64,000 nucleotides of DNA. It comes from Candidatus Babelota bacterium (GTDB lineage: Bacteria > Babelota > Babeliae > Babelales > Vermiphilaceae). Position 1 is the first letter of the stretch; the number at the start of each line of letters is the position of its first letter. Both the position numbers and the translations under genes were made by a program. This document shows positions 1-64,000 of this stretch, piece by piece. The notes beneath the pieces are model-generated. The model ran no database searches, had not been told where the DNA came from, and worked only from the letters and a program-made list of their open reading frames with translations. The DNA is taken from the NCBI GenBank assembly GCA_049325595.1, contig JBMOLF010000011.1, forward strand, positions 1 to 64,000, in the 5' to 3' direction.

Positions 1-107
1 GCGCTGAGAACTACTTTTGGGTCTTTTAGCGGTCTTCCTACCTTAGATTTTTTATTTGGGATAATATTTTTGATTTCATTCCATACATTATCTGATATCA
101 TAAGCAT
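1..107 (-). CDS. IS5-family transposase, N-terminal part (partial; not in ORF track)
   Basis: Translates MLMISDNVWNEIKNIIPNKKSKVGRPLKDPKVVLS, matching the IS5 N-terminal pattern SD..W..I...P.....GRP..D...V. AGGA RBS upstream. Confidence 0.8.
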   Translation of the reverse strand, partial: MLMISDNVWNEIKNIIPNKKSKVGRPLKDPKVVLS

Positions 108-198
108 CGGAGCGTTTCCTTTTTTTTTGTTGTTCACTGGCTATTTTAGCCAATAAATCAAGAAGGCGCTCCTATCTATTTAATTTTCGGATAAGCTC
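1..198 (-). mobile_element. IS5-family insertion sequence, left end (element continues off the window start)
   Basis: Minus strand reads TAA|GAGCTTATCCGAAAATTA (201-181), which resembles an IS5-type terminal inverted repeat after a 3-bp TAA target. A transposase start follows. Confidence 0.7.
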
Positions 199-275
199 TT
201 AGAAAGACACTCGAAATTAATAAAAAAATGCTTGAGACTCTTCAAGCACTTGAAAACAAATAAAGAAGATTTCCC

Positions 276-830
276 ATGAAAAAACTAATTTATTTACTAG
301 TAACTTTCGCACTCTCCATTAATGCTATTAGCCCAACTGAAAGTTGGGTAGACTATTACCTACGTCCTAATAAAATATATGTTGAAGAAGTGAATAAAAT
401 ACCAGACGTTAATACGTATGAGTGGCTTGTCTATATCCATAAACAATGTTCAGATATATCAACCAATAATGTTGTGCATGCAAATAATGCATTTTATCAA
501 GCAATTATTAATAAAAGCACCAAAACCACAATAAAAAAGCTAAATCAACAGATAAAGCGATGGTTGAAAATTTCTTTGGGGTTTTTACTGCCAGGGCTTG
601 GATATGCTGCTATCAAGAAAGGCCTAAAAGATGTTGCCCATGCTCAATTAATCAAAAACCAAGATGCCGAAGGAAAAGCGGTCGGTTATATTATTTTGGG
701 AACTATTTTGCTACCAAGTTTTATACTAAGCATTACGACTATTAAAGAATATTTTAACCTTAAAAAAACTTTAAAAATTAACAAAAAAATGCTCGCTTCG
801 TTACAAGCAGTGGAATCAACAAAAATATAA
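276..830 (+). CDS. Hypothetical membrane protein with signal peptide
   Basis: 184-aa ORF; MKKLIYLL signal; two hydrophobic segments. Confidence 0.7.
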   Translation: MKKLIYLLVTFALSINAISPTESWVDYYLRPNKIYVEEVNKIPDVNTYEWLVYIHKQCSDISTNNVVHANNAFYQAIINKSTKTTIKKLNQQIKRWLKISLGFLLPGLGYAAIKKGLKDVAHAQLIKNQDAEGKAVGYIILGTILLPSFILSITTIKEYFNLKKTLKINKKMLASLQAVESTKI

Positions 831-855
831 ATTATTTTAGCATCGTGGGATATTC

Positions 856-2166
856 ATGCATCTGCGCAAACAATTACTTATTTTTATTGTTTTACTATGT
901 TCATTTCGCTCTCTTATAAGCCACAACGATGGCGATTGTGACACTACGCCGCCTCCTACCGAACAACCAATACCAACACCAGTACCATATCGCATTGTTG
1001 ACGTAGACAAGAGCTTATGCCATCAACTGCTCATGCAAGCACCAAGCAGCGTCAAAAAAGTAATTTATAATCTAATTTATCCACCCAAAAATGTGCGGGC
1101 AATGCCCAAGAAATTGTTACTTGTAGGCCCCCCTGGTTGTGGAAAAAGCTCTATTGCTCAAACCATTGCCTATGCAACAGGTAGACACGCTGTATTGATG
1201 GAAGCACCGTTTATTGCCAATGAATATAAAAACTCTGGACCGCAAAATCTATTACGCTTGCTTAATGAAATAGTAAAAATAAAATTAAACTGTGTCATAA
1301 TTTTAGATGAAATCAACGTGCTTTTTAAATCAAACCAAGGTCATGTTAACCCTGATGCTGGTTTGCTTGAAGCGTTATGGTTATTTTTGGACGAATGCGC
1401 AAAACATACCAATATTTTTTTCGTAGCAACATGCAATGATTTAAAAAACATCCCCCCAGCTCTTAAAAGCAGATTTGAAGGAGAAATAGTTACTATTGAT
1501 GTGCCAAACTATGATGCGCGCCAGCTCATTATACACTATTTCCTATCGCAAACTGAGCACTCCCTGAGTCAACGTTACATAAATTGGCTTGTCAACAAAA
1601 CTAAGCGACTATCCATACGCGACATTGAGCATATGCTTATGCAGGCTACTCAAAACGCTAACTTTGCTCATGAAGACCATATCTTAACCGAAAAAGACAT
1701 TAACCAGGCACTAAAGGGAATTAAAACATGGAATCTGCGAGACTATTTCGAGAATCATAAATCCTTACTCGAAAAATTTGCCCTTCATGGTATACCAATT
1801 GCAATTTCTTTAGTGAGCTTACTCGTGTCACTCAATAGCAGCGGCAAGCAGTTGGCGTTTCAAGAAGAAGGATTGCTCTTGCAAAAAAGCAGCCAACTAT
1901 TTCAAGAAAAACTGGCAGAAGAGAATAAAAAACTTCAACAGCAGTCCGCACAACTGCAACGCAAGGGAATTGAGTTACAAGAAGAATCTATGAAAAAGCA
2001 AGAAGCGGCAACCAAAAGACAAGAAGAGAATACCCAAAAACAAATGCAGCTGCAAAAAGAAGCGCAGGAATTTCAGGAAAAAGTTGCCGCAGAAAATAAG
2101 GTTCTTCAAGAACTGGCGCTTCGCATACAAACACTTTCCGTTGAAAAACAATTTGGAGTCAGGTAA
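856..2166 (+). CDS. AAA+ ATPase with N-terminal signal-like peptide, a TM segment and a Q/E/K coiled-coil tail
   Basis: Walker A GPPGCGKS, Walker B IILDE, sensor/SRH ATCN...PALKSRF. Confidence 0.85.
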   Translation: MHLRKQLLIFIVLLCSFRSLISHNDGDCDTTPPPTEQPIPTPVPYRIVDVDKSLCHQLLMQAPSSVKKVIYNLIYPPKNVRAMPKKLLLVGPPGCGKSSIAQTIAYATGRHAVLMEAPFIANEYKNSGPQNLLRLLNEIVKIKLNCVIILDEINVLFKSNQGHVNPDAGLLEALWLFLDECAKHTNIFFVATCNDLKNIPPALKSRFEGEIVTIDVPNYDARQLIIHYFLSQTEHSLSQRYINWLVNKTKRLSIRDIEHMLMQATQNANFAHEDHILTEKDINQALKGIKTWNLRDYFENHKSLLEKFALHGIPIAISLVSLLVSLNSSGKQLAFQEEGLLLQKSSQLFQEKLAEENKKLQQQSAQLQRKGIELQEESMKKQEAATKRQEENTQKQMQLQKEAQEFQEKVAAENKVLQELALRIQTLSVEKQFGVR

Positions 2167-2245
2167 CAAAAAAGAAATATAAATTGGACTAAGTTAATAA
2201 GACATATTCCAAAAAACACAATTTAAAAACTAAACTCGCTTAATT

Positions 2246-2275
2246 AAAAAAAGCGCCTTGTTGTCGGGCGCTTTT
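2246..2275. terminator. Bidirectional intrinsic terminator
   Basis: AAAAGCGCC/GGCGCTTTT inverted repeat between convergent genes. Confidence 0.75.
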
Positions 2276-2277
2276 AA

Positions 2278-2592
2278 TTATAAAATCGTGCAAGATTGTT
2301 CTGCTATCAATCCATTACCCGCTACGAGCATTTCAGCACAATCACGATCATCTTCACAAAGAAGCTCATCGCGAATTTGCCCGGAAGCATACGCAGATGC
2401 AACGATATGACGATCAACCACTAACGATTGTTGTAGTTGCCGTGCAGCTTTGTGCGCTTGCTGTGTTTTAAGACGCTCAAACCATTGTGGATACAGTTCT
2501 TGTTTATCGGTTAACAAGTTATCCATTGCACTAAGCTGACTTGAAAATAACGAAATAAGAAATAATGCTAAAAAGAACATGTGAACCTCCAT
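2278..2592 (-). CDS. Small secreted hypothetical protein
   Basis: Hydrophobic signal followed by LSA-MD; true start probably the second Met (GGAGG upstream). Confidence 0.6.
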   Translation of the reverse strand: MEVHMFFLALFLISLFSSQLSAMDNLLTDKQELYPQWFERLKTQQAHKAARQLQQSLVVDRHIVASAYASGQIRDELLCEDDRDCAEMLVAGNGLIAEQSCTIL

Positions 2593-2723
2593 AAAACGCT
2601 TGCCTGTTAATCATAATTTACTACAAATAGCACAAAATGTAAAAAACAATGCCGTATCTATTGACTTTTATAGGCAAAGAGAATTAATATGCATAGTATA
2701 ATGCATTATTTATTAGGATTTTT

Positions 2724-3383
2724 ATGATCGATCTTCCCCTGATTGTACAATCATTACCTGCGTTATGGCGTGGTACCTTAGTTACCCTTCAAATTGCCGG
2801 ACTATCTGGTCTTATTGGTATGCTACTTGGTACTGTTCTTGGCATTGCACACACCAGCCAATTTAAGCCCTTGCGTTGGCTCATTACCGCCTATGTTACT
2901 ATTATTCGCGGTACTCCCATGCTTATTCAAATCACTATTGCCTTTTATGTGTTGCCACAATTAGGGTTAGGGCTTCCTGCTTTTTGGGCAGCAGTTTGCG
3001 CAATTGGTCTTAACAGCGCAGCGTATGTAAGCCAGATTATTAAAGCGGGCATTTTATCAATCAATAAAGGCCAGGTTGAAGCTGCTTACACTCTTGGGCT
3101 TTCTCGCATGCAAACTTTACAATATATTGTACTGCCACAAGCATTTAAAGTAGTAACGCCGGCACTCGGCAATGAATTTATCACCCTAGTAAAAGACTCG
3201 AGCTTAGCATCAGTTATTGGTGTGGTTGAGCTTACACGGGAAGGGTCGTTAATTAGAAGCCGCACGTTTGATTATTTTACCTTATATGCCGCTATAGCAT
3301 TAATTTATCTTATTATTACCACAACTCTTTCTATACTTGTTTCTATAGTTGAGCAAAGGATGAACCAACATGCTAAAAATTGA
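2724..3383 (+). CDS. Polar amino acid ABC transporter permease (HisM/GlnP family)
   Basis: RGTPMLIQ, EAA motif (GQVEAAYTLG), LVKDSSL. Confidence 0.92.
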   Translation: MIDLPLIVQSLPALWRGTLVTLQIAGLSGLIGMLLGTVLGIAHTSQFKPLRWLITAYVTIIRGTPMLIQITIAFYVLPQLGLGLPAFWAAVCAIGLNSAAYVSQIIKAGILSINKGQVEAAYTLGLSRMQTLQYIVLPQAFKVVTPALGNEFITLVKDSSLASVIGVVELTREGSLIRSRTFDYFTLYAAIALIYLIITTTLSILVSIVEQRMNQHAKN

Positions 3384-4092
3384 ACATCTTTTTAAATCTT
3401 ATGGCTCAAAAAAAATTCTTGATGATGTTTCATTGCATATTAATCAGGGCGAAATTGCCGTCTTATTAGGTTCTTCTGGCGTAGGCAAATCCACCTTATT
3501 ACGCGTATTAAACAATCTTGAACAACCAGATTCAGGAACTTTTAGCCTTGATGGTAAACCTTTTGACATTGCGCAAGCAAATAAAAATCATTTAGTAGGT
3601 TTTGTATTTCAAAACTTTAATCTGTTTGAAAATTTATCAGTAGAGCAAAACATCACCTTAGCGCTAGAAAAAGTGGGTAATAAAACTGCTGCTCAAGCTA
3701 AACAAATTGCACATGATTTATTAACTCATTATGGGTTAGCCGATAAAAAGAATGCATCGGTTGCTTCTCTTTCAGGCGGGCAAAAACAACGGCTTGCACT
3801 TGCGCGAACTTTAGCACTCAAACCTCACATTATTTGTCTTGATGAACCAACTTCAGCCTTAGATCCGCTACTTACCAGTCATGTTGCAAAATCAATTCAA
3901 GAGTTAGCACAACAAGGATATATAGTTTTAGTAGCAACCCATGACACCTCACTTATTGAACGGCTCCCAGCAACCATTTATTTGATGCATGAAGGCAAAA
4001 TAATTCAATCGGCAACTACCCAGCAATTGCAACAGAATCCCGAACACTATAGCGCCATTACACAGTTTATAAGTGGTAATTCTGCTACTTAA
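3370..4092 (+). CDS. Polar amino acid ABC transporter ATPase (GlnQ-like)
   Basis: GSSGVGKST, LSGGQKQR, DEPTSALDP; overlaps the permease gene. Confidence 0.92.
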   Translation: MLKIEHLFKSYGSKKILDDVSLHINQGEIAVLLGSSGVGKSTLLRVLNNLEQPDSGTFSLDGKPFDIAQANKNHLVGFVFQNFNLFENLSVEQNITLALEKVGNKTAAQAKQIAHDLLTHYGLADKKNASVASLSGGQKQRLALARTLALKPHIICLDEPTSALDPLLTSHVAKSIQELAQQGYIVLVATHDTSLIERLPATIYLMHEGKIIQSATTQQLQQNPEHYSAITQFISGNSAT

Positions 4093-5786
4093 GAAAAGAA
4101 TGTTTGATTTAAAAAAGCTTTAATTTTTTTATAACTTTGCACGAGTTTGGGTGGAATTTTTTGAGTTATTCGTACTGTAAATGGTATAGTAACTTTATTA
4201 AATTCTTTTAAGCGATCTTGGTAATAGGAAGGGAGTGAATAAAACAACTCAATTCTTTCTTTTTGATCAATAACAAGCGGTGCTTGCTCTTTCATTAGAT
4301 TATAAATAAAAAAAAGTTGTGCTGCAGATAATACTTCAAGGTAAGCAACTTCCTCATCATATTGTTTAAAATCGACAATATAATATTTTTTGTTCTCATC
4401 GTTGCTATATTCAATAAAAAATTTTTTTGAATCTGGATGATAATCATAAATTTTCATCTTGTCTGCCAAGCGAAGGGCATTACAATATTCATACTTATCA
4501 GGTCTTAAAATCACTGCTATTTGGCCATTTGAATTATTAATTAAGGCAAGTTCGTTTCTGTTCTGCGTTTTAGTCCATAATTTTTGCATGCTTCTTAAAT
4601 AATGCGACTCAGCGTTATTTACTTTTAATAATCCAATCTTTGATTTTTTTGTGTTGCCATTCCAGGTTACTATGCGATTCTCTTTGCAACCAACAGCATA
4701 AGGAATATTAAATTGATCAAACCCAACACACACAACTGGCTCAGAAAGAACACATAATTCTTTGATTAAAAAACCATTATAGCTATCCCATAATAAAACA
4801 CGCCCATTAGCTTCGCCGGTTATAAATTGATGAGGCATAGTCGAGCAAGAAATCGTGGTGAATTTAAATTCCTCATCTCTTCGTGTAAATTTTTGCTCCC
4901 ATAATACTGCACCATTTTTATTAATTTTGCTTAACATGTCGCGAGAGCCAACAAGAAGATTGTTATCCAATGTTGAGGCTATGATGGTAATTTCACTTGG
5001 TTGAGTACAGGTAGGTTTTACTCTGTCTATGGTATTCACATCAAGCAACCATACATGGCCTCTGCTTGTTCCTGCTGCTAATGTTTTATCGTCGATAAAT
5101 TTCATAACCGAAATATAGCCAAGCAGATGATGCACCCTAGGTAATTTCTTAAAATCATGAATTAAGATAGTGTCATTTTGAGCAAGTGCAAGATAAGTTC
5201 CTTTTGTACTCCATACAACATGTTTAAAATTATTGTTATATAGTGCAGGTATGCTCAGTTCTTTAGTAATTATACTATTTGACTGCGCAGTCGTAATGGC
5301 TATCTCTTTGTGTAACTCATGGCATAATGCTGCTGTCGCCGAGGCAGGCAACAAATGAGCCAACGTTAGTTGCTTTGTTCTCTTCCATTTATTCCAATTT
5401 TTTTTATTTTTTAATTGTCGCTCTATGAAATAGCTAGTTTCATACGGGGGCCGATTGATTCCAAAAAAATCGGCACTTAATGCTAGTTGAGCGCTCTGAT
5501 CACCTTGAGATAACGTATGCAATAAATTATTTTTATCATGGGTGGTAAGTTCACCAGTTTCAATTTTTTCTAAATAGGCAACATATTCTTTTAAAAGATT
5601 AAATTCTTGACTGGTAATTTGCGGCAATCGAATTGTTGCTTGGTTAAAAGCATGGGTTGCTTGCACCACAACAGAATGTTTTTTTAATAATTGAGCAGTT
5701 TTTGTACTTATCTGAACTGTTTTATTTTGCAGCTTCACATCCATTGTGTATGAGGGTAAAAAAAATAGCAATAGAAATAACCTCAC
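4089..5786 (-). CDS. Secreted WD40-like repeat protein with Skp1/BTB-like N-terminal domain
   Basis: Signal peptide; SVVVQ...IRLPQIT; LSADFFGI; WD-like repeats (GTSRGHVWLLDV, GEANGRVLLWDS). Confidence 0.7.
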   Translation of the reverse strand: MRLFLLLFFLPSYTMDVKLQNKTVQISTKTAQLLKKHSVVVQATHAFNQATIRLPQITSQEFNLLKEYVAYLEKIETGELTTHDKNNLLHTLSQGDQSAQLALSADFFGINRPPYETSYFIERQLKNKKNWNKWKRTKQLTLAHLLPASATAALCHELHKEIAITTAQSNSIITKELSIPALYNNNFKHVVWSTKGTYLALAQNDTILIHDFKKLPRVHHLLGYISVMKFIDDKTLAAGTSRGHVWLLDVNTIDRVKPTCTQPSEITIIASTLDNNLLVGSRDMLSKINKNGAVLWEQKFTRRDEEFKFTTISCSTMPHQFITGEANGRVLLWDSYNGFLIKELCVLSEPVVCVGFDQFNIPYAVGCKENRIVTWNGNTKKSKIGLLKVNNAESHYLRSMQKLWTKTQNRNELALINNSNGQIAVILRPDKYEYCNALRLADKMKIYDYHPDSKKFFIEYSNDENKKYYIVDFKQYDEEVAYLEVLSAAQLFFIYNLMKEQAPLVIDQKERIELFYSLPSYYQDRLKEFNKVTIPFTVRITQKIPPKLVQSYKKIKAFLNQTFFS

Positions 5787-5910
5787 GACAGCCCCCCCAA
5801 ATTTTAAATTGCTTTTGGTAATATAATATTAGATTAGGGCATCAACAGACAATGATGGAATAGTTTGAAGAAAAAGAGCTTTAACCCCATCAATTGATTG
5901 GGTGATTTTT

Positions 5911-6108
5911 TTATATAAAGTGGGTGAAATTATATAAATTATCGGTGCATTTATTCTTTTTTTTAGTAAATTGCGCAGTTCTAGCAGCATAAGATTTTGC
6001 ATCAATTGGCGATAAATCAGCATTGCTGAGTTTTAATAGTGCTTCTTGTGCAAATAATGTGCCGTTAATAATAATCAGTGCTACAAGAATATAGTTCATA
6101 CTACTCAT
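5911..6108 (-). CDS. Small secreted protein, possibly frameshifted (may continue to 5829)
   Basis: Signal peptide. Removing one A from the A8 run at 5957-5964 joins it to the 5829..6023 frame. Confidence 0.45.
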   Translation of the reverse strand: MSSMNYILVALIIINGTLFAQEALLKLSNADLSPIDAKSYAARTAQFTKKKNKCTDNLYNFTHFI

Positions 6109-6115
6109 ACTTTTG

Positions 6116-7807
6116 CTATTTCAGTTTTACTTTTTTATTTTTTACTAGAAGCTTTTGTGTTGTTTTTGGTAATGATTTAAAAAGATTATATAGTTGATGC
6201 TTTTTACTTAGTACCGTTTTTTGATCCTGATTATTTAAATGATTAACTAAAAAAAGATTATCTAATGATAGCTGCTTTATTTCATTCTGGGCTTGAAGTA
6301 AAGGATCTATAGTAAATAACCCAATTTTGTCACCATACAATTGGCTCAGTACGATATTTGCTTTTTTCCCAACCGAAATTACTTTACCACCGGTTCTTGT
6401 TTTCAATGGCATTCCATTTTGTGCGTCAATAATATTCATTATATCTTGTGAACCAGAACCAGCTACTAAAAGGGCATTGTCTTGAGTAAAACAGGCAGAA
6501 TCAGTTTGATTTATTTTGCTGTTATAAACAGACTGGCTATCATCCAGATTAATAATTATCGAATCAGTATCCGTTTCACAAAATAATTTTTTTAGATCGT
6601 CACTTGCTGCAATATGTAATAACCGTGAAATTCCAGACCACGTTTGGGAAAGACCTGGCTTATTAATAGGATATGTATTTACTTTCGAACTTCTTACGCT
6701 TGCAACTAATACATTATTACCGGCTTTGCTAAATTTAATAGCTGATATAGGGGTATTAAAATCACTAATTTCTTTTTTTAATTCCCCATTTTGCGTGTGC
6801 CATACGTAAGCTGCTCCCTTTTCACATCCACTTGCAAGTTGCGTACCATCAGGGCTAAAGACAAGGCTCGTAATAGGGTGTGCATGTGCCGTTGATAATG
6901 TATGGATACATTCTCCGTGATTATTCCAAATTTTTATACTGCCATTTTCTGCTCCTGTAGCAGAATAAATATTGTCAGGAGACGTAGCGACGACTGTTAT
7001 GGGTGCATCATGAGCTAAACGTTCGATAGTTGTTTTTGTTGTATGGTTATACCACAACACTTTACCCGTATCTGTTCCCAACACTACACTATCATCACGA
7101 CGCACTGCCATATCGGTAATAGTATCTGCAAAAGCTACCTTAACGTTACGTTTTCCGTTTTTGATTTTCCACCCTAAAAGATGATTTTGAGCAATACCAT
7201 AAACAGATTTTTCGTTCTCACTTAAAGCAGCTTTTTTAATAAAATAGTTTTTAGTATCAATCTGTTGTTCTTGTATGGAAATCGAACTATACAAACGCGG
7301 CAAATCAATATGCTTATACAATTCTTGCTTCAAATCTTCTTCGGTGCGCGGCTTCCATTGCTCAAATAGTTTCGGATTTTGCAAAAACTGTTGCCATGTT
7401 TCATCTTGAGTCAATTTATCAACTTCGGTTCGAGTTATTCCTGATTTATAGTCATCCATCATTAGATAATCAAACATATTGTGATAGGTAGCAAGCGTGC
7501 GCAAATCAGCTTTTTTTGATTTACCGCTCACGATATCTTTTACCTTACGAGGCTTACCTTTGGTTAACGTAACAAATGAATGTAAACGACTTACTTCATT
7601 TTTAGTCAAATTGGGCAAAGGTATTTGCTTATCTTCCTGAGTATCTGCCTCAATGGATTGTATAACTACCGAAGCGCGTCGCAATTCTTTTGCGCTGGGG
7701 GAATTAAAACATGATGTTGATTTGTCGGCAGCAGTAATATTCATTTCCTGTGCTTTAACTGATAATCCAGCTACTAGCAAACTTAGTAATAGTATTAAGT
7801 TATTCAT
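6116..7807 (-). CDS. Secreted WD40 repeat protein with Skp1/BTB-like N-terminal domain
   Basis: Clear WD repeats (AHDAPITVVATSPD...TGAENGSIKIWN; AHAHPITSLVFSPDG...VWH); SVVIQSI...IPLPNL. Start moved to MNNLILL. Confidence 0.8.
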   Translation of the reverse strand: MNNLILLLSLLVAGLSVKAQEMNITAADKSTSCFNSPSAKELRRASVVIQSIEADTQEDKQIPLPNLTKNEVSRLHSFVTLTKGKPRKVKDIVSGKSKKADLRTLATYHNMFDYLMMDDYKSGITRTEVDKLTQDETWQQFLQNPKLFEQWKPRTEEDLKQELYKHIDLPRLYSSISIQEQQIDTKNYFIKKAALSENEKSVYGIAQNHLLGWKIKNGKRNVKVAFADTITDMAVRRDDSVVLGTDTGKVLWYNHTTKTTIERLAHDAPITVVATSPDNIYSATGAENGSIKIWNNHGECIHTLSTAHAHPITSLVFSPDGTQLASGCEKGAAYVWHTQNGELKKEISDFNTPISAIKFSKAGNNVLVASVRSSKVNTYPINKPGLSQTWSGISRLLHIAASDDLKKLFCETDTDSIIINLDDSQSVYNSKINQTDSACFTQDNALLVAGSGSQDIMNIIDAQNGMPLKTRTGGKVISVGKKANIVLSQLYGDKIGLFTIDPLLQAQNEIKQLSLDNLFLVNHLNNQDQKTVLSKKHQLYNLFKSLPKTTQKLLVKNKKVKLK

Positions 7808-7913
7808 GAGAATAGCCCTTTTAAGTAAAATACTCACAATGAGCTATCAAAACTATCTCATTTAATTGACAGGTGAGAATATTACCTTACCGCGAAAATA
7901 ATTTTCTTGCAAA

Positions 7914-10475
7914 TCAGCCTTCTACAACTGGCACACCATCTTTGAGTTTAACCCACAATTGCTTCGCATCCTTTTTAAGCAAATATTGCGCAATAAGAAC
8001 CAATATTTGATGTTGAATAACGCGCTTTAAAGGGCGTGCACCAAACTCCGGCTCATAACCCTCTTGTGCAAGATATCGAATCACATCCGGCTCAATAGTA
8101 AGATCTATATTCCGCTCTTTCATGCGACGAGCAATCTCATCCAATTGAATGTGCGCAATTTGTTCAACATCTTCTTGAGTAAGTCGCTTAAAGAAGATAA
8201 TCGCATCAAGACGATTTAAAAATTCTGGCCTGAATGTACGATGAACTATTTTTTCTACTTCATCTTTAACTTTTTGATCAAGTTCTTTTGCCTGTAAAAT
8301 AATTTCTGCACCAATATTAGCGGTCATGATAATAATGCAATTTTTAAATGAGACTGTTCTGCCCTGGCTGTCGGTTAAATGGCCTTCATCGAGTATTTGC
8401 AGAAAAATATTAAATACATCTGGATGTGCTTTTTCAATCTCATCAAATAAAATGACGCTATACGGGTTGCGACGCACCGCTTCGGTAAGTTGACCACCTT
8501 CTTCGTAACCAACATATCCAGGAGGAGCACCAATCAAACGAGCAACGGCATGCTTTTCCATGTACTCAGACATATCAATGCGAATCATCTTACGCGGGTC
8601 GTTAAAAAGAAAATCTGCCAATGTTTTAGCAACTTCTGTTTTCCCAACTCCTGTTGGTCCTAAAAACAAAAATGATCCAATAGGGCGATTTGGCTCCGAC
8701 AACCCGGTTCTATGCATTTGAACGGCATACGCAATGCTATTTATTGCTTCATCTTGGCCAACCACTCGCTTATGCATTATGTCAGCCATAGTAAGCAATT
8801 TTTCTGATTCTTTGGTTTGTAATTTCTCTACCGGAATCTTTGTCCAACGCGATAACACCGCAGCAATATCATGCTCATCAACTTGTTGTTTAATAAGCTG
8901 TGTGTCTAATTTTTTTATTTTTTCTTGTTCTTTTTCAAGATCAGCTTGTAGCTTTGCTATCTTACCATACTTAATTTCAGATGCTTTTGCATAATCACCT
9001 TCACGCTCAGCCGCTTGAAATTTAAGATTAAGCAAATCAATCTCTTCTTTAATTTTATTGATTTTGGTTAATGGTTCTTTTTCAGCTTTCCATTGAGCAA
9101 GAAGCGTAGCATGCTGTTCTTTTATATTTGCTAATTCTTTATTAATGTCTTCTAAGCGCAGTTTTGCAGTTTTATCTTCTTTTTCCTTGCCAAGGGCCAC
9201 CTTTTCAATTTCAAGTTGGCGCATTCGGCGCTCTAAACGATCAAGCTCTTCTGGCTGGGAATCGATAGACATTTTTACCATCGAAGCTGCTTCATCAACC
9301 AAATCGATTGCCTTATCGGGTAAAAAACGATCAGGAATATATTTTGAAGATAATAATACCGCATCGACTAACGCTAAATCTTTAATGCGAATTCCATGAT
9401 GTAATTCATACCGCTCTTTAAGCCCACGCAAAATAGAAATTGCATCTTCAACAGTCGGTTCTTCAACTAATACTTTTTGAAAACGTCGCTCTAATGCAGC
9501 ATCTTTTTCAATATACTTTTTATATTCTTTTAGGGTCGTTGCGCCAATACAATGTAGCGTTCCCCGAGCAAGAGCAGGTTTTAACAAGTTAGATGCGTCC
9601 ATGCCACCACCCGATGACCCTGCACCCACAAGCATATGCAACTCATCAATAAAAAGAATAATATCGTCTTTACCTTCTTCGATTTCTTTTAATATGCCTT
9701 TAAGACGCTCTTCAAACTCACCTTGGTATTTTGCACCGGCAATTAAAAGACCAAGATCAAGGGCATAAATTTGTTTATGGCGCAAGCTGCCTGGCACATC
9801 ATTGTTAATAATTCGTTGCGCAATACCTTCAACAATAGCTGTTTTACCAACACCCGGTTCACCGATAAGTACCGGATTATTTTTGGTACGACGTGATAAA
9901 ATTTGTATAACCCGACGTATTTCTTCATGGCGCCCAATAACGGGGTCTAATTTACCCTCACGGGCAGCTTTAGTGATATTCGTGCAATATTTTTCTAAAA
10001 TTTGATATTGTTTTTCAGCATTTTGAGATTTCACGGTTTTGCCCTTTCTCAATTCTTGCATTACGTGAAGAATACGATCTTTGGTAAATTTACTACGCAA
10101 AAAGAGATCGCGTATTGCATCTGGTAATTGTTCTGTTTGGGACCATTGCAGCATAAAATGTTCAAGACTAATATAATCATCGCCCAAAGCTTGAGCTTCT
10201 TTTTGACAGCCGGCAATAAATTGTTCAAATGCATAATCAGCCGACAGACGGCCACCTTCAACTTGAGGCAACTTTTTTAATTCTCGCTCAACCTCATGCT
10301 GCAATTGAGCAATAGGAACTTCAAGTCGATTAAACAATGAAACACAAAATTCATCGGTAGCACCGGCCGCTAATAAATGCAGCGGTAACAAAGTAGGATT
10401 TTTGTGTTCAGTTGCAAGTTGAATGGCTTTATTAATAAGCTCTTGGCTTGCGGTAGTGAATTGCTCGAGTTTCAT
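7914..10475 (-). CDS. clpB: ATP-dependent chaperone ClpB
   Basis: Two AAA modules ([16 protein letters not shown]), middle coiled coil, [13 protein letters not shown]. Confidence 0.97.
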
Positions 10476-11742
10476 GATCTGCTCCTTCTAAGCCTTTTTT
10501 GCGGCGCAAGCGATGATAACTTACGGCAAAATGATGTGCATAATCTCGCAATGCTATTAAAAGTTTAGCTACTTGATTGTGCATATCAAGCTTTTTCCCT
10601 TCTGGAAATTGCTCACTAAAAATCGTTTCTTCTCTTTTTGCAAGACTAATACAAAGAGCGTGAGGAAGAATAGCTTTAACAGCACTCAGTTGTCCTTTGC
10701 CACCATCAATTAAGATAAGATCAGGCAATTCTGCTGGTTCTTTGTATCGTCTGCCCACGATTTCTTGTAAAGCTGCATAATCATTTTGTTCAAGTAAAGT
10801 ACGAATTTTAAATCGTCTAAACATATTTTTGTCTGGTTTACCATTAGTAAATCGCACACATGAACCTACTAAATAACTGCTTTGAAAATGAGAGATATCA
10901 AAGCAATCTATTGTTTTGATAGGCTTATCTAGCTGAAGAAATTGTGCAACTTCTTCAGGCGTGGCAATACCAGCCTCTTGTGGGACCGGTTGAGTTACCA
11001 CAAAAATATCGTCTTTATATTTATCTTCATGATAACGCGTGCGAATAGTTTCAAAAATGGTATCTAAGTTGTGCAGGTACTCTTGTAATCTTTTTGATTT
11101 CTCAAATAACATCTGCTTATTGTATTCACTGATACGCTTTTTTACCATCTCCAAGAAAATTGCATGATTGCCACGCAGTGCCTCCATAGCAAGATGCAAG
11201 CGAAACATATAGTCAGCTATATCAAATGAACTTTTACAGCTGCCGGCACATAAACCTAAATGATAATCAAGACATCCGTTTTCAATTTTTTTATTACATA
11301 AATTAAGCCTAAAGGTCTGCATTAAAAATCGGTATACTGCACGCGCATCTTTCTTGTGCAAGAACGGCCCAAAATAGGTACCCTTCTCTTTTTTCTGACG
11401 TACAACGCTTATTACCGGAATTGGATCTTTACTAAACTTAAGATATAAAAATGGCTGCCCTTCTTTGAGCAAAACATTATATTTAGGCTTGTATTTACCA
11501 ATAAGTTGCGCTTCTAATAACAGCGCTTCAGTCTCATTTTTGGTTTCTATATGCTCAACGGTGCTATGCTCTGCCAACAAACCATCAATCTTCCAATCAC
11601 GGTGTTTATTTTGAAAATACTGGCTTACACGGTCACGAATTGAGACCGCTTTGCCAATATAAATAACAATCCCCTGGGCATCTTTAAAAAGATACACCCC
11701 AGGCGCTTTTGGTAATGTTTTAAGGACAAATTCTTTAGACAT
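10432..11742 (-). CDS. uvrC: Excinuclease ABC subunit C (short, lacking C-terminal HhH)
   Basis: GIY-YIG domain (PGVYLF...IYIGKA), Cys-rich region, DISH and DGGKGQ RNase H-like domain. Confidence 0.92.
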   Translation of the reverse strand: MSKEFVLKTLPKAPGVYLFKDAQGIVIYIGKAVSIRDRVSQYFQNKHRDWKIDGLLAEHSTVEHIETKNETEALLLEAQLIGKYKPKYNVLLKEGQPFLYLKFSKDPIPVISVVRQKKEKGTYFGPFLHKKDARAVYRFLMQTFRLNLCNKKIENGCLDYHLGLCAGSCKSSFDIADYMFRLHLAMEALRGNHAIFLEMVKKRISEYNKQMLFEKSKRLQEYLHNLDTIFETIRTRYHEDKYKDDIFVVTQPVPQEAGIATPEEVAQFLQLDKPIKTIDCFDISHFQSSYLVGSCVRFTNGKPDKNMFRRFKIRTLLEQNDYAALQEIVGRRYKEPAELPDLILIDGGKGQLSAVKAILPHALCISLAKREETIFSEQFPEGKKLDMHNQVAKLLIALRDYAHHFAVSYHRLRRKKGLEGADHETRAIHYRKPRAY

Positions 11743-11954
11743 GAGCTCACCATTTATTTGTAATCAACTCATTATAACATATTTTTTATTGCTTTTTAAT
11801 TGAGGCTAATTAATCAACATTTAGTGTGGTTATTGCATAAAAATGCAATTATAAAGACATGTTTTCGGTTTTCAAATTGAAAATCTTGGAAATCATTTTT
11901 TTGTTGATATACTTTTTAGGCATTAAATCCAACAATACTACACAAAGGATTATC

Positions 11955-12311
11955 ATGAAAAAACAATTGTTAATAATAGCTATTTTGGCAGGATCTTTTA
12001 TTGTTTCAGCAAATAGTTTTGCTATGGATTCACTAGACGACAATCCCGCTTTTTTAAATACATTTTTTAATGAACGCCAAGAATATTTAAAAGAAATACC
12101 AGCAACAGAAAAAGAGCCCGAAGTAAATGGTGCGCCACAAATTAATACACAAAAAATGGTTTTTGATAAATGGTGCGACTGTAAACCATTGATTTCAAGC
12201 ACAAACGATAAAAGCACAGATACATTAAGCTCGGATGCAAAACAAATTTTTAAGTTTTATATTCTAAGCATTATACTCGCAACGTTCTGTCATCACCTAG
12301 CTACCCATTAA
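11955..12311 (+). CDS. Secreted/membrane hypothetical protein
   Basis: AAGGA RBS, MKKQLL signal, SFA-MD, C-terminal hydrophobic segment. Start moved from 11859. Confidence 0.65.
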   Translation: MKKQLLIIAILAGSFIVSANSFAMDSLDDNPAFLNTFFNERQEYLKEIPATEKEPEVNGAPQINTQKMVFDKWCDCKPLISSTNDKSTDTLSSDAKQIFKFYILSIILATFCHHLATH

Positions 12312-12316
12312 TAAAT

Positions 12317-12347
12317 AAAAAAAGCGGTGGCTTAAAAACTCACCGCT
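12317..12347 (-). terminator. Intrinsic terminator
   Basis: AGCGGTG/CACCGCT stem with a U tract on the minus strand. Confidence 0.65.
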
Positions 12348-12363
12348 CACTCAACAAAAATAA

Positions 12364-13554
12364 TTATTGCTTGTTTTCGATTATTATCCACTCATCGGAA
12401 GATTGCACCTGTGTATTTTTTTGAGCAATTTGCAATAGTTCTTCACCCTTTTTTGCGAGCTCTGGGTTATGGGGCAGTTGGTATTTTGCCAAAAAAGCAT
12501 TACTCACAAATTGTGCTGCTTTGGAACGATTTAAAGTCGAATGAATTAATTTATTATCATGGATAACCAAACAATAAACATCTTCTCTGTTGCCCAATTC
12601 CTTGATCTTTTTTACTAAAGAAAAAATATTACTATCAGGCACTACCTTATCATTTTTTAAATGAAGAATAAGAATAGGCATTTGTGTCGATTCAGGATTT
12701 AGTGTATCTATTAAATTATCTTCTTGCGGTTTATAATTGCGCATAGTAGCCTGAAAAATCACATTAACTAAATAACCACCAAAAGGTATAAATGGCACAT
12801 AAGAAGACGCCATTTTTTTAGCTGCTTCTTTAAAAGAAACTAAAGGAGATTCTAAAATTAAAGCACTAAATGGTTGCGTTAATTGTGTTCTTAGAAGAAT
12901 ATCAGCTCCTACACAAAGTCCTATTCCCACTAATTTTTTTTCAGGAAGTTCTTTCGTTGCATGCTCAATGGCAGTCTTCATGCATTGTTGATCAAGTTTT
13001 TGTGCAAAATTAAAAGCATTAATTTGTGCAGGATAATCAAAAGTTATACAAGGGCCATTAATAAAGTTGTTCATTATATATTTGCATGCTTGCTTGAGAG
13101 CAAATTGAGGATTTTTATTAGATTTCTTTGGGTATAAAAATTTATTGCCACTCTGGCAGCTGCCGATAGCCAATCCTCTTGAATAAACAAAGTAAGTATC
13201 ATGTGAACTATTTTTTATATGGTCGTACCGATGTACATAATTCAATTTACCTTCTATGCAAAGCTGAATACGATCGTCGCCAGCAATGTCATGATTTGTT
13301 ATTTTTTTACTATATTCCTCAAAAGTATAGCTACGTCCTTGCAAATTGATTTGCTCTGTTTCAGGAACTAAAGTGCAAATATTGAGATTTTCTGCCGTCG
13401 GGCTAAAGACAGCAGGCTTTGTTAATTGTTTGTAACCAATGTAGGTTGCACCTGCAATCAAAGCGGTTACAAAGCCTTTTGTGTAAGCGCGGTATTCTTC
13501 ATTAGCCTTTATTGCGTTCGATAAAAAGACCAATATTAACACTATATAGATCAT
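12364..13554 (-). CDS. Secreted alpha/beta hydrolase-fold protein (GxCxG)
   Basis: GIGLCVGA elbow, LILESP, HLKNDKVVP, late His. Confidence 0.7.
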   Translation of the reverse strand: MIYIVLILVFLSNAIKANEEYRAYTKGFVTALIAGATYIGYKQLTKPAVFSPTAENLNICTLVPETEQINLQGRSYTFEEYSKKITNHDIAGDDRIQLCIEGKLNYVHRYDHIKNSSHDTYFVYSRGLAIGSCQSGNKFLYPKKSNKNPQFALKQACKYIMNNFINGPCITFDYPAQINAFNFAQKLDQQCMKTAIEHATKELPEKKLVGIGLCVGADILLRTQLTQPFSALILESPLVSFKEAAKKMASSYVPFIPFGGYLVNVIFQATMRNYKPQEDNLIDTLNPESTQMPILILHLKNDKVVPDSNIFSLVKKIKELGNREDVYCLVIHDNKLIHSTLNRSKAAQFVSNAFLAKYQLPHNPELAKKGEELLQIAQKNTQVQSSDEWIIIENKQ

Positions 13555-13578
13555 ACTATTTAATTCTTTTTTGATTTA

Positions 13579-14799
13579 TTACATATTGATGGTTATAGTC
13601 CACTCATCGGAAGATTGCACTTGCGCATTTTGCCGAGCAACGTGTAATAGTTCTTCACCCTTTTTTGCTAATTGCTCGTCATGGGGCAATTGGTACTTAG
13701 CATAAAAAGCATTGGTCACTTGTTGTGTAGATTTGGCCAAACTCATCAATGCATGGCGCAGATTATTTGTTTTATCTTGTAACACAAAACAATACGCATG
13801 TTCATTGCCTTTTTCTTTTACCGCTTTGAGCAACTGCATAACATGCTCATCGCTCACTACTTTATCATCGACTAAATGCAGCAATAATAAAGGTGCTTTT
13901 ACCGTAATATCATTTTCAAAAATGTTATCTTTTTCTGGATTATAAGACGGAAATGCCAAACGTGCCATCGCATACATAAATGGACCTTTAAAGGGTATAA
14001 CCCTAGGTACATCCGCTCTACCAATACTATGTATTGCATCTTTAAATGAAATAAGTGGCGATTCTAAAACTGTCACCGATGGTGTTTCTTTTTCTACCCG
14101 CACATTAGTTCCTGCACCACGACACAAACCTACCTCAATAATCTTTTTCTGAGGCAATGTCTTTGCAACTTGGTCATATACAAAAGCGACACATTCTTGA
14201 TCCGGTTCTTGGGTAAAGGAAATATTTTTCCAACGTTGATCAGGAAAATCGAAGGCAATACAAGGATCATGCATCATATTATCACGCATGTATTTATACA
14301 CCTCAATAATCGCACCTCCAACCGGTGGTAGGGATTGTGGTTGTCTACCGGCCTGTATTGCTCGATCATTCACTTGATTTCTACCAAGTGCTACCCCACG
14401 GGAATAAATATTGATATTTTGATGTCCAGTTTCTTGAATCCCTTTTAGCACATTAAGATACAACTCTTTACCATCTTGATTATTCACCTTAATGCAATCG
14501 TTATCCGTCGCTTTATTTTGCGCAAAACGAGCAATATATTCTTGTAAAGAATAACTTGTTTGTGATGGTAATAATGCTTGTTGAGGTACCACCGTAACAA
14601 CATTAAGATTTTCTAAAGATGGTTTAATAATAGTTGGAGTTCTTAATTTTTTTATGCCATATATTGTTGCGCCAGTAACTAATGTGGTCACCAAAGCAGT
14701 TGTTGTTCTAAAATCAGTTTCTGCCCCCTTTAAAGGTTGTCTTATCAATGCGGCAATTAAAAAAAATAGTAAAATCATTGTAATACTTTTTATTATCAT
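13579..14799 (-). CDS. Secreted alpha/beta hydrolase-fold protein, paralog (GxCxG)
   Basis: VGLCRGA, VLESP, HLVDDKVV; shares YSRG, PCI.FD and QVQSSDEW with its neighbour. Confidence 0.7.
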   Translation of the reverse strand: MIIKSITMILLFFLIAALIRQPLKGAETDFRTTTALVTTLVTGATIYGIKKLRTPTIIKPSLENLNVVTVVPQQALLPSQTSYSLQEYIARFAQNKATDNDCIKVNNQDGKELYLNVLKGIQETGHQNINIYSRGVALGRNQVNDRAIQAGRQPQSLPPVGGAIIEVYKYMRDNMMHDPCIAFDFPDQRWKNISFTQEPDQECVAFVYDQVAKTLPQKKIIEVGLCRGAGTNVRVEKETPSVTVLESPLISFKDAIHSIGRADVPRVIPFKGPFMYAMARLAFPSYNPEKDNIFENDITVKAPLLLLHLVDDKVVSDEHVMQLLKAVKEKGNEHAYCFVLQDKTNNLRHALMSLAKSTQQVTNAFYAKYQLPHDEQLAKKGEELLHVARQNAQVQSSDEWTITINM

Positions 14800-14942
14800 T
14801 TTTGAATAGATGTATCAAAACAAAGATATCAAATTTTGCAATTATTTCAAATAGAAAAAATAGGGGCTGTTGAGAAATTTTGTAAAAAAACAAAATAGCA
14901 GTAGTCTATAATGAATAACCTTTAAACTTTTCCTGTTATTTT

Positions 14943-15863
14943 ATGAAAAAATTACTTACCATCTTCGTTATCTTAAATATTCTTGCTTGCGTATTTTTTC
15001 TAACGAATAAACAACACATTTCTCATTCATCAGCAAAAAGAATAGTATGTACAACCACTATTCTTGCTGACACCGCCAAACAAATAGCCGGCGATGAATG
15101 GCATATTACAAGTCTTATGGGACCAGGAGTAGATCCTCATACCTATCACGCAACCGAGCAAGATGTACATGCACTGGCTTCAGCTCATCTGATTTTGTAT
15201 CATGGCCTACACCTAGAAGGGAAAATGGTGCATTTACTAGAACACATGAATCAATACACTAAATCAGTAGGTGTTTGCGATCTACTTCCGCAAGAACAAC
15301 TAATTTCAAGCGAAATTGAGGGAATTTATGATCCTCATGTATGGCATGATGTCGCATTATGGAAAATAGTGGTTCAATACATTGCCAATGTATTAGTAGA
15401 AATTGATCCTACCAAAGCTGATCATTACCAAAAACGTGCCCAGGAATATCTGGCAAAGCTCACGCAACTAGAAGCGTATATACAAAACCAAATTAATCTA
15501 ATTCCTTTAGAACAAAGAGTATTAATAACCGCGCATGACGCCTTTAGTTATTATGGATTACGTTATGGCATACGCGTGATGGGCCTTCAGGGGGTAAGCA
15601 CCGATGCTGAAGCAGGCACCAGAGATATTCAAGAATTGGTACAATTCATTGTAGCTAATAAAATAAAAGCTATTTTTGTAGAATCTTCCATTTCGCCTCG
15701 CAATATTCAAGCTGTTCAGCATGGCGTCCAGGCACAGAACTGGCGCGTGGCTATTGGTCCTGAATTATACTCTGATGCACTTGGCGATATAGAAAGTGAT
15801 GCAAAAACATATTATGACATGGTACGCTTCAATACCAATGTAATCACTTCTTCTTTAAGCTAA
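14943..15863 (+). CDS. troA: Mn/Zn/Fe ABC transporter substrate-binding protein (TroA/MntA)
   Basis: GPGVDPH, DPHVW, TAHDAF, LYSDALG. Confidence 0.9.
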   Translation: MKKLLTIFVILNILACVFFLTNKQHISHSSAKRIVCTTTILADTAKQIAGDEWHITSLMGPGVDPHTYHATEQDVHALASAHLILYHGLHLEGKMVHLLEHMNQYTKSVGVCDLLPQEQLISSEIEGIYDPHVWHDVALWKIVVQYIANVLVEIDPTKADHYQKRAQEYLAKLTQLEAYIQNQINLIPLEQRVLITAHDAFSYYGLRYGIRVMGLQGVSTDAEAGTRDIQELVQFIVANKIKAIFVESSISPRNIQAVQHGVQAQNWRVAIGPELYSDALGDIESDAKTYYDMVRFNTNVITSSLS

Positions 15864-15872
15864 GGAGAAAAT

Positions 15873-16310
15873 ATGAAATATTTCATATTGTTTTTTGTTA
15901 CTCTATATGCTGGACAAACTTTGTGCATGCAAAAAAAATTAATTACGCTCAATGGCCATACCGCTTCATTAATTGATCATATCGACCGTTCTAAAAAATT
16001 AATGAATACTGATCCCATAAGCGCAACGCTTATTTTGCGCTATATTGCTACCGAATGCTTGATAGAACGTGGCAATGTATTATGCATTACCCAAGAGGAT
16101 CTTACCGATATTAAAAATGATAATTATGTTTACGTTCCTAAATTTCGTTTTGACAATACCCACTTAAGCGGCAACAAAAAAATATGGGTTGACGCTATCA
16201 TTGTTGGAACCACTGATGAAAACCATGTTCACGATCTATCACCCCGATCAATTGACAAAATATTGATTGATAAGCGCGAAGCAAAAAAGAAGAAATATCT
16301 AAAATCTTAA
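15873..16310 (+). CDS. Secreted hypothetical protein inside the tro operon
   Basis: AGGAG RBS; signal peptide ending TLC-MQ. Confidence 0.7.
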   Translation: MKYFILFFVTLYAGQTLCMQKKLITLNGHTASLIDHIDRSKKLMNTDPISATLILRYIATECLIERGNVLCITQEDLTDIKNDNYVYVPKFRFDNTHLSGNKKIWVDAIIVGTTDENHVHDLSPRSIDKILIDKREAKKKKYLKS

Positions 16311-16393
16311 TATTTTAAAAAAGTACCGTTTTATAGTTTTTGCAGTAAAATAAAGAAATATAACATATCAATTAATTTTACCTTGGTTGTACC

Positions 16394-17137
16394 ATGAACA
16401 CACCTGCACTGGAAATAAATCATTTAACGGTTACGTATCAACATAACCCTGTTTTATGGAACGTATGTGCGTCTATTCCACATGGGGTATTGCTTGCTAT
16501 TGTAGGACCTAATGGTGCGGGTAAAACAACAATTATTAAAACCATCCTTGGGCTTATAAAGCCTTTGGCAGGAACTATTTCAATATTTGGAAAACCATCA
16601 CATACCCAACGACATGCTATTGCGTATGTTCCGCAGCGAGCTACGATTGACTGGGATTTTCCCGTAACGGCACGTGACGTGGTATTAATGGGTTGCTATG
16701 GTCAACTTGGCTGGTTTAGAAAACCACAAGCCCAGCATATCCAAAAAGCAAGAGAAGCTCTTTCCCTTGTTGATATGATTGACTTTGAACATCGACCAAT
16801 TAATAGTTTATCCGGCGGGCAACAACAACGCGTATTTTTGGCACGTGCACTTATGCAAGAAGCATCTATTTATATAATGGATGAGCCATTTGTGGGAGTT
16901 GATATGTTTAGCGAAAAAGCAATCATTCAAGTACTGCGCCAATTACGCAATCAAAAAAAAACTATTATTGCCGTACATCATGATCTTAATACGGTTAAAG
17001 AATATTTTGATTGGACTTTAATGATCAATAAAAGCTCGATTTCATGTGGCCCAATTGAGCAGGCATTTACTCCTGAACATATTCAAAATACGTATAAACA
17101 TCATGTTTTTTTTGCTCAATCTAATCAGTCATTATGA
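16394..17137 (+). CDS. troB: Metal ABC transporter ATPase (TroB/MntB)
   Basis: GPNGAGKT, YVPQR..DWDFP, LSGGQQQR, DEPFVGVD. Confidence 0.92.
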   Translation: MNTPALEINHLTVTYQHNPVLWNVCASIPHGVLLAIVGPNGAGKTTIIKTILGLIKPLAGTISIFGKPSHTQRHAIAYVPQRATIDWDFPVTARDVVLMGCYGQLGWFRKPQAQHIQKAREALSLVDMIDFEHRPINSLSGGQQQRVFLARALMQEASIYIMDEPFVGVDMFSEKAIIQVLRQLRNQKKTIIAVHHDLNTVKEYFDWTLMINKSSISCGPIEQAFTPEHIQNTYKHHVFFAQSNQSL

Positions 17138-17988
17138 TAATATTTGATTACACCTTATTACTGGTTATTCTCGGAACTACCTTGCTTGGCATAACAGCTG
17201 GTACATTAAGTACATTTGTGTTTTTAAGAAAACAAAGTTTACTTGGCGATGCAATTTCCCATGCTGCATTGCCGGGTATTATTTTAGCCTATCTAATCAC
17301 CGGACAGAAAGACCCTCTTACGTTAATGGCTGGTGCTGCTTGTGCGGGCACTATTGGTACAGCATTTATCCGCATGGTATTGCGCTACACAACTATAAAA
17401 AGTGACACCATTCTTGGATTAGTACTATCGGTATTTTTTGGCTGCGGACTGGTACTTATTAGTATTTTAAAAAAGTACCCGACACTACAAGCTCACTCGT
17501 TACAGAAATTCCTTTTTGGTAATGCTTCAAGCTTTACCTCACAAGAAATCTTTATTCTAGCAATAATTAGCATTATCATTTTATTAAGCATAAAATTGTG
17601 TTGGAAAGAATTTAAAATTTTATCATTTGATCCTGATTATTCTTTTAATAGCGGATTGCCGGTCAAATATATTGATCTGTTTCTTACCTTTCTTTTAATC
17701 ATCACCATTATTATTGGCCTGCAAACAGTAGGCGTCATTTTAATGAGTACCATGCTTATTGCTCCGGGAGCAGCAGCTCGACAATGGACTCATCGGCTTG
17801 AAACTATGGCCCTGATCAGTAGTTTTTTTGGCACAATTGCCTGCATCACTGGATCGTGCATTAGTAGCTTATACACCCATATACCCACGGGCCCGACAAT
17901 AGTAATATTATTAAGTATTATTGTTTTTTGTTCATTACTTATTGCTCCTGCGCGTAAAGGAGTAATATGGAGGCTTTTTGCGCAATGA
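17134..17988 (+). CDS. troC: Metal ABC transporter permease (TroC)
   Basis: LRKQSLLGDAISHAALPG, ABC-3 family. Confidence 0.9.
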   Translation: MIIFDYTLLLVILGTTLLGITAGTLSTFVFLRKQSLLGDAISHAALPGIILAYLITGQKDPLTLMAGAACAGTIGTAFIRMVLRYTTIKSDTILGLVLSVFFGCGLVLISILKKYPTLQAHSLQKFLFGNASSFTSQEIFILAIISIIILLSIKLCWKEFKILSFDPDYSFNSGLPVKYIDLFLTFLLIITIIIGLQTVGVILMSTMLIAPGAAARQWTHRLETMALISSFFGTIACITGSCISSLYTHIPTGPTIVILLSIIVFCSLLIAPARKGVIWRLFAQ

Positions 17989-19070
17989 TTACCTTACTAT
18001 CGCTTCACATCTTATTAGTTGCTTGTTTAGTGAGTGTTATGTGTGCCATACCGGGTGTATTTTTAGTATTGCGCTCAGTAGCTATGATGAGCGACGCAAT
18101 TAGCCACGCAATATTACCTGGTATTGTATTAATGTTTTTTTGGGTGGGCAATTTAGAATCACCTTTACTCTTAGTCGGTGCTGCAATTGCCGGTATTGCA
18201 ACCGTGTTAGCTACCGAATTGCTCATGAGCACCAATCAATTAAAAAAAGATGCTGCGATTGGCTTAGTTTTTCCGTTCTTTTTTTCAATTGGTGTAATTC
18301 TTATTAGCATGTATGCGCGCACCGTGCATTTAGATGTTGATATGGTACTACTTGGCGAGCTTATATTTGCACCATTTAACAGAATGGTTATTGCAGGCTA
18401 TGATGTTGGTTCATACGCATTGTGGAGTACAAGCATACTAATTATTGGCAACCTTATCCTTACTAAATTATTTTTTAAAGAAATTACACTAAGCATATTT
18501 GACCCTCAGCTTGCACTACTTGCTGGATTCTTTCCGCAACTTTTATATTACGGTCTTATGATTATTACCAGCATAACCGCCGTCACTGCTTTTAATATTG
18601 TTGGCTCCTTTGTAGTCGTCGCCTTAATGATTGCACCTGCAGCTACTGCTTCGTTATTTACTCATTCAGTAAAACAAATGCTTATTGCAAGCACTGGCAT
18701 TTCATTACTTGCTGCCATTAATGGTTATACCGCAGCATATGTGAGTGACGTATCTATTACCGGTTCTATAGCCGTATGCAATGGATTATTATTTGTTATA
18801 GCACTACTAATTGCTCCCCATAAAGGGCTTATGTCACGAATAACCAATCATTATAAAAATATTAAAGCTAAACAATATGCTGTTGTTTTGCATTATTTAT
18901 CAAACCAACCGTGGATTTCATCTGCTATTGTTGCTCAACATTTGGGATGGTCTTTAAAGCACATAGAAAATACTCTTGTTTACTTACACAACCAAAAACT
19001 TATTGATACTAATCACCATGTTACGCAAAACGGCCACCACTATCTGCAAAAAGAAATGGCCGGCAATTAA
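17985..19070 (+). CDS. troD: Metal ABC transporter permease (TroD) with C-terminal HTH-like extension
   Basis: MMSDAISHAILPG, HLDVD; ATGA overlap with troC sets the start at 17985. Confidence 0.88.
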   Translation: MITLLSLHILLVACLVSVMCAIPGVFLVLRSVAMMSDAISHAILPGIVLMFFWVGNLESPLLLVGAAIAGIATVLATELLMSTNQLKKDAAIGLVFPFFFSIGVILISMYARTVHLDVDMVLLGELIFAPFNRMVIAGYDVGSYALWSTSILIIGNLILTKLFFKEITLSIFDPQLALLAGFFPQLLYYGLMIITSITAVTAFNIVGSFVVVALMIAPAATASLFTHSVKQMLIASTGISLLAAINGYTAAYVSDVSITGSIAVCNGLLFVIALLIAPHKGLMSRITNHYKNIKAKQYAVVLHYLSNQPWISSAIVAQHLGWSLKHIENTLVYLHNQKLIDTNHHVTQNGHHYLQKEMAGN

Positions 19071-19133
19071 AGCTCGCTCTTAAAATAACTAATTGTTGCC
19101 AAACCCAATCACCACTTTTTATAGTTTTTAATT

Positions 19134-20639
19134 ATGAAGAGTTTGAAAAATCAAAATAAGAAACCAACACTGTTGGTTATTCTTGATGGATTTGGGTACG
19201 GTCAGCACAATGAATATAATGCCATAGCGTGTGCTGACACCCCATTCTTGGATTTTGCCTTACAAACATATCCCCATATCTTACTAAATGCATCAGGAAA
19301 AGCAGTAGGATTGCCACCAGGATACATAGGCAATTCAGAAGTAGGCCATATGACTATTGGCACTGGAAAAATAATAAAACAGCCAATGACTATTATTAAT
19401 GAACAGATAGAAGATGGTTCTTTTTATAGTAATACTCTTTTAATAAAACATTTTAACAATCTGGCTCAGTCCAAAAAAAAATTGCATCTTGCAGGCATTT
19501 TATCTGACGCCGGTGTGCACGGACATATCAATCATCTATGTGCCTATATAGAACTTGCACTCAGATGCAAAGTAAATAAAATTATCGTTCATGCATTTTT
19601 AGATGGCAGAGATGTCGGCCCCCAAACAGCACACACGTACCTTACCCAACTGCAGGCTATTATTGAAGCTAATGCTCCTCATGTTGAACTTGGCACACTC
19701 CATGGCAGATTTTACGCAATGGACCGTGATCACAATTGGGAGCGCACCCACAAAAGCTATGCGGTTATGACACAAGAACAAACCATTACTTTTGCATCGT
19801 GGCAAGAGGTAATCACACACTATTACGCGAAGCATATTTTTGATGAGTTTATACCACCAACACAATTACTACAGGCAGCAGTCATTGAAAATGGTGATGG
19901 TTTAATTTTCTATGACACACGACCCGAACGTGAGCGACAATTGGCAGAAGCATTTGCTAATAAACAGTTTGCGCACTTTCCCATAAAAAAAATTAATCTT
20001 TCTTTTTTTATTACACCGGTACCATACGGCAATAACATCAAAACAATTACCTTATTGCCGCAAGCTACTATAACTAATACACTCAAAGAACAATTAATAA
20101 AACACAATAAAACGATATTTACCATTGCCGAAACAGAAAAATATGCGCATGTTACCTATTTTTTTGATGGTGGCAATGAAAACATCTATCCCTTAGAAAA
20201 ACGAGTACTTATTCCATCGATAAAAACCAAAAGTTATGCTGATTATCCCTGCATGTCAGCGCAAGAAATTACTCACACTATTTTAAGTTCATTGCAACCA
20301 GATCCATTTGATTTTTATGTAGTTAACTATGCCAATGCCGATATGGTTGGACATACGGGAAATTTTAATGCAACGGTAAAAGCCATTGAATGTTTAGACA
20401 AAGAATTAAAAAAATTATATGAACAAGTTGTTTTGCATATGAATGGCACACTTTACATTACTGCAGATCATGGTAAGGCAGAAGATATGTTTGATGCAAC
20501 TATTGGCCAACCAAGAACCGCTCATACCGCAAACCCAGTGCCATTTATTATGATTCAAAAGCAGCTTTCACCTACAACACCATTACCATTAACACAGCTT
20601 TCTGATATTTGTGATTGGATAATTAGTCATTTAAATTAA
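19134..20639 (+). CDS. gpmI: 2,3-bisphosphoglycerate-independent phosphoglycerate mutase
   Basis: ILDGFG, GNSEVGH, GRFYAMDRD, ETEKYAHVT, DMVGH, TADHG. Confidence 0.96.
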   Translation: MKSLKNQNKKPTLLVILDGFGYGQHNEYNAIACADTPFLDFALQTYPHILLNASGKAVGLPPGYIGNSEVGHMTIGTGKIIKQPMTIINEQIEDGSFYSNTLLIKHFNNLAQSKKKLHLAGILSDAGVHGHINHLCAYIELALRCKVNKIIVHAFLDGRDVGPQTAHTYLTQLQAIIEANAPHVELGTLHGRFYAMDRDHNWERTHKSYAVMTQEQTITFASWQEVITHYYAKHIFDEFIPPTQLLQAAVIENGDGLIFYDTRPERERQLAEAFANKQFAHFPIKKINLSFFITPVPYGNNIKTITLLPQATITNTLKEQLIKHNKTIFTIAETEKYAHVTYFFDGGNENIYPLEKRVLIPSIKTKSYADYPCMSAQEITHTILSSLQPDPFDFYVVNYANADMVGHTGNFNATVKAIECLDKELKKLYEQVVLHMNGTLYITADHGKAEDMFDATIGQPRTAHTANPVPFIMIQKQLSPTTPLPLTQLSDICDWIISHLN

Positions 20640-20651
20640 AAAAGGAAGATT

Positions 20652-21143
20652 ATGCACGCAATAAAAAAAATAACATTAGCAGCGCTCGTAATCACGACTA
20701 TGAGCCTAGCACAATTAAATTGGGAACATTCAAAAAAGGCAAGTAAAGAATTTTTGAATGCCGGGGTACTTTTTGAACTTAAAAATAAAAGTAAAAATCC
20801 CATTGAAGTTATTTTTAAACAAACAGTTGAAATAGAACCAGGTCAGCTCGCAACTAAACCAATTGCACTCGTGCTTCAACCAAATGGTGATGCAGTACGC
20901 ATTAGTTCTGCATTCGATTTTTCATTAAAACATCCTATTTATCTTACCATCAGCGAAAAAATTCCAAACGAAGCAAATCCTGCAATACGCCAATTTTTGT
21001 TCCCCACCAATGTGCAACAAATTATAGTGAAATGGGAAGATGGTAAACTTCAAGCACAAAAGGGAAGCATATTTGGCTATACTGAATCAGGTATTCCACT
21101 TAGAGGAAATGTTCGCACGCAGGATATTTTAAGATTACGATAA
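20652..21143 (+). CDS. Secreted hypothetical protein
   Basis: RBS, signal peptide, beta-rich body. Confidence 0.65.
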   Translation: MHAIKKITLAALVITTMSLAQLNWEHSKKASKEFLNAGVLFELKNKSKNPIEVIFKQTVEIEPGQLATKPIALVLQPNGDAVRISSAFDFSLKHPIYLTISEKIPNEANPAIRQFLFPTNVQQIIVKWEDGKLQAQKGSIFGYTESGIPLRGNVRTQDILRLR

Positions 21144-21317
21144 TTTTATAAATCCTGCTCCAGATCTAGTTTATCATTGCTTTTTTATCGAGATCATCAT
21201 TATATTTTAATCTCCATGCACCAACAAAGACTGATACTGCAAATGCTGCAAAAAATGTTGAAGGTGGAATGGAAAAAAGATCAAATGTTTTTAATTCAGA
21301 ATTACTGTTTTAAAAGA

Positions 21318-21365
21318 GCAGCTATACTCTCTATCAATCAATGGGAAGTATAGCTGCCCTTTTTT
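21318..21365 (+). terminator. Intrinsic terminator-like hairpin
   Basis: GCAGCTATACT/AGTATAGCTGC 11-bp stem followed by a T tract. Confidence 0.65.
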
Positions 21366-22224
21366 ATTTGACATTATATGCTTTTTTTATACGTTCGGTT
21401 AATGAACCTTTTTTATAGTAATTGGCAAAAAGATCATTTTCTAATTTGTCACGAACAGGTTGTTTTAGAGCTGAATAAAAGCTTGTAAACTTGTTAACTT
21501 TTTCAGCAATCTCAGCAGCTTGAATAATTTTTTCTTTTAATGGTAATGCATTAAAAGCCGTGTAGAGCTGAACTGCAACATCCTTAGTAACATTAACAAC
21601 TTCAATCGCAGTATCTGGCGTAGCTTGAGCGGCTTGGTACAACGTTGTTGCTGCAGCCGTTGCAGCTTTACCCGTTTTTACAAGAATTATACTACCTGCT
21701 GCTTTTGCATTAGCTGTTATGGCGGCTGCTTTTGCCGCAACAATAGTTCCCGGGAATACAACTGGTGCCGCTACAATTATCACTCCTGCAGCAGTAACGC
21801 CAATAACGCAACCAATAACTATTTTTTTTGTGCTAATTCTTTTAGATTCTGCTGGTATAGTTTTTGCTACTTCTTTAAATTCCTGAATAATTCCATCAAT
21901 TTTTTGTTCTCCACCAAAAGAAACAAAAGATTTGAAACATTCTTGGCATTCTGATGGTATTCCATCCGTATTAACAGGTTTTCTTGCATTCAGCGCTAAA
22001 CAATCAAGAAAATTATCTTCTGCCAATAAAAGAACAAGCCGATACTCTTGCTCTTTTTCTTTTCTTCTTTTTTGGTAATCAGGTGAAATTTTTCCAAAAA
22101 CATACCGGCCTGCTGCTATGGTTGCATCACTTAATCGACCTACTGCAGCGGCTAATTCAAGTTTGCCTACAGACTAGGCTTGAAATGATATCAAGCCTAC
22201 AAAAAGAAAAATAATTTTTTTCAT
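21364..22224 (-). pseudogene. Secreted/membrane protein gene interrupted by an in-frame TAG at codon 17
   Basis: ATG at 22224 (ATGA overlap with the upstream gene): MKKIIFLFVGLISFQA*SVGKLELAAA..., in frame with ORF 21364..22026. Confidence 0.75.
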
Positions 22225-22910
22225 TTTCCTTTTATTCTGTTAAAAGCGGATTGTTTTTTTGACAGATATTCTTCGCCGACTAAACTTATAAACTTTTTTA
22301 TTTCTTCAACACATGGCTTAGGTAATTGATAATCTTCATCAATTTCTGCTTTGTTGTGTTTTAACATGCAATTTGACAATGCTAAATCAGCTTCAATTTG
22401 TCTTGATATCATCTTACCTTGACTGTCTCTAGCAGCCTTCTCTCCGTGTGGTCGGTAGTAATGATAGACATCAACAAATGCTCTGCCTATATTTACTCCT
22501 GAGCTTGCAATTTGCAACACCATACTAGCATCTCGTGCTTTATCACGCCAGGTAGATTTTTTTGACTCCTGAGGTTGATTTACATCTTTTGTTTCATTGT
22601 TTGATGATTCGTTTGTGGCCTCGGTAACTGTTCTTGATCCCTCAAATTCTTTTAGTTTTGCATTAAGGTCAGCGATTGTTTTCTTTTGTGCTTCAACAGT
22701 TCCAGCTACTTCATCATATTTTAATGCTTTATTAATGAATGTATAACCTTCACATCCAAGTTCATATCCCTTTACAGTACAGTGCCAAAACATCGCTAAT
22801 TTATCAAAAACGCCAGACTGAGGAACAGCTGTGCTAGCGGGTGATGGATTATTTCCTAATAAATTGTTACCAAAAACAAATAATGATAATAAAACTATAT
22901 TGATCTTCAT
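22221..22910 (-). CDS. Secreted hypothetical protein
   Basis: Signal peptide; C-terminal Cys-pair domain. Confidence 0.7.
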   Translation of the reverse strand: MKINIVLLSLFVFGNNLLGNNPSPASTAVPQSGVFDKLAMFWHCTVKGYELGCEGYTFINKALKYDEVAGTVEAQKKTIADLNAKLKEFEGSRTVTEATNESSNNETKDVNQPQESKKSTWRDKARDASMVLQIASSGVNIGRAFVDVYHYYRPHGEKAARDSQGKMISRQIEADLALSNCMLKHNKAEIDEDYQLPKPCVEEIKKFISLVGEEYLSKKQSAFNRIKGK

Positions 22911-22930
22911 TTTTACTTACCGTTTTTTTG

Positions 22931-23386
22931 TTACGAATTAGTTAATTGATTAATTTCTCTAGCGCAATCATCCCACTTAATTAAAAGTAGATATAGTAGG
23001 TTTATCGCATAAGCGGTTCTAATATAATGATATTTAAGAAGTGATGCTTGAAGTTTGCTTAAATTTAATGTCTCGTGATCAAAATTCATCGAATAAAAAG
23101 TTTCTGATACCTGCCCACGAAACTTAAGCCATAAGTCTTCTAATGCTTTGTCTAATAAGTCTTTCAAATTATCAACATTGGACTTATTGGCATTTTGGGA
23201 TACTATGTCATCCCTATAAGCTTCATATTCATTCCTAAGAGAAAAAATAATCTTTTGTTGCTGATTTATTTTTTCACCGAGCTCATAAAGCTCTTCTTGT
23301 TTTTTAATGATTTGATCAGATACTGAATTATCTGCATGCATCATTGACACAGTTATCAATGAGCAGAATAAGAAATATCTTTTCAT
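22931..23386 (-). CDS. Secreted coiled-coil hypothetical protein
   Basis: Signal peptide (MMHA-D); helical. Confidence 0.7.
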   Translation of the reverse strand: MKRYFLFCSLITVSMMHADNSVSDQIIKKQEELYELGEKINQQQKIIFSLRNEYEAYRDDIVSQNANKSNVDNLKDLLDKALEDLWLKFRGQVSETFYSMNFDHETLNLSKLQASLLKYHYIRTAYAINLLYLLLIKWDDCAREINQLTNS

Positions 23387-23502
23387 AGAAAGATTCCCCT
23401 TGTTGTAAAAGATATATGATTAATAATGTACTGCGTGATGCAGAATTATAAAAAAAAATTAAAATAATGTCTATTATGATGCATAAATATTTTAGGAAGC
23501 TT

Positions 23503-23840
23503 ATGAATCATAAAAAGAAGATTTCAGCTAGAACGAAAAACATTATGATTCCTGGGGCTCCAAAGGAATATAGCGCCTTGCAAGTGAAAGAAATAAGAGC
23601 TAGAAACAACTGTTCTCAAAAGTTTTTGCACAAATATTGAATGTTAATTTAAATACCTTACGATCATGGGAACTTGGTCGAAGAAAACCAACCAGTTCAG
23701 CAATGAGACTTTTAGAGCTAATTGATAATAACCTCTATCTATCTTTAAAACCACCAGTAAAGAATACGGTTCAAAAGCCATTCATTATTCTGGATAATCC
23801 TATTAATTATACAGATCGAGAAAATTCTTATTGTGCATAA
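23503..23840 (+). pseudogene. Frameshifted XRE-family HTH protein (YiaG/HigA-like)
   Basis: MNHKKK...VKEIRARNNCSQKF stops at 23640. One added T in the run at 23623-23627 gives SQKFFAQILNVNLNTLRSWELGRRKP. Confidence 0.8.
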
Positions 23841-23852
23841 TACCAGTAGTTT

Positions 23853-24371
23853 TTAGTTTGCATGATCGTTTTTTTCTTTTTCTAAAAATTGTTGCGCAAA
23901 ATCAATCACCGTTTGATTAGGAAGTTCTATATTGCTGATTAATATCGGCGGATAGTTAAAAATTTTAGACCAGAAAATGCCCATTTTCCCAGCAATTGAT
24001 GCTTGCTTTCGTACTAACTCCATATCTTTTAAAGTAATCCCCAGTTGCACAAATGGCGACGAACTGCTCCATTGATAATTACTAATACGAGCGATATTGT
24101 CCCATGGGATATGGCCATAATGCTTAACCCAAATACCAGATGCATCAATAATTGCAGCTGGCTCAGGGTTTTTTATAAGAAAGTACGTATAGGTCGCGGC
24201 AACAACAACTAGCAAATCAAAGAGGACAAAAAAACATTGAATAAACTTACCTAAAAAGTCCCATTGGTTAACAAACAAAATCCAAAAAAAAGACATGCCC
24301 CATATCACGGGAAGATAGTTAAATCGCTCTACTATGGTTTTATCAAAATTGACTATAAGTTTTGGATTCAT
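23853..24371 (-). CDS. Two-TM protein with PH-like C-terminal domain (STM3941-like), paralog 1
   Basis: PA....GIW...G.I.W..I motif. Confidence 0.7.
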   Translation of the reverse strand: MNPKLIVNFDKTIVERFNYLPVIWGMSFFWILFVNQWDFLGKFIQCFFVLFDLLVVVAATYTYFLIKNPEPAAIIDASGIWVKHYGHIPWDNIARISNYQWSSSSPFVQLGITLKDMELVRKQASIAGKMGIFWSKIFNYPPILISNIELPNQTVIDFAQQFLEKEKNDHAN

Positions 24372-24378
24372 AGTTTGG

Positions 24379-24873
24379 TTATTTCTCTAAAAATTGTTGT
24401 GCAAAATCAACGATTGTTTGGCAGGGAAGATCAAGATAGCTCAATCTCACTGGCGCATATCTAAAAATTTTTGCCCATAGAAAATTAATTTTTTCATAAA
24501 ATCCAGCTTGAGCAAATACCGGTGTTTTGTCTTTTAACTCCACTACAATAGTTTCTGTAGGATAACCCATAACTAATGGCATATAAAATTCTGTTATGTT
24601 GCTCCATGGGATTGTTCCATAACCTCGTGCCCATAATCCATTTTCACTTAAAACTGCGGCTGGCTCATCTGATTTGAAGAGCTTATACATATAAATTACT
24701 GATGGGATAGCAAGCGCTATAGATAGACCTACTAAGTATTTTAAAATCAATTGCCAACCAGAAGATTTAAGAAAAAAGAAAAATAGTAGCCACATTAAAA
24801 ATTGTAGAGGAATTAAACGCAAGGCCCGTTCAAAAACTTTTTTATTAAATGGTACAACTAATTTTGGTGTCAT
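24379..24873 (-). CDS. Two-TM PH-like protein, paralog 2
   Basis: EPAAVLSENGLW..YGTIPWSNI; ends DFAQQFLEK. Confidence 0.7.
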   Translation of the reverse strand: MTPKLVVPFNKKVFERALRLIPLQFLMWLLFFFFLKSSGWQLILKYLVGLSIALAIPSVIYMYKLFKSDEPAAVLSENGLWARGYGTIPWSNITEFYMPLVMGYPTETIVVELKDKTPVFAQAGFYEKINFLWAKIFRYAPVRLSYLDLPCQTIVDFAQQFLEK

Positions 24874-24884
24874 GATTCCACTTA

Positions 24885-25397
24885 TTATTGGTAATTTTTT
24901 AAAAGCTGCTGCGCTACATTAACTATTACATCACAAGAAACATCTAAACTACTCAAAAAAATTGGTGGACAATCAAAGAGCTTAGAATAAAAAAAGCATG
25001 CTTTGCCGGTAAAATTACTTTGCGCTGAAATAGACTTGTTATTCTTTAATCTAATGCCAATACTATCAACCGGAATATTAAAAACTTGAAATGTATAAAT
25101 TTCTTTTATTTTACCCCACTCAATAAACCCGTTGTTATGCGTCCAAATACCCTCATTGTACAAGGCCATGGCTGGGGCCTTTGAGTAGTATAATCGATAA
25201 ACATATAAGGTCGATGGAAGGGCCAGAATACTATACCAAACAATAAAATGTCGAATATATATCCCTAGATTCCACCATGAGATGTAACAAGACAAAAGAA
25301 AAAAAATAAATAAATATCCAAAAATAATTTTTGGAGCATCTTTTAAATTTTTATTATAATTAACGACTAATTGAGGATTCATATTTGGCATGTTCAT
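24885..25397 (-). CDS. Two-TM PH-like protein, paralog 3
   Basis: APAMALYNEGIW...GFIEWGKI. Confidence 0.7.
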   Translation of the reverse strand: MNMPNMNPQLVVNYNKNLKDAPKIIFGYLFIFFLLSCYISWWNLGIYIRHFIVWYSILALPSTLYVYRLYYSKAPAMALYNEGIWTHNNGFIEWGKIKEIYTFQVFNIPVDSIGIRLKNNKSISAQSNFTGKACFFYSKLFDCPPIFLSSLDVSCDVIVNVAQQLLKNYQ

Positions 25398-25550
25398 GTT
25401 GCCTCACTTTTTATTGATTTTAAGAATCAATTTATGGTTATATTAGTCTTAAATCAGATTCTTCGATTCATATATTATTGTCAACTTTTATTGCGCTATG
25501 TAACCAAAAATATGCTAAACTAAGAAAAACTTTTCCTAAAAGGTTATTGC

Positions 25551-26522
25551 ATGCCAATTCTTTCGGTACATAATTTATCTAAAATATTTATTTCGCGAAA
25601 ACATTTTTTTACACACAAAAAACAGTTTCATGCCGTAAAAAAAATCTCTTTTGAGGTACAAGAAGGTGAAATTTTAGGATTACTCGGCACTAATGGTGCG
25701 GGAAAAACTACTACTATTCAAATGCTACTTGGCCTGCTTACTCCCACATCGGGAACCATAACCTATTTTGGCAAAGATTTTGCAGAACATCGCTCAGAAA
25801 TTTTAGAAAAAGTTACCTTTGCAAGTACCTATGTAAAATTACCTGGACGATTATCTGTCTGGGAAAATTTAGATGTTTTTGCTCGATTGAATGGCGTGCC
25901 AAGCTCAATACGAAAAGAACGAATCAATCAATTTTTAAAAACATTTGATATGTGGAATCTACGCGATAAAGAAACGGGCACTTTGTCAGCCGGACAAATG
26001 ACGCGCGTTATGCTTGCAAAAGCATTTATTCCACAACCTTCAATAGTTCTTCTTGATGAACCTACGGCATCACTTGATCCAGATATCGCACAAGAAGTAC
26101 GTCAGTTTGTGTTGCAACAAAAACGCGAGCATGGTTTATCAGCATTATTTACTTCACACAACATGGATGAAGTTACTGAAGTATGTGACAGAGTACTTGT
26201 AATGAAAGATGGTGTTATTGTTGCCAATAACACTCCAGCAGAGCTTGCTGCATCAGTGTCTAATGCCCACGTTCATTTAGTCATAACGGAAGGGCTTGAA
26301 GCAGCAGTAGCCTATGCTCAAAGCCATCAATTACCCCACAAAGTGCATGAGCGCAGTATTGAGTTAGAAATTGACGAGCAAGAAATTGCACAATTTTTAA
26401 TGTCACTAGCGCAATCAGGTGTTACCTACTCACAAATTTTTATAGACAAACCAACGTTGGAAGATTTTTTTCTTTCAGTTGTTAAGAAAAAAAATGGCAT
26501 TCACCATAAGGAATCACTATGA
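25551..26522 (+). CDS. ABC-2 type exporter ATPase
   Basis: GTNGAGKT, LSAGQ, DEPTASLDP, PTLEDFF. Confidence 0.9.
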   Translation: MPILSVHNLSKIFISRKHFFTHKKQFHAVKKISFEVQEGEILGLLGTNGAGKTTTIQMLLGLLTPTSGTITYFGKDFAEHRSEILEKVTFASTYVKLPGRLSVWENLDVFARLNGVPSSIRKERINQFLKTFDMWNLRDKETGTLSAGQMTRVMLAKAFIPQPSIVLLDEPTASLDPDIAQEVRQFVLQQKREHGLSALFTSHNMDEVTEVCDRVLVMKDGVIVANNTPAELAASVSNAHVHLVITEGLEAAVAYAQSHQLPHKVHERSIELEIDEQEIAQFLMSLAQSGVTYSQIFIDKPTLEDFFLSVVKKKNGIHHKESL

Positions 26523-27310
26523 AATGGGCACGCATCTGGGCAATGATTTTACGCCATGCTCTCTTATTATTTAAAGACGCTAATCGTATTATTTGGATTT
26601 TGTACTGGCCTTTAGTTGATATTGCATTGTGGGGTTTTACCGCTAATTGGGTTAATACTAATCAAACCACTGCTTCAACAGCTGGATTAACATTAATTAC
26701 GGCCGTTGTTTTTTGGCAATTGGTTAATCGCGCTGGATTTGAAGTAAGCAGTAGTTTGCTTGAAGAATTTTGGTCTTTAAATATGGTAAATATTTTTGCT
26801 ACACCAATCCGTATCGGCGAATGGATTATTGCAACTATTTTGCTTACTGTCGGCACGTCACTTTTCGTAACGTTCTACTGTATCGGCGCTGTCAAATTAA
26901 TGTACAGTATTAATATTTTTAGCATTGGTATCGCTGTCTTACCATACCTTCTTTCACTATTTATTGCTGGGCTTTGGATTAGCTTTGTTTCATCAATTTT
27001 TTTAATCTACTTTGGCGCACGCGTACAATCACTTGCTTTTATGCTCACCTGGCTGTTTGCACCATTTATAGCAGCCTTTTATCCGCTTGAAATACTGCCA
27101 GCTTATGGACGCATTATTGCTTATTTATTGCCTATGACCTATTCATTTGAGGGCATTCGCCATCTCATTCAAGAAGGTACATTTGTCCCTTCGTTATTCT
27201 GGTGGGGATTTGTAATGAGCCTTGTATATTGTGCTGGCGCTATTTGGGGCTTCAAAGCTGCTTTTGTGCGTAGTAAAGAAAAAGGCCTTGCGCGACTTAC
27301 TGCTGATTAA
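26519..27310 (+). CDS. ABC-2 type exporter permease
   Basis: About 6 TM segments; FYPLEILP...LPMTY; ATGA overlap. Confidence 0.88.
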   Translation: MKWARIWAMILRHALLLFKDANRIIWILYWPLVDIALWGFTANWVNTNQTTASTAGLTLITAVVFWQLVNRAGFEVSSSLLEEFWSLNMVNIFATPIRIGEWIIATILLTVGTSLFVTFYCIGAVKLMYSINIFSIGIAVLPYLLSLFIAGLWISFVSSIFLIYFGARVQSLAFMLTWLFAPFIAAFYPLEILPAYGRIIAYLLPMTYSFEGIRHLIQEGTFVPSLFWWGFVMSLVYCAGAIWGFKAAFVRSKEKGLARLTAD

Positions 27311-27337
27311 CATTAAAAAACCTAGAAAAACCTAGTC

Positions 27338-27628
27338 ATGAATATAAAATATTTCTTATTTACTTTATGGTGCTTTTCTTTAATTAAGACTGAACAAATC
27401 CCAACAGAAAAGCCATTTACTGTTCAAGATTTTGAAAAAATTAAAATATCTTGCGATAAGATGCTAGAAGACATCGGTAGATTGTATCGTGTTATATTAA
27501 AAACACGAGAAGAACTAAAAAATAATCCTCATCAACAATTAGGACTTAGAAGTGTAGCTATAAAAATCAATGAAATTGAATTTTTAACGTTATATAATTA
27601 TTACAAACAAAATTGTTTGAAAAACTAA
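27338..27628 (+). CDS. Small secreted helical protein (Cys pair)
   Basis: Signal; SCDKML...YKQNC. Confidence 0.65.
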   Translation: MNIKYFLFTLWCFSLIKTEQIPTEKPFTVQDFEKIKISCDKMLEDIGRLYRVILKTREELKNNPHQQLGLRSVAIKINEIEFLTLYNYYKQNCLKN

Positions 27629-27751
27629 TCGCGACTGATTTTTATTTTCAATTAGAGAAGCGATCAGCGTTTATTATTTATGTATTTGATTTTTTACCAG
27701 CATGCAATAATCTTATTTTGTAATCACAATTTAAAGTAATAGGATATCTGT

Positions 27752-28039
27752 ATGCTCAAAAAAATAATTTTGGCTCTTGTGCCCTTTGTTAGCATGGCAA
27801 GTTATTTACATGCAGAAGAGCAAACACCAAAAGCACATTGCGTTCAATTATTAAAACTTATGAGCGCTCTTGCACAAGAAATTAAAGAACAATCAAAAGA
27901 ACCTATTAATGACAATGAATTGGCACAGGTCAAAGTGATAAAAGTTGTTGGATTAGAAACGAAAAAAATAGAGCTGCGAAAATTGGCTTTAGAATATATA
28001 AAATCTAATTGTTCTGAATTACTTAAAACAAATCAATGA
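27752..28039 (+). CDS. Small secreted helical protein (Cys pair)
   Basis: Signal; HCVQLL...YIKSNC. Confidence 0.65.
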   Translation: MLKKIILALVPFVSMASYLHAEEQTPKAHCVQLLKLMSALAQEIKEQSKEPINDNELAQVKVIKVVGLETKKIELRKLALEYIKSNCSELLKTNQ

Positions 28040-28293
28040 AACACATTTTCTACGTACTCATACTTATTTCTAGCGCACTGCACAGCAATGAAAAAATTAT
28101 TTTAAATCATCAGGAATATTGCTCAACGCTCAAAAATACGCTTAATGATTTTAAGCAACTTTGTATTACAAACAATTGTTTAACACACGATATTGATAAG
28201 AACTTTGCTCACCGTGCTTTATGCATGGGTTACAAACTGGGCACAAAAATAACATGGAAGTTATATCATACTAGCTGCAGCCAGACAGAATAG
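28036..28293 (+). CDS. Small secreted Cys-rich protein
   Basis: Signal; YCSTLK...YHTSC; ATGA overlap. Confidence 0.6.
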   Translation: MKHIFYVLILISSALHSNEKIILNHQEYCSTLKNTLNDFKQLCITNNCLTHDIDKNFAHRALCMGYKLGTKITWKLYHTSCSQTE

Positions 28294-28308
28294 TTATCGG
28301 ATTTTACT

Positions 28309-28740
28309 ATGAAAAAAACATTATTGTTACTATTTTTTACCTTCTCAATAAACGCACAACTCTCTTTCAAACATAATCGTTTAACCGATTGGATTATAAA
28401 AGGGATATTAACCAAAAATGAAGAAATACAAAAAACCATAGCTGATGCCGTAACTATATGCGGTGAACCAAAAGTTCTTAAAATTATCGACATCGATTCA
28501 TTGCGAAAAAAAATTGTGATATTAGAACAATTGTGCGAACAATTAAAAATCAAAGCCAATCAATGTGATAGTAAAATAGAAGAAAAAGTTGTGTTAGCAA
28601 AAAACTATCAACTTAATATTTCAAGTTGGGAATCAGCAGAAAAATCACATTGTTGGACAAACTACATTCAATTGGCGTATCACATCGAAACGCTAAAATC
28701 TCTGCAACACGCCATTGAAATCGAATCTTTCAAAAAATAA
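28309..28740 (+). CDS. Secreted hypothetical protein
   Basis: MKKTLLL signal (INA-Q). Confidence 0.65.
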   Translation: MKKTLLLLFFTFSINAQLSFKHNRLTDWIIKGILTKNEEIQKTIADAVTICGEPKVLKIIDIDSLRKKIVILEQLCEQLKIKANQCDSKIEEKVVLAKNYQLNISSWESAEKSHCWTNYIQLAYHIETLKSLQHAIEIESFKK

Positions 28741-29316
28741 TTACTTTATTAATTTCTCAAAGTGCACAAAGCCTTCATCATCACGATTTATTTCAGCAAA
28801 TCCTGCACGCTTGTATACTTTTTGCGCGCGTAGGTTACTTTGTCTAGTAAGCAAAACCACTTTTGTAGCTCCACGAGTTTTAAGATCTTCTACAGCACTT
28901 TCTAATAACTTTTCTGCATACCCTTTACCGCGGAACATTTCTCGCACGGCTAGGAATAAAATTCTACCTTCGTACCAGTTTTCCATATAATACGCGACAA
29001 AACCAACCAGCTGGTTATTTTCACGCAATACTTTGGTGTTAAGCAATCCCGCAAAACGGGGGTCAAGGCCAGCATTTTTACCTTTGAACATATAATTTAC
29101 ATAATCAGGTTCATAGGTAGGAAAAGAGGCTATAAGCCAATACCAATTTTCTTTAAAAATTTGGTGTATCTCTTTATTGTCACGCGCATCGTCGTAAAAA
29201 CTGATTAATTGATCTTGCTTTTGTGTTAACGGCACATAGTTATACAGAACACCAAGCCCCAAAGCGATTATAACTGCGAGGGCGCCAATTTTAAACCATT
29301 TTGAATTTTGTTTCAC
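28741..29316 (-). CDS. GNAT N-acetyltransferase with N-terminal membrane anchor
   Basis: LAVREMFRGKGYA acetyl-CoA motif; NLRAQKVYKRAGF. Confidence 0.88.
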   Translation of the reverse strand: MKQNSKWFKIGALAVIIALGLGVLYNYVPLTQKQDQLISFYDDARDNKEIHQIFKENWYWLIASFPTYEPDYVNYMFKGKNAGLDPRFAGLLNTKVLRENNQLVGFVAYYMENWYEGRILFLAVREMFRGKGYAEKLLESAVEDLKTRGATKVVLLTRQSNLRAQKVYKRAGFAEINRDDEGFVHFEKLIK

Positions 29317-30062
29317 TGATGTTCCTTATCATAAAGAATTTTATAGAGCATTAATCCTTGTGCCGGTGCATTAGGCAATGTTTGCAAAGGGTTTTTTTCT
29401 GCTAATACCTCTTGTAAATAGTGTACTGCAAGTTGCGGTGTAGCAGCAACTTCTAGAGCAGCACCAACAATTCTGCGAATCATATGATGTAAAAAACCAG
29501 GGCCCTTCACTACAATACGATATGCCTTAAAGCGACGTAAATATTCAAGATGAATTGAATCTACACGCCGCACGGTGTCATCCTTTTCACCAGTACAAAA
29601 TGAACGAAAATCATGCGTGCCAACAAACACCTGCAAAGCTTTTTCTAATTTCTCAAAATCAATCGGATACCGATAAAACCATCCATAGCGCGCAAAAAAA
29701 GGTAGCGGTTGTGCGATAAAAAAATGATAATAATAAATTTTTTGCCGCACATTGTGCCGCGGATTAAAACTATCAACCTCTTCAAGAGAGCGAATCATAA
29801 TATCAGCTGGTAGCTTACCGCGCAGTCCCTGCAACAATTTTGATGGTGTAATTATTAAGTCCGAACTAAATGTGGCAATTTGTCCAGCAGCATGAACACC
29901 TGCATCGGTACGCGATGCACCCAAGAGTTTAATTTCTCGATCAAAAACTTGTTTAAAGGTATCTTGAATAGTTCCTGCAACGGTTACTTTGTCTGGTTGT
30001 ACCTGCCAGCCATGATAATTAGTACCGTCATAGGCAACAATGAGTTTATATTGTTTAATCAT
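29313..30062 (-). CDS. truA: tRNA pseudouridine(38-40) synthase
   Basis: YDGTNYHGWQ, ASRTDAGVHA, GTHDF, FLHHMIR. Confidence 0.96.
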   Translation of the reverse strand: MIKQYKLIVAYDGTNYHGWQVQPDKVTVAGTIQDTFKQVFDREIKLLGASRTDAGVHAAGQIATFSSDLIITPSKLLQGLRGKLPADIMIRSLEEVDSFNPRHNVRQKIYYYHFFIAQPLPFFARYGWFYRYPIDFEKLEKALQVFVGTHDFRSFCTGEKDDTVRRVDSIHLEYLRRFKAYRIVVKGPGFLHHMIRRIVGAALEVAATPQLAVHYLQEVLAEKNPLQTLPNAPAQGLMLYKILYDKEHQ

Positions 30063-30774
30063 GTTCTATTGTCAAAATGTCATGAATAACTTTTAAGTTT
30101 TCAATGTTTAATGGGGTAGGAACCACATTCTCCCCACCATGATTATAAAAAGCAACTAATGCATCTTTTACTTTCTTGAAGTCATTCCGTGTTAATTTTT
30201 TTGTAACATCAATTTGCTCAAAATTTTCTATGTTTTGAGTAACAGGGTCAACACACACAGCTGTATTTATACCTTTAAAATAAGCAAATAATTGAATACC
30301 CAAAGAATTTTTTGGCTGCGTATTTTCCCAATCTAAATCGGACTCTGTATAAGGAATATGAACAACTTGTTTATCTGTGTTTAGACATAAAAAATTATAT
30401 AGATCTTTTAGTCTATCTAAGTTCAAGTAACAATATTTTTTGTAGTCTTCAATTGACGTATGTCTCATAGTAAAAGCACCATGAGGAGAAATTGCAATGC
30501 CTTCTTTTTCCCTAACTGTCGCTACATGTCTTGTAATACGGCTATAAAAAAATGCTCCAAGCAAATCAGCTCCTCTTTCGCGTTCTGCAAAAGATTTACA
30601 TTGAGGTAGCAAAACTTTTATTTTTTTCTTTTTTACTGAAATTTTACCAGTATATAAATGATTTTCTTTTTCTTTCGCAGGAGCATTTAAAATTATATTA
30701 AAAAAATCTGACTCAATTTCAGAAGCGATTAACCAATTACTTATAAGTAAAATAACAAAAATTTTTTTTAACAC
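30055..30774 (-). CDS. Secreted hypothetical protein, family paralog A
   Basis: Signal; shares N- and C-terminal motifs with 30786, 31600 and 32625. Confidence 0.65.
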   Translation of the reverse strand: MLKKIFVILLISNWLIASEIESDFFNIILNAPAKEKENHLYTGKISVKKKKIKVLLPQCKSFAERERGADLLGAFFYSRITRHVATVREKEGIAISPHGAFTMRHTSIEDYKKYCYLNLDRLKDLYNFLCLNTDKQVVHIPYTESDLDWENTQPKNSLGIQLFAYFKGINTAVCVDPVTQNIENFEQIDVTKKLTRNDFKKVKDALVAFYNHGGENVVPTPLNIENLKVIHDILTIEHD

Positions 30775-30785
30775 TGTGTATCCCT

Positions 30786-31523
30786 TTATTGTACTATTTT
30801 TTGAATTAACTTTAGCAATGATAAATCAAGTGGCCGTGGTTGTAAAAATTTTGATAAATCATAGGGATTAATACCATAATTATATAAATACACAAAGTGA
30901 TTGTACAAACCTTCAAATTGTTTTTTAGCTAATGGTTTTTGTATGTGTATGTTATCAATTACTTTAGTATCGCAGGCAAGGACTAAATCTTGGCCAGGAA
31001 CATAAAAATAATAACTCAATAAGGCGTTATTCCCTTCACGTAATTTATTTAAGCCTAGTTTAGTTACCACCATTTCTTTATTTGATGAACTTGCATTAGC
31101 TGCATGCGTATTGTATTTTTCTGAAAGCTTAATAAAAGCATTGAGCGCTGTTAAATTAAAGCAGGGAAGTTCTTCAACAGTTTGTTCTTTGCCTTCTTCA
31201 TTGTACCATTGAACTGTATTATCAGCATTTATCCGCAAACGCCCTTCTCCCCTTCCTTGAATATGCAGCTTGTAAATACGCTTGAATAATACATCTGAAA
31301 AAAATTTAACATACAGCGATCTCTGCTTAGTATCATCGATTAATGGACAGGCTATCTTTCTGAACTTTCCATAAATTGGAATTTCTGCTGTATGTTTCTG
31401 AGCCAAATCTTCAGCATCATAGGCAATCAAAGTAATGGTGCTACTTGGTATTGGCTCTTGCGCAATACTATTTTTTATAAATAAAGAGGTACTAACCAAC
31501 AAAGCCCTAATAAATATATTCAT
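30786..31523 (-). CDS. Secreted hypothetical protein, family paralog B
   Basis: AEIPIYGKFRKIACP; start moved to MNIFIR. Confidence 0.65.
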   Translation of the reverse strand: MNIFIRALLVSTSLFIKNSIAQEPIPSSTITLIAYDAEDLAQKHTAEIPIYGKFRKIACPLIDDTKQRSLYVKFFSDVLFKRIYKLHIQGRGEGRLRINADNTVQWYNEEGKEQTVEELPCFNLTALNAFIKLSEKYNTHAANASSSNKEMVVTKLGLNKLREGNNALLSYYFYVPGQDLVLACDTKVIDNIHIQKPLAKKQFEGLYNHFVYLYNYGINPYDLSKFLQPRPLDLSLLKLIQKIVQ

Positions 31524-31599
31524 AGCAACCTTTTTATAAAACATTATATTAATTGGTGCTTATCTTATCATAGCGCACTAAAATTCACCAAAAAACAAA

Positions 31600-32262
31600 C
31601 TATTGCAGTTGTGCAATATCATGCATGGTATGAAGTGGCAAGGGCTCTATGTCATCATGAATGCCCATAGCATACAGCTCATTTAATCGCGCTTTTATAA
31701 AGCCAATATGCAATGCCTCAATTGGCGCTAATTCAAGATATCGGGTTGCTATTGGAAGCTCGACGTCAAATTCATGAATACAATCTTTTTCTCTATCAGG
31801 GGCGTAAAATGTAATAAGTGTATTTTTAGGTGCTGCAAAAAAATTACTAAACTTATCCAACAAGCTATTTTTTTCTTCTACTGCTCTACCCTTATATTTC
31901 ACAGAACTTATAATAGACTCTCGTGGGAAATAAGCTGCTAAGGTTTTTAACGCAATAATATCAAATGGACTCTTTCTACAACTATTACCTAACAAATCAA
32001 ATCCTTCCTTTTCTTCCGATTGTGGATTTAACAAGCGTCCAAATAATTCTTTTAGCGCATTTACATCACTTTGGTATATCCGAGGCAAAATAATTGCCCT
32101 ACTTTTGTTAATTATGGGTATTTCAATTTGAGCTGAATTACGCAATGGATTTTCTTTGTACGGCACGAAAAAGTTTATAACGCAAGAACTCTCAAACGGT
32201 TTTTCTAAAGCTTGTGTTGTAGATAATTGGATAATACAAAATAATACTAATAAGCGCTTCAT
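31600..32262 (-). CDS. Secreted hypothetical protein, family paralog C
   Basis: IEIPIINKSRAIILP. Confidence 0.65.
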   Translation of the reverse strand: MKRLLVLFCIIQLSTTQALEKPFESSCVINFFVPYKENPLRNSAQIEIPIINKSRAIILPRIYQSDVNALKELFGRLLNPQSEEKEGFDLLGNSCRKSPFDIIALKTLAAYFPRESIISSVKYKGRAVEEKNSLLDKFSNFFAAPKNTLITFYAPDREKDCIHEFDVELPIATRYLELAPIEALHIGFIKARLNELYAMGIHDDIEPLPLHTMHDIAQLQ

Positions 32263-32277
32263 ACTACTCTCTTAAAT

Positions 32278-32598
32278 TTAGTTATTTTTTAAAATTAATG
32301 TTATCGCTATTGCAGCTAATGCCGGTATTCCAAGTCCTAATGCAACGGTTCCCGGAGCAGGTGATAAAAAGCCATAATGAGTATGTTGCTCGCGGGGTTG
32401 TTTTGCATACATTAAAACTTCTTTATGATTGGCTTTGTTTTCTGCCTGAATGTCTTTCAGTTGCTTGCTGAGCTTATCAATTTTCTGTTTTAATTGGTTA
32501 ACTTCCTCTAACAAAAGCTTTGATTCGACTGACTCATGCGCCATAAGCGGCTGACTTAATATGCTTGTTGCTATTAATAAGCTGAAAATTATTTTCAT
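32278..32598 (-). CDS. Small protein: signal peptide, coiled coil, C-terminal TM anchor
   Basis: Hydropathy pattern; start moved to MKIIFS. Confidence 0.65.
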   Translation of the reverse strand: MKIIFSLLIATSILSQPLMAHESVESKLLLEEVNQLKQKIDKLSKQLKDIQAENKANHKEVLMYAKQPREQHTHYGFLSPAPGTVALGLGIPALAAIAITLILKNN

Positions 32599-32624
32599 AA
32601 AATAGTCCTTTAACAAATACGGTA

Positions 32625-33344
32625 TTATTTCTTTTTATCTTTTATTTCTTTATAAACCTTTGCAGCGGATAAAAATGGTTCTAGTTGTTTTTCTTTTGAG
32701 GGCTCTAATTTTTCGGCTGTCGCTGCAATGTTATCCAAATCTATTGGTTCATAGACATCATTAATATATTTATTGAATATATTATGTATTCCGAAAGCAA
32801 TCTCTTTAAACTCATATTGCGTTACTGGATAAGCAAAATTTAATTGACGAGAAGCAGTAAAAGGAACAGTAAAATCAAAAGAGCGATTTAAAGAAGTTAC
32901 ATATTGCCTAAATTTAAAGCAGATCGGTGAATTTAGATATAAAGTTTGTTCATCGTTTACTGAATTCTTTATGTTAGAGGTAAATTTTTTTTTAAAACAA
33001 GAAAGTAAATCAAGTCCAACGCTAAAGCCTATGCCTTCGGTATAATAGTCCATAAAATTTTGCAAATCTTTTGGCTCGCCTTTTTTTATTTTACTACATT
33101 CTTTTTTATCAAATGAGTAGATTAAACTCTCACAGCAGGTTTTGGCTATTTCTCCGGCATCTTCACCATCAGGCAACTGTATGGTGCGATCACCAGGCAA
33201 AATAGGAATTCGGGCTCGTAAAATTTTGCCTGGCTTCATCAAATTAGGAGCGGTAATACAAACTTGTAAGGGTTCTTGATTTTGTTTTGAATCCATAGCT
33301 ACAAGAGCGGTTGTACTTGCCAAAAGAAGTAATAATTTTTTCAT
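32625..33344 (-). CDS. Secreted hypothetical protein, family paralog D
   Basis: LVA-MD; ARIPILPGDRTIQLP. Confidence 0.65.
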   Translation of the reverse strand: MKKLLLLLASTTALVAMDSKQNQEPLQVCITAPNLMKPGKILRARIPILPGDRTIQLPDGEDAGEIAKTCCESLIYSFDKKECSKIKKGEPKDLQNFMDYYTEGIGFSVGLDLLSCFKKKFTSNIKNSVNDEQTLYLNSPICFKFRQYVTSLNRSFDFTVPFTASRQLNFAYPVTQYEFKEIAFGIHNIFNKYINDVYEPIDLDNIAATAEKLEPSKEKQLEPFLSAAKVYKEIKDKKK

Positions 33345-33392
33345 GCAGATCCTTAAAAAAATAAACCGTTGCTAAGTGCATATCTAAAATAC

Positions 33393-33430
33393 AAAAAAAA
33401 CCGCTGAGATACAAAAGTATTCAGCGGTTT
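33393..33430 (-). terminator. typA terminator
   Basis: AAACCGCTGA/TCAGCGGTTT stem with a U tract on the minus strand. Confidence 0.75.
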
Positions 33431-33452
33431 AAATTAATAAGAAAAATTAATA

Positions 33453-35246
33453 TTACTTACGCAATGCAGCACGTAATATTTTTTTACGAAGACGAATATG
33501 AGTTGGAGTAACCTCAATCAATTCATCGGGACGAATCCATTCCATGCAGGTTTCAAGTTCCATTACACGTGGTGGTTGCAACTTGATAGCTTCATCGGTA
33601 CCCGATGCACGCATGTTGGTTAATTTCTTTTCTTTGCATGGGTTAACATCCATATCACCTTCACGGCTATTTTCACCGATGATCATACCTTCGTACACTT
33701 CATCGCCAGGACGCACAAACAAAATACCACGTTCTTGCAAGTTGTCTAATGCAAAACCAGTAACTTCACCTTGCTCCATAGACACCATTGCACCCTTGAT
33801 ACGAGTTTGGATATCACCTTTATATGGTTGATAGCCTGCAAAGCTAAAGTTCATAATACCGTTACCACGCGTATCGGTTAAGAACTGGCTTCTAAACCCA
33901 AGCAATGCACGAGACGGCAATTCGTATTCTAAACGCATACGACCATCATCAAAGGTAACCATGTTAATCATTTGCGCTTTGCGACGCCCCATGTTTTCCA
34001 TAACAACGCCTTGGCTTTCTTGTGGGATATCAAGCATTACGCGCTCGATTGGTTCACACTTAACACCATCGATTGTTTTGTAAATAACTTCAGGTGCTGA
34101 AAGTTGCAATTCAAAGCCTTCACGACGCATGTTTTCTACCAATACACCTAAGTGTAATTGACCACGGCCAGATACCTTGAATGATTCTGGTGAGTTGGTT
34201 GGCTCTACACGCAATGCAACGTTTACACGTAATTCTTTATCAAGACGATCTTTTAAATGACGCGAAGTTAAGAATGTACCTTCTCTACCGCTAAATGGAG
34301 AATCGTTTACCGAGAAGTAAATAGACACAGTAGGCTCATCAACTTTCACATAGGTATATGGTAGTGGATGCCCAACTTCACAAAGCGTTGTACCTATTTC
34401 AATTGGCTTTTCAAATCCAGTAACGGCAATAATGTCACCGTAGTTAGCCTCTGTCGCTTCTACTTTGTTTAATCCCAAAAATTTAAAAATTTTGGTAATA
34501 CGAGTTGGCGCGCTTACTTTATCGTCTTTGCAGCAAATTACTTGCTGACCAACTTTAAGTGATCCGCTAAACATACGACCAATTGCTATTGGCCCAAGGA
34601 AATCTGAGTGATCAAGGCTGGTTGTTAAAAATTGTAAATGGTCCGCTTTAGGTGTTGGTGCAGGAATATGTTTTAAAATTGCATCAAACAAAGGCTCCAT
34701 ATCACCTTCACGAACAGAAGAATCTCTAGAAACATAGCCACTTCGACCTGAACCATAAAGCAATGGGAACTCTAATTGACTTTCATCAGTAGCCAAATCT
34801 AAGAATAGGTCATTGATAAGACCTTCAGTTTTTTCTATATCTGCGTCTTTACGATCAATCTTATTAATCAATACAATAGGTCTTAAATTGAGCGCCAATG
34901 CTTTGCCTAATACAAAGCGGGTTCCTGGCAATACCCCTTCTGCTGCATCGACTAAGAGCAAGAAGCCTTCAACCATTTGAAGGGTACGCTCAACCTCACC
35001 ACCAAAGTCACTGTGACCAGGGGTGTCGACGATATTGATGTTATAATCTTTATAATGAATACCGGTATTTTTTGCCAAAATAGTAATACCACGCTCACGC
35101 TCAAGAGCATTCGAGTCCATAACGCGATCAGCAGACTCTTCTTTAATAGTCCCTGATTGTTTGAGCAATTGGTCAACCAAAGTTGTTTTACCATGGTCAA
35201 CGTGGGCAATAATGGCTATATTGCGGATTTTTGAGCTATCGTTCAT
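33453..35246 (-). CDS. typA: Translational GTPase TypA/BipA
   Basis: AHVDHGKTT, RGITI, DTPGH, NKID, KKLTNMRASG. Confidence 0.97.
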   Translation of the reverse strand: MNDSSKIRNIAIIAHVDHGKTTLVDQLLKQSGTIKEESADRVMDSNALERERGITILAKNTGIHYKDYNINIVDTPGHSDFGGEVERTLQMVEGFLLLVDAAEGVLPGTRFVLGKALALNLRPIVLINKIDRKDADIEKTEGLINDLFLDLATDESQLEFPLLYGSGRSGYVSRDSSVREGDMEPLFDAILKHIPAPTPKADHLQFLTTSLDHSDFLGPIAIGRMFSGSLKVGQQVICCKDDKVSAPTRITKIFKFLGLNKVEATEANYGDIIAVTGFEKPIEIGTTLCEVGHPLPYTYVKVDEPTVSIYFSVNDSPFSGREGTFLTSRHLKDRLDKELRVNVALRVEPTNSPESFKVSGRGQLHLGVLVENMRREGFELQLSAPEVIYKTIDGVKCEPIERVMLDIPQESQGVVMENMGRRKAQMINMVTFDDGRMRLEYELPSRALLGFRSQFLTDTRGNGIMNFSFAGYQPYKGDIQTRIKGAMVSMEQGEVTGFALDNLQERGILFVRPGDEVYEGMIIGENSREGDMDVNPCKEKKLTNMRASGTDEAIKLQPPRVMELETCMEWIRPDELIEVTPTHIRLRKKILRAALRK

Positions 35247-35421
35247 TGTTACATTACCTTGTTAATGGAATTTTATTAAAATGGCATCCAAACGAGCCGT
35301 GAGTAGTATAGCAGAAATGTCCGGATTGTTATTTTCTATTATAACAAAAAAAGCTATAAAATCCAGATGGAACCACCCATACTTATGGTGCATAATTATT
35401 CTTAATTTATTCTTAAAATTT

Positions 35422-35793
35422 CTATTCTTCAGAGTGAATTATGGCCTTAAGAGCACATTTATTTTTTTGTAAGCTTGCAGGCAAATAACCTTGCTCATAG
35501 ACATGCCATTGCCTTAATAAATATTTTTTTTGCATTTCAGCTTGGTAAAAAATTAAAAAACGGCCACAAAATGGGCGTTTCGGTTTTCTAGCGTTTACAT
35601 TATTTTGTTGCGGGGTGACCAGCAACTGAGCACTATTGCACACATGCACAGATGCTCCCATCCAGGCATTAAACTTATCTTTATTTTTTTTGCAAGAGCA
35701 ATCAAGCTTTTGCTGATGCACCACAGGCCTTTTTTCAGACATTCCATATAAAAAATTGCTGGTTAACAAACAAAGAATTACCGCTACAAACAT
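35422..35793 (-). CDS. Secreted basic hypothetical protein
   Basis: GAGG RBS; signal LYG-MSE. Confidence 0.55.
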   Translation of the reverse strand: MFVAVILCLLTSNFLYGMSEKRPVVHQQKLDCSCKKNKDKFNAWMGASVHVCNSAQLLVTPQQNNVNARKPKRPFCGRFLIFYQAEMQKKYLLRQWHVYEQGYLPASLQKNKCALKAIIHSEE

Positions 35794-35877
35794 AATAACC
35801 TCGTACCATGATGTTAATTAATGATACTTTGAAGATACTTATTATTTGGCAATAATCCAATATTCCTCAAAAAACAG

Positions 35878-37005
35878 TTAAATTAAAGATTTTTCCCTGT
35901 TTTTGAATACATCTAAGATTCGTTGCTTGAGATTCGTTTTTTGCTGATAACATCCAAAAGCAGTAAGCATATGGACAACTTTTTCATTTCTTTTTTTATA
36001 ATCATCTACTCGAGATTGTGCTTTATTAAACATAGGCTTCAAAGGATCAATTACAATTGCGCTATCTTGAATAATATTTTCTTGGTGAGCAGTTAAACTA
36101 TCTTTCTTTTGTAGAAAGGTAACGTGAGTGGTAAAAGTTTTAATCAATTGTAATGTTTTTTGTTCAGTTATTTTATAAAGATTGGTTCCATTAATAAGTA
36201 AAAGCTCAGGATTGTTATGCGATTGAAGTATGGAATCAACTTTATATTTTAATTTAAAACAAACAGCATCATACCGTTCTTTATTTTTCTCAAGCAACCA
36301 TAATTTATGATCACTATCAATTCCCCATAATGCTTCAGCCGCTAATTGTTGTTTATTGTATGCCAAGTATTTATACACTACCGGCACCGAGTAAGATTTC
36401 ACATCAAATGTTTGTCTTGCTTGATCGTAACGGCTAACGGTTATCTTAGGTTCTTTTGTTTTTGCCGGCTCCATGCCAACAAAAATATTTTTAAAAGGGT
36501 GCATACATTTAAAAGCATGCTCTTTGCTAAAATGTTCATTTACATTCACAGCAAATGATGAAACCGAACCATCTCCTGTCTCTTGTATATACGGCACATT
36601 AAAACTGGTAAAGTCAAATAGATAATTATTAAGTAAAATCATACCATTTTTATTGGGGCCCAATCGCCATAAGGGTTTTTTAAGCTCATTATTATGAGAT
36701 GAGTATAAAAAATATAAAAGTCGATTTTTTTTATAATACGTTTGCAAATTATTAATTCCCCGAGTAACAAAATGAACGTCTTGATTTAAAGCTTTTTTCA
36801 GAGAACTCGGAATTTTTTTAAGATAAACAAGCGCCAGCAATTGCGGACAATATTCCGGCATAATTTTATGCAAGCACTCTTCAGGCAAATTTTTAACATT
36901 AACTAATAGTTGTGCAGTTTCATAATCAGATAATTGAGCAGTATTTTGTTCTGAGCCAAGAATTATGCTGCTTATGCAGCAAATGAATATTATTATTTTT
37001 TTCAT
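35878..37005 (-). CDS. Secreted F-box-like protein (GPN family)
   Basis: NLPEECLHKIM; LGPNKNG; start moved to MKKIII. Confidence 0.6.
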   Translation of the reverse strand: MKKIIIFICCISSIILGSEQNTAQLSDYETAQLLVNVKNLPEECLHKIMPEYCPQLLALVYLKKIPSSLKKALNQDVHFVTRGINNLQTYYKKNRLLYFLYSSHNNELKKPLWRLGPNKNGMILLNNYLFDFTSFNVPYIQETGDGSVSSFAVNVNEHFSKEHAFKCMHPFKNIFVGMEPAKTKEPKITVSRYDQARQTFDVKSYSVPVVYKYLAYNKQQLAAEALWGIDSDHKLWLLEKNKERYDAVCFKLKYKVDSILQSHNNPELLLINGTNLYKITEQKTLQLIKTFTTHVTFLQKKDSLTAHQENIIQDSAIVIDPLKPMFNKAQSRVDDYKKRNEKVVHMLTAFGCYQQKTNLKQRILDVFKNREKSLI

Positions 37006-37153
37006 AATTACCTCCATTTAAGTTATTAACAGTAATTATAAAATATTAAATAAAAATCTCAATGAGAAAATTATTTAAAAAATAATAAAGCGATGATTGG
37101 CAGTAGCAATTTGCATGTTTTTCAATTAACTAGACAGCTTATTTGTTTTGAAT

Positions 37154-37178
37154 AAAAAAAGGGGCAAAAAATGCCCCT
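37154..37178 (-). terminator. Intrinsic terminator
   Basis: AGGGGCA/TGCCCCT stem with a U tract. Confidence 0.7.
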
Positions 37179-37186
37179 CCTGTAGA

Positions 37187-38959
37187 TTATGCAATTGCTA
37201 ATCCCAGACCTAAAATATCTTTATCGGGCATGAGTTCTAATATTGATTGCATGCAAGCTATGCCAGGTACTAGTTTAAACTGGCTTTGGGCATTTCTTTG
37301 CGCAACCTCAACTTTATAATTCGAAAAAGAATGGGTGGCATCTGCCAATTCGGTTAATTTAGGAAAATGGGTTGCAGCCATTACCATGGTATTTGGCGAA
37401 CTTCCAAGGTAACTTAACATCTGGCAAGACAAGTCTTGTCCTGTTTCAAACACAGTGCTATTAAACAATTCATCAAGCGCGATAAAGGCAAATTGATTTT
37501 GAGGCAATGTTTTCACCGAAGAAATTATTGCTTGCGCGCGGTTTACTGAAGCGCTGAATAGTGAATGCCCACCAACTAAATCATCGGTGATATTCATTGC
37601 TGTTTTAATAACAGCAAAAGGAGTCAACGTTAATTGTTGTGCTGGCGCAATGCCTATTGTTTGTCCAAGCACAATACAGTCGGCAATAGCTTTTATGGCG
37701 GTAGACTTGCCCCCTTTATTAGGGCCTGTTACTACCATTGACCGTGGCTTGCAAGAACCACCAAGCTCAATACTATTTGGGGTTGCGCTATCTATAAATG
37801 GATTCCAAAAATTAGTTGCTGCAATTAGTGGTGTTGGATTTTCTGCATAATCAACAAAGGTATAAGGAGTCTGTGCATCTTTGTATTCTTGCATAAGATA
37901 GGCGGCTGAAAGATATGCATCAAGCTCTCCTATTGGTTGCAGTAAATTATAAAGCTCATCTTTCACTTCGTACATTAAATGATACGCAGCTAAAATGTTA
38001 CCACTGCGAGAAAAAAATGATGGCTTGCCCGTAAAAGTACGGCTTGAAATAAGTCGCAAAAATTGAGCAAGCTCTGGAGAAATAGCTTTTTCTTTATGCT
38101 CAAACAAATATCTTAATTTATTATATGAAGGAATACCCTCAGCCAAAATAGCATTTTCTTCTATAGCTTTTAACAATCTTAAGCCGCTATCAAGACATGC
38201 ACGCACCCCAATAAGCTCTTCTTGCATGTGCGATAAAATTCTATTTTTTTGGCGAATATGGTCGTACAATCCTTTTAAACCCATTACATGTATGCCCATA
38301 TGAGCAGCATTATATATTTGATACCCAACTTTGGCAGCCGTTGAGGTGTGATGATTATGATCGCAATGATCGTGTTTGCCATGCCCATGGGGATGAGCAG
38401 CACATTTAAAACCGAGTTTATCCTGTAATTTTTCACTAATAAAAAAATGGAGTACAAAATGTTCAAACACCGGTAAGAATAAGTTACCAATATAAAGCAC
38501 TTGCCCCACGTCAAGCCCTAAAGGACTTTTATTGTATTTTTTGAGTGAACCATTTTGGTAATAAAACTCTTTGAGCGCAATTGTTTTTAATTGGTCAGGT
38601 TGTTGCCAAAATTGATTAAGATACGGCTCATGATCTGCAAAATGACTAAGATCTTTTTCTATGCGCGATCTTAATGCTTCATTTTCTAGCAATTCCTTAA
38701 TTACCTGTTGACGTTGTTTAAGCAATGATACATTTGTTGTTGGTCGTTTTAGCATTTTTTTAAGCCTACGCTTACCGCATTCGCTGTGGGTATAATCAAG
38801 ATACGAAAATAAACCGGGCGAACCATTGTGCGTTGTGAATAATTCCAGATCGCGAATTTCGTGATCACCAAGTTTTTGTTGATGAACTTGGGCCATTACT
38901 TGACCATTTAACGACAAAACCAGCATAAAACAACACGAAACACGGTATGAACACATCAT
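37187..38959 (-). CDS. MutS-related ATPase (domains III and V) with signal peptide and His-rich insert
   Basis: GKRRLKKML..P, GELDAYLS, TGPNKGGKST, SLF, LDELF, ATHF. Confidence 0.85.
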   Translation of the reverse strand: MMCSYRVSCCFMLVLSLNGQVMAQVHQQKLGDHEIRDLELFTTHNGSPGLFSYLDYTHSECGKRRLKKMLKRPTTNVSLLKQRQQVIKELLENEALRSRIEKDLSHFADHEPYLNQFWQQPDQLKTIALKEFYYQNGSLKKYNKSPLGLDVGQVLYIGNLFLPVFEHFVLHFFISEKLQDKLGFKCAAHPHGHGKHDHCDHNHHTSTAAKVGYQIYNAAHMGIHVMGLKGLYDHIRQKNRILSHMQEELIGVRACLDSGLRLLKAIEENAILAEGIPSYNKLRYLFEHKEKAISPELAQFLRLISSRTFTGKPSFFSRSGNILAAYHLMYEVKDELYNLLQPIGELDAYLSAAYLMQEYKDAQTPYTFVDYAENPTPLIAATNFWNPFIDSATPNSIELGGSCKPRSMVVTGPNKGGKSTAIKAIADCIVLGQTIGIAPAQQLTLTPFAVIKTAMNITDDLVGGHSLFSASVNRAQAIISSVKTLPQNQFAFIALDELFNSTVFETGQDLSCQMLSYLGSSPNTMVMAATHFPKLTELADATHSFSNYKVEVAQRNAQSQFKLVPGIACMQSILELMPDKDILGLGLAIA

Positions 38960-39180
38960 CGTGAGTCTCCTAAAAAAAGAATAATAGTATGTTTATAAAA
39001 ATGAAGAACAGGAAAATTATAGACGGGTATTTTTTGCAAGCATCATACAAAGAAATACAAAACCACTCATTTTTTTTAGTTCTTGCACTAATTAAAGATA
39101 AAGACTTTTGTAAAACAGGCAAGTTTAGTTATGTAAGTTTTCGTAGTTGCGTAAAACTCAAAACTTTTTAAACAATAATC

Positions 39181-40149
39181 TCATTTTAAAGTAAGCTTAT
39201 GATAGATTTCATTGTTTTTGTATTGCTCAAAATTTTCTTTTGCTTGTTGCAAGCATTCAGCAATAGTTTGCACTGATAGTAAAAAATTAGGCTTTAATTG
39301 ATGATGCGGATTGTAAGATGAACATTGAGGTTCATTTATAAATTTTACATATCCTCTGAAAATAGATAATAATTGAGTAGACTTTAAATCAAATAACAAT
39401 GTTTTCCATCCCCAGGAGGTACAACAGCATAATTTCACAAAAGAAGGATAATTTTGGCAATAGGTCATATCTGTTACTAAATGTATTTGGCCAGACTTTG
39501 CATTTCTTTTCAAACTATTTTCTATTACTGCATTTGCTATCAGCACGCGACTTGTAACGCTTTTATCTTTCTTAAGCAGATGCTCTTCAATGCCACTTTT
39601 TGAATAAGTAATTACCATATTTTTAGCCTTAAAAAGAGCGGCCGCAATATTTTCTTTAAGAACAATGATATGTTGCGGATTAATTGTTCCCTTATCACGA
39701 TCGTATTCAAATATGCGCATATCTTTTTCTCTGGCTTGGATCCATCTATTTTGTGCGAAATCAATTGCATATACAAAATATCCACAAGGTAAAGCGCTGT
39801 CATATTGGTTGGTTTTTAAGTTTTGAAAATCATACAAGCGGCTAGAAGATACTATAATGCCATTTTTATTAGGACCAACTATTAAATTTTCTTGTTTAAC
39901 ATTTTCTTTTTGAGAATCAGTTAACATCTCATCTTGCTGTGATAGATTGGTAATTTTTTTAATACAAAGTCTTACATCTGATCTATAATTATCATCAGCA
40001 TAACACCAAATTTTTTCTTGCAATTCTTGGGGCAATTGAAAAAATTTTTCAAAAAAAGAAATTGCTTCACCTCTATTCCATTGTCCATTTTTATGCTCCA
40101 TGCTCTGAAGCTTTATACCTAATAATAATATTAATATTATCTTGCTCAT
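39181..40149 (-). CDS. Secreted F-box-like protein (GPN family)
   Basis: QS-ME; QLPQELQEKIW; VGPNKNG. Confidence 0.62.
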   Translation of the reverse strand: MSKIILILLLGIKLQSMEHKNGQWNRGEAISFFEKFFQLPQELQEKIWCYADDNYRSDVRLCIKKITNLSQQDEMLTDSQKENVKQENLIVGPNKNGIIVSSSRLYDFQNLKTNQYDSALPCGYFVYAIDFAQNRWIQAREKDMRIFEYDRDKGTINPQHIIVLKENIAAALFKAKNMVITYSKSGIEEHLLKKDKSVTSRVLIANAVIENSLKRNAKSGQIHLVTDMTYCQNYPSFVKLCCCTSWGWKTLLFDLKSTQLLSIFRGYVKFINEPQCSSYNPHHQLKPNFLLSVQTIAECLQQAKENFEQYKNNEIYHKLTLK

Positions 40150-40241
40150 AAAAAATGCCTCTTTTTTTATAAATAAGATAGCATCTTATAAGTGCTGAGT
40201 GTTATCAATTCATTTTACGCAATTGATTAAATGCAGAATTT

Positions 40242-41519
40242 TTAAGGCAATAATCTTTGGCTTGTAGCCCCTGCATCTATTTTTTGTTGATAATTATTTC
40301 GGATTTGTGCAACAAAGTTGTCCAGGGGAACAAAACGCAATAATTTTGGAGGCATGTTATCTAAATTTCTCTCATTATTAATTTGTCCTGAACAACGACG
40401 CGTAAGCAAAGAATCAAATAATCCTATTTTCTCTAAAAAAAATGAAGTCGGAATTAGTTGATCTCCTGTATATTTACATAAAAGCGCCGCTTCTTTTTTG
40501 TTTTTTGCAACATCATTAGTATACGCAATATGCACTAACACACGCGTTGGATCTGATAGAGAAATTTCTATATCATTTATCATTGCATTGTTTACTGGGC
40601 ATGATAAAAGTGTTAAATAGCGAGTTACAAACTCATTGGTAAGCAAAGTTTTAATAATAATATTTTTAGGATTGCCCCTAATTACTGTTATTACATTATC
40701 AATCTCTTTAGAGGGATCAACAACTTCTTTAACTAGAACTACTGCTTTATTCTTTAATTCAATGCCAAGCCATTGGTCTGCACAAAGTATATCATAGTGC
40801 AGTTTTTTCAAATAAATATCGGCAAGAACCGCTCCCGTAAGAACACTCCTACATATAAGAGAACGCTTAATTCCATCTTTTAAATCTCCTGCATTGAATG
40901 AAGTTACCATTTGACTATCGGTAATTCTTGGAATTACAGACCATTGCGTGGAGTTTGGATACAAAATTTTTTCATCGTTTTGCCCAGGAGCCCCAGAGTT
41001 ATGATTGACCTGATCAACAAGCTCTTGAATTGCTATTTTTTTATTTTCATCATAATAAAATTGGTAAACTCCTGAACCATAAACAAAATAGCCTTGCTTA
41101 TTAGGTCCACTCACTGATTTTTCCAAAAAAACAAAAGGATTTTTGAATTGAATATATTTTTTTAGATCTGGTACTTCGACGTGTGATTTTAATGAATAAT
41201 TTGAAGGTAAAGTATCTAAAAAATTTTTAAATCGCTTAGTTTGGAAAACGTTTCTGATACTAAACTCTTGCCAATATTCTTTTGCTTCTTGGGTTACTTG
41301 TTGTTCTGGTTGTGGTACGGGTACTGGCATAACAACAGATCCAAAATAGGTTGCTTCAGGAAAAGCATGTGTAATAATTTCGGTCGTTAGTTCTGGCGGT
41401 AATTCAGCAAGCAATTTATCCAATTTAAATTCATTATTTACTCGATGTTCATGGTCATTCTTTTCCATAGCAGGACAAGAAAAAATCATTAAAAGACTTA
41501 AAAAGACGTATTTATGCAT
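40242..41519 (-). CDS. Secreted F-box-like protein (GPN family)
   Basis: PA-ME; ELPPELTTEII; SGPNKQG. Confidence 0.62.
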   Translation of the reverse strand: MHKYVFLSLLMIFSCPAMEKNDHEHRVNNEFKLDKLLAELPPELTTEIITHAFPEATYFGSVVMPVPVPQPEQQVTQEAKEYWQEFSIRNVFQTKRFKNFLDTLPSNYSLKSHVEVPDLKKYIQFKNPFVFLEKSVSGPNKQGYFVYGSGVYQFYYDENKKIAIQELVDQVNHNSGAPGQNDEKILYPNSTQWSVIPRITDSQMVTSFNAGDLKDGIKRSLICRSVLTGAVLADIYLKKLHYDILCADQWLGIELKNKAVVLVKEVVDPSKEIDNVITVIRGNPKNIIIKTLLTNEFVTRYLTLLSCPVNNAMINDIEISLSDPTRVLVHIAYTNDVAKNKKEAALLCKYTGDQLIPTSFFLEKIGLFDSLLTRRCSGQINNERNLDNMPPKLLRFVPLDNFVAQIRNNYQQKIDAGATSQRLLP

Positions 41520-41633
41520 AATAATCCCTGTTAAATTGTTTGCGTTACATTATAAAGCGAATGCGATTATTTTGAACATAAAAACCCGTTTGTTACAGCG
41601 AGTTTTTACCTGAATTTTCTGGCAACTGTGTTA

Positions 41634-42824
41634 TTATTTTATTTTCCGCAATTGAGCAAGTGCAAAACTTTTTAGGCAATAATCTTGGTCTTTAATTGCT
41701 GCATTTATTTTTTGCTGATAATTATTTTGTACTTGTGCAACACAATCATTTACCGGCACAAATCGAAGTAACTTTTTTGCAAGAGGATAGGATCTTTTTA
41801 ACAAATATTTATCACAACGATGCGTAAGAATAGAATCGAAAAAACCGACAATTTCATTGAATGTTAAAACAGGAATCAGTCTTTCTTCTTGAAAGGCACA
41901 AAGTACCGATATTTTTTTAGGTTTATTATTTTCTTTGCCAGTTGAAACACAAATAAGGATTCGTTGTGCATTTGTTAAAGAAATTTGAAAATCTAAAATC
42001 TCAAAATCTTTTTCGCTTATTGCAGCAGAACTATGTAAAAGACAAAAATCTAAAAGTTCTTCTTGTGTTAATATAGTTTTTTCATCTATCGCTTTTTTAT
42101 TTTTCTTAAAAAGAACTATGTCTTTATTAGATCTAACCATCCAACTCTTTTTTTGATCGTTTCCATGCGATACATAATACTGAATTTGATAAATAGGACT
42201 TTCTGTACATGTGTAATTCGTGAATTTTTTGGTTTTTAAATTTGCTAGCTCATAGGTATCGGCTGGCGCGTCTTCATAATCTGGAAATCCAAAACATTCA
42301 GCATCAAGCGGGTGAATTGCTTTTACAACCATATGTTTTTCATCATCATCTGAAAGTTTAATTTTCTTATCTTGCTCATACGAAAATTTACACATTAAGC
42401 CATATCCAGCAACAAAATATCCTTCTCTATTGGGACCGGCTACTTTGTGTGGAACTTTATACTCTAGCAAAGGATCACTTTCAAAATATTTTCTAAAAGC
42501 GCTTTGTTCTGGCAATGTTTTATAAAATTCTTCAAACTTTTTTGTTTTAAAAATATTTGTTTCATTAAGCTCCTGCCAATATTCTTTTGCTTCTTGGGTT
42601 ATTTGATCTTCTGGTTGTGGTACGGGTACTGGCATAACAACAGATCCAAAATAGGCAGCTTCGGGAAAAGCCTGAGTAATAATTTCAGTCGTTAGTTCTG
42701 GCGGTAATTCAGCAAACAATTTATCTAATTTAAATTCATTATTTAGCCAATGTTCTTGCTCATTCTTTTCCATGCTATAACAAGAAAATATTATTATAAG
42801 ACTTAAAAAGACGTATTTGTACAT
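41634..42824 (-). CDS. Secreted F-box-like protein (GPN family), duplicate of neighbour
   Basis: YS-ME; ELPPELTTEII; AGPNREG. Start moved to MYKYVF by alignment with its paralog. Confidence 0.62.
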   Translation of the reverse strand: MYKYVFLSLIIIFSCYSMEKNEQEHWLNNEFKLDKLFAELPPELTTEIITQAFPEAAYFGSVVMPVPVPQPEDQITQEAKEYWQELNETNIFKTKKFEEFYKTLPEQSAFRKYFESDPLLEYKVPHKVAGPNREGYFVAGYGLMCKFSYEQDKKIKLSDDDEKHMVVKAIHPLDAECFGFPDYEDAPADTYELANLKTKKFTNYTCTESPIYQIQYYVSHGNDQKKSWMVRSNKDIVLFKKNKKAIDEKTILTQEELLDFCLLHSSAAISEKDFEILDFQISLTNAQRILICVSTGKENNKPKKISVLCAFQEERLIPVLTFNEIVGFFDSILTHRCDKYLLKRSYPLAKKLLRFVPVNDCVAQVQNNYQQKINAAIKDQDYCLKSFALAQLRKIK

Positions 42825-42883
42825 AAGATCCCTAGTAGTTAAAGTTTTGCTCATTATAAAGAAAATACGATTATTTTGAACAT

Positions 42884-42915
42884 AAAAAAGCTCGCTTGGC
42901 ACAGCGAGCTTTTTT
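42884..42915 (-). terminator. Intrinsic terminator
   Basis: AAAAAAGCTCGCT/AGCGAGCTTTTTT. Confidence 0.8.
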
Positions 42916-42936
42916 AATAGAATCTATTTCTTTAAT

Positions 42937-43728
42937 TTAATTTTTAGAATCTGATGATTTCTTTGTACGCTCTTTAATCAAACTATCCATTTGTTTAAAA
43001 GTCTCAAGTATTCTGGAAGTATTGTTAATCATCATTTCTACCATACTTTCAAGAGACTCATTATTAGGATTTTGAGGGCCTACAAAATCAAGCGAAGCGC
43101 CCGCATCGAGTAATATTTTAAGCATTTCAATTGACTTTTCGTGATGCATACCAGCAAATGCAATAGTCAAAATCACTGGAGTTGTGCCTTGTTCATATTG
43201 TGCATTAACATCAGCACCCGCTTCAATCAATTCTTTCATTGTTGTGATATCAGCTAGTTGTATGGCTTCAAACAACTTTTGGTTAAGCTGCTCTTTTGGC
43301 ATACGCTTTACCGAAACAGGACCTTGTGCAATTTCTTCAATCTTAGCTTTTAATGCTTCGGCATCTTTATAGCCAGCTGAGCGACCAAGTTCTTTGCCAT
43401 CTTTAAATACAATAATAGTTGGCACACTCGTTACTTTATATTCTTTAACGCAGCTGTCTACTTCATCAAAATCAACTTTTACAAACTCATAGTTATCACC
43501 TAATTGAGCAGCAACTTCTTCAAAGATGGGGCCCATAAGCTTGCATGGTGAACACCAAGTTGCAAATACATCAACCACCACAATTTTTTTAGATTTTGCA
43601 ATAGCCTGAATTAACGAACTCTTATCTAACTTTTTAACAAGATGCGTATCTTTTTTTGCTGCTTCAATAGCAATGTTAGCAGAAAGCAAAATACCGCAGA
43701 TAAGTGATATTTTTTTGAATGTATTCAT
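42937..43728 (-). CDS. Exported thioredoxin-ankyrin repeat fusion
   Basis: Signal; DVFATWCSPC, VPT; LIEAGADVN and LLDAGA ankyrin motifs. Confidence 0.85.
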   Translation of the reverse strand: MNTFKKISLICGILLSANIAIEAAKKDTHLVKKLDKSSLIQAIAKSKKIVVVDVFATWCSPCKLMGPIFEEVAAQLGDNYEFVKVDFDEVDSCVKEYKVTSVPTIIVFKDGKELGRSAGYKDAEALKAKIEEIAQGPVSVKRMPKEQLNQKLFEAIQLADITTMKELIEAGADVNAQYEQGTTPVILTIAFAGMHHEKSIEMLKILLDAGASLDFVGPQNPNNESLESMVEMMINNTSRILETFKQMDSLIKERTKKSSDSKN

Positions 43729-43747
43729 GCAAATGCCTTTCAAGGTT

Positions 43748-43780
43748 AAAAAAAAGACCCGGCGTTTAAGCCAGGTCTTT
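43748..43780 (-). terminator. rpsF-rpsR terminator
   Basis: AAAGACCCGGC/GCCAGGTCTTT (imperfect) with a U tract. Confidence 0.75.
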
Positions 43781-43790
43781 ACTGATACTC

Positions 43791-44078
43791 TTAAAATTGA
43801 GCTGCTGAGTATGGAACAAGTGCCATAACACGCGCTTTTCTAATTTGTGCGGCTAACTCACGTTGGTGTTTGCTACAGTTACCAGAAATACGCGCCGCTA
43901 AAATTTTGCCACGCTCAGTTAGGAAATTTCTTAAGAAAGTAGCGTTTTTGTAATCAAGATACGCTGATTGGCCTTCTGCTCCGCAGAAACGGCAATGTTT
44001 TTCAGCACCAAAGCCTTGGCGGCGTTGTTTCTTTTTATACAAACGAGCACTGATTTTTAATTTAATTTTCTTAGTCAT
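43791..44078 (-). CDS. rpsR: 30S ribosomal protein S18
   Basis: CRFC, LDYKN, TERGKI, CSKHQR. Confidence 0.96.
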   Translation of the reverse strand: MTKKIKLKISARLYKKKQRRQGFGAEKHCRFCGAEGQSAYLDYKNATFLRNFLTERGKILAARISGNCSKHQRELAAQIRKARVMALVPYSAAQF

Positions 44079-44080
44079 GA

Positions 44081-44542
44081 TTACTCCTGAGTTTCGTCGT
44101 CGCTATCTTCTTCATCTTCGCTTGCCATAGAACCAGCCATGTCTGATGAGCCATAGTCACCACGCTCTCTTCTACCAAATGGAGAAGCTTCACGCGCAGG
44201 GGCTTCTTCAAGAGACTGAGGACGCTCATAAGCAAGTGAGCCTTTAGGATCAAGAACACTGATCATGCTACGCATAACAAGGTCGTGCAACTTAACATCA
44301 AGAAGATTTTTAACTTCGCTTACTAATGGATTAGCTTGTTCAGCTTCAAATCTTACTAAGAAGTAAACACCGTAATCGTTCTTTTTCACTGGATAAGAAA
44401 GCTTATACTTACCCCAACGCTCAAAAGAAATTGTTTTAGCTTTATTGTCCGCCATTACACGATCAAAATGATTTTCGATAGTTTTGATCTCATCGGCGGT
44501 AATTTCTGGAACTGTAAGCAATAATGCTTCGTAACGAACCAT
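44081..44542 (-). CDS. rpsF: 30S ribosomal protein S6
   Basis: RYE, WGKYKLSYPVKK, acidic tail. Confidence 0.95.
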   Translation of the reverse strand: MVRYEALLLTVPEITADEIKTIENHFDRVMADNKAKTISFERWGKYKLSYPVKKNDYGVYFLVRFEAEQANPLVSEVKNLLDVKLHDLVMRSMISVLDPKGSLAYERPQSLEEAPAREASPFGRRERGDYGSSDMAGSMASEDEEDSDDETQE

Positions 44543-44744
44543 GAATTACTCCTGTACTAAGTGGAAGTGTTAGACACTATAAAGCCCCCCATGGGCTTTA
44601 TTTAGTTGTGGGGGTTTTTGCACACCCTACTTAGCTAAAAGTACCATAAATATAGGATTTTTCTAGTAGTAGACCGTTCTACTTTTTTAGCTTTATACAT
44701 AAGAAAAGCATAACCTTACAGACCTGTTTTCTTATTGAAATAAT

Positions 44745-45227
44745 TTATTGTGAAGCATATTCTTGAGCTTTTAGCTCAAGGGTAAGGTTTTTATAGGATA
44801 AAGGCATATACATTTCGCTAAAATGAGATAAAAAGAATTGCTCATAAAACAATGCAAACTGTTTCCAAGCAAATTTATTATTAACTGTCTTGCTTGCTAT
44901 TGCCATAAACTCTTGATCAAACTGATCGTAATAGCTACTAAACATAGCTTTCTTATATTCATCAAGAGGAACATGGGCCTTTAAAGATAAATAATTCTGC
45001 AATTTTAAATCGCTAGAGCCATTAAAGATATTTTCAAAAACCTGAGAAGGAAGCAGCGATTGCTTAACATCAATTTTCAACTCAGATATAATCTTAAAAC
45101 TTGCGTCAGCTGCTCGATACAATGTTTTTATATCTTGCAAACATCTATTTTTTGAATTGCGATAACGCTCAGATGCTTGCATGTCTATACAGCCAAAAAA
45201 CAAAATGCCTAAATAAATTTTTTTCAT
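44745..45227 (-). CDS. Secreted hypothetical protein
   Basis: MKKIYL signal (MQA-SE). Confidence 0.6.
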   Translation of the reverse strand: MKKIYLGILFFGCIDMQASERYRNSKNRCLQDIKTLYRAADASFKIISELKIDVKQSLLPSQVFENIFNGSSDLKLQNYLSLKAHVPLDEYKKAMFSSYYDQFDQEFMAIASKTVNNKFAWKQFALFYEQFFLSHFSEMYMPLSYKNLTLELKAQEYASQ

Positions 45228-45277
45228 TGTTGCCTTAAAATCCATGTTTTAAATGAGCTTCTTACTATACCAGAAAG

Positions 45278-45871
45278 TTACTTCTTTACATCAAAAATAG
45301 TTTTTCGAGCCTGAAGCAAATATTTTATGTGCTTCAAGCCTTGCCAAACAAAATAGCCATCTGATTTTAAACCAGCTTCTGTCGCCATTGGAATTAGGTT
45401 AAGTAAATTAAGCATACTTATTATAAAAGACCCACTGGTCGCATTTGAGATAGAGCCATTGATAATCTTATTTAACAATAATCCACAAATAGTACCACTA
45501 AGAGGGCCCAACGCAGCCAATGCCATATTTTTTGTTGTCTTAATTATTTCTTCTTTTTTTGTAGCAGAAGGTTTTTGAGCAATCCCAGGAACGGCTGCAA
45601 AAATAGGTAATCCATGAAAATGAAATGGACCAACATTCAATAAAGCTTCATTTTCGTTGACACTAACATTTGGTACGTGATCAAAATGAATATTTATAGG
45701 CTCATTAAAAAACAATTTGCCGGCAATAGCATGCCCCATTTCATGGGTAACAAGTACGGTTAACCAAGATGTAGCAAAAACTCCAAATGACTTTGACCAT
45801 TTCAAAGTTGAATCCATAGGATGGGCAAAAGAAGGTAAGGCTAGAAGCAAGAATAACGCTTTTAATTTCAT
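45278..45871 (-). CDS. Small M50 (site-2 protease-like) metallopeptidase with signal peptide
   Basis: HEMGH, LGP, NLIP...SDG. Confidence 0.8.
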   Translation of the reverse strand: MKLKALFLLLALPSFAHPMDSTLKWSKSFGVFATSWLTVLVTHEMGHAIAGKLFFNEPINIHFDHVPNVSVNENEALLNVGPFHFHGLPIFAAVPGIAQKPSATKKEEIIKTTKNMALAALGPLSGTICGLLLNKIINGSISNATSGSFIISMLNLLNLIPMATEAGLKSDGYFVWQGLKHIKYLLQARKTIFDVKK

Positions 45872-45952
45872 AGTAAAACCTCCATTTTTCTATTCAATTA
45901 TAAGCTTATCAGAATAATTAAAAATTTCAATTAGAAAAATATAAAAATGAAT

Positions 45953-45981
45953 AAAAAAAGAGGCTTTTTTAAGGCCTCTTT
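45953..45981 (-). terminator. Intrinsic terminator
   Basis: AAAGAGGC/GCCTCTTT. Confidence 0.7.
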
Positions 45982-45998
45982 AATTTTTTTCTTATAGC

Positions 45999-46676
45999 TT
46001 ACGCTAAGCGTTGGTGACGTTGAATAACGCGACCAATGATTCTGAAGTGGTCTTTGCCACGAACAAGCGCTATTGGCGGTTGTTTATGGTTTACTGATTC
46101 TAATACGATAAAGTCATCAGTATAGGTTACTTGCATAATCGCACGCACTGGGGTGTCATTACCATACTCAACTGCTGCGATATCACCTGAACGAGTCCAC
46201 ACTTCTGGAGAAATGATTAAATAATCACCTTTTACAAAAGTAGGCGCCATCAAGTTATGATCGATGCAAAGAGAGAACATTGAGGTATCGGTTGTGTTTA
46301 AAATAGGAATAAACACATCTTTGTACCCGGTTGTTACTTGCATTAATTGGTTGTTGTATGGAGATGGATTTGCAGGAATGTCACCTAAAACTGGGACAAT
46401 TTGCACTTTGAGTTGTACGTCAGTTTGCTCAGGCAAGCTTACGTTACTATCAATGTTATCGGTACGTTTACGACGTTGTGCAAAAAGATCGATCGGGCTT
46501 ACTTCAAACGCATTTGCAAGCTTGCGCAATGAATCTTCATTCCAGCGACGGGTACCGTTTTTAATGTGAGTTAAATAGCTTTCAGACATACCGGTTTTTT
46601 CTGCTAAAACCTTGGTGGTCCACCCTTTTTCTCTTAAGAGTTCTTTAACTCGGAGTTCAGTTGAACGAGAAATCAT
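45999..46676 (-). CDS. XRE HTH plus S24/LexA-like domain transcriptional regulator
   Basis: LAEKTGMSESYL HTH; VPVLGDIPA, M.P....GD, RIIGRV. Confidence 0.85.
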   Translation of the reverse strand: MISRSTELRVKELLREKGWTTKVLAEKTGMSESYLTHIKNGTRRWNEDSLRKLANAFEVSPIDLFAQRRKRTDNIDSNVSLPEQTDVQLKVQIVPVLGDIPANPSPYNNQLMQVTTGYKDVFIPILNTTDTSMFSLCIDHNLMAPTFVKGDYLIISPEVWTRSGDIAAVEYGNDTPVRAIMQVTYTDDFIVLESVNHKQPPIALVRGKDHFRIIGRVIQRHQRLA

Positions 46677-46739
46677 GATATACTCCTCCTATTACCATGA
46701 AAATAAGTAAATAAGATTATAAAATACTGCTTATTTCAA

Positions 46740-46767
46740 ATTGTACACGAATTCTCACTCTTGTCAA
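46740..46767 (-). promoter_or_regulatory. Sigma70-like promoter of the XRE/S24 gene
   Basis: TTGACA-N16-TACAAT on the minus strand. Confidence 0.6.
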
Positions 46768-46777
46768 ACTGAAAAGA

Positions 46778-47500
46778 TTGCCAATGACAATAATTATACA
46801 GGCATCACGCATAAAACAACGTTTCAAAAAGAATTATTTTGAACAAGAAGCTTGGGCTCAAAATAGGGTAGTATGCGGCATTGATGAGGTAGGTAGAGGC
46901 CCACTAGCAGGCCCCGTTGTAACGGCGGCAGTAATTTTACCAAAAAATAAAATTAGCCCTTTAATTAAGGATTCTAAAATCCTCACACCCGAAGAGCGCC
47001 TTAAGGCTTATGCATGGATTACCAAGCACTGTTGGTACTCAATTGGCATGGCCCACCATAGAATAATTGACCAACAGAATATATTTCACGCAACACTAAT
47101 TGCAATGAAAAAGGCACTTGTTAACATATTGGCAATTTGTCCTGAACGTCCAAGCTCTATTTTAATAGATGCCATGCCACTTAAAATTCATGACACGGCT
47201 TATGCAGACATTCCCGTAAATTATTTTCCTTTTGGCGAGAGCAAATCAACCTCAATTGCAGCTGCTTCTATTGTTGCAAAAGTTCGCCGCGATATGTTGA
47301 TGGAGCGTATGGATACTATTTTTACCGGATACCATATGGGCCAACATAAAGGCTATCGCACCCCGCAACATAAAAAAGCGGTGGAAATGGGCCAAAAGCC
47401 CTTAATTATTCACCGTATGAGTTTTGTTAACCGCTTAGCAGAATATGCAGCCGCAGGTGTTACCGAGGATGAGTCACATGACCAACAAACCTTGTGCTGA
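46778..47500 (+). CDS. rnhB: Ribonuclease HII
   Basis: GIDEVGRGPLAGPV, DSK, IAAASIVAKV.RD, HKGY.T. Confidence 0.95.
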   Translation: MPMTIIIQASRIKQRFKKNYFEQEAWAQNRVVCGIDEVGRGPLAGPVVTAAVILPKNKISPLIKDSKILTPEERLKAYAWITKHCWYSIGMAHHRIIDQQNIFHATLIAMKKALVNILAICPERPSSILIDAMPLKIHDTAYADIPVNYFPFGESKSTSIAAASIVAKVRRDMLMERMDTIFTGYHMGQHKGYRTPQHKKAVEMGQKPLIIHRMSFVNRLAEYAAAGVTEDESHDQQTLC

Positions 47501-48071
47501 AATTATTGAAAGCTCTTTAACTGAATGGCTCGCTCAAAGCTGGCAATGGAATCAATTTCCTTCCTTTGGTTCTTTGATTACTATTCAAACAAAAAAAAGA
47601 ACACTGTTTGGCATTGTTCATCATATTCAAACAGGATCCATGGACCCCGGCAGATACCCTTTCCCTTATCAAAAAACACATGAAGAACTTATGGTAGAGC
47701 AACCGCAGATATTTGAGTTTTTAAAGACTACTTTTTCGTCGCTGGTGCTTGGCTATCAAGAAAAAGGGAAAATTTATTACCAATGGCCACCTGAGCCACC
47801 ATTGATTCACTCATTTGTCAGCAATGCATCGCCTGAACTTGAACGTGAATTTTTTAGTTCAGCTGCCTACCTTGCTTTATTATTTGGTCATGCCAATAAA
47901 ATTACTAATTTAGACGAATTATTGCTGGCTATTATCAAAAAACAAGCAGCAAACAATAATCTTAATGAAGAAAAATTAGCTCGCATTATTCAAGATTACT
48001 CCTTGCTAACCGGTAATGATTATCGAAGACTTAAGCTTTTTGCACAGCGTGCGCAGCAAATCATCCAATAA
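47478..48071 (+). CDS. HAS-barrel-like domain protein
   Basis: PSFGSL, T.S.DP.R.P, EQPQIF, LGY, YQ.PP.PP.IH. Confidence 0.7.
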   Translation: MTNKPCAEIIESSLTEWLAQSWQWNQFPSFGSLITIQTKKRTLFGIVHHIQTGSMDPGRYPFPYQKTHEELMVEQPQIFEFLKTTFSSLVLGYQEKGKIYYQWPPEPPLIHSFVSNASPELEREFFSSAAYLALLFGHANKITNLDELLLAIIKKQAANNNLNEEKLARIIQDYSLLTGNDYRRLKLFAQRAQQIIQ

Positions 48072-48164
48072 AATTCTATTAGAAGGTTATTAAAATTTTA
48101 TTGAAACTTAATTATTTTAATTTAAAATAATACATTATTTCTTATGATCTAAATGGGGTTCTCA

Positions 48165-48719
48165 ATGCGCATATCCGTTAAAATTCTTTCAGTTTTGTTT
48201 TTTATTGCATTTTTTGGGCAAGCTCAAGCTTCGGTGAGTGCTGTTATGGCAAAAATAACTTCACTCTATACCAATATATTGTGCCATGAATTAGGCCATG
48301 CAACAGTTAACAAAATATTATTTAATGATCCTATAGATATGCAGGCAGGTATTTTTACCCCTGTTACATTAGTTAATAATTCTGCAGCAAAAATTAAACT
48401 AGGATTGCTTCCAATAAGTGGATTCGCTAAAGTTCATCCACAACCATTAAAAACAAAAGCAGAAAAGCTTAAAATGCTCGCCGTCATTTTAGCTGGACCA
48501 TTAAGCGGATCATTGAGTTCATTAATTCTTAAGAATTTTATTGAAACATGTTTACCGATGACTAAATTCACTAAAGAATTGGTGTTAGAATTTAAACTTT
48601 TAACAATTGGAAGCTGGATCGAATTTCTGCCCATCAAGCTGAGCTTTATTAAAACTGATGGATGGCAAGCAATTAAACTAATTTTTTCATTAATGGAGAA
48701 TAAAGAAGTAACTCTGTAA
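48165..48719 (+). CDS. Small M50 metallopeptidase with signal peptide
   Basis: CHELGH, LAGP, EFLP...TDG. Confidence 0.8.
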   Translation: MRISVKILSVLFFIAFFGQAQASVSAVMAKITSLYTNILCHELGHATVNKILFNDPIDMQAGIFTPVTLVNNSAAKIKLGLLPISGFAKVHPQPLKTKAEKLKMLAVILAGPLSGSLSSLILKNFIETCLPMTKFTKELVLEFKLLTIGSWIEFLPIKLSFIKTDGWQAIKLIFSLMENKEVTL

Positions 48720-48774
48720 CTCTTTTTATTAGACATAATCGTTAATAATTTTTTCTGTAGATGGATTTTAATCG

Positions 48775-49776
48775 ATGAGATATATAAATTTTTTATCAGT
48801 TGTTGGTATAATTTTGTTTTTTAAAATTTCTGCTATGCCATCCCCACTAGAAACGTGGGAAGAGGCAAAACAATTTGAATCTTCAAAAATTGTGCAAGAG
48901 ATTGGCTACAAGCTAGAAGATAATGAAATTCGCAATCATATTTATGATATTCATAAAAAAGCACCTAACATATATAGCTATTTTTGCAAAAAAATTGAAA
49001 AAAAACGTAATCAAACCCAAGCAAAACTAGGCATAGATCTACAAAAAATTATTGATGATTTTGGCGTAGATGAATTTAAAAATAACTTAGCAAACATAAA
49101 AAAAATGCCTGCATTTGATAGCAAAAAAAGTATAGAACTTGTCGGAATTGAAGCATTTCCTCATTCAATTCAACAATCAGTTCGAGCATTTGTAGAAGAC
49201 CATAAAAATAGCTTGCCTCCAAAAATTACTTTTGTACCATATAATCGATATACGGCTCAATATCAAAATAACGATGGAATTATAACTGCACCAACAACCG
49301 ATGATGAATTGATAACTAAACTTTCTTTGAATCATGAATTGGGACATCTTTGCGATAAACAACTCCAGATTGTCGACGAGCTAGGTGCTTTATACAACAC
49401 TATAGCACTGCAGTATGCAGATGAGCAATATAAAAATCAAAAGAAAAATAAGGCCGTATCTGCCTGGCTAGGTTCTTTAGATCAATTTCACAACAAATAC
49501 AAATGCTCTGGATCCTTTGAAAAAATTCGTCATGCACGAGAGTTATTAGCCGATGCTTTAGCAACCCATAATAATGAAAAATTATGTAAAATAGGTTTTA
49601 TTGACTACAACAAAACAAATCATCCGGCCAGTAATTATTCTGATAGCTACTCTCATCCCAGCTTGGCTGTAAGAGCACATCAAATGGCTACTTTACATCG
49701 CTATTACAAAATTGAACAAAAAATGTGCAAAGAATATGGACTAATGGGCTACCAACACGGCAACTTGTTTAGTTAA
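48775..49776 (+). CDS. Secreted M48-like zinc metallopeptidase
   Basis: HELGH, RELLAD, SHPS..VR. Confidence 0.75.
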   Translation: MRYINFLSVVGIILFFKISAMPSPLETWEEAKQFESSKIVQEIGYKLEDNEIRNHIYDIHKKAPNIYSYFCKKIEKKRNQTQAKLGIDLQKIIDDFGVDEFKNNLANIKKMPAFDSKKSIELVGIEAFPHSIQQSVRAFVEDHKNSLPPKITFVPYNRYTAQYQNNDGIITAPTTDDELITKLSLNHELGHLCDKQLQIVDELGALYNTIALQYADEQYKNQKKNKAVSAWLGSLDQFHNKYKCSGSFEKIRHARELLADALATHNNEKLCKIGFIDYNKTNHPASNYSDSYSHPSLAVRAHQMATLHRYYKIEQKMCKEYGLMGYQHGNLFS

Positions 49777-49952
49777 GATGCGACAACCCCATTGACGCAA
49801 TACGATTTTTGCAATCGCTGGATCCAAAGAACAATCTGTTCTTGTAATTATGTTACACAATGGGATTATAAATAGATTAATCACAAAAAAACAGATAATA
49901 TCCCCCCCCAAATTTTAGCCCCATAAGTTCCATCCCGCCCGTAGTATAGTAA

Positions 49953-49980
49953 TTGACAAATAGAATATTTAAACTACAAT
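49953..49980 (+). promoter_or_regulatory. Sigma70-like promoter
   Basis: TTGACA-N16-TACAAT, then AGGAGG RBS. Confidence 0.6.
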
Positions 49981-50011
49981 TAGAAATAGAGGTTATTAAA
50001 AGGAGGAACCT

Positions 50012-50572
50012 ATGAAATTTAAATTAATATTCAAAAAATTAATATTTTTATCGACACTGTTTATCGCATGTTCAACAAAGCCTATGCAAAACAAGCCAAG
50101 CTCACTTCTAAGAACAGCTGTGGACTTTTCCGCTTCATGTTTAGTAACCGGACTTTGTCACGAGCTGGGACACGCAATACCTGCTCAATTATTTTTTAAT
50201 AATGTTGCTGGCATACGCATTGGGCAAGGACCCAGTATTAAATTTAACATTGCCAAATTTTTCTTAGAAATAGGACTATACCCATTTTTGGACGGTCAAA
50301 CGGTATTTACAACGCCAAACTTTGCAACAAACACCAAAGCAGATTTATTTAAACTATTAATTACAGTTGCAGCAGGTCCTATATCAGGAGCAGCTTCATG
50401 CTACGGGCTATTTAAAGCTCTTAAAAATAATTACATACAAAGTAATCCCACTATGGGAAATTGTTTAAGGGCTACATTTTTGTTGCATCTCATAAACTTT
50501 CTACCTGGTGAAGGATTTGATGGAAGTAAAATTTTACAAACATTATTCCTACTAATCAGACATAAGAAATAA
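50012..50572 (+). CDS. Small M50 metallopeptidase with signal peptide
   Basis: CHELGH, IGQGP, AAGP, NFLPGEGFDG. Confidence 0.82.
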   Translation: MKFKLIFKKLIFLSTLFIACSTKPMQNKPSSLLRTAVDFSASCLVTGLCHELGHAIPAQLFFNNVAGIRIGQGPSIKFNIAKFFLEIGLYPFLDGQTVFTTPNFATNTKADLFKLLITVAAGPISGAASCYGLFKALKNNYIQSNPTMGNCLRATFLLHLINFLPGEGFDGSKILQTLFLLIRHKK

Positions 50573-50623
50573 TTATATTTGGGCATCAACTAAACCTAAA
50601 GAATTTTTATGGAGGTTAAATTT

Positions 50624-51205
50624 ATGAAATTAAAAAATTTATTTTTTTTTGGGGTAATTATTTCTTTAATCACCCCCGCCATAGATGCTGGTGAAACAAA
50701 ACCCCAGTCTAAATGGCTAAATATGAAGAACTTTTTTAAACACATTGTTGCTCCATCTATTCTTGGATCATACTTTTCAAGCATGTGTCACGAGCTTGGT
50801 CATGCAGCAATAGAGCAATTATTTTTCAAAGATGTGAATCTAATCGCGATTGGTAATGGACCAGGCATATATTACAATAGTCCACGTTTTACCGCTGGAA
50901 TTGGCTTAATACCTTGGGGTGGTTTAATGGGATATATTTCTTCTGAAATTCCGAACAAAAAATCAGATATATTAAAAAAAATAGCCATGGTTATTGCCGG
51001 ACCAATTAGTGGCATGGTTGGATTACAGTTGTTTTTTAAGTATTTAAAAAAATACCATTTTTCTGATTCTGAATATCCCTGTGCTGATTTTATGAACATT
51101 TTTATGACATTACACGAAGCAATCAATCTGCTTCCAATCAAAGATCAAAAAACAGATGGAGCAATAATAGCCCAGCTACTTTCAGCTTTGGTTAATAAAA
51201 AATAA
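50624..51205 (+). CDS. Small M50 metallopeptidase with signal peptide
   Basis: CHELGH, IGNGP, IAGP, NLLP...TDG. Confidence 0.82.
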   Translation: MKLKNLFFFGVIISLITPAIDAGETKPQSKWLNMKNFFKHIVAPSILGSYFSSMCHELGHAAIEQLFFKDVNLIAIGNGPGIYYNSPRFTAGIGLIPWGGLMGYISSEIPNKKSDILKKIAMVIAGPISGMVGLQLFFKYLKKYHFSDSEYPCADFMNIFMTLHEAINLLPIKDQKTDGAIIAQLLSALVNKK

Positions 51206-51230
51206 TAATTTATTTGAAGATAATTAAATC

Positions 51231-51299
51231 ATGCAACAAGATTATTTGTGCAAAGAATATGGGCTGATGAGCTACCAACACGGCAATCTTTTTAATTAG
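51231..51299 (+). pseudogene. Remnant of the 3' end of an M48 gene paralog
   Basis: LCKEYGLMSYQHGNLFN* versus MCKEYGLMGYQHGNLFS* at 49723-49776. Confidence 0.8.
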
Positions 51300-51374
51300 C
51301 CATTGCGCGAAAAATGACAAAAAAAACTATTATTATATATTTATTAAAAACAGGTCTTTAATATACGGTATTTC

Positions 51375-52259
51375 ATGTTTAGTTTTTTCAAAAATCAATT
51401 TCAAAAAATTTATCAACAATTTACCAGCAAAATAGCTGCCTTATTTACAAAACCTCTTGATGAGCAAACACTTAAAGAGCTTGAAATTCTTTTAATGGGT
51501 GCAGATACGGGCGTTAAAACTACTCGTACCATTATTGAACAGTTAAAAATTCAACAAGCACAAGGCAACCTCACCAAGGGATCTGACCTTCATAATGCGC
51601 TCAAACATGAATTGTTAGCGATTTTACAATCACTACCTGCACCAGAAGAAAGTTCTATTTATTTGTTGGTCGGCATTAATGGCAGTGGCAAAACAACAAC
51701 CGCTGCTAAACTTGCAAGTCAATTAAAAAATCAGGGTAAAAAGGTTTTATTGGTAGCAGCTGATACTTTCAGAGCTGCAGCAACTGAGCAACTTGCCACC
51801 TGGGCACAAAGAATTGGTGTTGATATTGTAACCGGAAAAGAAAACCAAGACCCTGCATCGGTAGTATTTGCGGGTGTTGATAAATATAAGCGTGAACAGT
51901 ATGATGCACTTATTATTGATACCGCCGGCCGCTTGCAAACTAAAGTAAATTTAATGCGTGAATTAGAAAAAATTAAGCGCGTCGTCACCACACAACTTCC
52001 TAATCAAATAATAACTACTCTCCTTACCATCGATGCTATGCTTGGCCAAAATTCGTACGAACAAGCAAAGCTTTTTAACGAATCAACCCAACTTACTGGT
52101 ATTGTGCTTACTAAAATGGATGGTACTGGCAAAGGTGGCATTGTATTTGGCATAGGTAAAGAACTTAATGTTCCAGTTATGTATGTTTCATTTGGTGAAC
52201 AAGTTGATCAATTAAAGAAATTTAATGCTCCAGAGTATGTTGAGCAGCTATTAGGATAA
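51375..52259 (+). CDS. ftsY: Signal recognition particle receptor FtsY
   Basis: GINGSGKTT, DTFRAAA, DTAGR, TKMDG..KGG. Confidence 0.96.
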   Translation: MFSFFKNQFQKIYQQFTSKIAALFTKPLDEQTLKELEILLMGADTGVKTTRTIIEQLKIQQAQGNLTKGSDLHNALKHELLAILQSLPAPEESSIYLLVGINGSGKTTTAAKLASQLKNQGKKVLLVAADTFRAAATEQLATWAQRIGVDIVTGKENQDPASVVFAGVDKYKREQYDALIIDTAGRLQTKVNLMRELEKIKRVVTTQLPNQIITTLLTIDAMLGQNSYEQAKLFNESTQLTGIVLTKMDGTGKGGIVFGIGKELNVPVMYVSFGEQVDQLKKFNAPEYVEQLLG

Positions 52260-52329
52260 CGAAAGAAGCAAAACGCTATCTTTTAGGGCTATCGCTTTGT
52301 ATACTTTTGTATAAAAAAGCGAACAAACT

Positions 52330-53211
52330 ATGATTATTGCCCATCTTATTAATACAATAAAAAAAGAACTCTCATCTGTTTATCATGATGAATTGTTATG
52401 CGAGTCATACGCCTGGTGGATGCTCGAGGCAATTACCAATAAAACAAAAACTGAGCTTCTTGTTTTGCACAATATTGTCTTAACAACTGAACAAGAAAAC
52501 AAACTTTCATCGTGGATTGAACAACAACAAAAAACCCATATTCCCTTAGCATATTTAATAGGTTCGGTACCTTTTAACGGGCTTATTATTGATGTAAAGC
52601 CACCAGTGCTTATTCCCCGGCCAGAAACTGAAGAATGGGTTTTAGCGCTTATTGAAAAATTAACAAAACTATCAAACCAAAAACTTAATATCTTAGACTT
52701 ATGCACCGGATCTGGGTGTATTGGTCTTGCAATAGCAAAAGCATTACCAAAATCGCAGGTTGTTGCTACTGATATTTCTGAGCAAGCATTGCATCTTGCA
52801 AAACATAATGCGCAGAAAAATCATATTCCCAATATTACTTTTGTAAAATCAGATCTATTTGAGCAACTCTCATCGACCTTCAAATTCGATTTAATTGTAG
52901 CCAATCCACCTTACGTAGCAGAAGACGAGTGGAAAGATCTTGATGCATCTGTTAAAAACTGGGAAGATCCTAAAGCCTTACTTGCTCCTGACCATGGATT
53001 TAGCATAATACGACAAATTATTCAGCAAAGTCCTGACTACCTTAAACCAAACCCAGAACTCTATTTTTTAGGCATACATCAATTGTATATTGAAATTGGT
53101 TACCAACAAGGACCAAGTGTTAAACAATTGTTTGAAAAATTTTCTTGGCGAACAAGCGTGATTTACAAAGACCTAGAGAAAAATGATCGTGTAGTAAGTG
53201 GGAGCCTATAA
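52330..53211 (+). CDS. prmC: Release factor glutamine methyltransferase
   Basis: LIPRPETE, DLCTGSG, NPPY. Confidence 0.95.
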   Translation: MIIAHLINTIKKELSSVYHDELLCESYAWWMLEAITNKTKTELLVLHNIVLTTEQENKLSSWIEQQQKTHIPLAYLIGSVPFNGLIIDVKPPVLIPRPETEEWVLALIEKLTKLSNQKLNILDLCTGSGCIGLAIAKALPKSQVVATDISEQALHLAKHNAQKNHIPNITFVKSDLFEQLSSTFKFDLIVANPPYVAEDEWKDLDASVKNWEDPKALLAPDHGFSIIRQIIQQSPDYLKPNPELYFLGIHQLYIEIGYQQGPSVKQLFEKFSWRTSVIYKDLEKNDRVVSGSL

Positions 53212-53216
53212 AAAGC

Positions 53217-53903
53217 ATGTTTTTCAAAAAAAAGGAACACACAGTTGTAATGAATCTTTCAGCACAAACACTTACTATTGGCTTATTAGAACCATCTACA
53301 ATACCGTGCAAACCAATTCAACTTATTGGCTACCAACATTTTATCCTTAATCAAATAATTACCGATCAGAAAATTAACCAGCTTGAAGAACTGCTATCGT
53401 ATATAAAAAAATTTATTCGCGAGCATGCGCTCAAAAAATATAGCTTTTGTATTGCCCTTCATCATTCTGTAATATCAGAAAAATTTCTTTCTCAGCCTAG
53501 TGAATTTGTATCATCTGATTTATTTTGCGAATCGGGGAAACAATATAATTGCACTTACCTAGGTTCTCAATCTGAAAGTTTTATTTTTTATCAATGCGCT
53601 CTTGCAATGCCTTTGCTTTTTCAACTGAATTTAATAGGAATCAAATTAAAAAAAGATATTCCACTCATTACTACAACAAATTATTGTCTTCTTTGGCTTA
53701 TTAAGCATATTAAAGGGCAAGCTTTTAGACATGCACAATTAACTTCCTATATTCAGCAAAATAATTTAACTATAGCTCAACACACTGTTAATGAGCTGGT
53801 TAATCGCTTTGTCCATAACCCTAAACTTATTGATATTAACAATCAAATGGCGTTTCTTTTACCTCTTATTGGACTTTATTGCATGAAAGAGGGAGTAGCA
53901 TGA
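53217..53903 (+). CDS. Hypothetical protein, possibly a degenerate PilM/GspL-like protein
   Basis: Cytoplasmic-looking; ends LIGL; coupled to a PilN-like gene. Confidence 0.5.
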   Translation: MFFKKKEHTVVMNLSAQTLTIGLLEPSTIPCKPIQLIGYQHFILNQIITDQKINQLEELLSYIKKFIREHALKKYSFCIALHHSVISEKFLSQPSEFVSSDLFCESGKQYNCTYLGSQSESFIFYQCALAMPLLFQLNLIGIKLKKDIPLITTTNYCLLWLIKHIKGQAFRHAQLTSYIQQNNLTIAQHTVNELVNRFVHNPKLIDINNQMAFLLPLIGLYCMKEGVA

Positions 53904-54355
53904 AAGAAATTAATTTTGCCTACCCAGCCTACACGCACAGCAAAAAAATACCTGCTTTGATAGCATTGTTAGCAATTGCAGCAATCATTATTTGCGGAAC
54001 TCTACACTTTATTGCCACACGAAAGCTAACAAGTATCAATAAGGAAATTACCAACCTTGAACTGAAGCTTGATGCCTTATGTAATACAAAAACACACAAA
54101 GCACATAAACAAAATTATGCCTATGCAAAAAAAATAGAAGAATTGTACTCAAAGTGCCTTAGCCACAAAATTCATATTGAAGATATTGAAATTAAAAAAA
54201 ACAAACTTGTTTGTTCAATTACCGCACCAGACACAAAAAATTTAAGAAATGCTTCAAAGTTATTTATGCAATTGAGGGGAATAAATAATTGCCAATTACA
54301 TACGCTTCGAAAAATGAACAGTTTGTATGTAGCGCAATATACCATAACATGGTAA
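53900..54355 (+). CDS. Bitopic membrane protein, PilN-like
   Basis: MKEINF start, TM, coiled coil, ferredoxin-like beta pattern. Confidence 0.5.
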   Translation: MKEINFAYPAYTHSKKIPALIALLAIAAIIICGTLHFIATRKLTSINKEITNLELKLDALCNTKTHKAHKQNYAYAKKIEELYSKCLSHKIHIEDIEIKKNKLVCSITAPDTKNLRNASKLFMQLRGINNCQLHTLRKMNSLYVAQYTITW

Positions 54356-54371
54356 GGGGGATGCCATTGAT

Positions 54372-55034
54372 ATGTATAGTTATTTTTTTTTAATCTTAAT
54401 AAGCAGTTTTTACATTTATGCAAATGACAAACCAACATTTCAAGAATTAACAGTGTATCAACGGACGGGCTTGCATTATAATTTTTCAAAATCTGAATTT
54501 TTTTTATCATTACTGGGCACGAATTATTTGTCAGAAAAACACCGACCCACAAGCAAAATTCATATAACGCTGTCACAAAAACAAATAAAAGTTCATCAAA
54601 ATTATATTCTTGATCAGGTAAAACAATTATTGAAAAAGACAGAACATGATCAGAACATAGCCGATTGTATGGCACTCGATAAAAAGAAAAATAGCGCAAT
54701 GCATTTAGCTCTAGCAAACAATATTCCTCCTAGTCGCGCCCTAATCAAAATACTTATACCGGCAACTAATTGGCTTGAAACTAATAATGATGGTTTTTAC
54801 GCGTTTGATTATTTTGATCCGCACTATAAGCATAAAGAATTTGTTGATCTGATTTTATATGATATTACTCGCACGCTGTGCTTTAAAAGAAAGATTAATT
54901 TTAAGCGATTTTATCAATGTCGGTCATCCCATGATATCTATAAAACAGTTAAAGAATTTTTTGATACTAAAGGCCAAACCAAATTAACTAATAAAAATCA
55001 TAAGGCTCCACAAAGAAAAACATTTAATTATTAA
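54372..55034 (+). CDS. Secreted protein with ankyrin-like repeat
   Basis: DKKKNSAMHLA; NNDGFYAFDY. Confidence 0.6.
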   Translation: MYSYFFLILISSFYIYANDKPTFQELTVYQRTGLHYNFSKSEFFLSLLGTNYLSEKHRPTSKIHITLSQKQIKVHQNYILDQVKQLLKKTEHDQNIADCMALDKKKNSAMHLALANNIPPSRALIKILIPATNWLETNNDGFYAFDYFDPHYKHKEFVDLILYDITRTLCFKRKINFKRFYQCRSSHDIYKTVKEFFDTKGQTKLTNKNHKAPQRKTFNY

Positions 55035-55144
55035 GATTATTACGTTATTACCCCCTTTATACCCTCTATACATTTTTTAAAAAAATAATATAATATTTGT
55101 AACTAATTTATGTATTTTTGTTTTTAAAATATTTCAGGTGAAAA

Positions 55145-55603
55145 ATGAATAAATTGTTATTATTTTTAACTTTTTTTGCAAATATGGCCTTTGCAATGGA
55201 GATTAATCTAAGCTCCAATGGGAAAAAAGTAAAATTAGATGGCGAAACAAAAAAAGTTATAAAGCTCGTTAACAAATTAAGCAAAGCTACCATTTTAGAT
55301 GTAGAAGTAAAAGATGAGAATGGCAAAGTGAAGGACTCAATCATGAAAAAAATTGATCCAAAAAGCAAAGATGCTATTTTTATCGCTCCAAATACTACCG
55401 CGCATATTCGCGGACAAACAGAGCATGGTCCAATTTCAATGGATTTTACTTCTGGCGAATTTAAGATTTGTAAAGAAGATATTAAAGCTTTAGCTAACAA
55501 GGATAATAAGGAAAAAGAAAAGAAGGCCAAAAAAAGATCTTCTACCCTTCCTAATTCACATAAGAAATCCGTAGCTTTTGCTGATTTAGCTAAAAAAAAA
55601 TAA
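55145..55603 (+). CDS. Secreted lysine-rich hypothetical protein
   Basis: AFA-ME signal. Confidence 0.65.
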   Translation: MNKLLLFLTFFANMAFAMEINLSSNGKKVKLDGETKKVIKLVNKLSKATILDVEVKDENGKVKDSIMKKIDPKSKDAIFIAPNTTAHIRGQTEHGPISMDFTSGEFKICKEDIKALANKDNKEKEKKAKKRSSTLPNSHKKSVAFADLAKKK

Positions 55604-55656
55604 GCTCATTTAAATAACTTTTATGCTATACTCATGCTACTTTTCAAGGAATTAGC

Positions 55657-56481
55657 ATGAGTATTTCTATTTTAAATATCAAGAAATTTCAACAAGAAAT
55701 TTGGGCATTTTATCAGAAAAATGGACGACTTTTTGATTGGCGTCATACTGAAGATCCCTATAAAGTTGTGGTATCTGAAATTATGCTGCAACAAACACAA
55801 ACTCATCGCGTTGCACAAAAATTCCCGGCATTTATTAATGCTTTTCCATCCTTTGAATCGTTGGCCAATGCCTCATTGCACGAAGTGCTTTTTTATTGGC
55901 AAGGTCTAGGCTACAATCGACGAGGCATGTATCTTCATCAAATAGCCAAAAAAGTTCTTTACGAATTTAATGGCATTTTGCCTAATGACCCGGATATATT
56001 AGTTACCTTCCCTGGTCTTGGCAAGGCTACGGCAGCATCCATATGCGCATTTGCTTTTAATACTCCCACTGTCTTTATAGAAACTAATATACGCGCTGTA
56101 TTTATTTATTTTTTCTTTGCCGATACAAAAGATAAAGTTCATGACAAAGATATCGAACCCTTAGTATCTCAAACAGTTGATAAAGATCATGCACGCGATT
56201 GGTATTATGCATTAATGGATTATGGTGTGCATTTAAAAAAAACCACCATTAACCCAAGCAGAAAAAGCAAACACCATTACACACAATCTAAATTTGAGGG
56301 CTCTAACCGTCAAATAAGGGGTTTGATATTAAAAAAACTTCTTGAATCTCCTTCCCCTATAAAGCAGCAAATACTCATTAAAGCGCTTGATAAAGAAGAA
56401 GAACGGGTCCAAAAAATCCTTGAAGAATTGTGCTTAGAAAAACTAATTATTAAACAGAACGATAGTTATTCTATAGCCTAG
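55657..56481 (+). CDS. mutY: A/G-specific adenine glycosylase, short Fe-S-free form
   Basis: WR, VSEIMLQQT, WQGLGYNRR, PGLG..TA, ALMDYG; no Cys cluster. Confidence 0.88.
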   Translation: MSISILNIKKFQQEIWAFYQKNGRLFDWRHTEDPYKVVVSEIMLQQTQTHRVAQKFPAFINAFPSFESLANASLHEVLFYWQGLGYNRRGMYLHQIAKKVLYEFNGILPNDPDILVTFPGLGKATAASICAFAFNTPTVFIETNIRAVFIYFFFADTKDKVHDKDIEPLVSQTVDKDHARDWYYALMDYGVHLKKTTINPSRKSKHHYTQSKFEGSNRQIRGLILKKLLESPSPIKQQILIKALDKEEERVQKILEELCLEKLIIKQNDSYSIA

Positions 56482-56484
56482 AAT

Positions 56485-56682
56485 TCATTTGCACACATGT
56501 TCTTTAAATATAGCTACGTGTTTTTCTAAATCTTTTTTTAGATCTTGCAGCATTTTTAAACAATGCTGTTCATTTTCATCATCAGCATCTTCAAGAGCAT
56601 GGTTTTCAATAAACCAATCAAGCGCGGTAAGTTTATAGAGGATTTTTAAGCAATTATATTCGCAATCAGTTAACTTTGGCAT
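56485..56682 (-). CDS. Small helical protein (half ferritin-like)
   Basis: GGAGG RBS; 65 aa, two helices. Confidence 0.6.
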   Translation of the reverse strand: MPKLTDCEYNCLKILYKLTALDWFIENHALEDADDENEQHCLKMLQDLKKDLEKHVAIFKEHVCK

Positions 56683-56823
56683 ACTGCCTCCTTTTTTTAA
56701 CTTTGTTAAAGAATTTTAATAAAAGGGTTTTGTTGAAAGCAATATTTATCTTGTTGAATTCAAATATTTCAATTTGAATTTACAAACTGCTAGACTGTTT
56801 TCAAATAATAATTAGGAAAGAGT

Positions 56824-57480
56824 ATGGCAAAAATAATTATAATAATACTAAGCACAGCCGTAATGGTGAGTAATACTACTCAAGCATATACCTATAGATG
56901 CTATCCTTATAGCGATTGCGTTTCTATGCCACGCTCTATTTGTGTCCAAGCCTATCAAGATTGTACAGGGGTACCCATTGCTCGTCAGGGTACAACCCTG
57001 TACATTACTCAAATTCAAAACCTTTCCAATCATAATTTGGTTATGAAATTGGAAGAATACCCACTTGCCGACCTTCCCATTGGAGCAGTAACTTATAACA
57101 ACATTCGCATTCCATTTTTAGTAAAAACGCCATATGATTTTCATACCCGATTAACTTTTTGGGATCCAGACACTAACCATGTGGTAGCATATTTAGTTTT
57201 TAATAAAAAATTACAACGATCTCCATTTGGCTATATCGGTGCTACTATAGCCTTAAATAACCATCTTAATCAAACACTTTATGAATGGACCCCTGACGAT
57301 CGTGCAGCCAACGAGCGTGCCCGACACGATATTTATGAGGTCAAAATAATACTCAAAGGTCGTTTAGGATTACGCGGCTCAACACTTGAAGTTCGCTCCT
57401 TTAATGCCGGAGGATCACCGGCTCCTGTGGCGCCATCAAATCGCCGAATCTTACTCAGCCAGCCCAATATTATGCGCTAA
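56824..57480 (+). CDS. Secreted hypothetical protein
   Basis: Signal (TQA-Y); four N-terminal Cys. Confidence 0.65.
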   Translation: MAKIIIIILSTAVMVSNTTQAYTYRCYPYSDCVSMPRSICVQAYQDCTGVPIARQGTTLYITQIQNLSNHNLVMKLEEYPLADLPIGAVTYNNIRIPFLVKTPYDFHTRLTFWDPDTNHVVAYLVFNKKLQRSPFGYIGATIALNNHLNQTLYEWTPDDRAANERARHDIYEVKIILKGRLGLRGSTLEVRSFNAGGSPAPVAPSNRRILLSQPNIMR

Positions 57481-57568
57481 TTATTCTCTTTTATTTGTTT
57501 ATTATTCAATTAGCTCCCCCCTATTAAACAAGCATTGAGAAAATTAGTTTCTATGTGAAATATATCAA

Positions 57569-57596
57569 TTGACATTTTTTTGCATTCCATCATAAT
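57569..57596 (+). promoter_or_regulatory. Sigma70-like promoter
   Basis: TTGACA-N16-CATAAT. Confidence 0.55.
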
Positions 57597-57667
57597 GAGA
57601 ATAAACACATTGCTAAGCACAGCTTAATCAATGGTATATAGATCAATAACGTGGAGGTTATAATTCT

Positions 57668-58186
57668 ATGAATTTTTCTCGTTTAACCCTGATTGCTGGG
57701 GTTTTTATATTGTTTGCTGGAAATATGCACGCAATGTATAAAAATACACAAAGCTTTGATAAAAAGTCGTTTTTATTGGGCAATCAAATAGTAAATTCAT
57801 GTATTCCTAAATATTCGACTGAATTTCCTGACGAACTCAAAACCAAAAAAATAAATCCACTTATTAAACCATCTTGGATAAAAAAACAAACTAAAGCTTT
57901 TAAAAGCCAAGCTATTATCACCGCAGGATTTACTGCAGGTATTTACGTTGGCTATACCTATTTAAAAGGGTACATGCCCGCAACAGCAAAGCATGTTACT
58001 AGTACTGTAAATGCTGGTGTAGAAAATCTTAAAAACTTTATTACCAAAGAAGTAAGCGAGCGCCTAGATACACTATCTAAAAAATTTGAAGATTTTAGAA
58101 AAGAGAATAAAGAAGCTCATAACAAAACTCATCAAGACCTTAATCAAATAAAAAAAGATCTTAATGAATTAAAACGAAAAATATAA
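57668..58186 (+). CDS. Secreted protein with TM and coiled coil
   Basis: MHA-MY; GxxxG helix; C-terminal heptads. Confidence 0.65.
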   Translation: MNFSRLTLIAGVFILFAGNMHAMYKNTQSFDKKSFLLGNQIVNSCIPKYSTEFPDELKTKKINPLIKPSWIKKQTKAFKSQAIITAGFTAGIYVGYTYLKGYMPATAKHVTSTVNAGVENLKNFITKEVSERLDTLSKKFEDFRKENKEAHNKTHQDLNQIKKDLNELKRKI

Positions 58187-58208
58187 GAGAATATTGGAGG
58201 TTATTATT

Positions 58209-59279
58209 ATGAAATTTTTAACAAAAATAGCTCCAGTTGCATTACTGAGCATATTGCTCTTCCCAACAGCATCACATAGTATGATGGGGCGCGCATTAGG
58301 TGGCTTAGCTGGCGGCGGCTTAGTAGTTGCCGGAGCCTACGGTGTAGAACGATATGGTGATCGCTTAGGATCTGTATTTGCTCGTGGCACGCAAACTGCT
58401 CAAGAGCAAATCGTCAATCAAACATCTCGAAACATTGAAGAACTTACTAACAAAGTGGCTGATGCTACTGGTAAAAGCAGCAATTTAGCAGAGACATTAT
58501 TACGCCAAGCAGATAGAACACTAGCGGTCGCTGAACGTATTGTTGATTCTAAATTGTTCCCTTACGTAGTAGTAGGAGGAGCTGGATATTTTGTTTATCG
58601 CAAAATTCAGAAAATATTATCTGGAAATAATGCTATTAAACAAGATACGGAAGTTATCGATAAAAAGGCTGATGCTATAAAACAAGACACTCAAGCTATC
58701 GATGAAAAAACTAATGTTATTTTACAAAAATTAAATGAACTTAAAGCTTGGATCTTTGGCGACGGCACTAAAACAAGAGCACAAATAGCAAAATCAGAAG
58801 AAAAAATTGTTGGCGTGATAACCAAACTCGAAGAAGAAATTTTATCAGGCATGGGAATTCTTGTTCAAGAAATAACTAAACTTGATATAGAAACACAAAA
58901 ACAATTAAAACTTATTTTGCATAATCTTGATAGACTTAACCTCTCTCAAGAAGAATTTAAAGCCATGCTTTTAAGTAAAGATGAAGATTTGCGTAAAATT
59001 ATCACCAATCTTGAAATAGCAAACAAGGAAATGTTTAAACAAATTCGTTCTGAAACAGCAGAACTCAATAAAAAAATGGACGCATTAAGCAAACAAAATA
59101 GCGCAATGGCTGGAGATATTTCAGAAATCAAACAAAACTTATCAGAGTTTATGGTGTATATGTGCATGAAAACACCTACAATAGCGCAGAACACACAGCC
59201 AACTTTTGCTGATAATTTAAAATTGTATTGGCAATCTAAATCAAACCCCGTGAATTTAGCTGGTACTGATATTAAATAA
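58209..59279 (+). CDS. Secreted glycine-zipper/coiled-coil protein
   Basis: SHS-MM; ALGGLAGGGLVVAGA; second TM; long coiled coil. Confidence 0.68.
   Translation: MKFLTKIAPVALLSILLFPTASHSMMGRALGGLAGGGLVVAGAYGVERYGDRLGSVFARGTQTAQEQIVNQTSRNIEELTNKVADATGKSSNLAETLLRQADRTLAVAERIVDSKLFPYVVVGGAGYFVYRKIQKILSGNNAIKQDTEVIDKKADAIKQDTQAIDEKTNVILQKLNELKAWIFGDGTKTRAQIAKSEEKIVGVITKLEEEILSGMGILVQEITKLDIETQKQLKLILHNLDRLNLSQEEFKAMLLSKDEDLRKIITNLEIANKEMFKQIRSETAELNKKMDALSKQNSAMAGDISEIKQNLSEFMVYMCMKTPTIAQNTQPTFADNLKLYWQSKSNPVNLAGTDIK
58629..58712 (+). repeat. Two imperfect 42-bp intragenic tandem repeats
   Basis: NAIKQDTEVIDKKA / DAIKQDTQAIDEKT. Confidence 0.75.
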
Positions 59280-59290
59280 TCTTTTTCTCG

Positions 59291-59316
59291 AGGCCCTCTA
59301 ATTGAGGGCCTTTTTT
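59291..59316 (+). terminator. Intrinsic terminator
   Basis: AGGCCCTC/GAGGGCCT plus T tract. Confidence 0.8.
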
Positions 59317-59371
59317 ATTTCTCAATTTTTTTGTTATCATGAAAACGTATTGTTAAGTTAAACTAATAAGA

Positions 59372-60166
59372 ATGCTCATGAAAAAATTAATCTTTTCGTT
59401 ATTAACCTCTTTATCTCTTTGCGCTATGGAACGAAATAATAGCTATTATGTACCTGCCGTTGCGCAAAAAGAACTCACTCACATCACAGAAGAACAATTG
59501 TCTGCCATACTTCCTGATGATCAACTTTCATCACAAGGAGTTATAACTTCGCTCGTGGTACGCCCACAAGAACATTATCGTACATTGGTAAATGAGCTAG
59601 TGATTACTCCTGAAGGGATTGAGGGAGACAAACATGTTAACTCAAAGCCTCATTATGCTCTTGATGTAGTAACTCTTATGCGTTCAGATGTTTCTGACGC
59701 TTTGGGTGGAGCTCATGTTCCTGGTGATAATATCCACGTAAAAGGTATGAAATTAAGTAAAAAGAACATAAAAGCAGGTGACTTAGTTATCGTCAAAAAT
59801 CAATCTACAATAAAGGCTGTATTACTTAAAACTCACATTCCGCATTATGCATGTTGGAAACTTACAGCAAGATGCGGTAAAACAGCATTTGATTTTCTTA
59901 ATGCTGAGGGAAATTTTCTAAATGGTTATGGATCTATCCACGGTCTTCGTGATAGGCTACGCGGTATACGTTTATCTGTTTTAAAATCTGATGAGCCAGT
60001 GCGCATTGGTGACTTGGTAGCAATAGCAACCAAAGAACAAAAAGATTTAATACTCGCAGATAGCCAAATACATGGTGAATATCAAAAATTACTTTCAATG
60101 AGTATTGAAGTTGGCAACACCCTGAAAAAACAAGAAAAAGCAAAGCGCGCTTTGCGTAATAAATAA
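59372..60166 (+). CDS. MOSC domain protein with signal peptide
   Basis: GIEGD, PGDNI, PHYACWKL..R.G, RGI. Confidence 0.72.
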   Translation: MLMKKLIFSLLTSLSLCAMERNNSYYVPAVAQKELTHITEEQLSAILPDDQLSSQGVITSLVVRPQEHYRTLVNELVITPEGIEGDKHVNSKPHYALDVVTLMRSDVSDALGGAHVPGDNIHVKGMKLSKKNIKAGDLVIVKNQSTIKAVLLKTHIPHYACWKLTARCGKTAFDFLNAEGNFLNGYGSIHGLRDRLRGIRLSVLKSDEPVRIGDLVAIATKEQKDLILADSQIHGEYQKLLSMSIEVGNTLKKQEKAKRALRNK

Positions 60167-60231
60167 CAACGCTTTCAGAATAGAACTACCACAATAAAAC
60201 GATCTAACACTCAAATCTTTTACCTGATACT

Positions 60232-60480
60232 ATGAAAACATATTTCTTCTTTTTTTTCTTATTTTCATCAAGCATTGCGTTTGCAATGGATACACCAATA
60301 GAATTTTTAGCTGATATTTCACGCTTTAATCAAGAAACCACTGACATTGAAGATGTTGATGCTGAGTTGGTTTCCAAATTAATACGAGATATCAAGAAAA
60401 AATGGGGCTACGAGAGCTTGGTTAAATCACCTGAGATGCAGCCAAAAAATTATTTAAAAGACATTAGTTTAGAAAAATGA
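60232..60480 (+). CDS. Small secreted protein
   Basis: AFA-MD signal. Confidence 0.6.
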   Translation: MKTYFFFFFLFSSSIAFAMDTPIEFLADISRFNQETTDIEDVDAELVSKLIRDIKKKWGYESLVKSPEMQPKNYLKDISLEK

Positions 60481-60905
60481 CTATGAATATTTTTTTTACT
60501 TTACTGGCATTTTTACTTTTTCCATTTCCTTACGTAATAAGTATGGAAAAAAACAACACCTTACAAGATGAATTAATACCTGATGTATACTTAAAGGGCT
60601 ACATTGCCACCCTTAAGCACCTGGTAACAAAAGAAGAAAACAAGCAACAATTTGCAGAATTAGAAAAACAAATCGAAGAGAAAAAATTAGCTATAAAGTC
60701 TCTCAAAAAAGGTTTTGATGAGTCTAAGGCAAGCGTTTTTGATAAGCTAACTTACTTAACAACCATAAACACCATTGGCCGCGAACTTGAATTATTGCAA
60801 CGGCAATATATTAGCTGGCGAACTGAAATTTCGCTCTTTAAACAAATTATGCTAACTACGCTAAAAAAACAAAACCAGCAAATCAGGCACAAAAAGCACC
60901 AGTAA
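60477..60905 (+). CDS. Secreted coiled-coil protein
   Basis: VIS-ME signal; ATGA overlap. Confidence 0.6.
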   Translation: MTMNIFFTLLAFLLFPFPYVISMEKNNTLQDELIPDVYLKGYIATLKHLVTKEENKQQFAELEKQIEEKKLAIKSLKKGFDESKASVFDKLTYLTTINTIGRELELLQRQYISWRTEISLFKQIMLTTLKKQNQQIRHKKHQ

Positions 60906-62357
60906 TTATAGATTTTTTAAAAAATTATCAGCTGTTTTCACCAGCGATTTAAGGCGCTCTGGCTTCAAGCGCTTAAGATAAGAGTTCATGATTTTTAGGC
61001 GTGGCGTATTATTAATCAATTGTTGGTGCTTGTAAATAAAACGCCAAAAAAGTGCATCCCAAATTTCTGCCCAGGGACCATTTTTATAACTACTCATATT
61101 CTTTATGTAATTTGAACTAGAAAAGTATGGTTTTGTGGTCATAAGACCACCATCTGCGTACTGACTCATGCCATAAACATTGGGAATCATCACCCAATCA
61201 TACGCATCAACAAACAATTCCATGAACCATGCATAAACTTCGTTAGGATCTATCTCGCAGAGAAACATAAAATTTCCCAGCACCATTAAGCGTTCAATAT
61301 GATGAACATACCCATAAGCAAGCACTTTCTTTATTGAATCGTCTAATGGTTCTATGCCAGTAGTACCTGTATAAAATGATTGAGGCATCTTGCGCGTGAA
61401 TTTAAAAAAATTAGCATTTCGTTGCTGATTACCTTTTAGTTGATATACTCCTCGCACAAACTCACGCCAACCAGCTATTTGACGTATAAATCCTTCAAGA
61501 TTATTTAAGCCTATTGAGTGTGAACGCGTGTAATCAACTGCTTCTTTTATAACAAAATCGGGCGTAAGTAACCCGGTATTAACCAAAGGTGAAATAAGCG
61601 AATGAAAAGTAAAAACCTCTTCTTTTTCAAAAGCATCCTGGTAATCACCAAAATGCTTGAGTCTGTTTTGTAAAAAATCAGCAAACCAGCTTTTTGCTTG
61701 CGAAAAAGTGACAGGGTACACAAAATTTTTTGTAGTTCCCGGATTACCAAAAAAATTCTGTTCAACATATTTTTTTGCTTCTTCAACATAGGTGTTAGAT
61801 CGCGGAATCCAAATTTCAGGTATAGTTCTGTGCATGGGCAATTTTTTTCTGTTTTGCACATCAAAGCTCCACGCCCCACCAACCGGTTTGTTGTCGGCAA
61901 CTAATATATTAAAATCTTTGCGCTGAGCAATGTAAAATCCGCTCATACGAAAATATTTTTGTTTTCCTAGTAAATTTTCAATGCGTTCTTGATCGCATAA
62001 AAATGAAGGTGATTGAAATACCTCAATTGAAACTTTGTGTTTTTTTGCATCGTTGGTTAGTTGCTTTTCAAGAACAGAATCAAACAGTTCAAGAGTTTTA
62101 ATAACCTGAATGTTTTTTTCATGTAAAAAAGAAAAGACTGGCTTGCTATATTCAAAATACTTACAAGAAACACCCTTTTTTTTAAGTTCCTCTTTATAAA
62201 AACGCATTGAGGCCCGATGCAGCACTAATTTATTTTTATGATAGATAAAATCGGTAAAAAAGCGCGGATGTTCCCACATAATCACCATCTTTTGACTATC
62301 AATAAGCGGATGATGTTCAAACAGCTGATGAGGAAAAACGAGTACAACCTCTTTCAT
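60906..62357 (-). CDS. Prokaryotic (6-4) photolyase, FeS-BCP/PhrB-like family, cluster-free type
   Basis: FPHQL, H..KL..HRASM, GG.WSFD..NR, YQDA, IRQI.GWRE, HHIERLM, TKPY. Confidence 0.9.
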   Translation of the reverse strand: MKEVVLVFPHQLFEHHPLIDSQKMVIMWEHPRFFTDFIYHKNKLVLHRASMRFYKEELKKKGVSCKYFEYSKPVFSFLHEKNIQVIKTLELFDSVLEKQLTNDAKKHKVSIEVFQSPSFLCDQERIENLLGKQKYFRMSGFYIAQRKDFNILVADNKPVGGAWSFDVQNRKKLPMHRTIPEIWIPRSNTYVEEAKKYVEQNFFGNPGTTKNFVYPVTFSQAKSWFADFLQNRLKHFGDYQDAFEKEEVFTFHSLISPLVNTGLLTPDFVIKEAVDYTRSHSIGLNNLEGFIRQIAGWREFVRGVYQLKGNQQRNANFFKFTRKMPQSFYTGTTGIEPLDDSIKKVLAYGYVHHIERLMVLGNFMFLCEIDPNEVYAWFMELFVDAYDWVMIPNVYGMSQYADGGLMTTKPYFSSSNYIKNMSSYKNGPWAEIWDALFWRFIYKHQQLINNTPRLKIMNSYLKRLKPERLKSLVKTADNFLKNL

Positions 62358-63754
62358 TAACTTCCTCTTGCTGCACGCTGATACATGGCTTTTGTCTTTT
62401 GTATCACTTTTGAATGATCAATTATAGGTTTTGGATATCCTTTTACAGTAGGGCTATTGGGCTTGTACCAGTTATGAAGCACTCGCGGGTCAACATTTTT
62501 GAGTTCCGGCAGCCATTTTTTAATATAAAGACAATCTTTATCAAATTTTTCTTGCTGAAGCCATGGATTAAAAATTCTAAAGTATGGTGATGCATCGCAT
62601 CCTGTTGAAGCAACCCATTGCCAATTACCATTGTTTACTGCGGGGTCGTAGTCAACCAAATGACGGGCAAAATACTGCTCACCCCATCGCCAATCAATAT
62701 GCAAATCTTTCACTAAAAAAGATCCAACAATCATACGTGTACGGTTGTGCATATAACCAGTTTCATTCAGTTGACGCATAGCAGCATCAACAATGGGAAA
62801 ACCTGTCTGCCCATTACACCAACTCTTGAAGAACTTTTCATCATTCTCCCACATTATATGCTCGTATTTTTCATGAAACGCATGGCCAAACACAAAAGGC
62901 GAATGGTAGGCTACATGGGTAAAAAAATCTCGCCAGTAAAGCTGCCTAATTAAAGCATGGTTTGCGCCCAACTCTTTAGCGATCATGTAATAAACTTCTC
63001 GTATAGAGACGGTGCCAAATTTATTGTGGGCAGACAAATTAGTAGTCGGAATTATCGGATAATCTCGAATTTTAGCATAGTCATGAAATGATTGTAGATT
63101 ATTAAGAATTGCAATTGCATTTTGTCGACCGCCATGAACATGTAAATGCGGATTTTCTTGTTCAAAAATATGATGTTTTATCGATTCTAGAGTTTTACTG
63201 TGTGGAATATGGGTTATAACCCACCGCGCAGCTGAATCTAATGCTTCTGGCTTTCGTATAGGTATATGTAGCGAAGCTTTAAAAAATGCCGTAAATACGC
63301 TAAACGGCGTATTACTTTGGGTATGGATCACTTCTGGCGCGTTTAACACCGCATCATCGTATTGTTCAAACGCAACGTTGTGGTGATCGCATATTTTTTT
63401 TAGCGCTTGATCGCGCTTGAGTGAAAAGGAAGTGTAATCTTTATTGGTAAATACTGCTTCAATCTTTTCGCTTTCAAGCAGTTTTTCTAGTACTTGAGCT
63501 GAATGGCCCATGAAAAAATATAAATTTCCGTCCCTTTTTTTAAAGTGAATAGCTAAATCCTCTAGCGATTCAATCATAAATTGAATAGCATTTGCTGAGC
63601 GATATTTATTTTTTTCAGACACTTGAATAGGATCAAAAATAAAGCAAGGAATCACCTCTTGCGATTTTTTTACGGCAAAGTTAAGTGCTGTGTTATCTTG
63701 TAATCGCAAATCTCGCCGAAAAATCATAAGAGATTTTTTGTATTTGCTTATCAT
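62357..63754 (-). CDS. phr: CPD deoxyribodipyrimidine photolyase
   Basis: FRRDLRLQDNTAL, GQTGFPIVDAAMRQL..TGYMHNR.RM, NNGNWQW, RIFNP. Start moved to MISKY (GAGG RBS). Confidence 0.93.
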   Translation of the reverse strand: MISKYKKSLMIFRRDLRLQDNTALNFAVKKSQEVIPCFIFDPIQVSEKNKYRSANAIQFMIESLEDLAIHFKKRDGNLYFFMGHSAQVLEKLLESEKIEAVFTNKDYTSFSLKRDQALKKICDHHNVAFEQYDDAVLNAPEVIHTQSNTPFSVFTAFFKASLHIPIRKPEALDSAARWVITHIPHSKTLESIKHHIFEQENPHLHVHGGRQNAIAILNNLQSFHDYAKIRDYPIIPTTNLSAHNKFGTVSIREVYYMIAKELGANHALIRQLYWRDFFTHVAYHSPFVFGHAFHEKYEHIMWENDEKFFKSWCNGQTGFPIVDAAMRQLNETGYMHNRTRMIVGSFLVKDLHIDWRWGEQYFARHLVDYDPAVNNGNWQWVASTGCDASPYFRIFNPWLQQEKFDKDCLYIKKWLPELKNVDPRVLHNWYKPNSPTVKGYPKPIIDHSKVIQKTKAMYQRAARGS

Positions 63755-63865
63755 TGTGCACCTCGGTTGAATCATATTAGAAGAATTATTTTAGCAAAGT
63801 AAATAACTCATTGTTTATAAAGCCCTGAACATGATAAAAAAAAATAAATTAGGTAAAGGATTACT

Positions 63866-64000
63866 ATGAAAAAAATATTCTTTGTGCTGCTCTTCTGTTG
63901 CATGCAGTTAAATTATTCTATGGAAAATGATCCTAAATTTATAGAAACAAAATACCAACATTGGGATCCCCTTCACCCAGTTGAAGAACCAGCCCAAGAG
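63866..64000 (+). CDS. Secreted hypothetical protein (partial, runs off the window end)
   Basis: AAGGA RBS; MKKIFFVLLFCCMQLNYS-MENDPK. Confidence 0.6.
   Translation, partial: MKKIFFVLLFCCMQLNYSMENDPKFIETKYQHWDPLHPVEEPAQE

Follow-up and report, generated by a model that had tools for sequence, protein, structure and literature searches.

Short motifs that follow an export signal are known to sort proteins, as in the Bacteroidetes lipoprotein export signal, which lies after the Cys at +1, and in PEXEL of Plasmodium. To our knowledge, Met at +1 is rare among known signal peptidase I substrates. The closest described case of a preferred residue at this position is the Bacteroidetes Q-rule, in which signal peptidase I substrates have a P1′ Gln that is cyclized to pyroglutamate (available text of PMC5837995 and PMC10653852). 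The available text of PMC5837995 mentions neither methionine nor Dependentiae nor TM6, and no published description of a Met rule was found in the literature searched, which included parts of PMC6561590, PMC4378268, PMC5837995, and PMC11495043. Among Dependentiae, earlier papers report that signal sequences occur on almost half of one isolate's proteins (PMC6561590) and that a type II system is the sole secretion system found in another (PMC4378268).

We analyzed a 64,000-nucleotide stretch of DNA (the window) from a small, parasite-like Candidatus Babelota bacterium together with the rest of its genome. A sequence-only reading of the window had pointed to about 19 otherwise unrelated open reading frames (ORFs) in which a short Sec-type signal is followed immediately by Met, with A/S-|-M-E/D as the summary motif. 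All 19 indeed have a short, hydrophobic, signal-like N terminus that runs directly into Met (Table 1). The acidic residue is present in 13 of the 19, with Q, S, P, Y, or M in the other six, and the description as unrelated fails for two pairs of paralogs, 40242/41634 (40% identity) and 45278/50012. Genes were named in that reading by the low coordinate of the ORF, which on the minus strand is the stop end; 11955, 42824, and 58209 are internal starts inside longer open frames. The Pro found at −1 in two of the 19 ORFs is atypical for signal peptidase I. About 25 more window ORFs, in a listing judged by reading, have a signal-like N terminus without Met, so that the share with Met is roughly 19/44; ZnuA in the window is non-Met, as judged by eye.

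Table 1. Window ORFs with a signal-like N terminus followed directly by Met (a slash marks the predicted cut)
Position (strand)	Predicted signal	Predicted mature start	P1′ Met codon	Remarks
2278..2580 (-)	MFFLALFLISLFSSQLSA	MDNLLT	2524-2526	GGAGG upstream of first Met; G001 ortholog keeps CFG/MD
4089..5786 (-)	VRLFLLLFFLPSYT	MDVKLQ	5742-5744	WD40-type protein; GTG start, short signal; G001 ortholog (25% identity) without Met
11955..12311 (+)	MKKQLLIIAILAGSFIVSANSFA	MDSLDD	12024-12026	AAGGA upstream of first Met
15873..16310 (+)	MKYFILFFVTLYAGQTLC	MQKKLI	15927-15929	G001 ortholog TLA/MEYTPKK
32625..33344 (-)	MKKLLLLLASTTALVA	MDSKQN	33294-33296	Orphan; no homolog when the 60 other genomes of the family, with the congener, were searched
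35422..35793 (-)	MFVAVILCLLTSNFLYG	MSEKRP	35740-35742	
39181..40149 (-)	MSKIILILLLGIKLQS	MEHKNG	40099-40101	
40242..41519 (-)	MHKYVFLSLLMIFSCPA	MEKNDH	41466-41468	Orphan; sole homolog among 5.8 billion proteins is the neighboring paralog 41634..42824
41634..42824 (-)	MYKYVFLSLIIIFSCYS	MEKNEQ	42771-42773	Paralog of 40242
45278..45871 (-)	MKLKALFLLLALPSFAHP	MDSTLK	45815-45817	Small HExxH membrane protein; Pro at −1; paralog of 50012; G001 ortholog keeps CP/MD
48775..49776 (+)	MRYINFLSVVGIILFFKISA	MPSPLE	48835-48837	
50012..50572 (+)	MKFKLIFKKLIFLSTLFIACSTKP	MQNKPS	50084-50086	M50-like protein; Pro at −1
55145..55603 (+)	MNKLLLFLTFFANMAFA	MEINLS	55196-55198	
57668..58186 (+)	MNFSRLTLIAGVFILFAGNMHA	MYKNTQ	57734-57736	GGAGG upstream of first Met
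58209..59279 (+)	MKFLTKIAPVALLSILLFPTASHS	MMGRAL	58281-58283	GGAGG upstream of first Met
59378..60166 (+)	MKKLIFSLLTSLSLCA	MERNNS	59426-59428	Conserved enzyme-like protein; named 59372 in the sequence-only reading
60232..60480 (+)	MKTYFFFFFLFSSSIAFA	MDTPIE	60286-60288	
60483..60905 (+)	MNIFFTLLAFLLFPFPYVIS	MEKNNT	60543-60545	
63866..64000 (+)	MKKIFFVLLFCCMQLNYS	MENDPK	63920-63922	Continues to C11:64486; G001 ortholog CHS/MEHK

Across the whole genome, 102 of 765 signal-like ORFs (13.3%; binomial P = 7e-56) have Met immediately ahead of the charged residue that comes first beyond the hydrophobic core; the 765 were called with our own hydropathy heuristic rather than SignalP and include membrane anchors and some false positives. 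Other offsets have 1.0 to 3.9% Met and the background is 1.75%, placing Met at +1 about 7-fold above background, as the sequence-only reading would have it. At 489 predicted cut sites, P1′ is Met in ~19% and Gln in 8%. Met is coupled to an acidic next residue (odds ratio, 8.9; P = 2e-15); E follows in 53%, D in 18%, Q in 5%, and N in 3%, small or hydrophobic residues are rare, and E/D accounts for 71 to 90% of cases. Counts of dipeptides after the predicted cut are 63 for ME and 29 for MD, with SE (43), QE (35), and AE (27) at non-Met sites. BLAST groups the 92 Met-Glu/Asp proteins into 69 clusters, of which 61 are singletons, indicating that the pattern does not come from paralogy.

With the cut placed directly before Met, 79 of these 92 proteins satisfy the −3,−1 rule, versus 23, 8, 0, and 0 in registers shifted by −2, −1, +1, and +2, so the predicted cut site lines up with the Met. 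Position −1 is A, G, S, C, or T in 84 of the 92 (A 39%, S 20%, G 18%, T 12%) and −3 is allowed in 87; the residues are L/I/S/A/V at −3 and F/Y/L/H at −2. Median signal length and mean n-region charge are 18 and +1.36, compared with 18 and +1.43 for other signals, and the genome has a single signal peptidase I (LepB), its one Peptidase_S26 open frame (C1:92612-93436). Other signal types were rejected. A lipoprotein (signal peptidase II) signal does not match a +1 Met with no lipobox Cys and −2 residues that are not of the lipobox type, and the RR-x-hydrophobic motif of Tat signals occurs in 0 of 92. Type IV prepilins have a short charged leader, a cut after Gly, a hydrophobic stretch after the cut, and Glu at +5; here the hydrophobic stretch comes ahead of the cut, with polar residues after it. 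A cut-site matrix trained by EM was discarded, having collapsed onto the hydrophobic core.

The sequence-only reading had suggested comparing orphan proteins with periplasmic housekeeping proteins, and Met proves to be concentrated in orphan, fast-evolving ones. Identity to the congener has a median of 39% in the Met class (n = 23), as against 57% in the remaining proteins with a signal (n = 93) and 76% in those that lack one (n = 115). Pfam matches were obtained for 8 of 51 Met-class proteins (WD40, M50, GH1, and five ankyrin) versus 37 of 102 other signal-bearing proteins; matches to SurA, Skp, TamB, BamD, TolB, TonB, ExbD, and SppA all fall in the latter group and none in the Met class. Eight ankyrin proteins have a signal and are non-Met. 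In the ESM Atlas, two Met-class proteins yielded no more than a lead to the outer-membrane barrel family PF13557 (0.94 and 0.90).

Of 19 G000/G001 ortholog pairs, 13 retain the P1′ Met and six lack it; flanking positions are kept at 16 to 47%, and 12 of 66 other Met residues in these proteins are retained (Fisher P = 7e-5). It is also kept in 10 of the 13 members of the 59372 family that have an N terminus, and 30 of 65 paralogs of Met-class proteins are themselves Met class. At least one Met is a coincidence, that at C15:36176-37489, this position in the 716-member family being I in 26, F in 13, Y in 9, M in 8, and L in 7 of 84 representatives. The Met rule is seen in five related genomes and the congener, and three genomes are at background, in a sample that leaves out families f2, f4, and f5 and represents f6 and f11 by one genome each. 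The same pipeline finds Met in 1/102 and 1/82 cases in the related genomes G030 and G059 (G+C of 31% and 40%). No gene that tracks the trait was found; the anchored GNAT and the two secretins are present both in genomes that show the rule and in genomes that lack it. The anchored GNAT (window 28741-29316), the sole candidate enzyme tried as an N-terminus modifier, occurs in 8 of 9 genomes regardless of the rule. Secretins number two each in G000, G018, G028, and G030, with three matches in G059; these counts show no correlation with the rule.

These patterns are best read as real signal peptidase I sites after which the mature protein begins with a selected Met-acidic pair. Ribosome-binding motifs place the true translation start at the upstream Met. 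Of the 92 genes, 45 have a Shine-Dalgarno-like motif ahead of the first Met and 0 have one ahead of the second, internal Met; by eye, the motif can be seen in front of about 15 of the 19 genes in the window. The opposite view takes the second Met as the true start and the signal as upstream T-rich DNA that a longest-ORF rule reads through; it is close to refuted. The genome is AT-rich (35% G+C) and some genes, such as 11859 and 41634, are indeed over-extended by the longest-ORF rule, but the upstream stretches have a Lys-rich n-region, a hydrophobic core, and a −3,−1 site, orthologs of 25 to 50% identity preserve an open, signal-like stretch there, and relatives of both lower and higher G+C almost lack the Met. 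It is also very unlikely that the second Met serves as an alternative start for a signal-less cytoplasmic isoform made beside the exported one. The Met is conserved, the codons after it are A-rich, as at real starts, and a recognizable Shine-Dalgarno motif is found in only ~41% of ordinary genes, so initiation without one is common in this genome. Two public gene calls in the 59372 family (P0003 and P0008) also begin at the second Met, and annotators should be aware that gene finders may place the start of Met-class genes at the wrong ATG. However, the motif is found before 324 of 5294 ordinary internal Met codons and before none of the second Mets, the DNA upstream of the latter is T/C-rich, and the Met is locked to a −3,−1 register that an alternative start would not need; E/D follows it, whereas E makes up 5% after real starts, and a cytoplasmic ankyrin-type copy has no evident use. 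The sequence-only reading had offered, as an alternative, that signal cassettes were fused in front of older genes whose ATG survives at the junction. Signal gain must have been frequent, given the many signal-bearing cytosol-type domains in the genome (AAA, MutS-like, WD40, and thioredoxin), yet we consider this origin highly improbable. The 5′ regions showed no cassette DNA in common (16 matches of 15 to 35 nt in 4186 pairs, the longest between paralogs), and diverging orthologs keep the Met better than any other residue. The residue after an ordinary start is K in 17%, A in 11%, N in 11%, S in 10%, and E in 5%, not mostly E/D, and the complete pattern is already present in strain-specific orphans. 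The fused cassette is therefore unsupported.

Two further explanations accept the cut and differ over what the residues do. Met-Glu/Asp may simply be the P1′/P2′ pair best suited to LepB or to Sec clearance in this lineage, with fast-evolving genes having drifted there and no role after cleavage. The acidic residues common at non-Met sites and the lineage-specific distribution, as expected of a protease preference, fit this account; signal length and charge are alike in the Met and non-Met classes, and the lack of envelope housekeeping matches in the Met class counts against it even though signal peptides in general evolve fast, making it distinctly unlikely. The Met-acidic N terminus might instead be read in the periplasm by an outer-membrane step, either a type II-like system or vesicles, that separates host cargo from envelope residents. 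This would account for the class specificity and for the conservation of Met and the acidic residue while the flanks diverge; the two secretin genes of G000, the Dependentiae with type II as its only detected secretion system, and the signal peptides on many effector-like proteins of two Dependentiae (available text of PMC4378268 and PMC6561590) are in keeping with it. Nevertheless, G030 and G059 have secretins too, ankyrin proteins occur with a signal and without the Met, the motif holds little information, and no clear second signal was found at the C terminus, where only Lys is enriched (1.4-fold; charge difference, P = 0.08). We regard such a sorting tag as unlikely.

Returning to the reading of selected signal peptidase I sites, we think it very probable that these proteins have Sec signals with an upstream start, that LepB likely cuts before the Met, and that a lineage-specific P1′/P2′ rule has been selected in a fast-evolving, mostly orphan secretome and not in envelope housekeeping proteins. 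Translation from the upstream Met would give a genuine Sec-type signal peptide, and the single LepB would most likely cut directly before the second Met, so that the exported protein would start with Met-Glu or Met-Asp. Such an end would be left untrimmed by methionine aminopeptidase, would form no N-degron, and would resemble a normal eukaryotic NatB-type start; the protein would therefore last in the host cytosol. Whether the Met-acidic end is a postcleavage identity mark for proteins acting in the host cell is doubtful, if possible. NatB normally works on nascent chains and its substrate class comprises Met-Asp, Met-Glu, Met-Asn, and Met-Gln starts, and Ala, Ser, Gly, and Thr are equally stabilizing under the N-end rule. 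The much greater rarity of Asn and Gln than of Glu and Asp after Met, together with these equally stabilizing residues, weighs somewhat against a pure NatB reading. As a whole, with the host identity-mark step included, this is our best explanation of the sequences, one we put forward tentatively and hold to be somewhat short of probable. A broader version, in which Met-Glu/Asp is a code for the host-directed effector set of a large Dependentiae branch, read by the step through which Sec-exported proteins leave the bacterium or by host N-terminal machinery (NatB-type acetylation or N-degron avoidance), is speculative and, in our view, rather unlikely. If the code reading is true, effectors could be listed from sequence alone; a class-specific host tag would nominate ~90 host-directed proteins here, roughly 7% of genes. 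The two-residue mark would also give a direct experimental handle through point changes.

Compared with known systems, the Met-acidic start has some likeness to the Bacteroidetes lipoprotein export signal and PEXEL, since a short motif near the new N terminus could sort exported proteins onward, but there is no lipobox Cys, no RxLxE/Q/D, and no linked sorting machinery. It recalls NatB substrates and N-degron rules in that E, D, Q, or N follows Met in 79% of cases; the end is, however, made by predicted bacterial signal cleavage and not at the ribosome, and Asn and Gln are underused. The signals share with classical Sec/signal peptidase I substrates a positive n-region, a hydrophobic core, small residues at −1/−3, a median length of 18, and one LepB gene, and differ in that ~19% of predicted sites have Met at P1′, linked to Glu/Asp at P2′; Met at this position is at background in G030 and G059. 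With respect to the Q-rule, the residue is Met and not Gln, it marks a minority class of fast-evolving orphans (~19% of 489 sites) and not most substrates, and no modifying enzyme akin to glutaminyl cyclase was found with the one candidate tried, the anchored GNAT. In both systems a lineage-specific preferred residue directly after the signal peptidase I cut sets the new N terminus, and the Met rule would be the second case, after the Q-rule, of lineage-specific selection on the first residue past signal cleavage.

All 19 window ORFs that the sequence-only reading had listed as carrying a short hydrophobic N terminus followed by Met indeed do so. The acidic residue expected after the Met is present in 13 of them and lacking in the remainder, two have Pro instead of an Ala/Ser-type residue at -1, and two paralogue pairs are exceptions to the claim that these proteins are otherwise unrelated. 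By eye, a GGAG/AGGA-type motif lies 5 to 10 bases 5' of the first Met in about 15 of the 19. Genome-wide (1,286,077 bases, 24 contigs, about 35% G+C, with the window as C11:1-64000), our own ORF caller gave 1298 genes, 765 of which are signal-like, defined as having near the N terminus an 8-residue stretch that is hydrophobic and uncharged, followed by a charged residue within 60 residues. The proposed excess of Met at +1 is borne out: Met stands just before the first charged residue in 102 of the 765 (13.3%; binomial P = 7e-56), compared with 1.0 to 3.9% at all other offsets from -8 to +5 and a background of 1.75% of residues past position 50. Glu or Asp follows the Met in 92 of the 102 (odds ratio for Met-acidic coupling, 8.9; P = 2e-15). 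A cut-site matrix covering positions -6 to -1, trained on Met sites and run on all signal-like ORFs, predicts 489 sites scoring ≥4. Met occupies +1 in 19% of these and is followed by E (53%), D (18%), Q (5%), or N (3%), compared with 16% E and 6% D after a non-Met +1 residue.

In the 92 Met-Glu/Asp proteins, the -1 residue is A (39%), S (20%), G (18%), or T (12%), with L/I/S/A/V at -3 and F/Y/L/H at -2. The predicted cut aligns with the Met, as had been supposed: 79 of the 92 obey the -3,-1 rule with a cut directly before it, compared with 23, 8, 0, and 0 when the register is shifted by -2, -1, +1, and +2, respectively. The signals resemble the other signals in median length (18 in both) and n-region charge (+1.36 versus +1.43), a twin-arginine motif occurs in none of the 92, and the genome holds a single Peptidase_S26 frame. 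Of the 92 genes, 45 have a Shine-Dalgarno-like motif 5' of the first Met (129 of 318 for long signal-less genes), and 0 have one 5' of the second Met, the one after the signal; among 5294 ordinary internal Met codons, 324 have it. Signal-less proteins of this genome begin M-K/A/N/S, with Glu at 5%. Because both the Shine-Dalgarno counts and the next-residue usage differ, the second Met does not resemble this genome's start codons.

With their first residues removed, the 92 proteins form 69 BLAST clusters, including 61 singletons. Fusion of signal cassettes, another earlier suggestion, is not supported by their 5' sequences (the signal and the 60 bases before it), which share 16 matches of 15 to 35 nt among 4186 pairs, the longest being between paralogues. 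Judged by these comparisons, the Met pattern appears to be without a common ancestor or a shared cassette among the 92 proteins.

The congener G001 (BipA 94% identical; 382 kb sampled) has the same pattern, with Met in 32 of 243 signal-like ORFs and Met-Glu/Asp in 27 of those. Among 19 reciprocal-best pairs whose member in the studied genome has the motif, the junction Met is kept in 13 and flanking positions -12 to +12 in 16 to 53%, whereas elsewhere in these proteins 12 of 66 Mets are kept (Fisher P = 7e-5). Losses are to Leu, Val, Gly, or Ala; one extra pair is misaligned, with the Met seemingly conserved by eye. A large protein collection contains 14 members of the window 59372-60166 family, and the junction Met is present in 10 of the 13 possessing the N terminus, 2 members being deposited with a start at that Met; the 3 members lacking it are among the most divergent. 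The signal-bearing protein annotated from position 59378 has no Pfam match and belongs to a well-conserved family in which 25 columns are invariant, among them a GDN motif and His and Cys residues; from this conservation it looks like an unnamed enzyme. The sole match of window 40242 in the large collection is its neighboring paralogue, and window 32625 has zero matches among 60 other family genomes, so strain-specific orphans already carry the full Met pattern. Within the genome, 30 of 65 paralogues of Met-class proteins (those with Met directly after the predicted cut) are themselves Met class. A counter-example is the ORF on contig C15 with the junction VG-MDNPQFY, whose family has 716 matches in a representative library; across 84 representatives sharing the conserved motif at the N terminus, the residues at the same position include I (26), F (13), Y (9), M (8), and L (7), and Met is just one of several hydrophobic choices there. 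ESM Atlas offers a lead only, to the outer-membrane barrel family PF13557. This ORF and a tandem array on C15 belong to one large family with the mature N terminus hydrophobic-D-N-x-H-F-Y-R, which may be the phylum's main outer-membrane protein family.

Thirteen genomes were sampled at 100 to 382 kb, all reachable relatives lying within one order. Counts obtained with the same pipeline from 100- to 200-kb samples range from rule present to background, with G030 and G059 as the method's negative controls; the weak genomes are uncertain because samples are small and Met-class genes clustered. In G058, the commonest junction residue is Gln (22/117), mostly from one tandem family of about 12 copies, in which signals end in MYAA and Gln-Glu/Asp follows.

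Met directly before the first charged residue among signal-like ORFs of related genomes
Genome	Family	Met/signal-like ORFs	Status
G018	f1	20/114	rule present
G015	f1	14/107	rule present
G028	f11	14/108	rule present
G010	f1	8/49	rule present
G011	f1	4/45	rule present
G043	f1	6/77	weak
G058	f6	6/117	weak
G065	f3	3/71	weak
G042	f1	2/42	weak
G030	f13	1/102	background
G059	f12	1/82	background
G047	f1	1/43	background

Met-class proteins (n = 23) have a median identity of 39% to their orthologues in the congener, as against 57% among the remaining signal-bearing proteins (n = 93) and 76% among signal-less ones (n = 115; Mann-Whitney P = 7e-5 and 2e-10). Pfam matches were found for 2 of 18 Met-class proteins in the window, one a WD40-type propeller and the other M50-like. 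On contigs C15 and C7, 6 of 33 have a match at E up to 1e-3, one to GH1 and five to ankyrin. Together these 8 of 51, drawn from 92 to 118 Met-class proteins, compare with 37 of the 102 signal-like ORFs of the non-Met class on C15 and C7 at the stricter 1e-5 (Fisher P = 0.009). Periplasmic housekeeping proteins had been expected to show less Met, and matches to SurA, Skp, TamB, BamD, TolB, TonB, ExbD, and SppA on these two contigs are all non-Met. Eight ankyrin proteins are among the non-Met matches too, as are a few cytoplasmic proteins that our heuristic wrongly took for signal-bearing.

In the window, signal-like N termini also occur on cytosol-type domains: WD40 proteins and the AAA ATPase, MutS III/V-like, and thioredoxin proteins tabulated below. 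Four adjoining, paralogous membrane proteins of about 190 aa with an HExxH motif each have a signal-like N terminus; three weakly match Peptidase_M50 (E 2e-5 to 2e-8), and two are Met class and two non-Met. Three paralogous tandem ORFs of 164 to 172 aa have hydrophobic segments, similar N termini (M..PKL/QLV.NF/Y.K), and no Pfam match in any of the three. An adjoining pair of photolyase-family genes (DPRP/cryptochrome-like and class I-type DNA photolyase) is surprising for a reduced intracellular genome. The genome encodes at least three GNAT acetyltransferases with either a membrane anchor or a signal at the N terminus. The window GNAT was rejected as a partner of the Met rule, as 8 of the 9 genomes searched have a match to it, background G030 among them; secretins were likewise rejected, numbering at least two both in genomes that show the rule and in genomes that do not. 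No C-terminal second signal stands out in Met-class proteins.

Coordinates of features (window positions unless a contig or genome is named)
Feature	Location	Strand
AAA ATPase, signal-like N terminus	856-2166	+
Three tandem paralogous ORFs	23853-25397	-
Membrane-anchored GNAT	28741-29316	-
GNAT, N-terminal anchor/signal	C7:65462-66034	
GNAT, N-terminal anchor/signal	C15:9984-10562	
MutS domain III/V protein without mismatch-binding parts, signal-like N terminus	37187-38959	-
Thioredoxin, signal-like N terminus	42937-43743	-
HExxH membrane paralogue	45278-45871	-
HExxH membrane paralogue	48153-48719	+
HExxH membrane paralogue	50012-50572	+
HExxH membrane paralogue	50609-51205	+
Enzyme-like protein, conserved family	59378-60166	+
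Photolyase-family pair	60906-63775	-
Counter-example ORF	C15:36176-37489	
Tandem array, same family	C15:66119-73953	
Tandem paralogues with junction Gln	G058:53181-67616	

Signal anatomy, the -3,-1 register, upstream ribosome-binding motifs, and conservation favor genuine signal peptidase I sites followed by a selected Met-acidic mature start, and the same features speak against mis-called starts, a relic ATG, and a fused cassette. Methionine aminopeptidase does not act on a Met-acidic N terminus, which is also no N-degron and belongs to the NatB type. Our preferred guess, a tentative one based on this general background, is an N-terminal identity suited to the host cytosol, which such an end would fit. 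A sorting tag for a post-Sec step would accommodate the class specificity equally well, and we consider it rather doubtful. Ranked below both are a pure optimum of signal peptidase I (LepB) or Sec, which seems unlikely, and dual initiation at the second Met, which seems very unlikely given how little that codon resembles a start; a relic ATG we hold to be the least likely of these three.

The genome's features fit published accounts of Dependentiae: PMC6561590 reports that 44% of coding sequences carry signal peptides, with enrichment among orphans, and PMC4378268 reports them for 79 of 126 ankyrin proteins and detected no secretion system other than type II. A published description of the Met rule was not found in the available text of the literature searched. 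Among described systems, the Bacteroidetes Q-rule (PMC5837995; PMC10653852) comes closest. Compared with that rule, the rule seen here involves Met rather than Gln, is limited to one class of substrates, and is without a known modifying enzyme.
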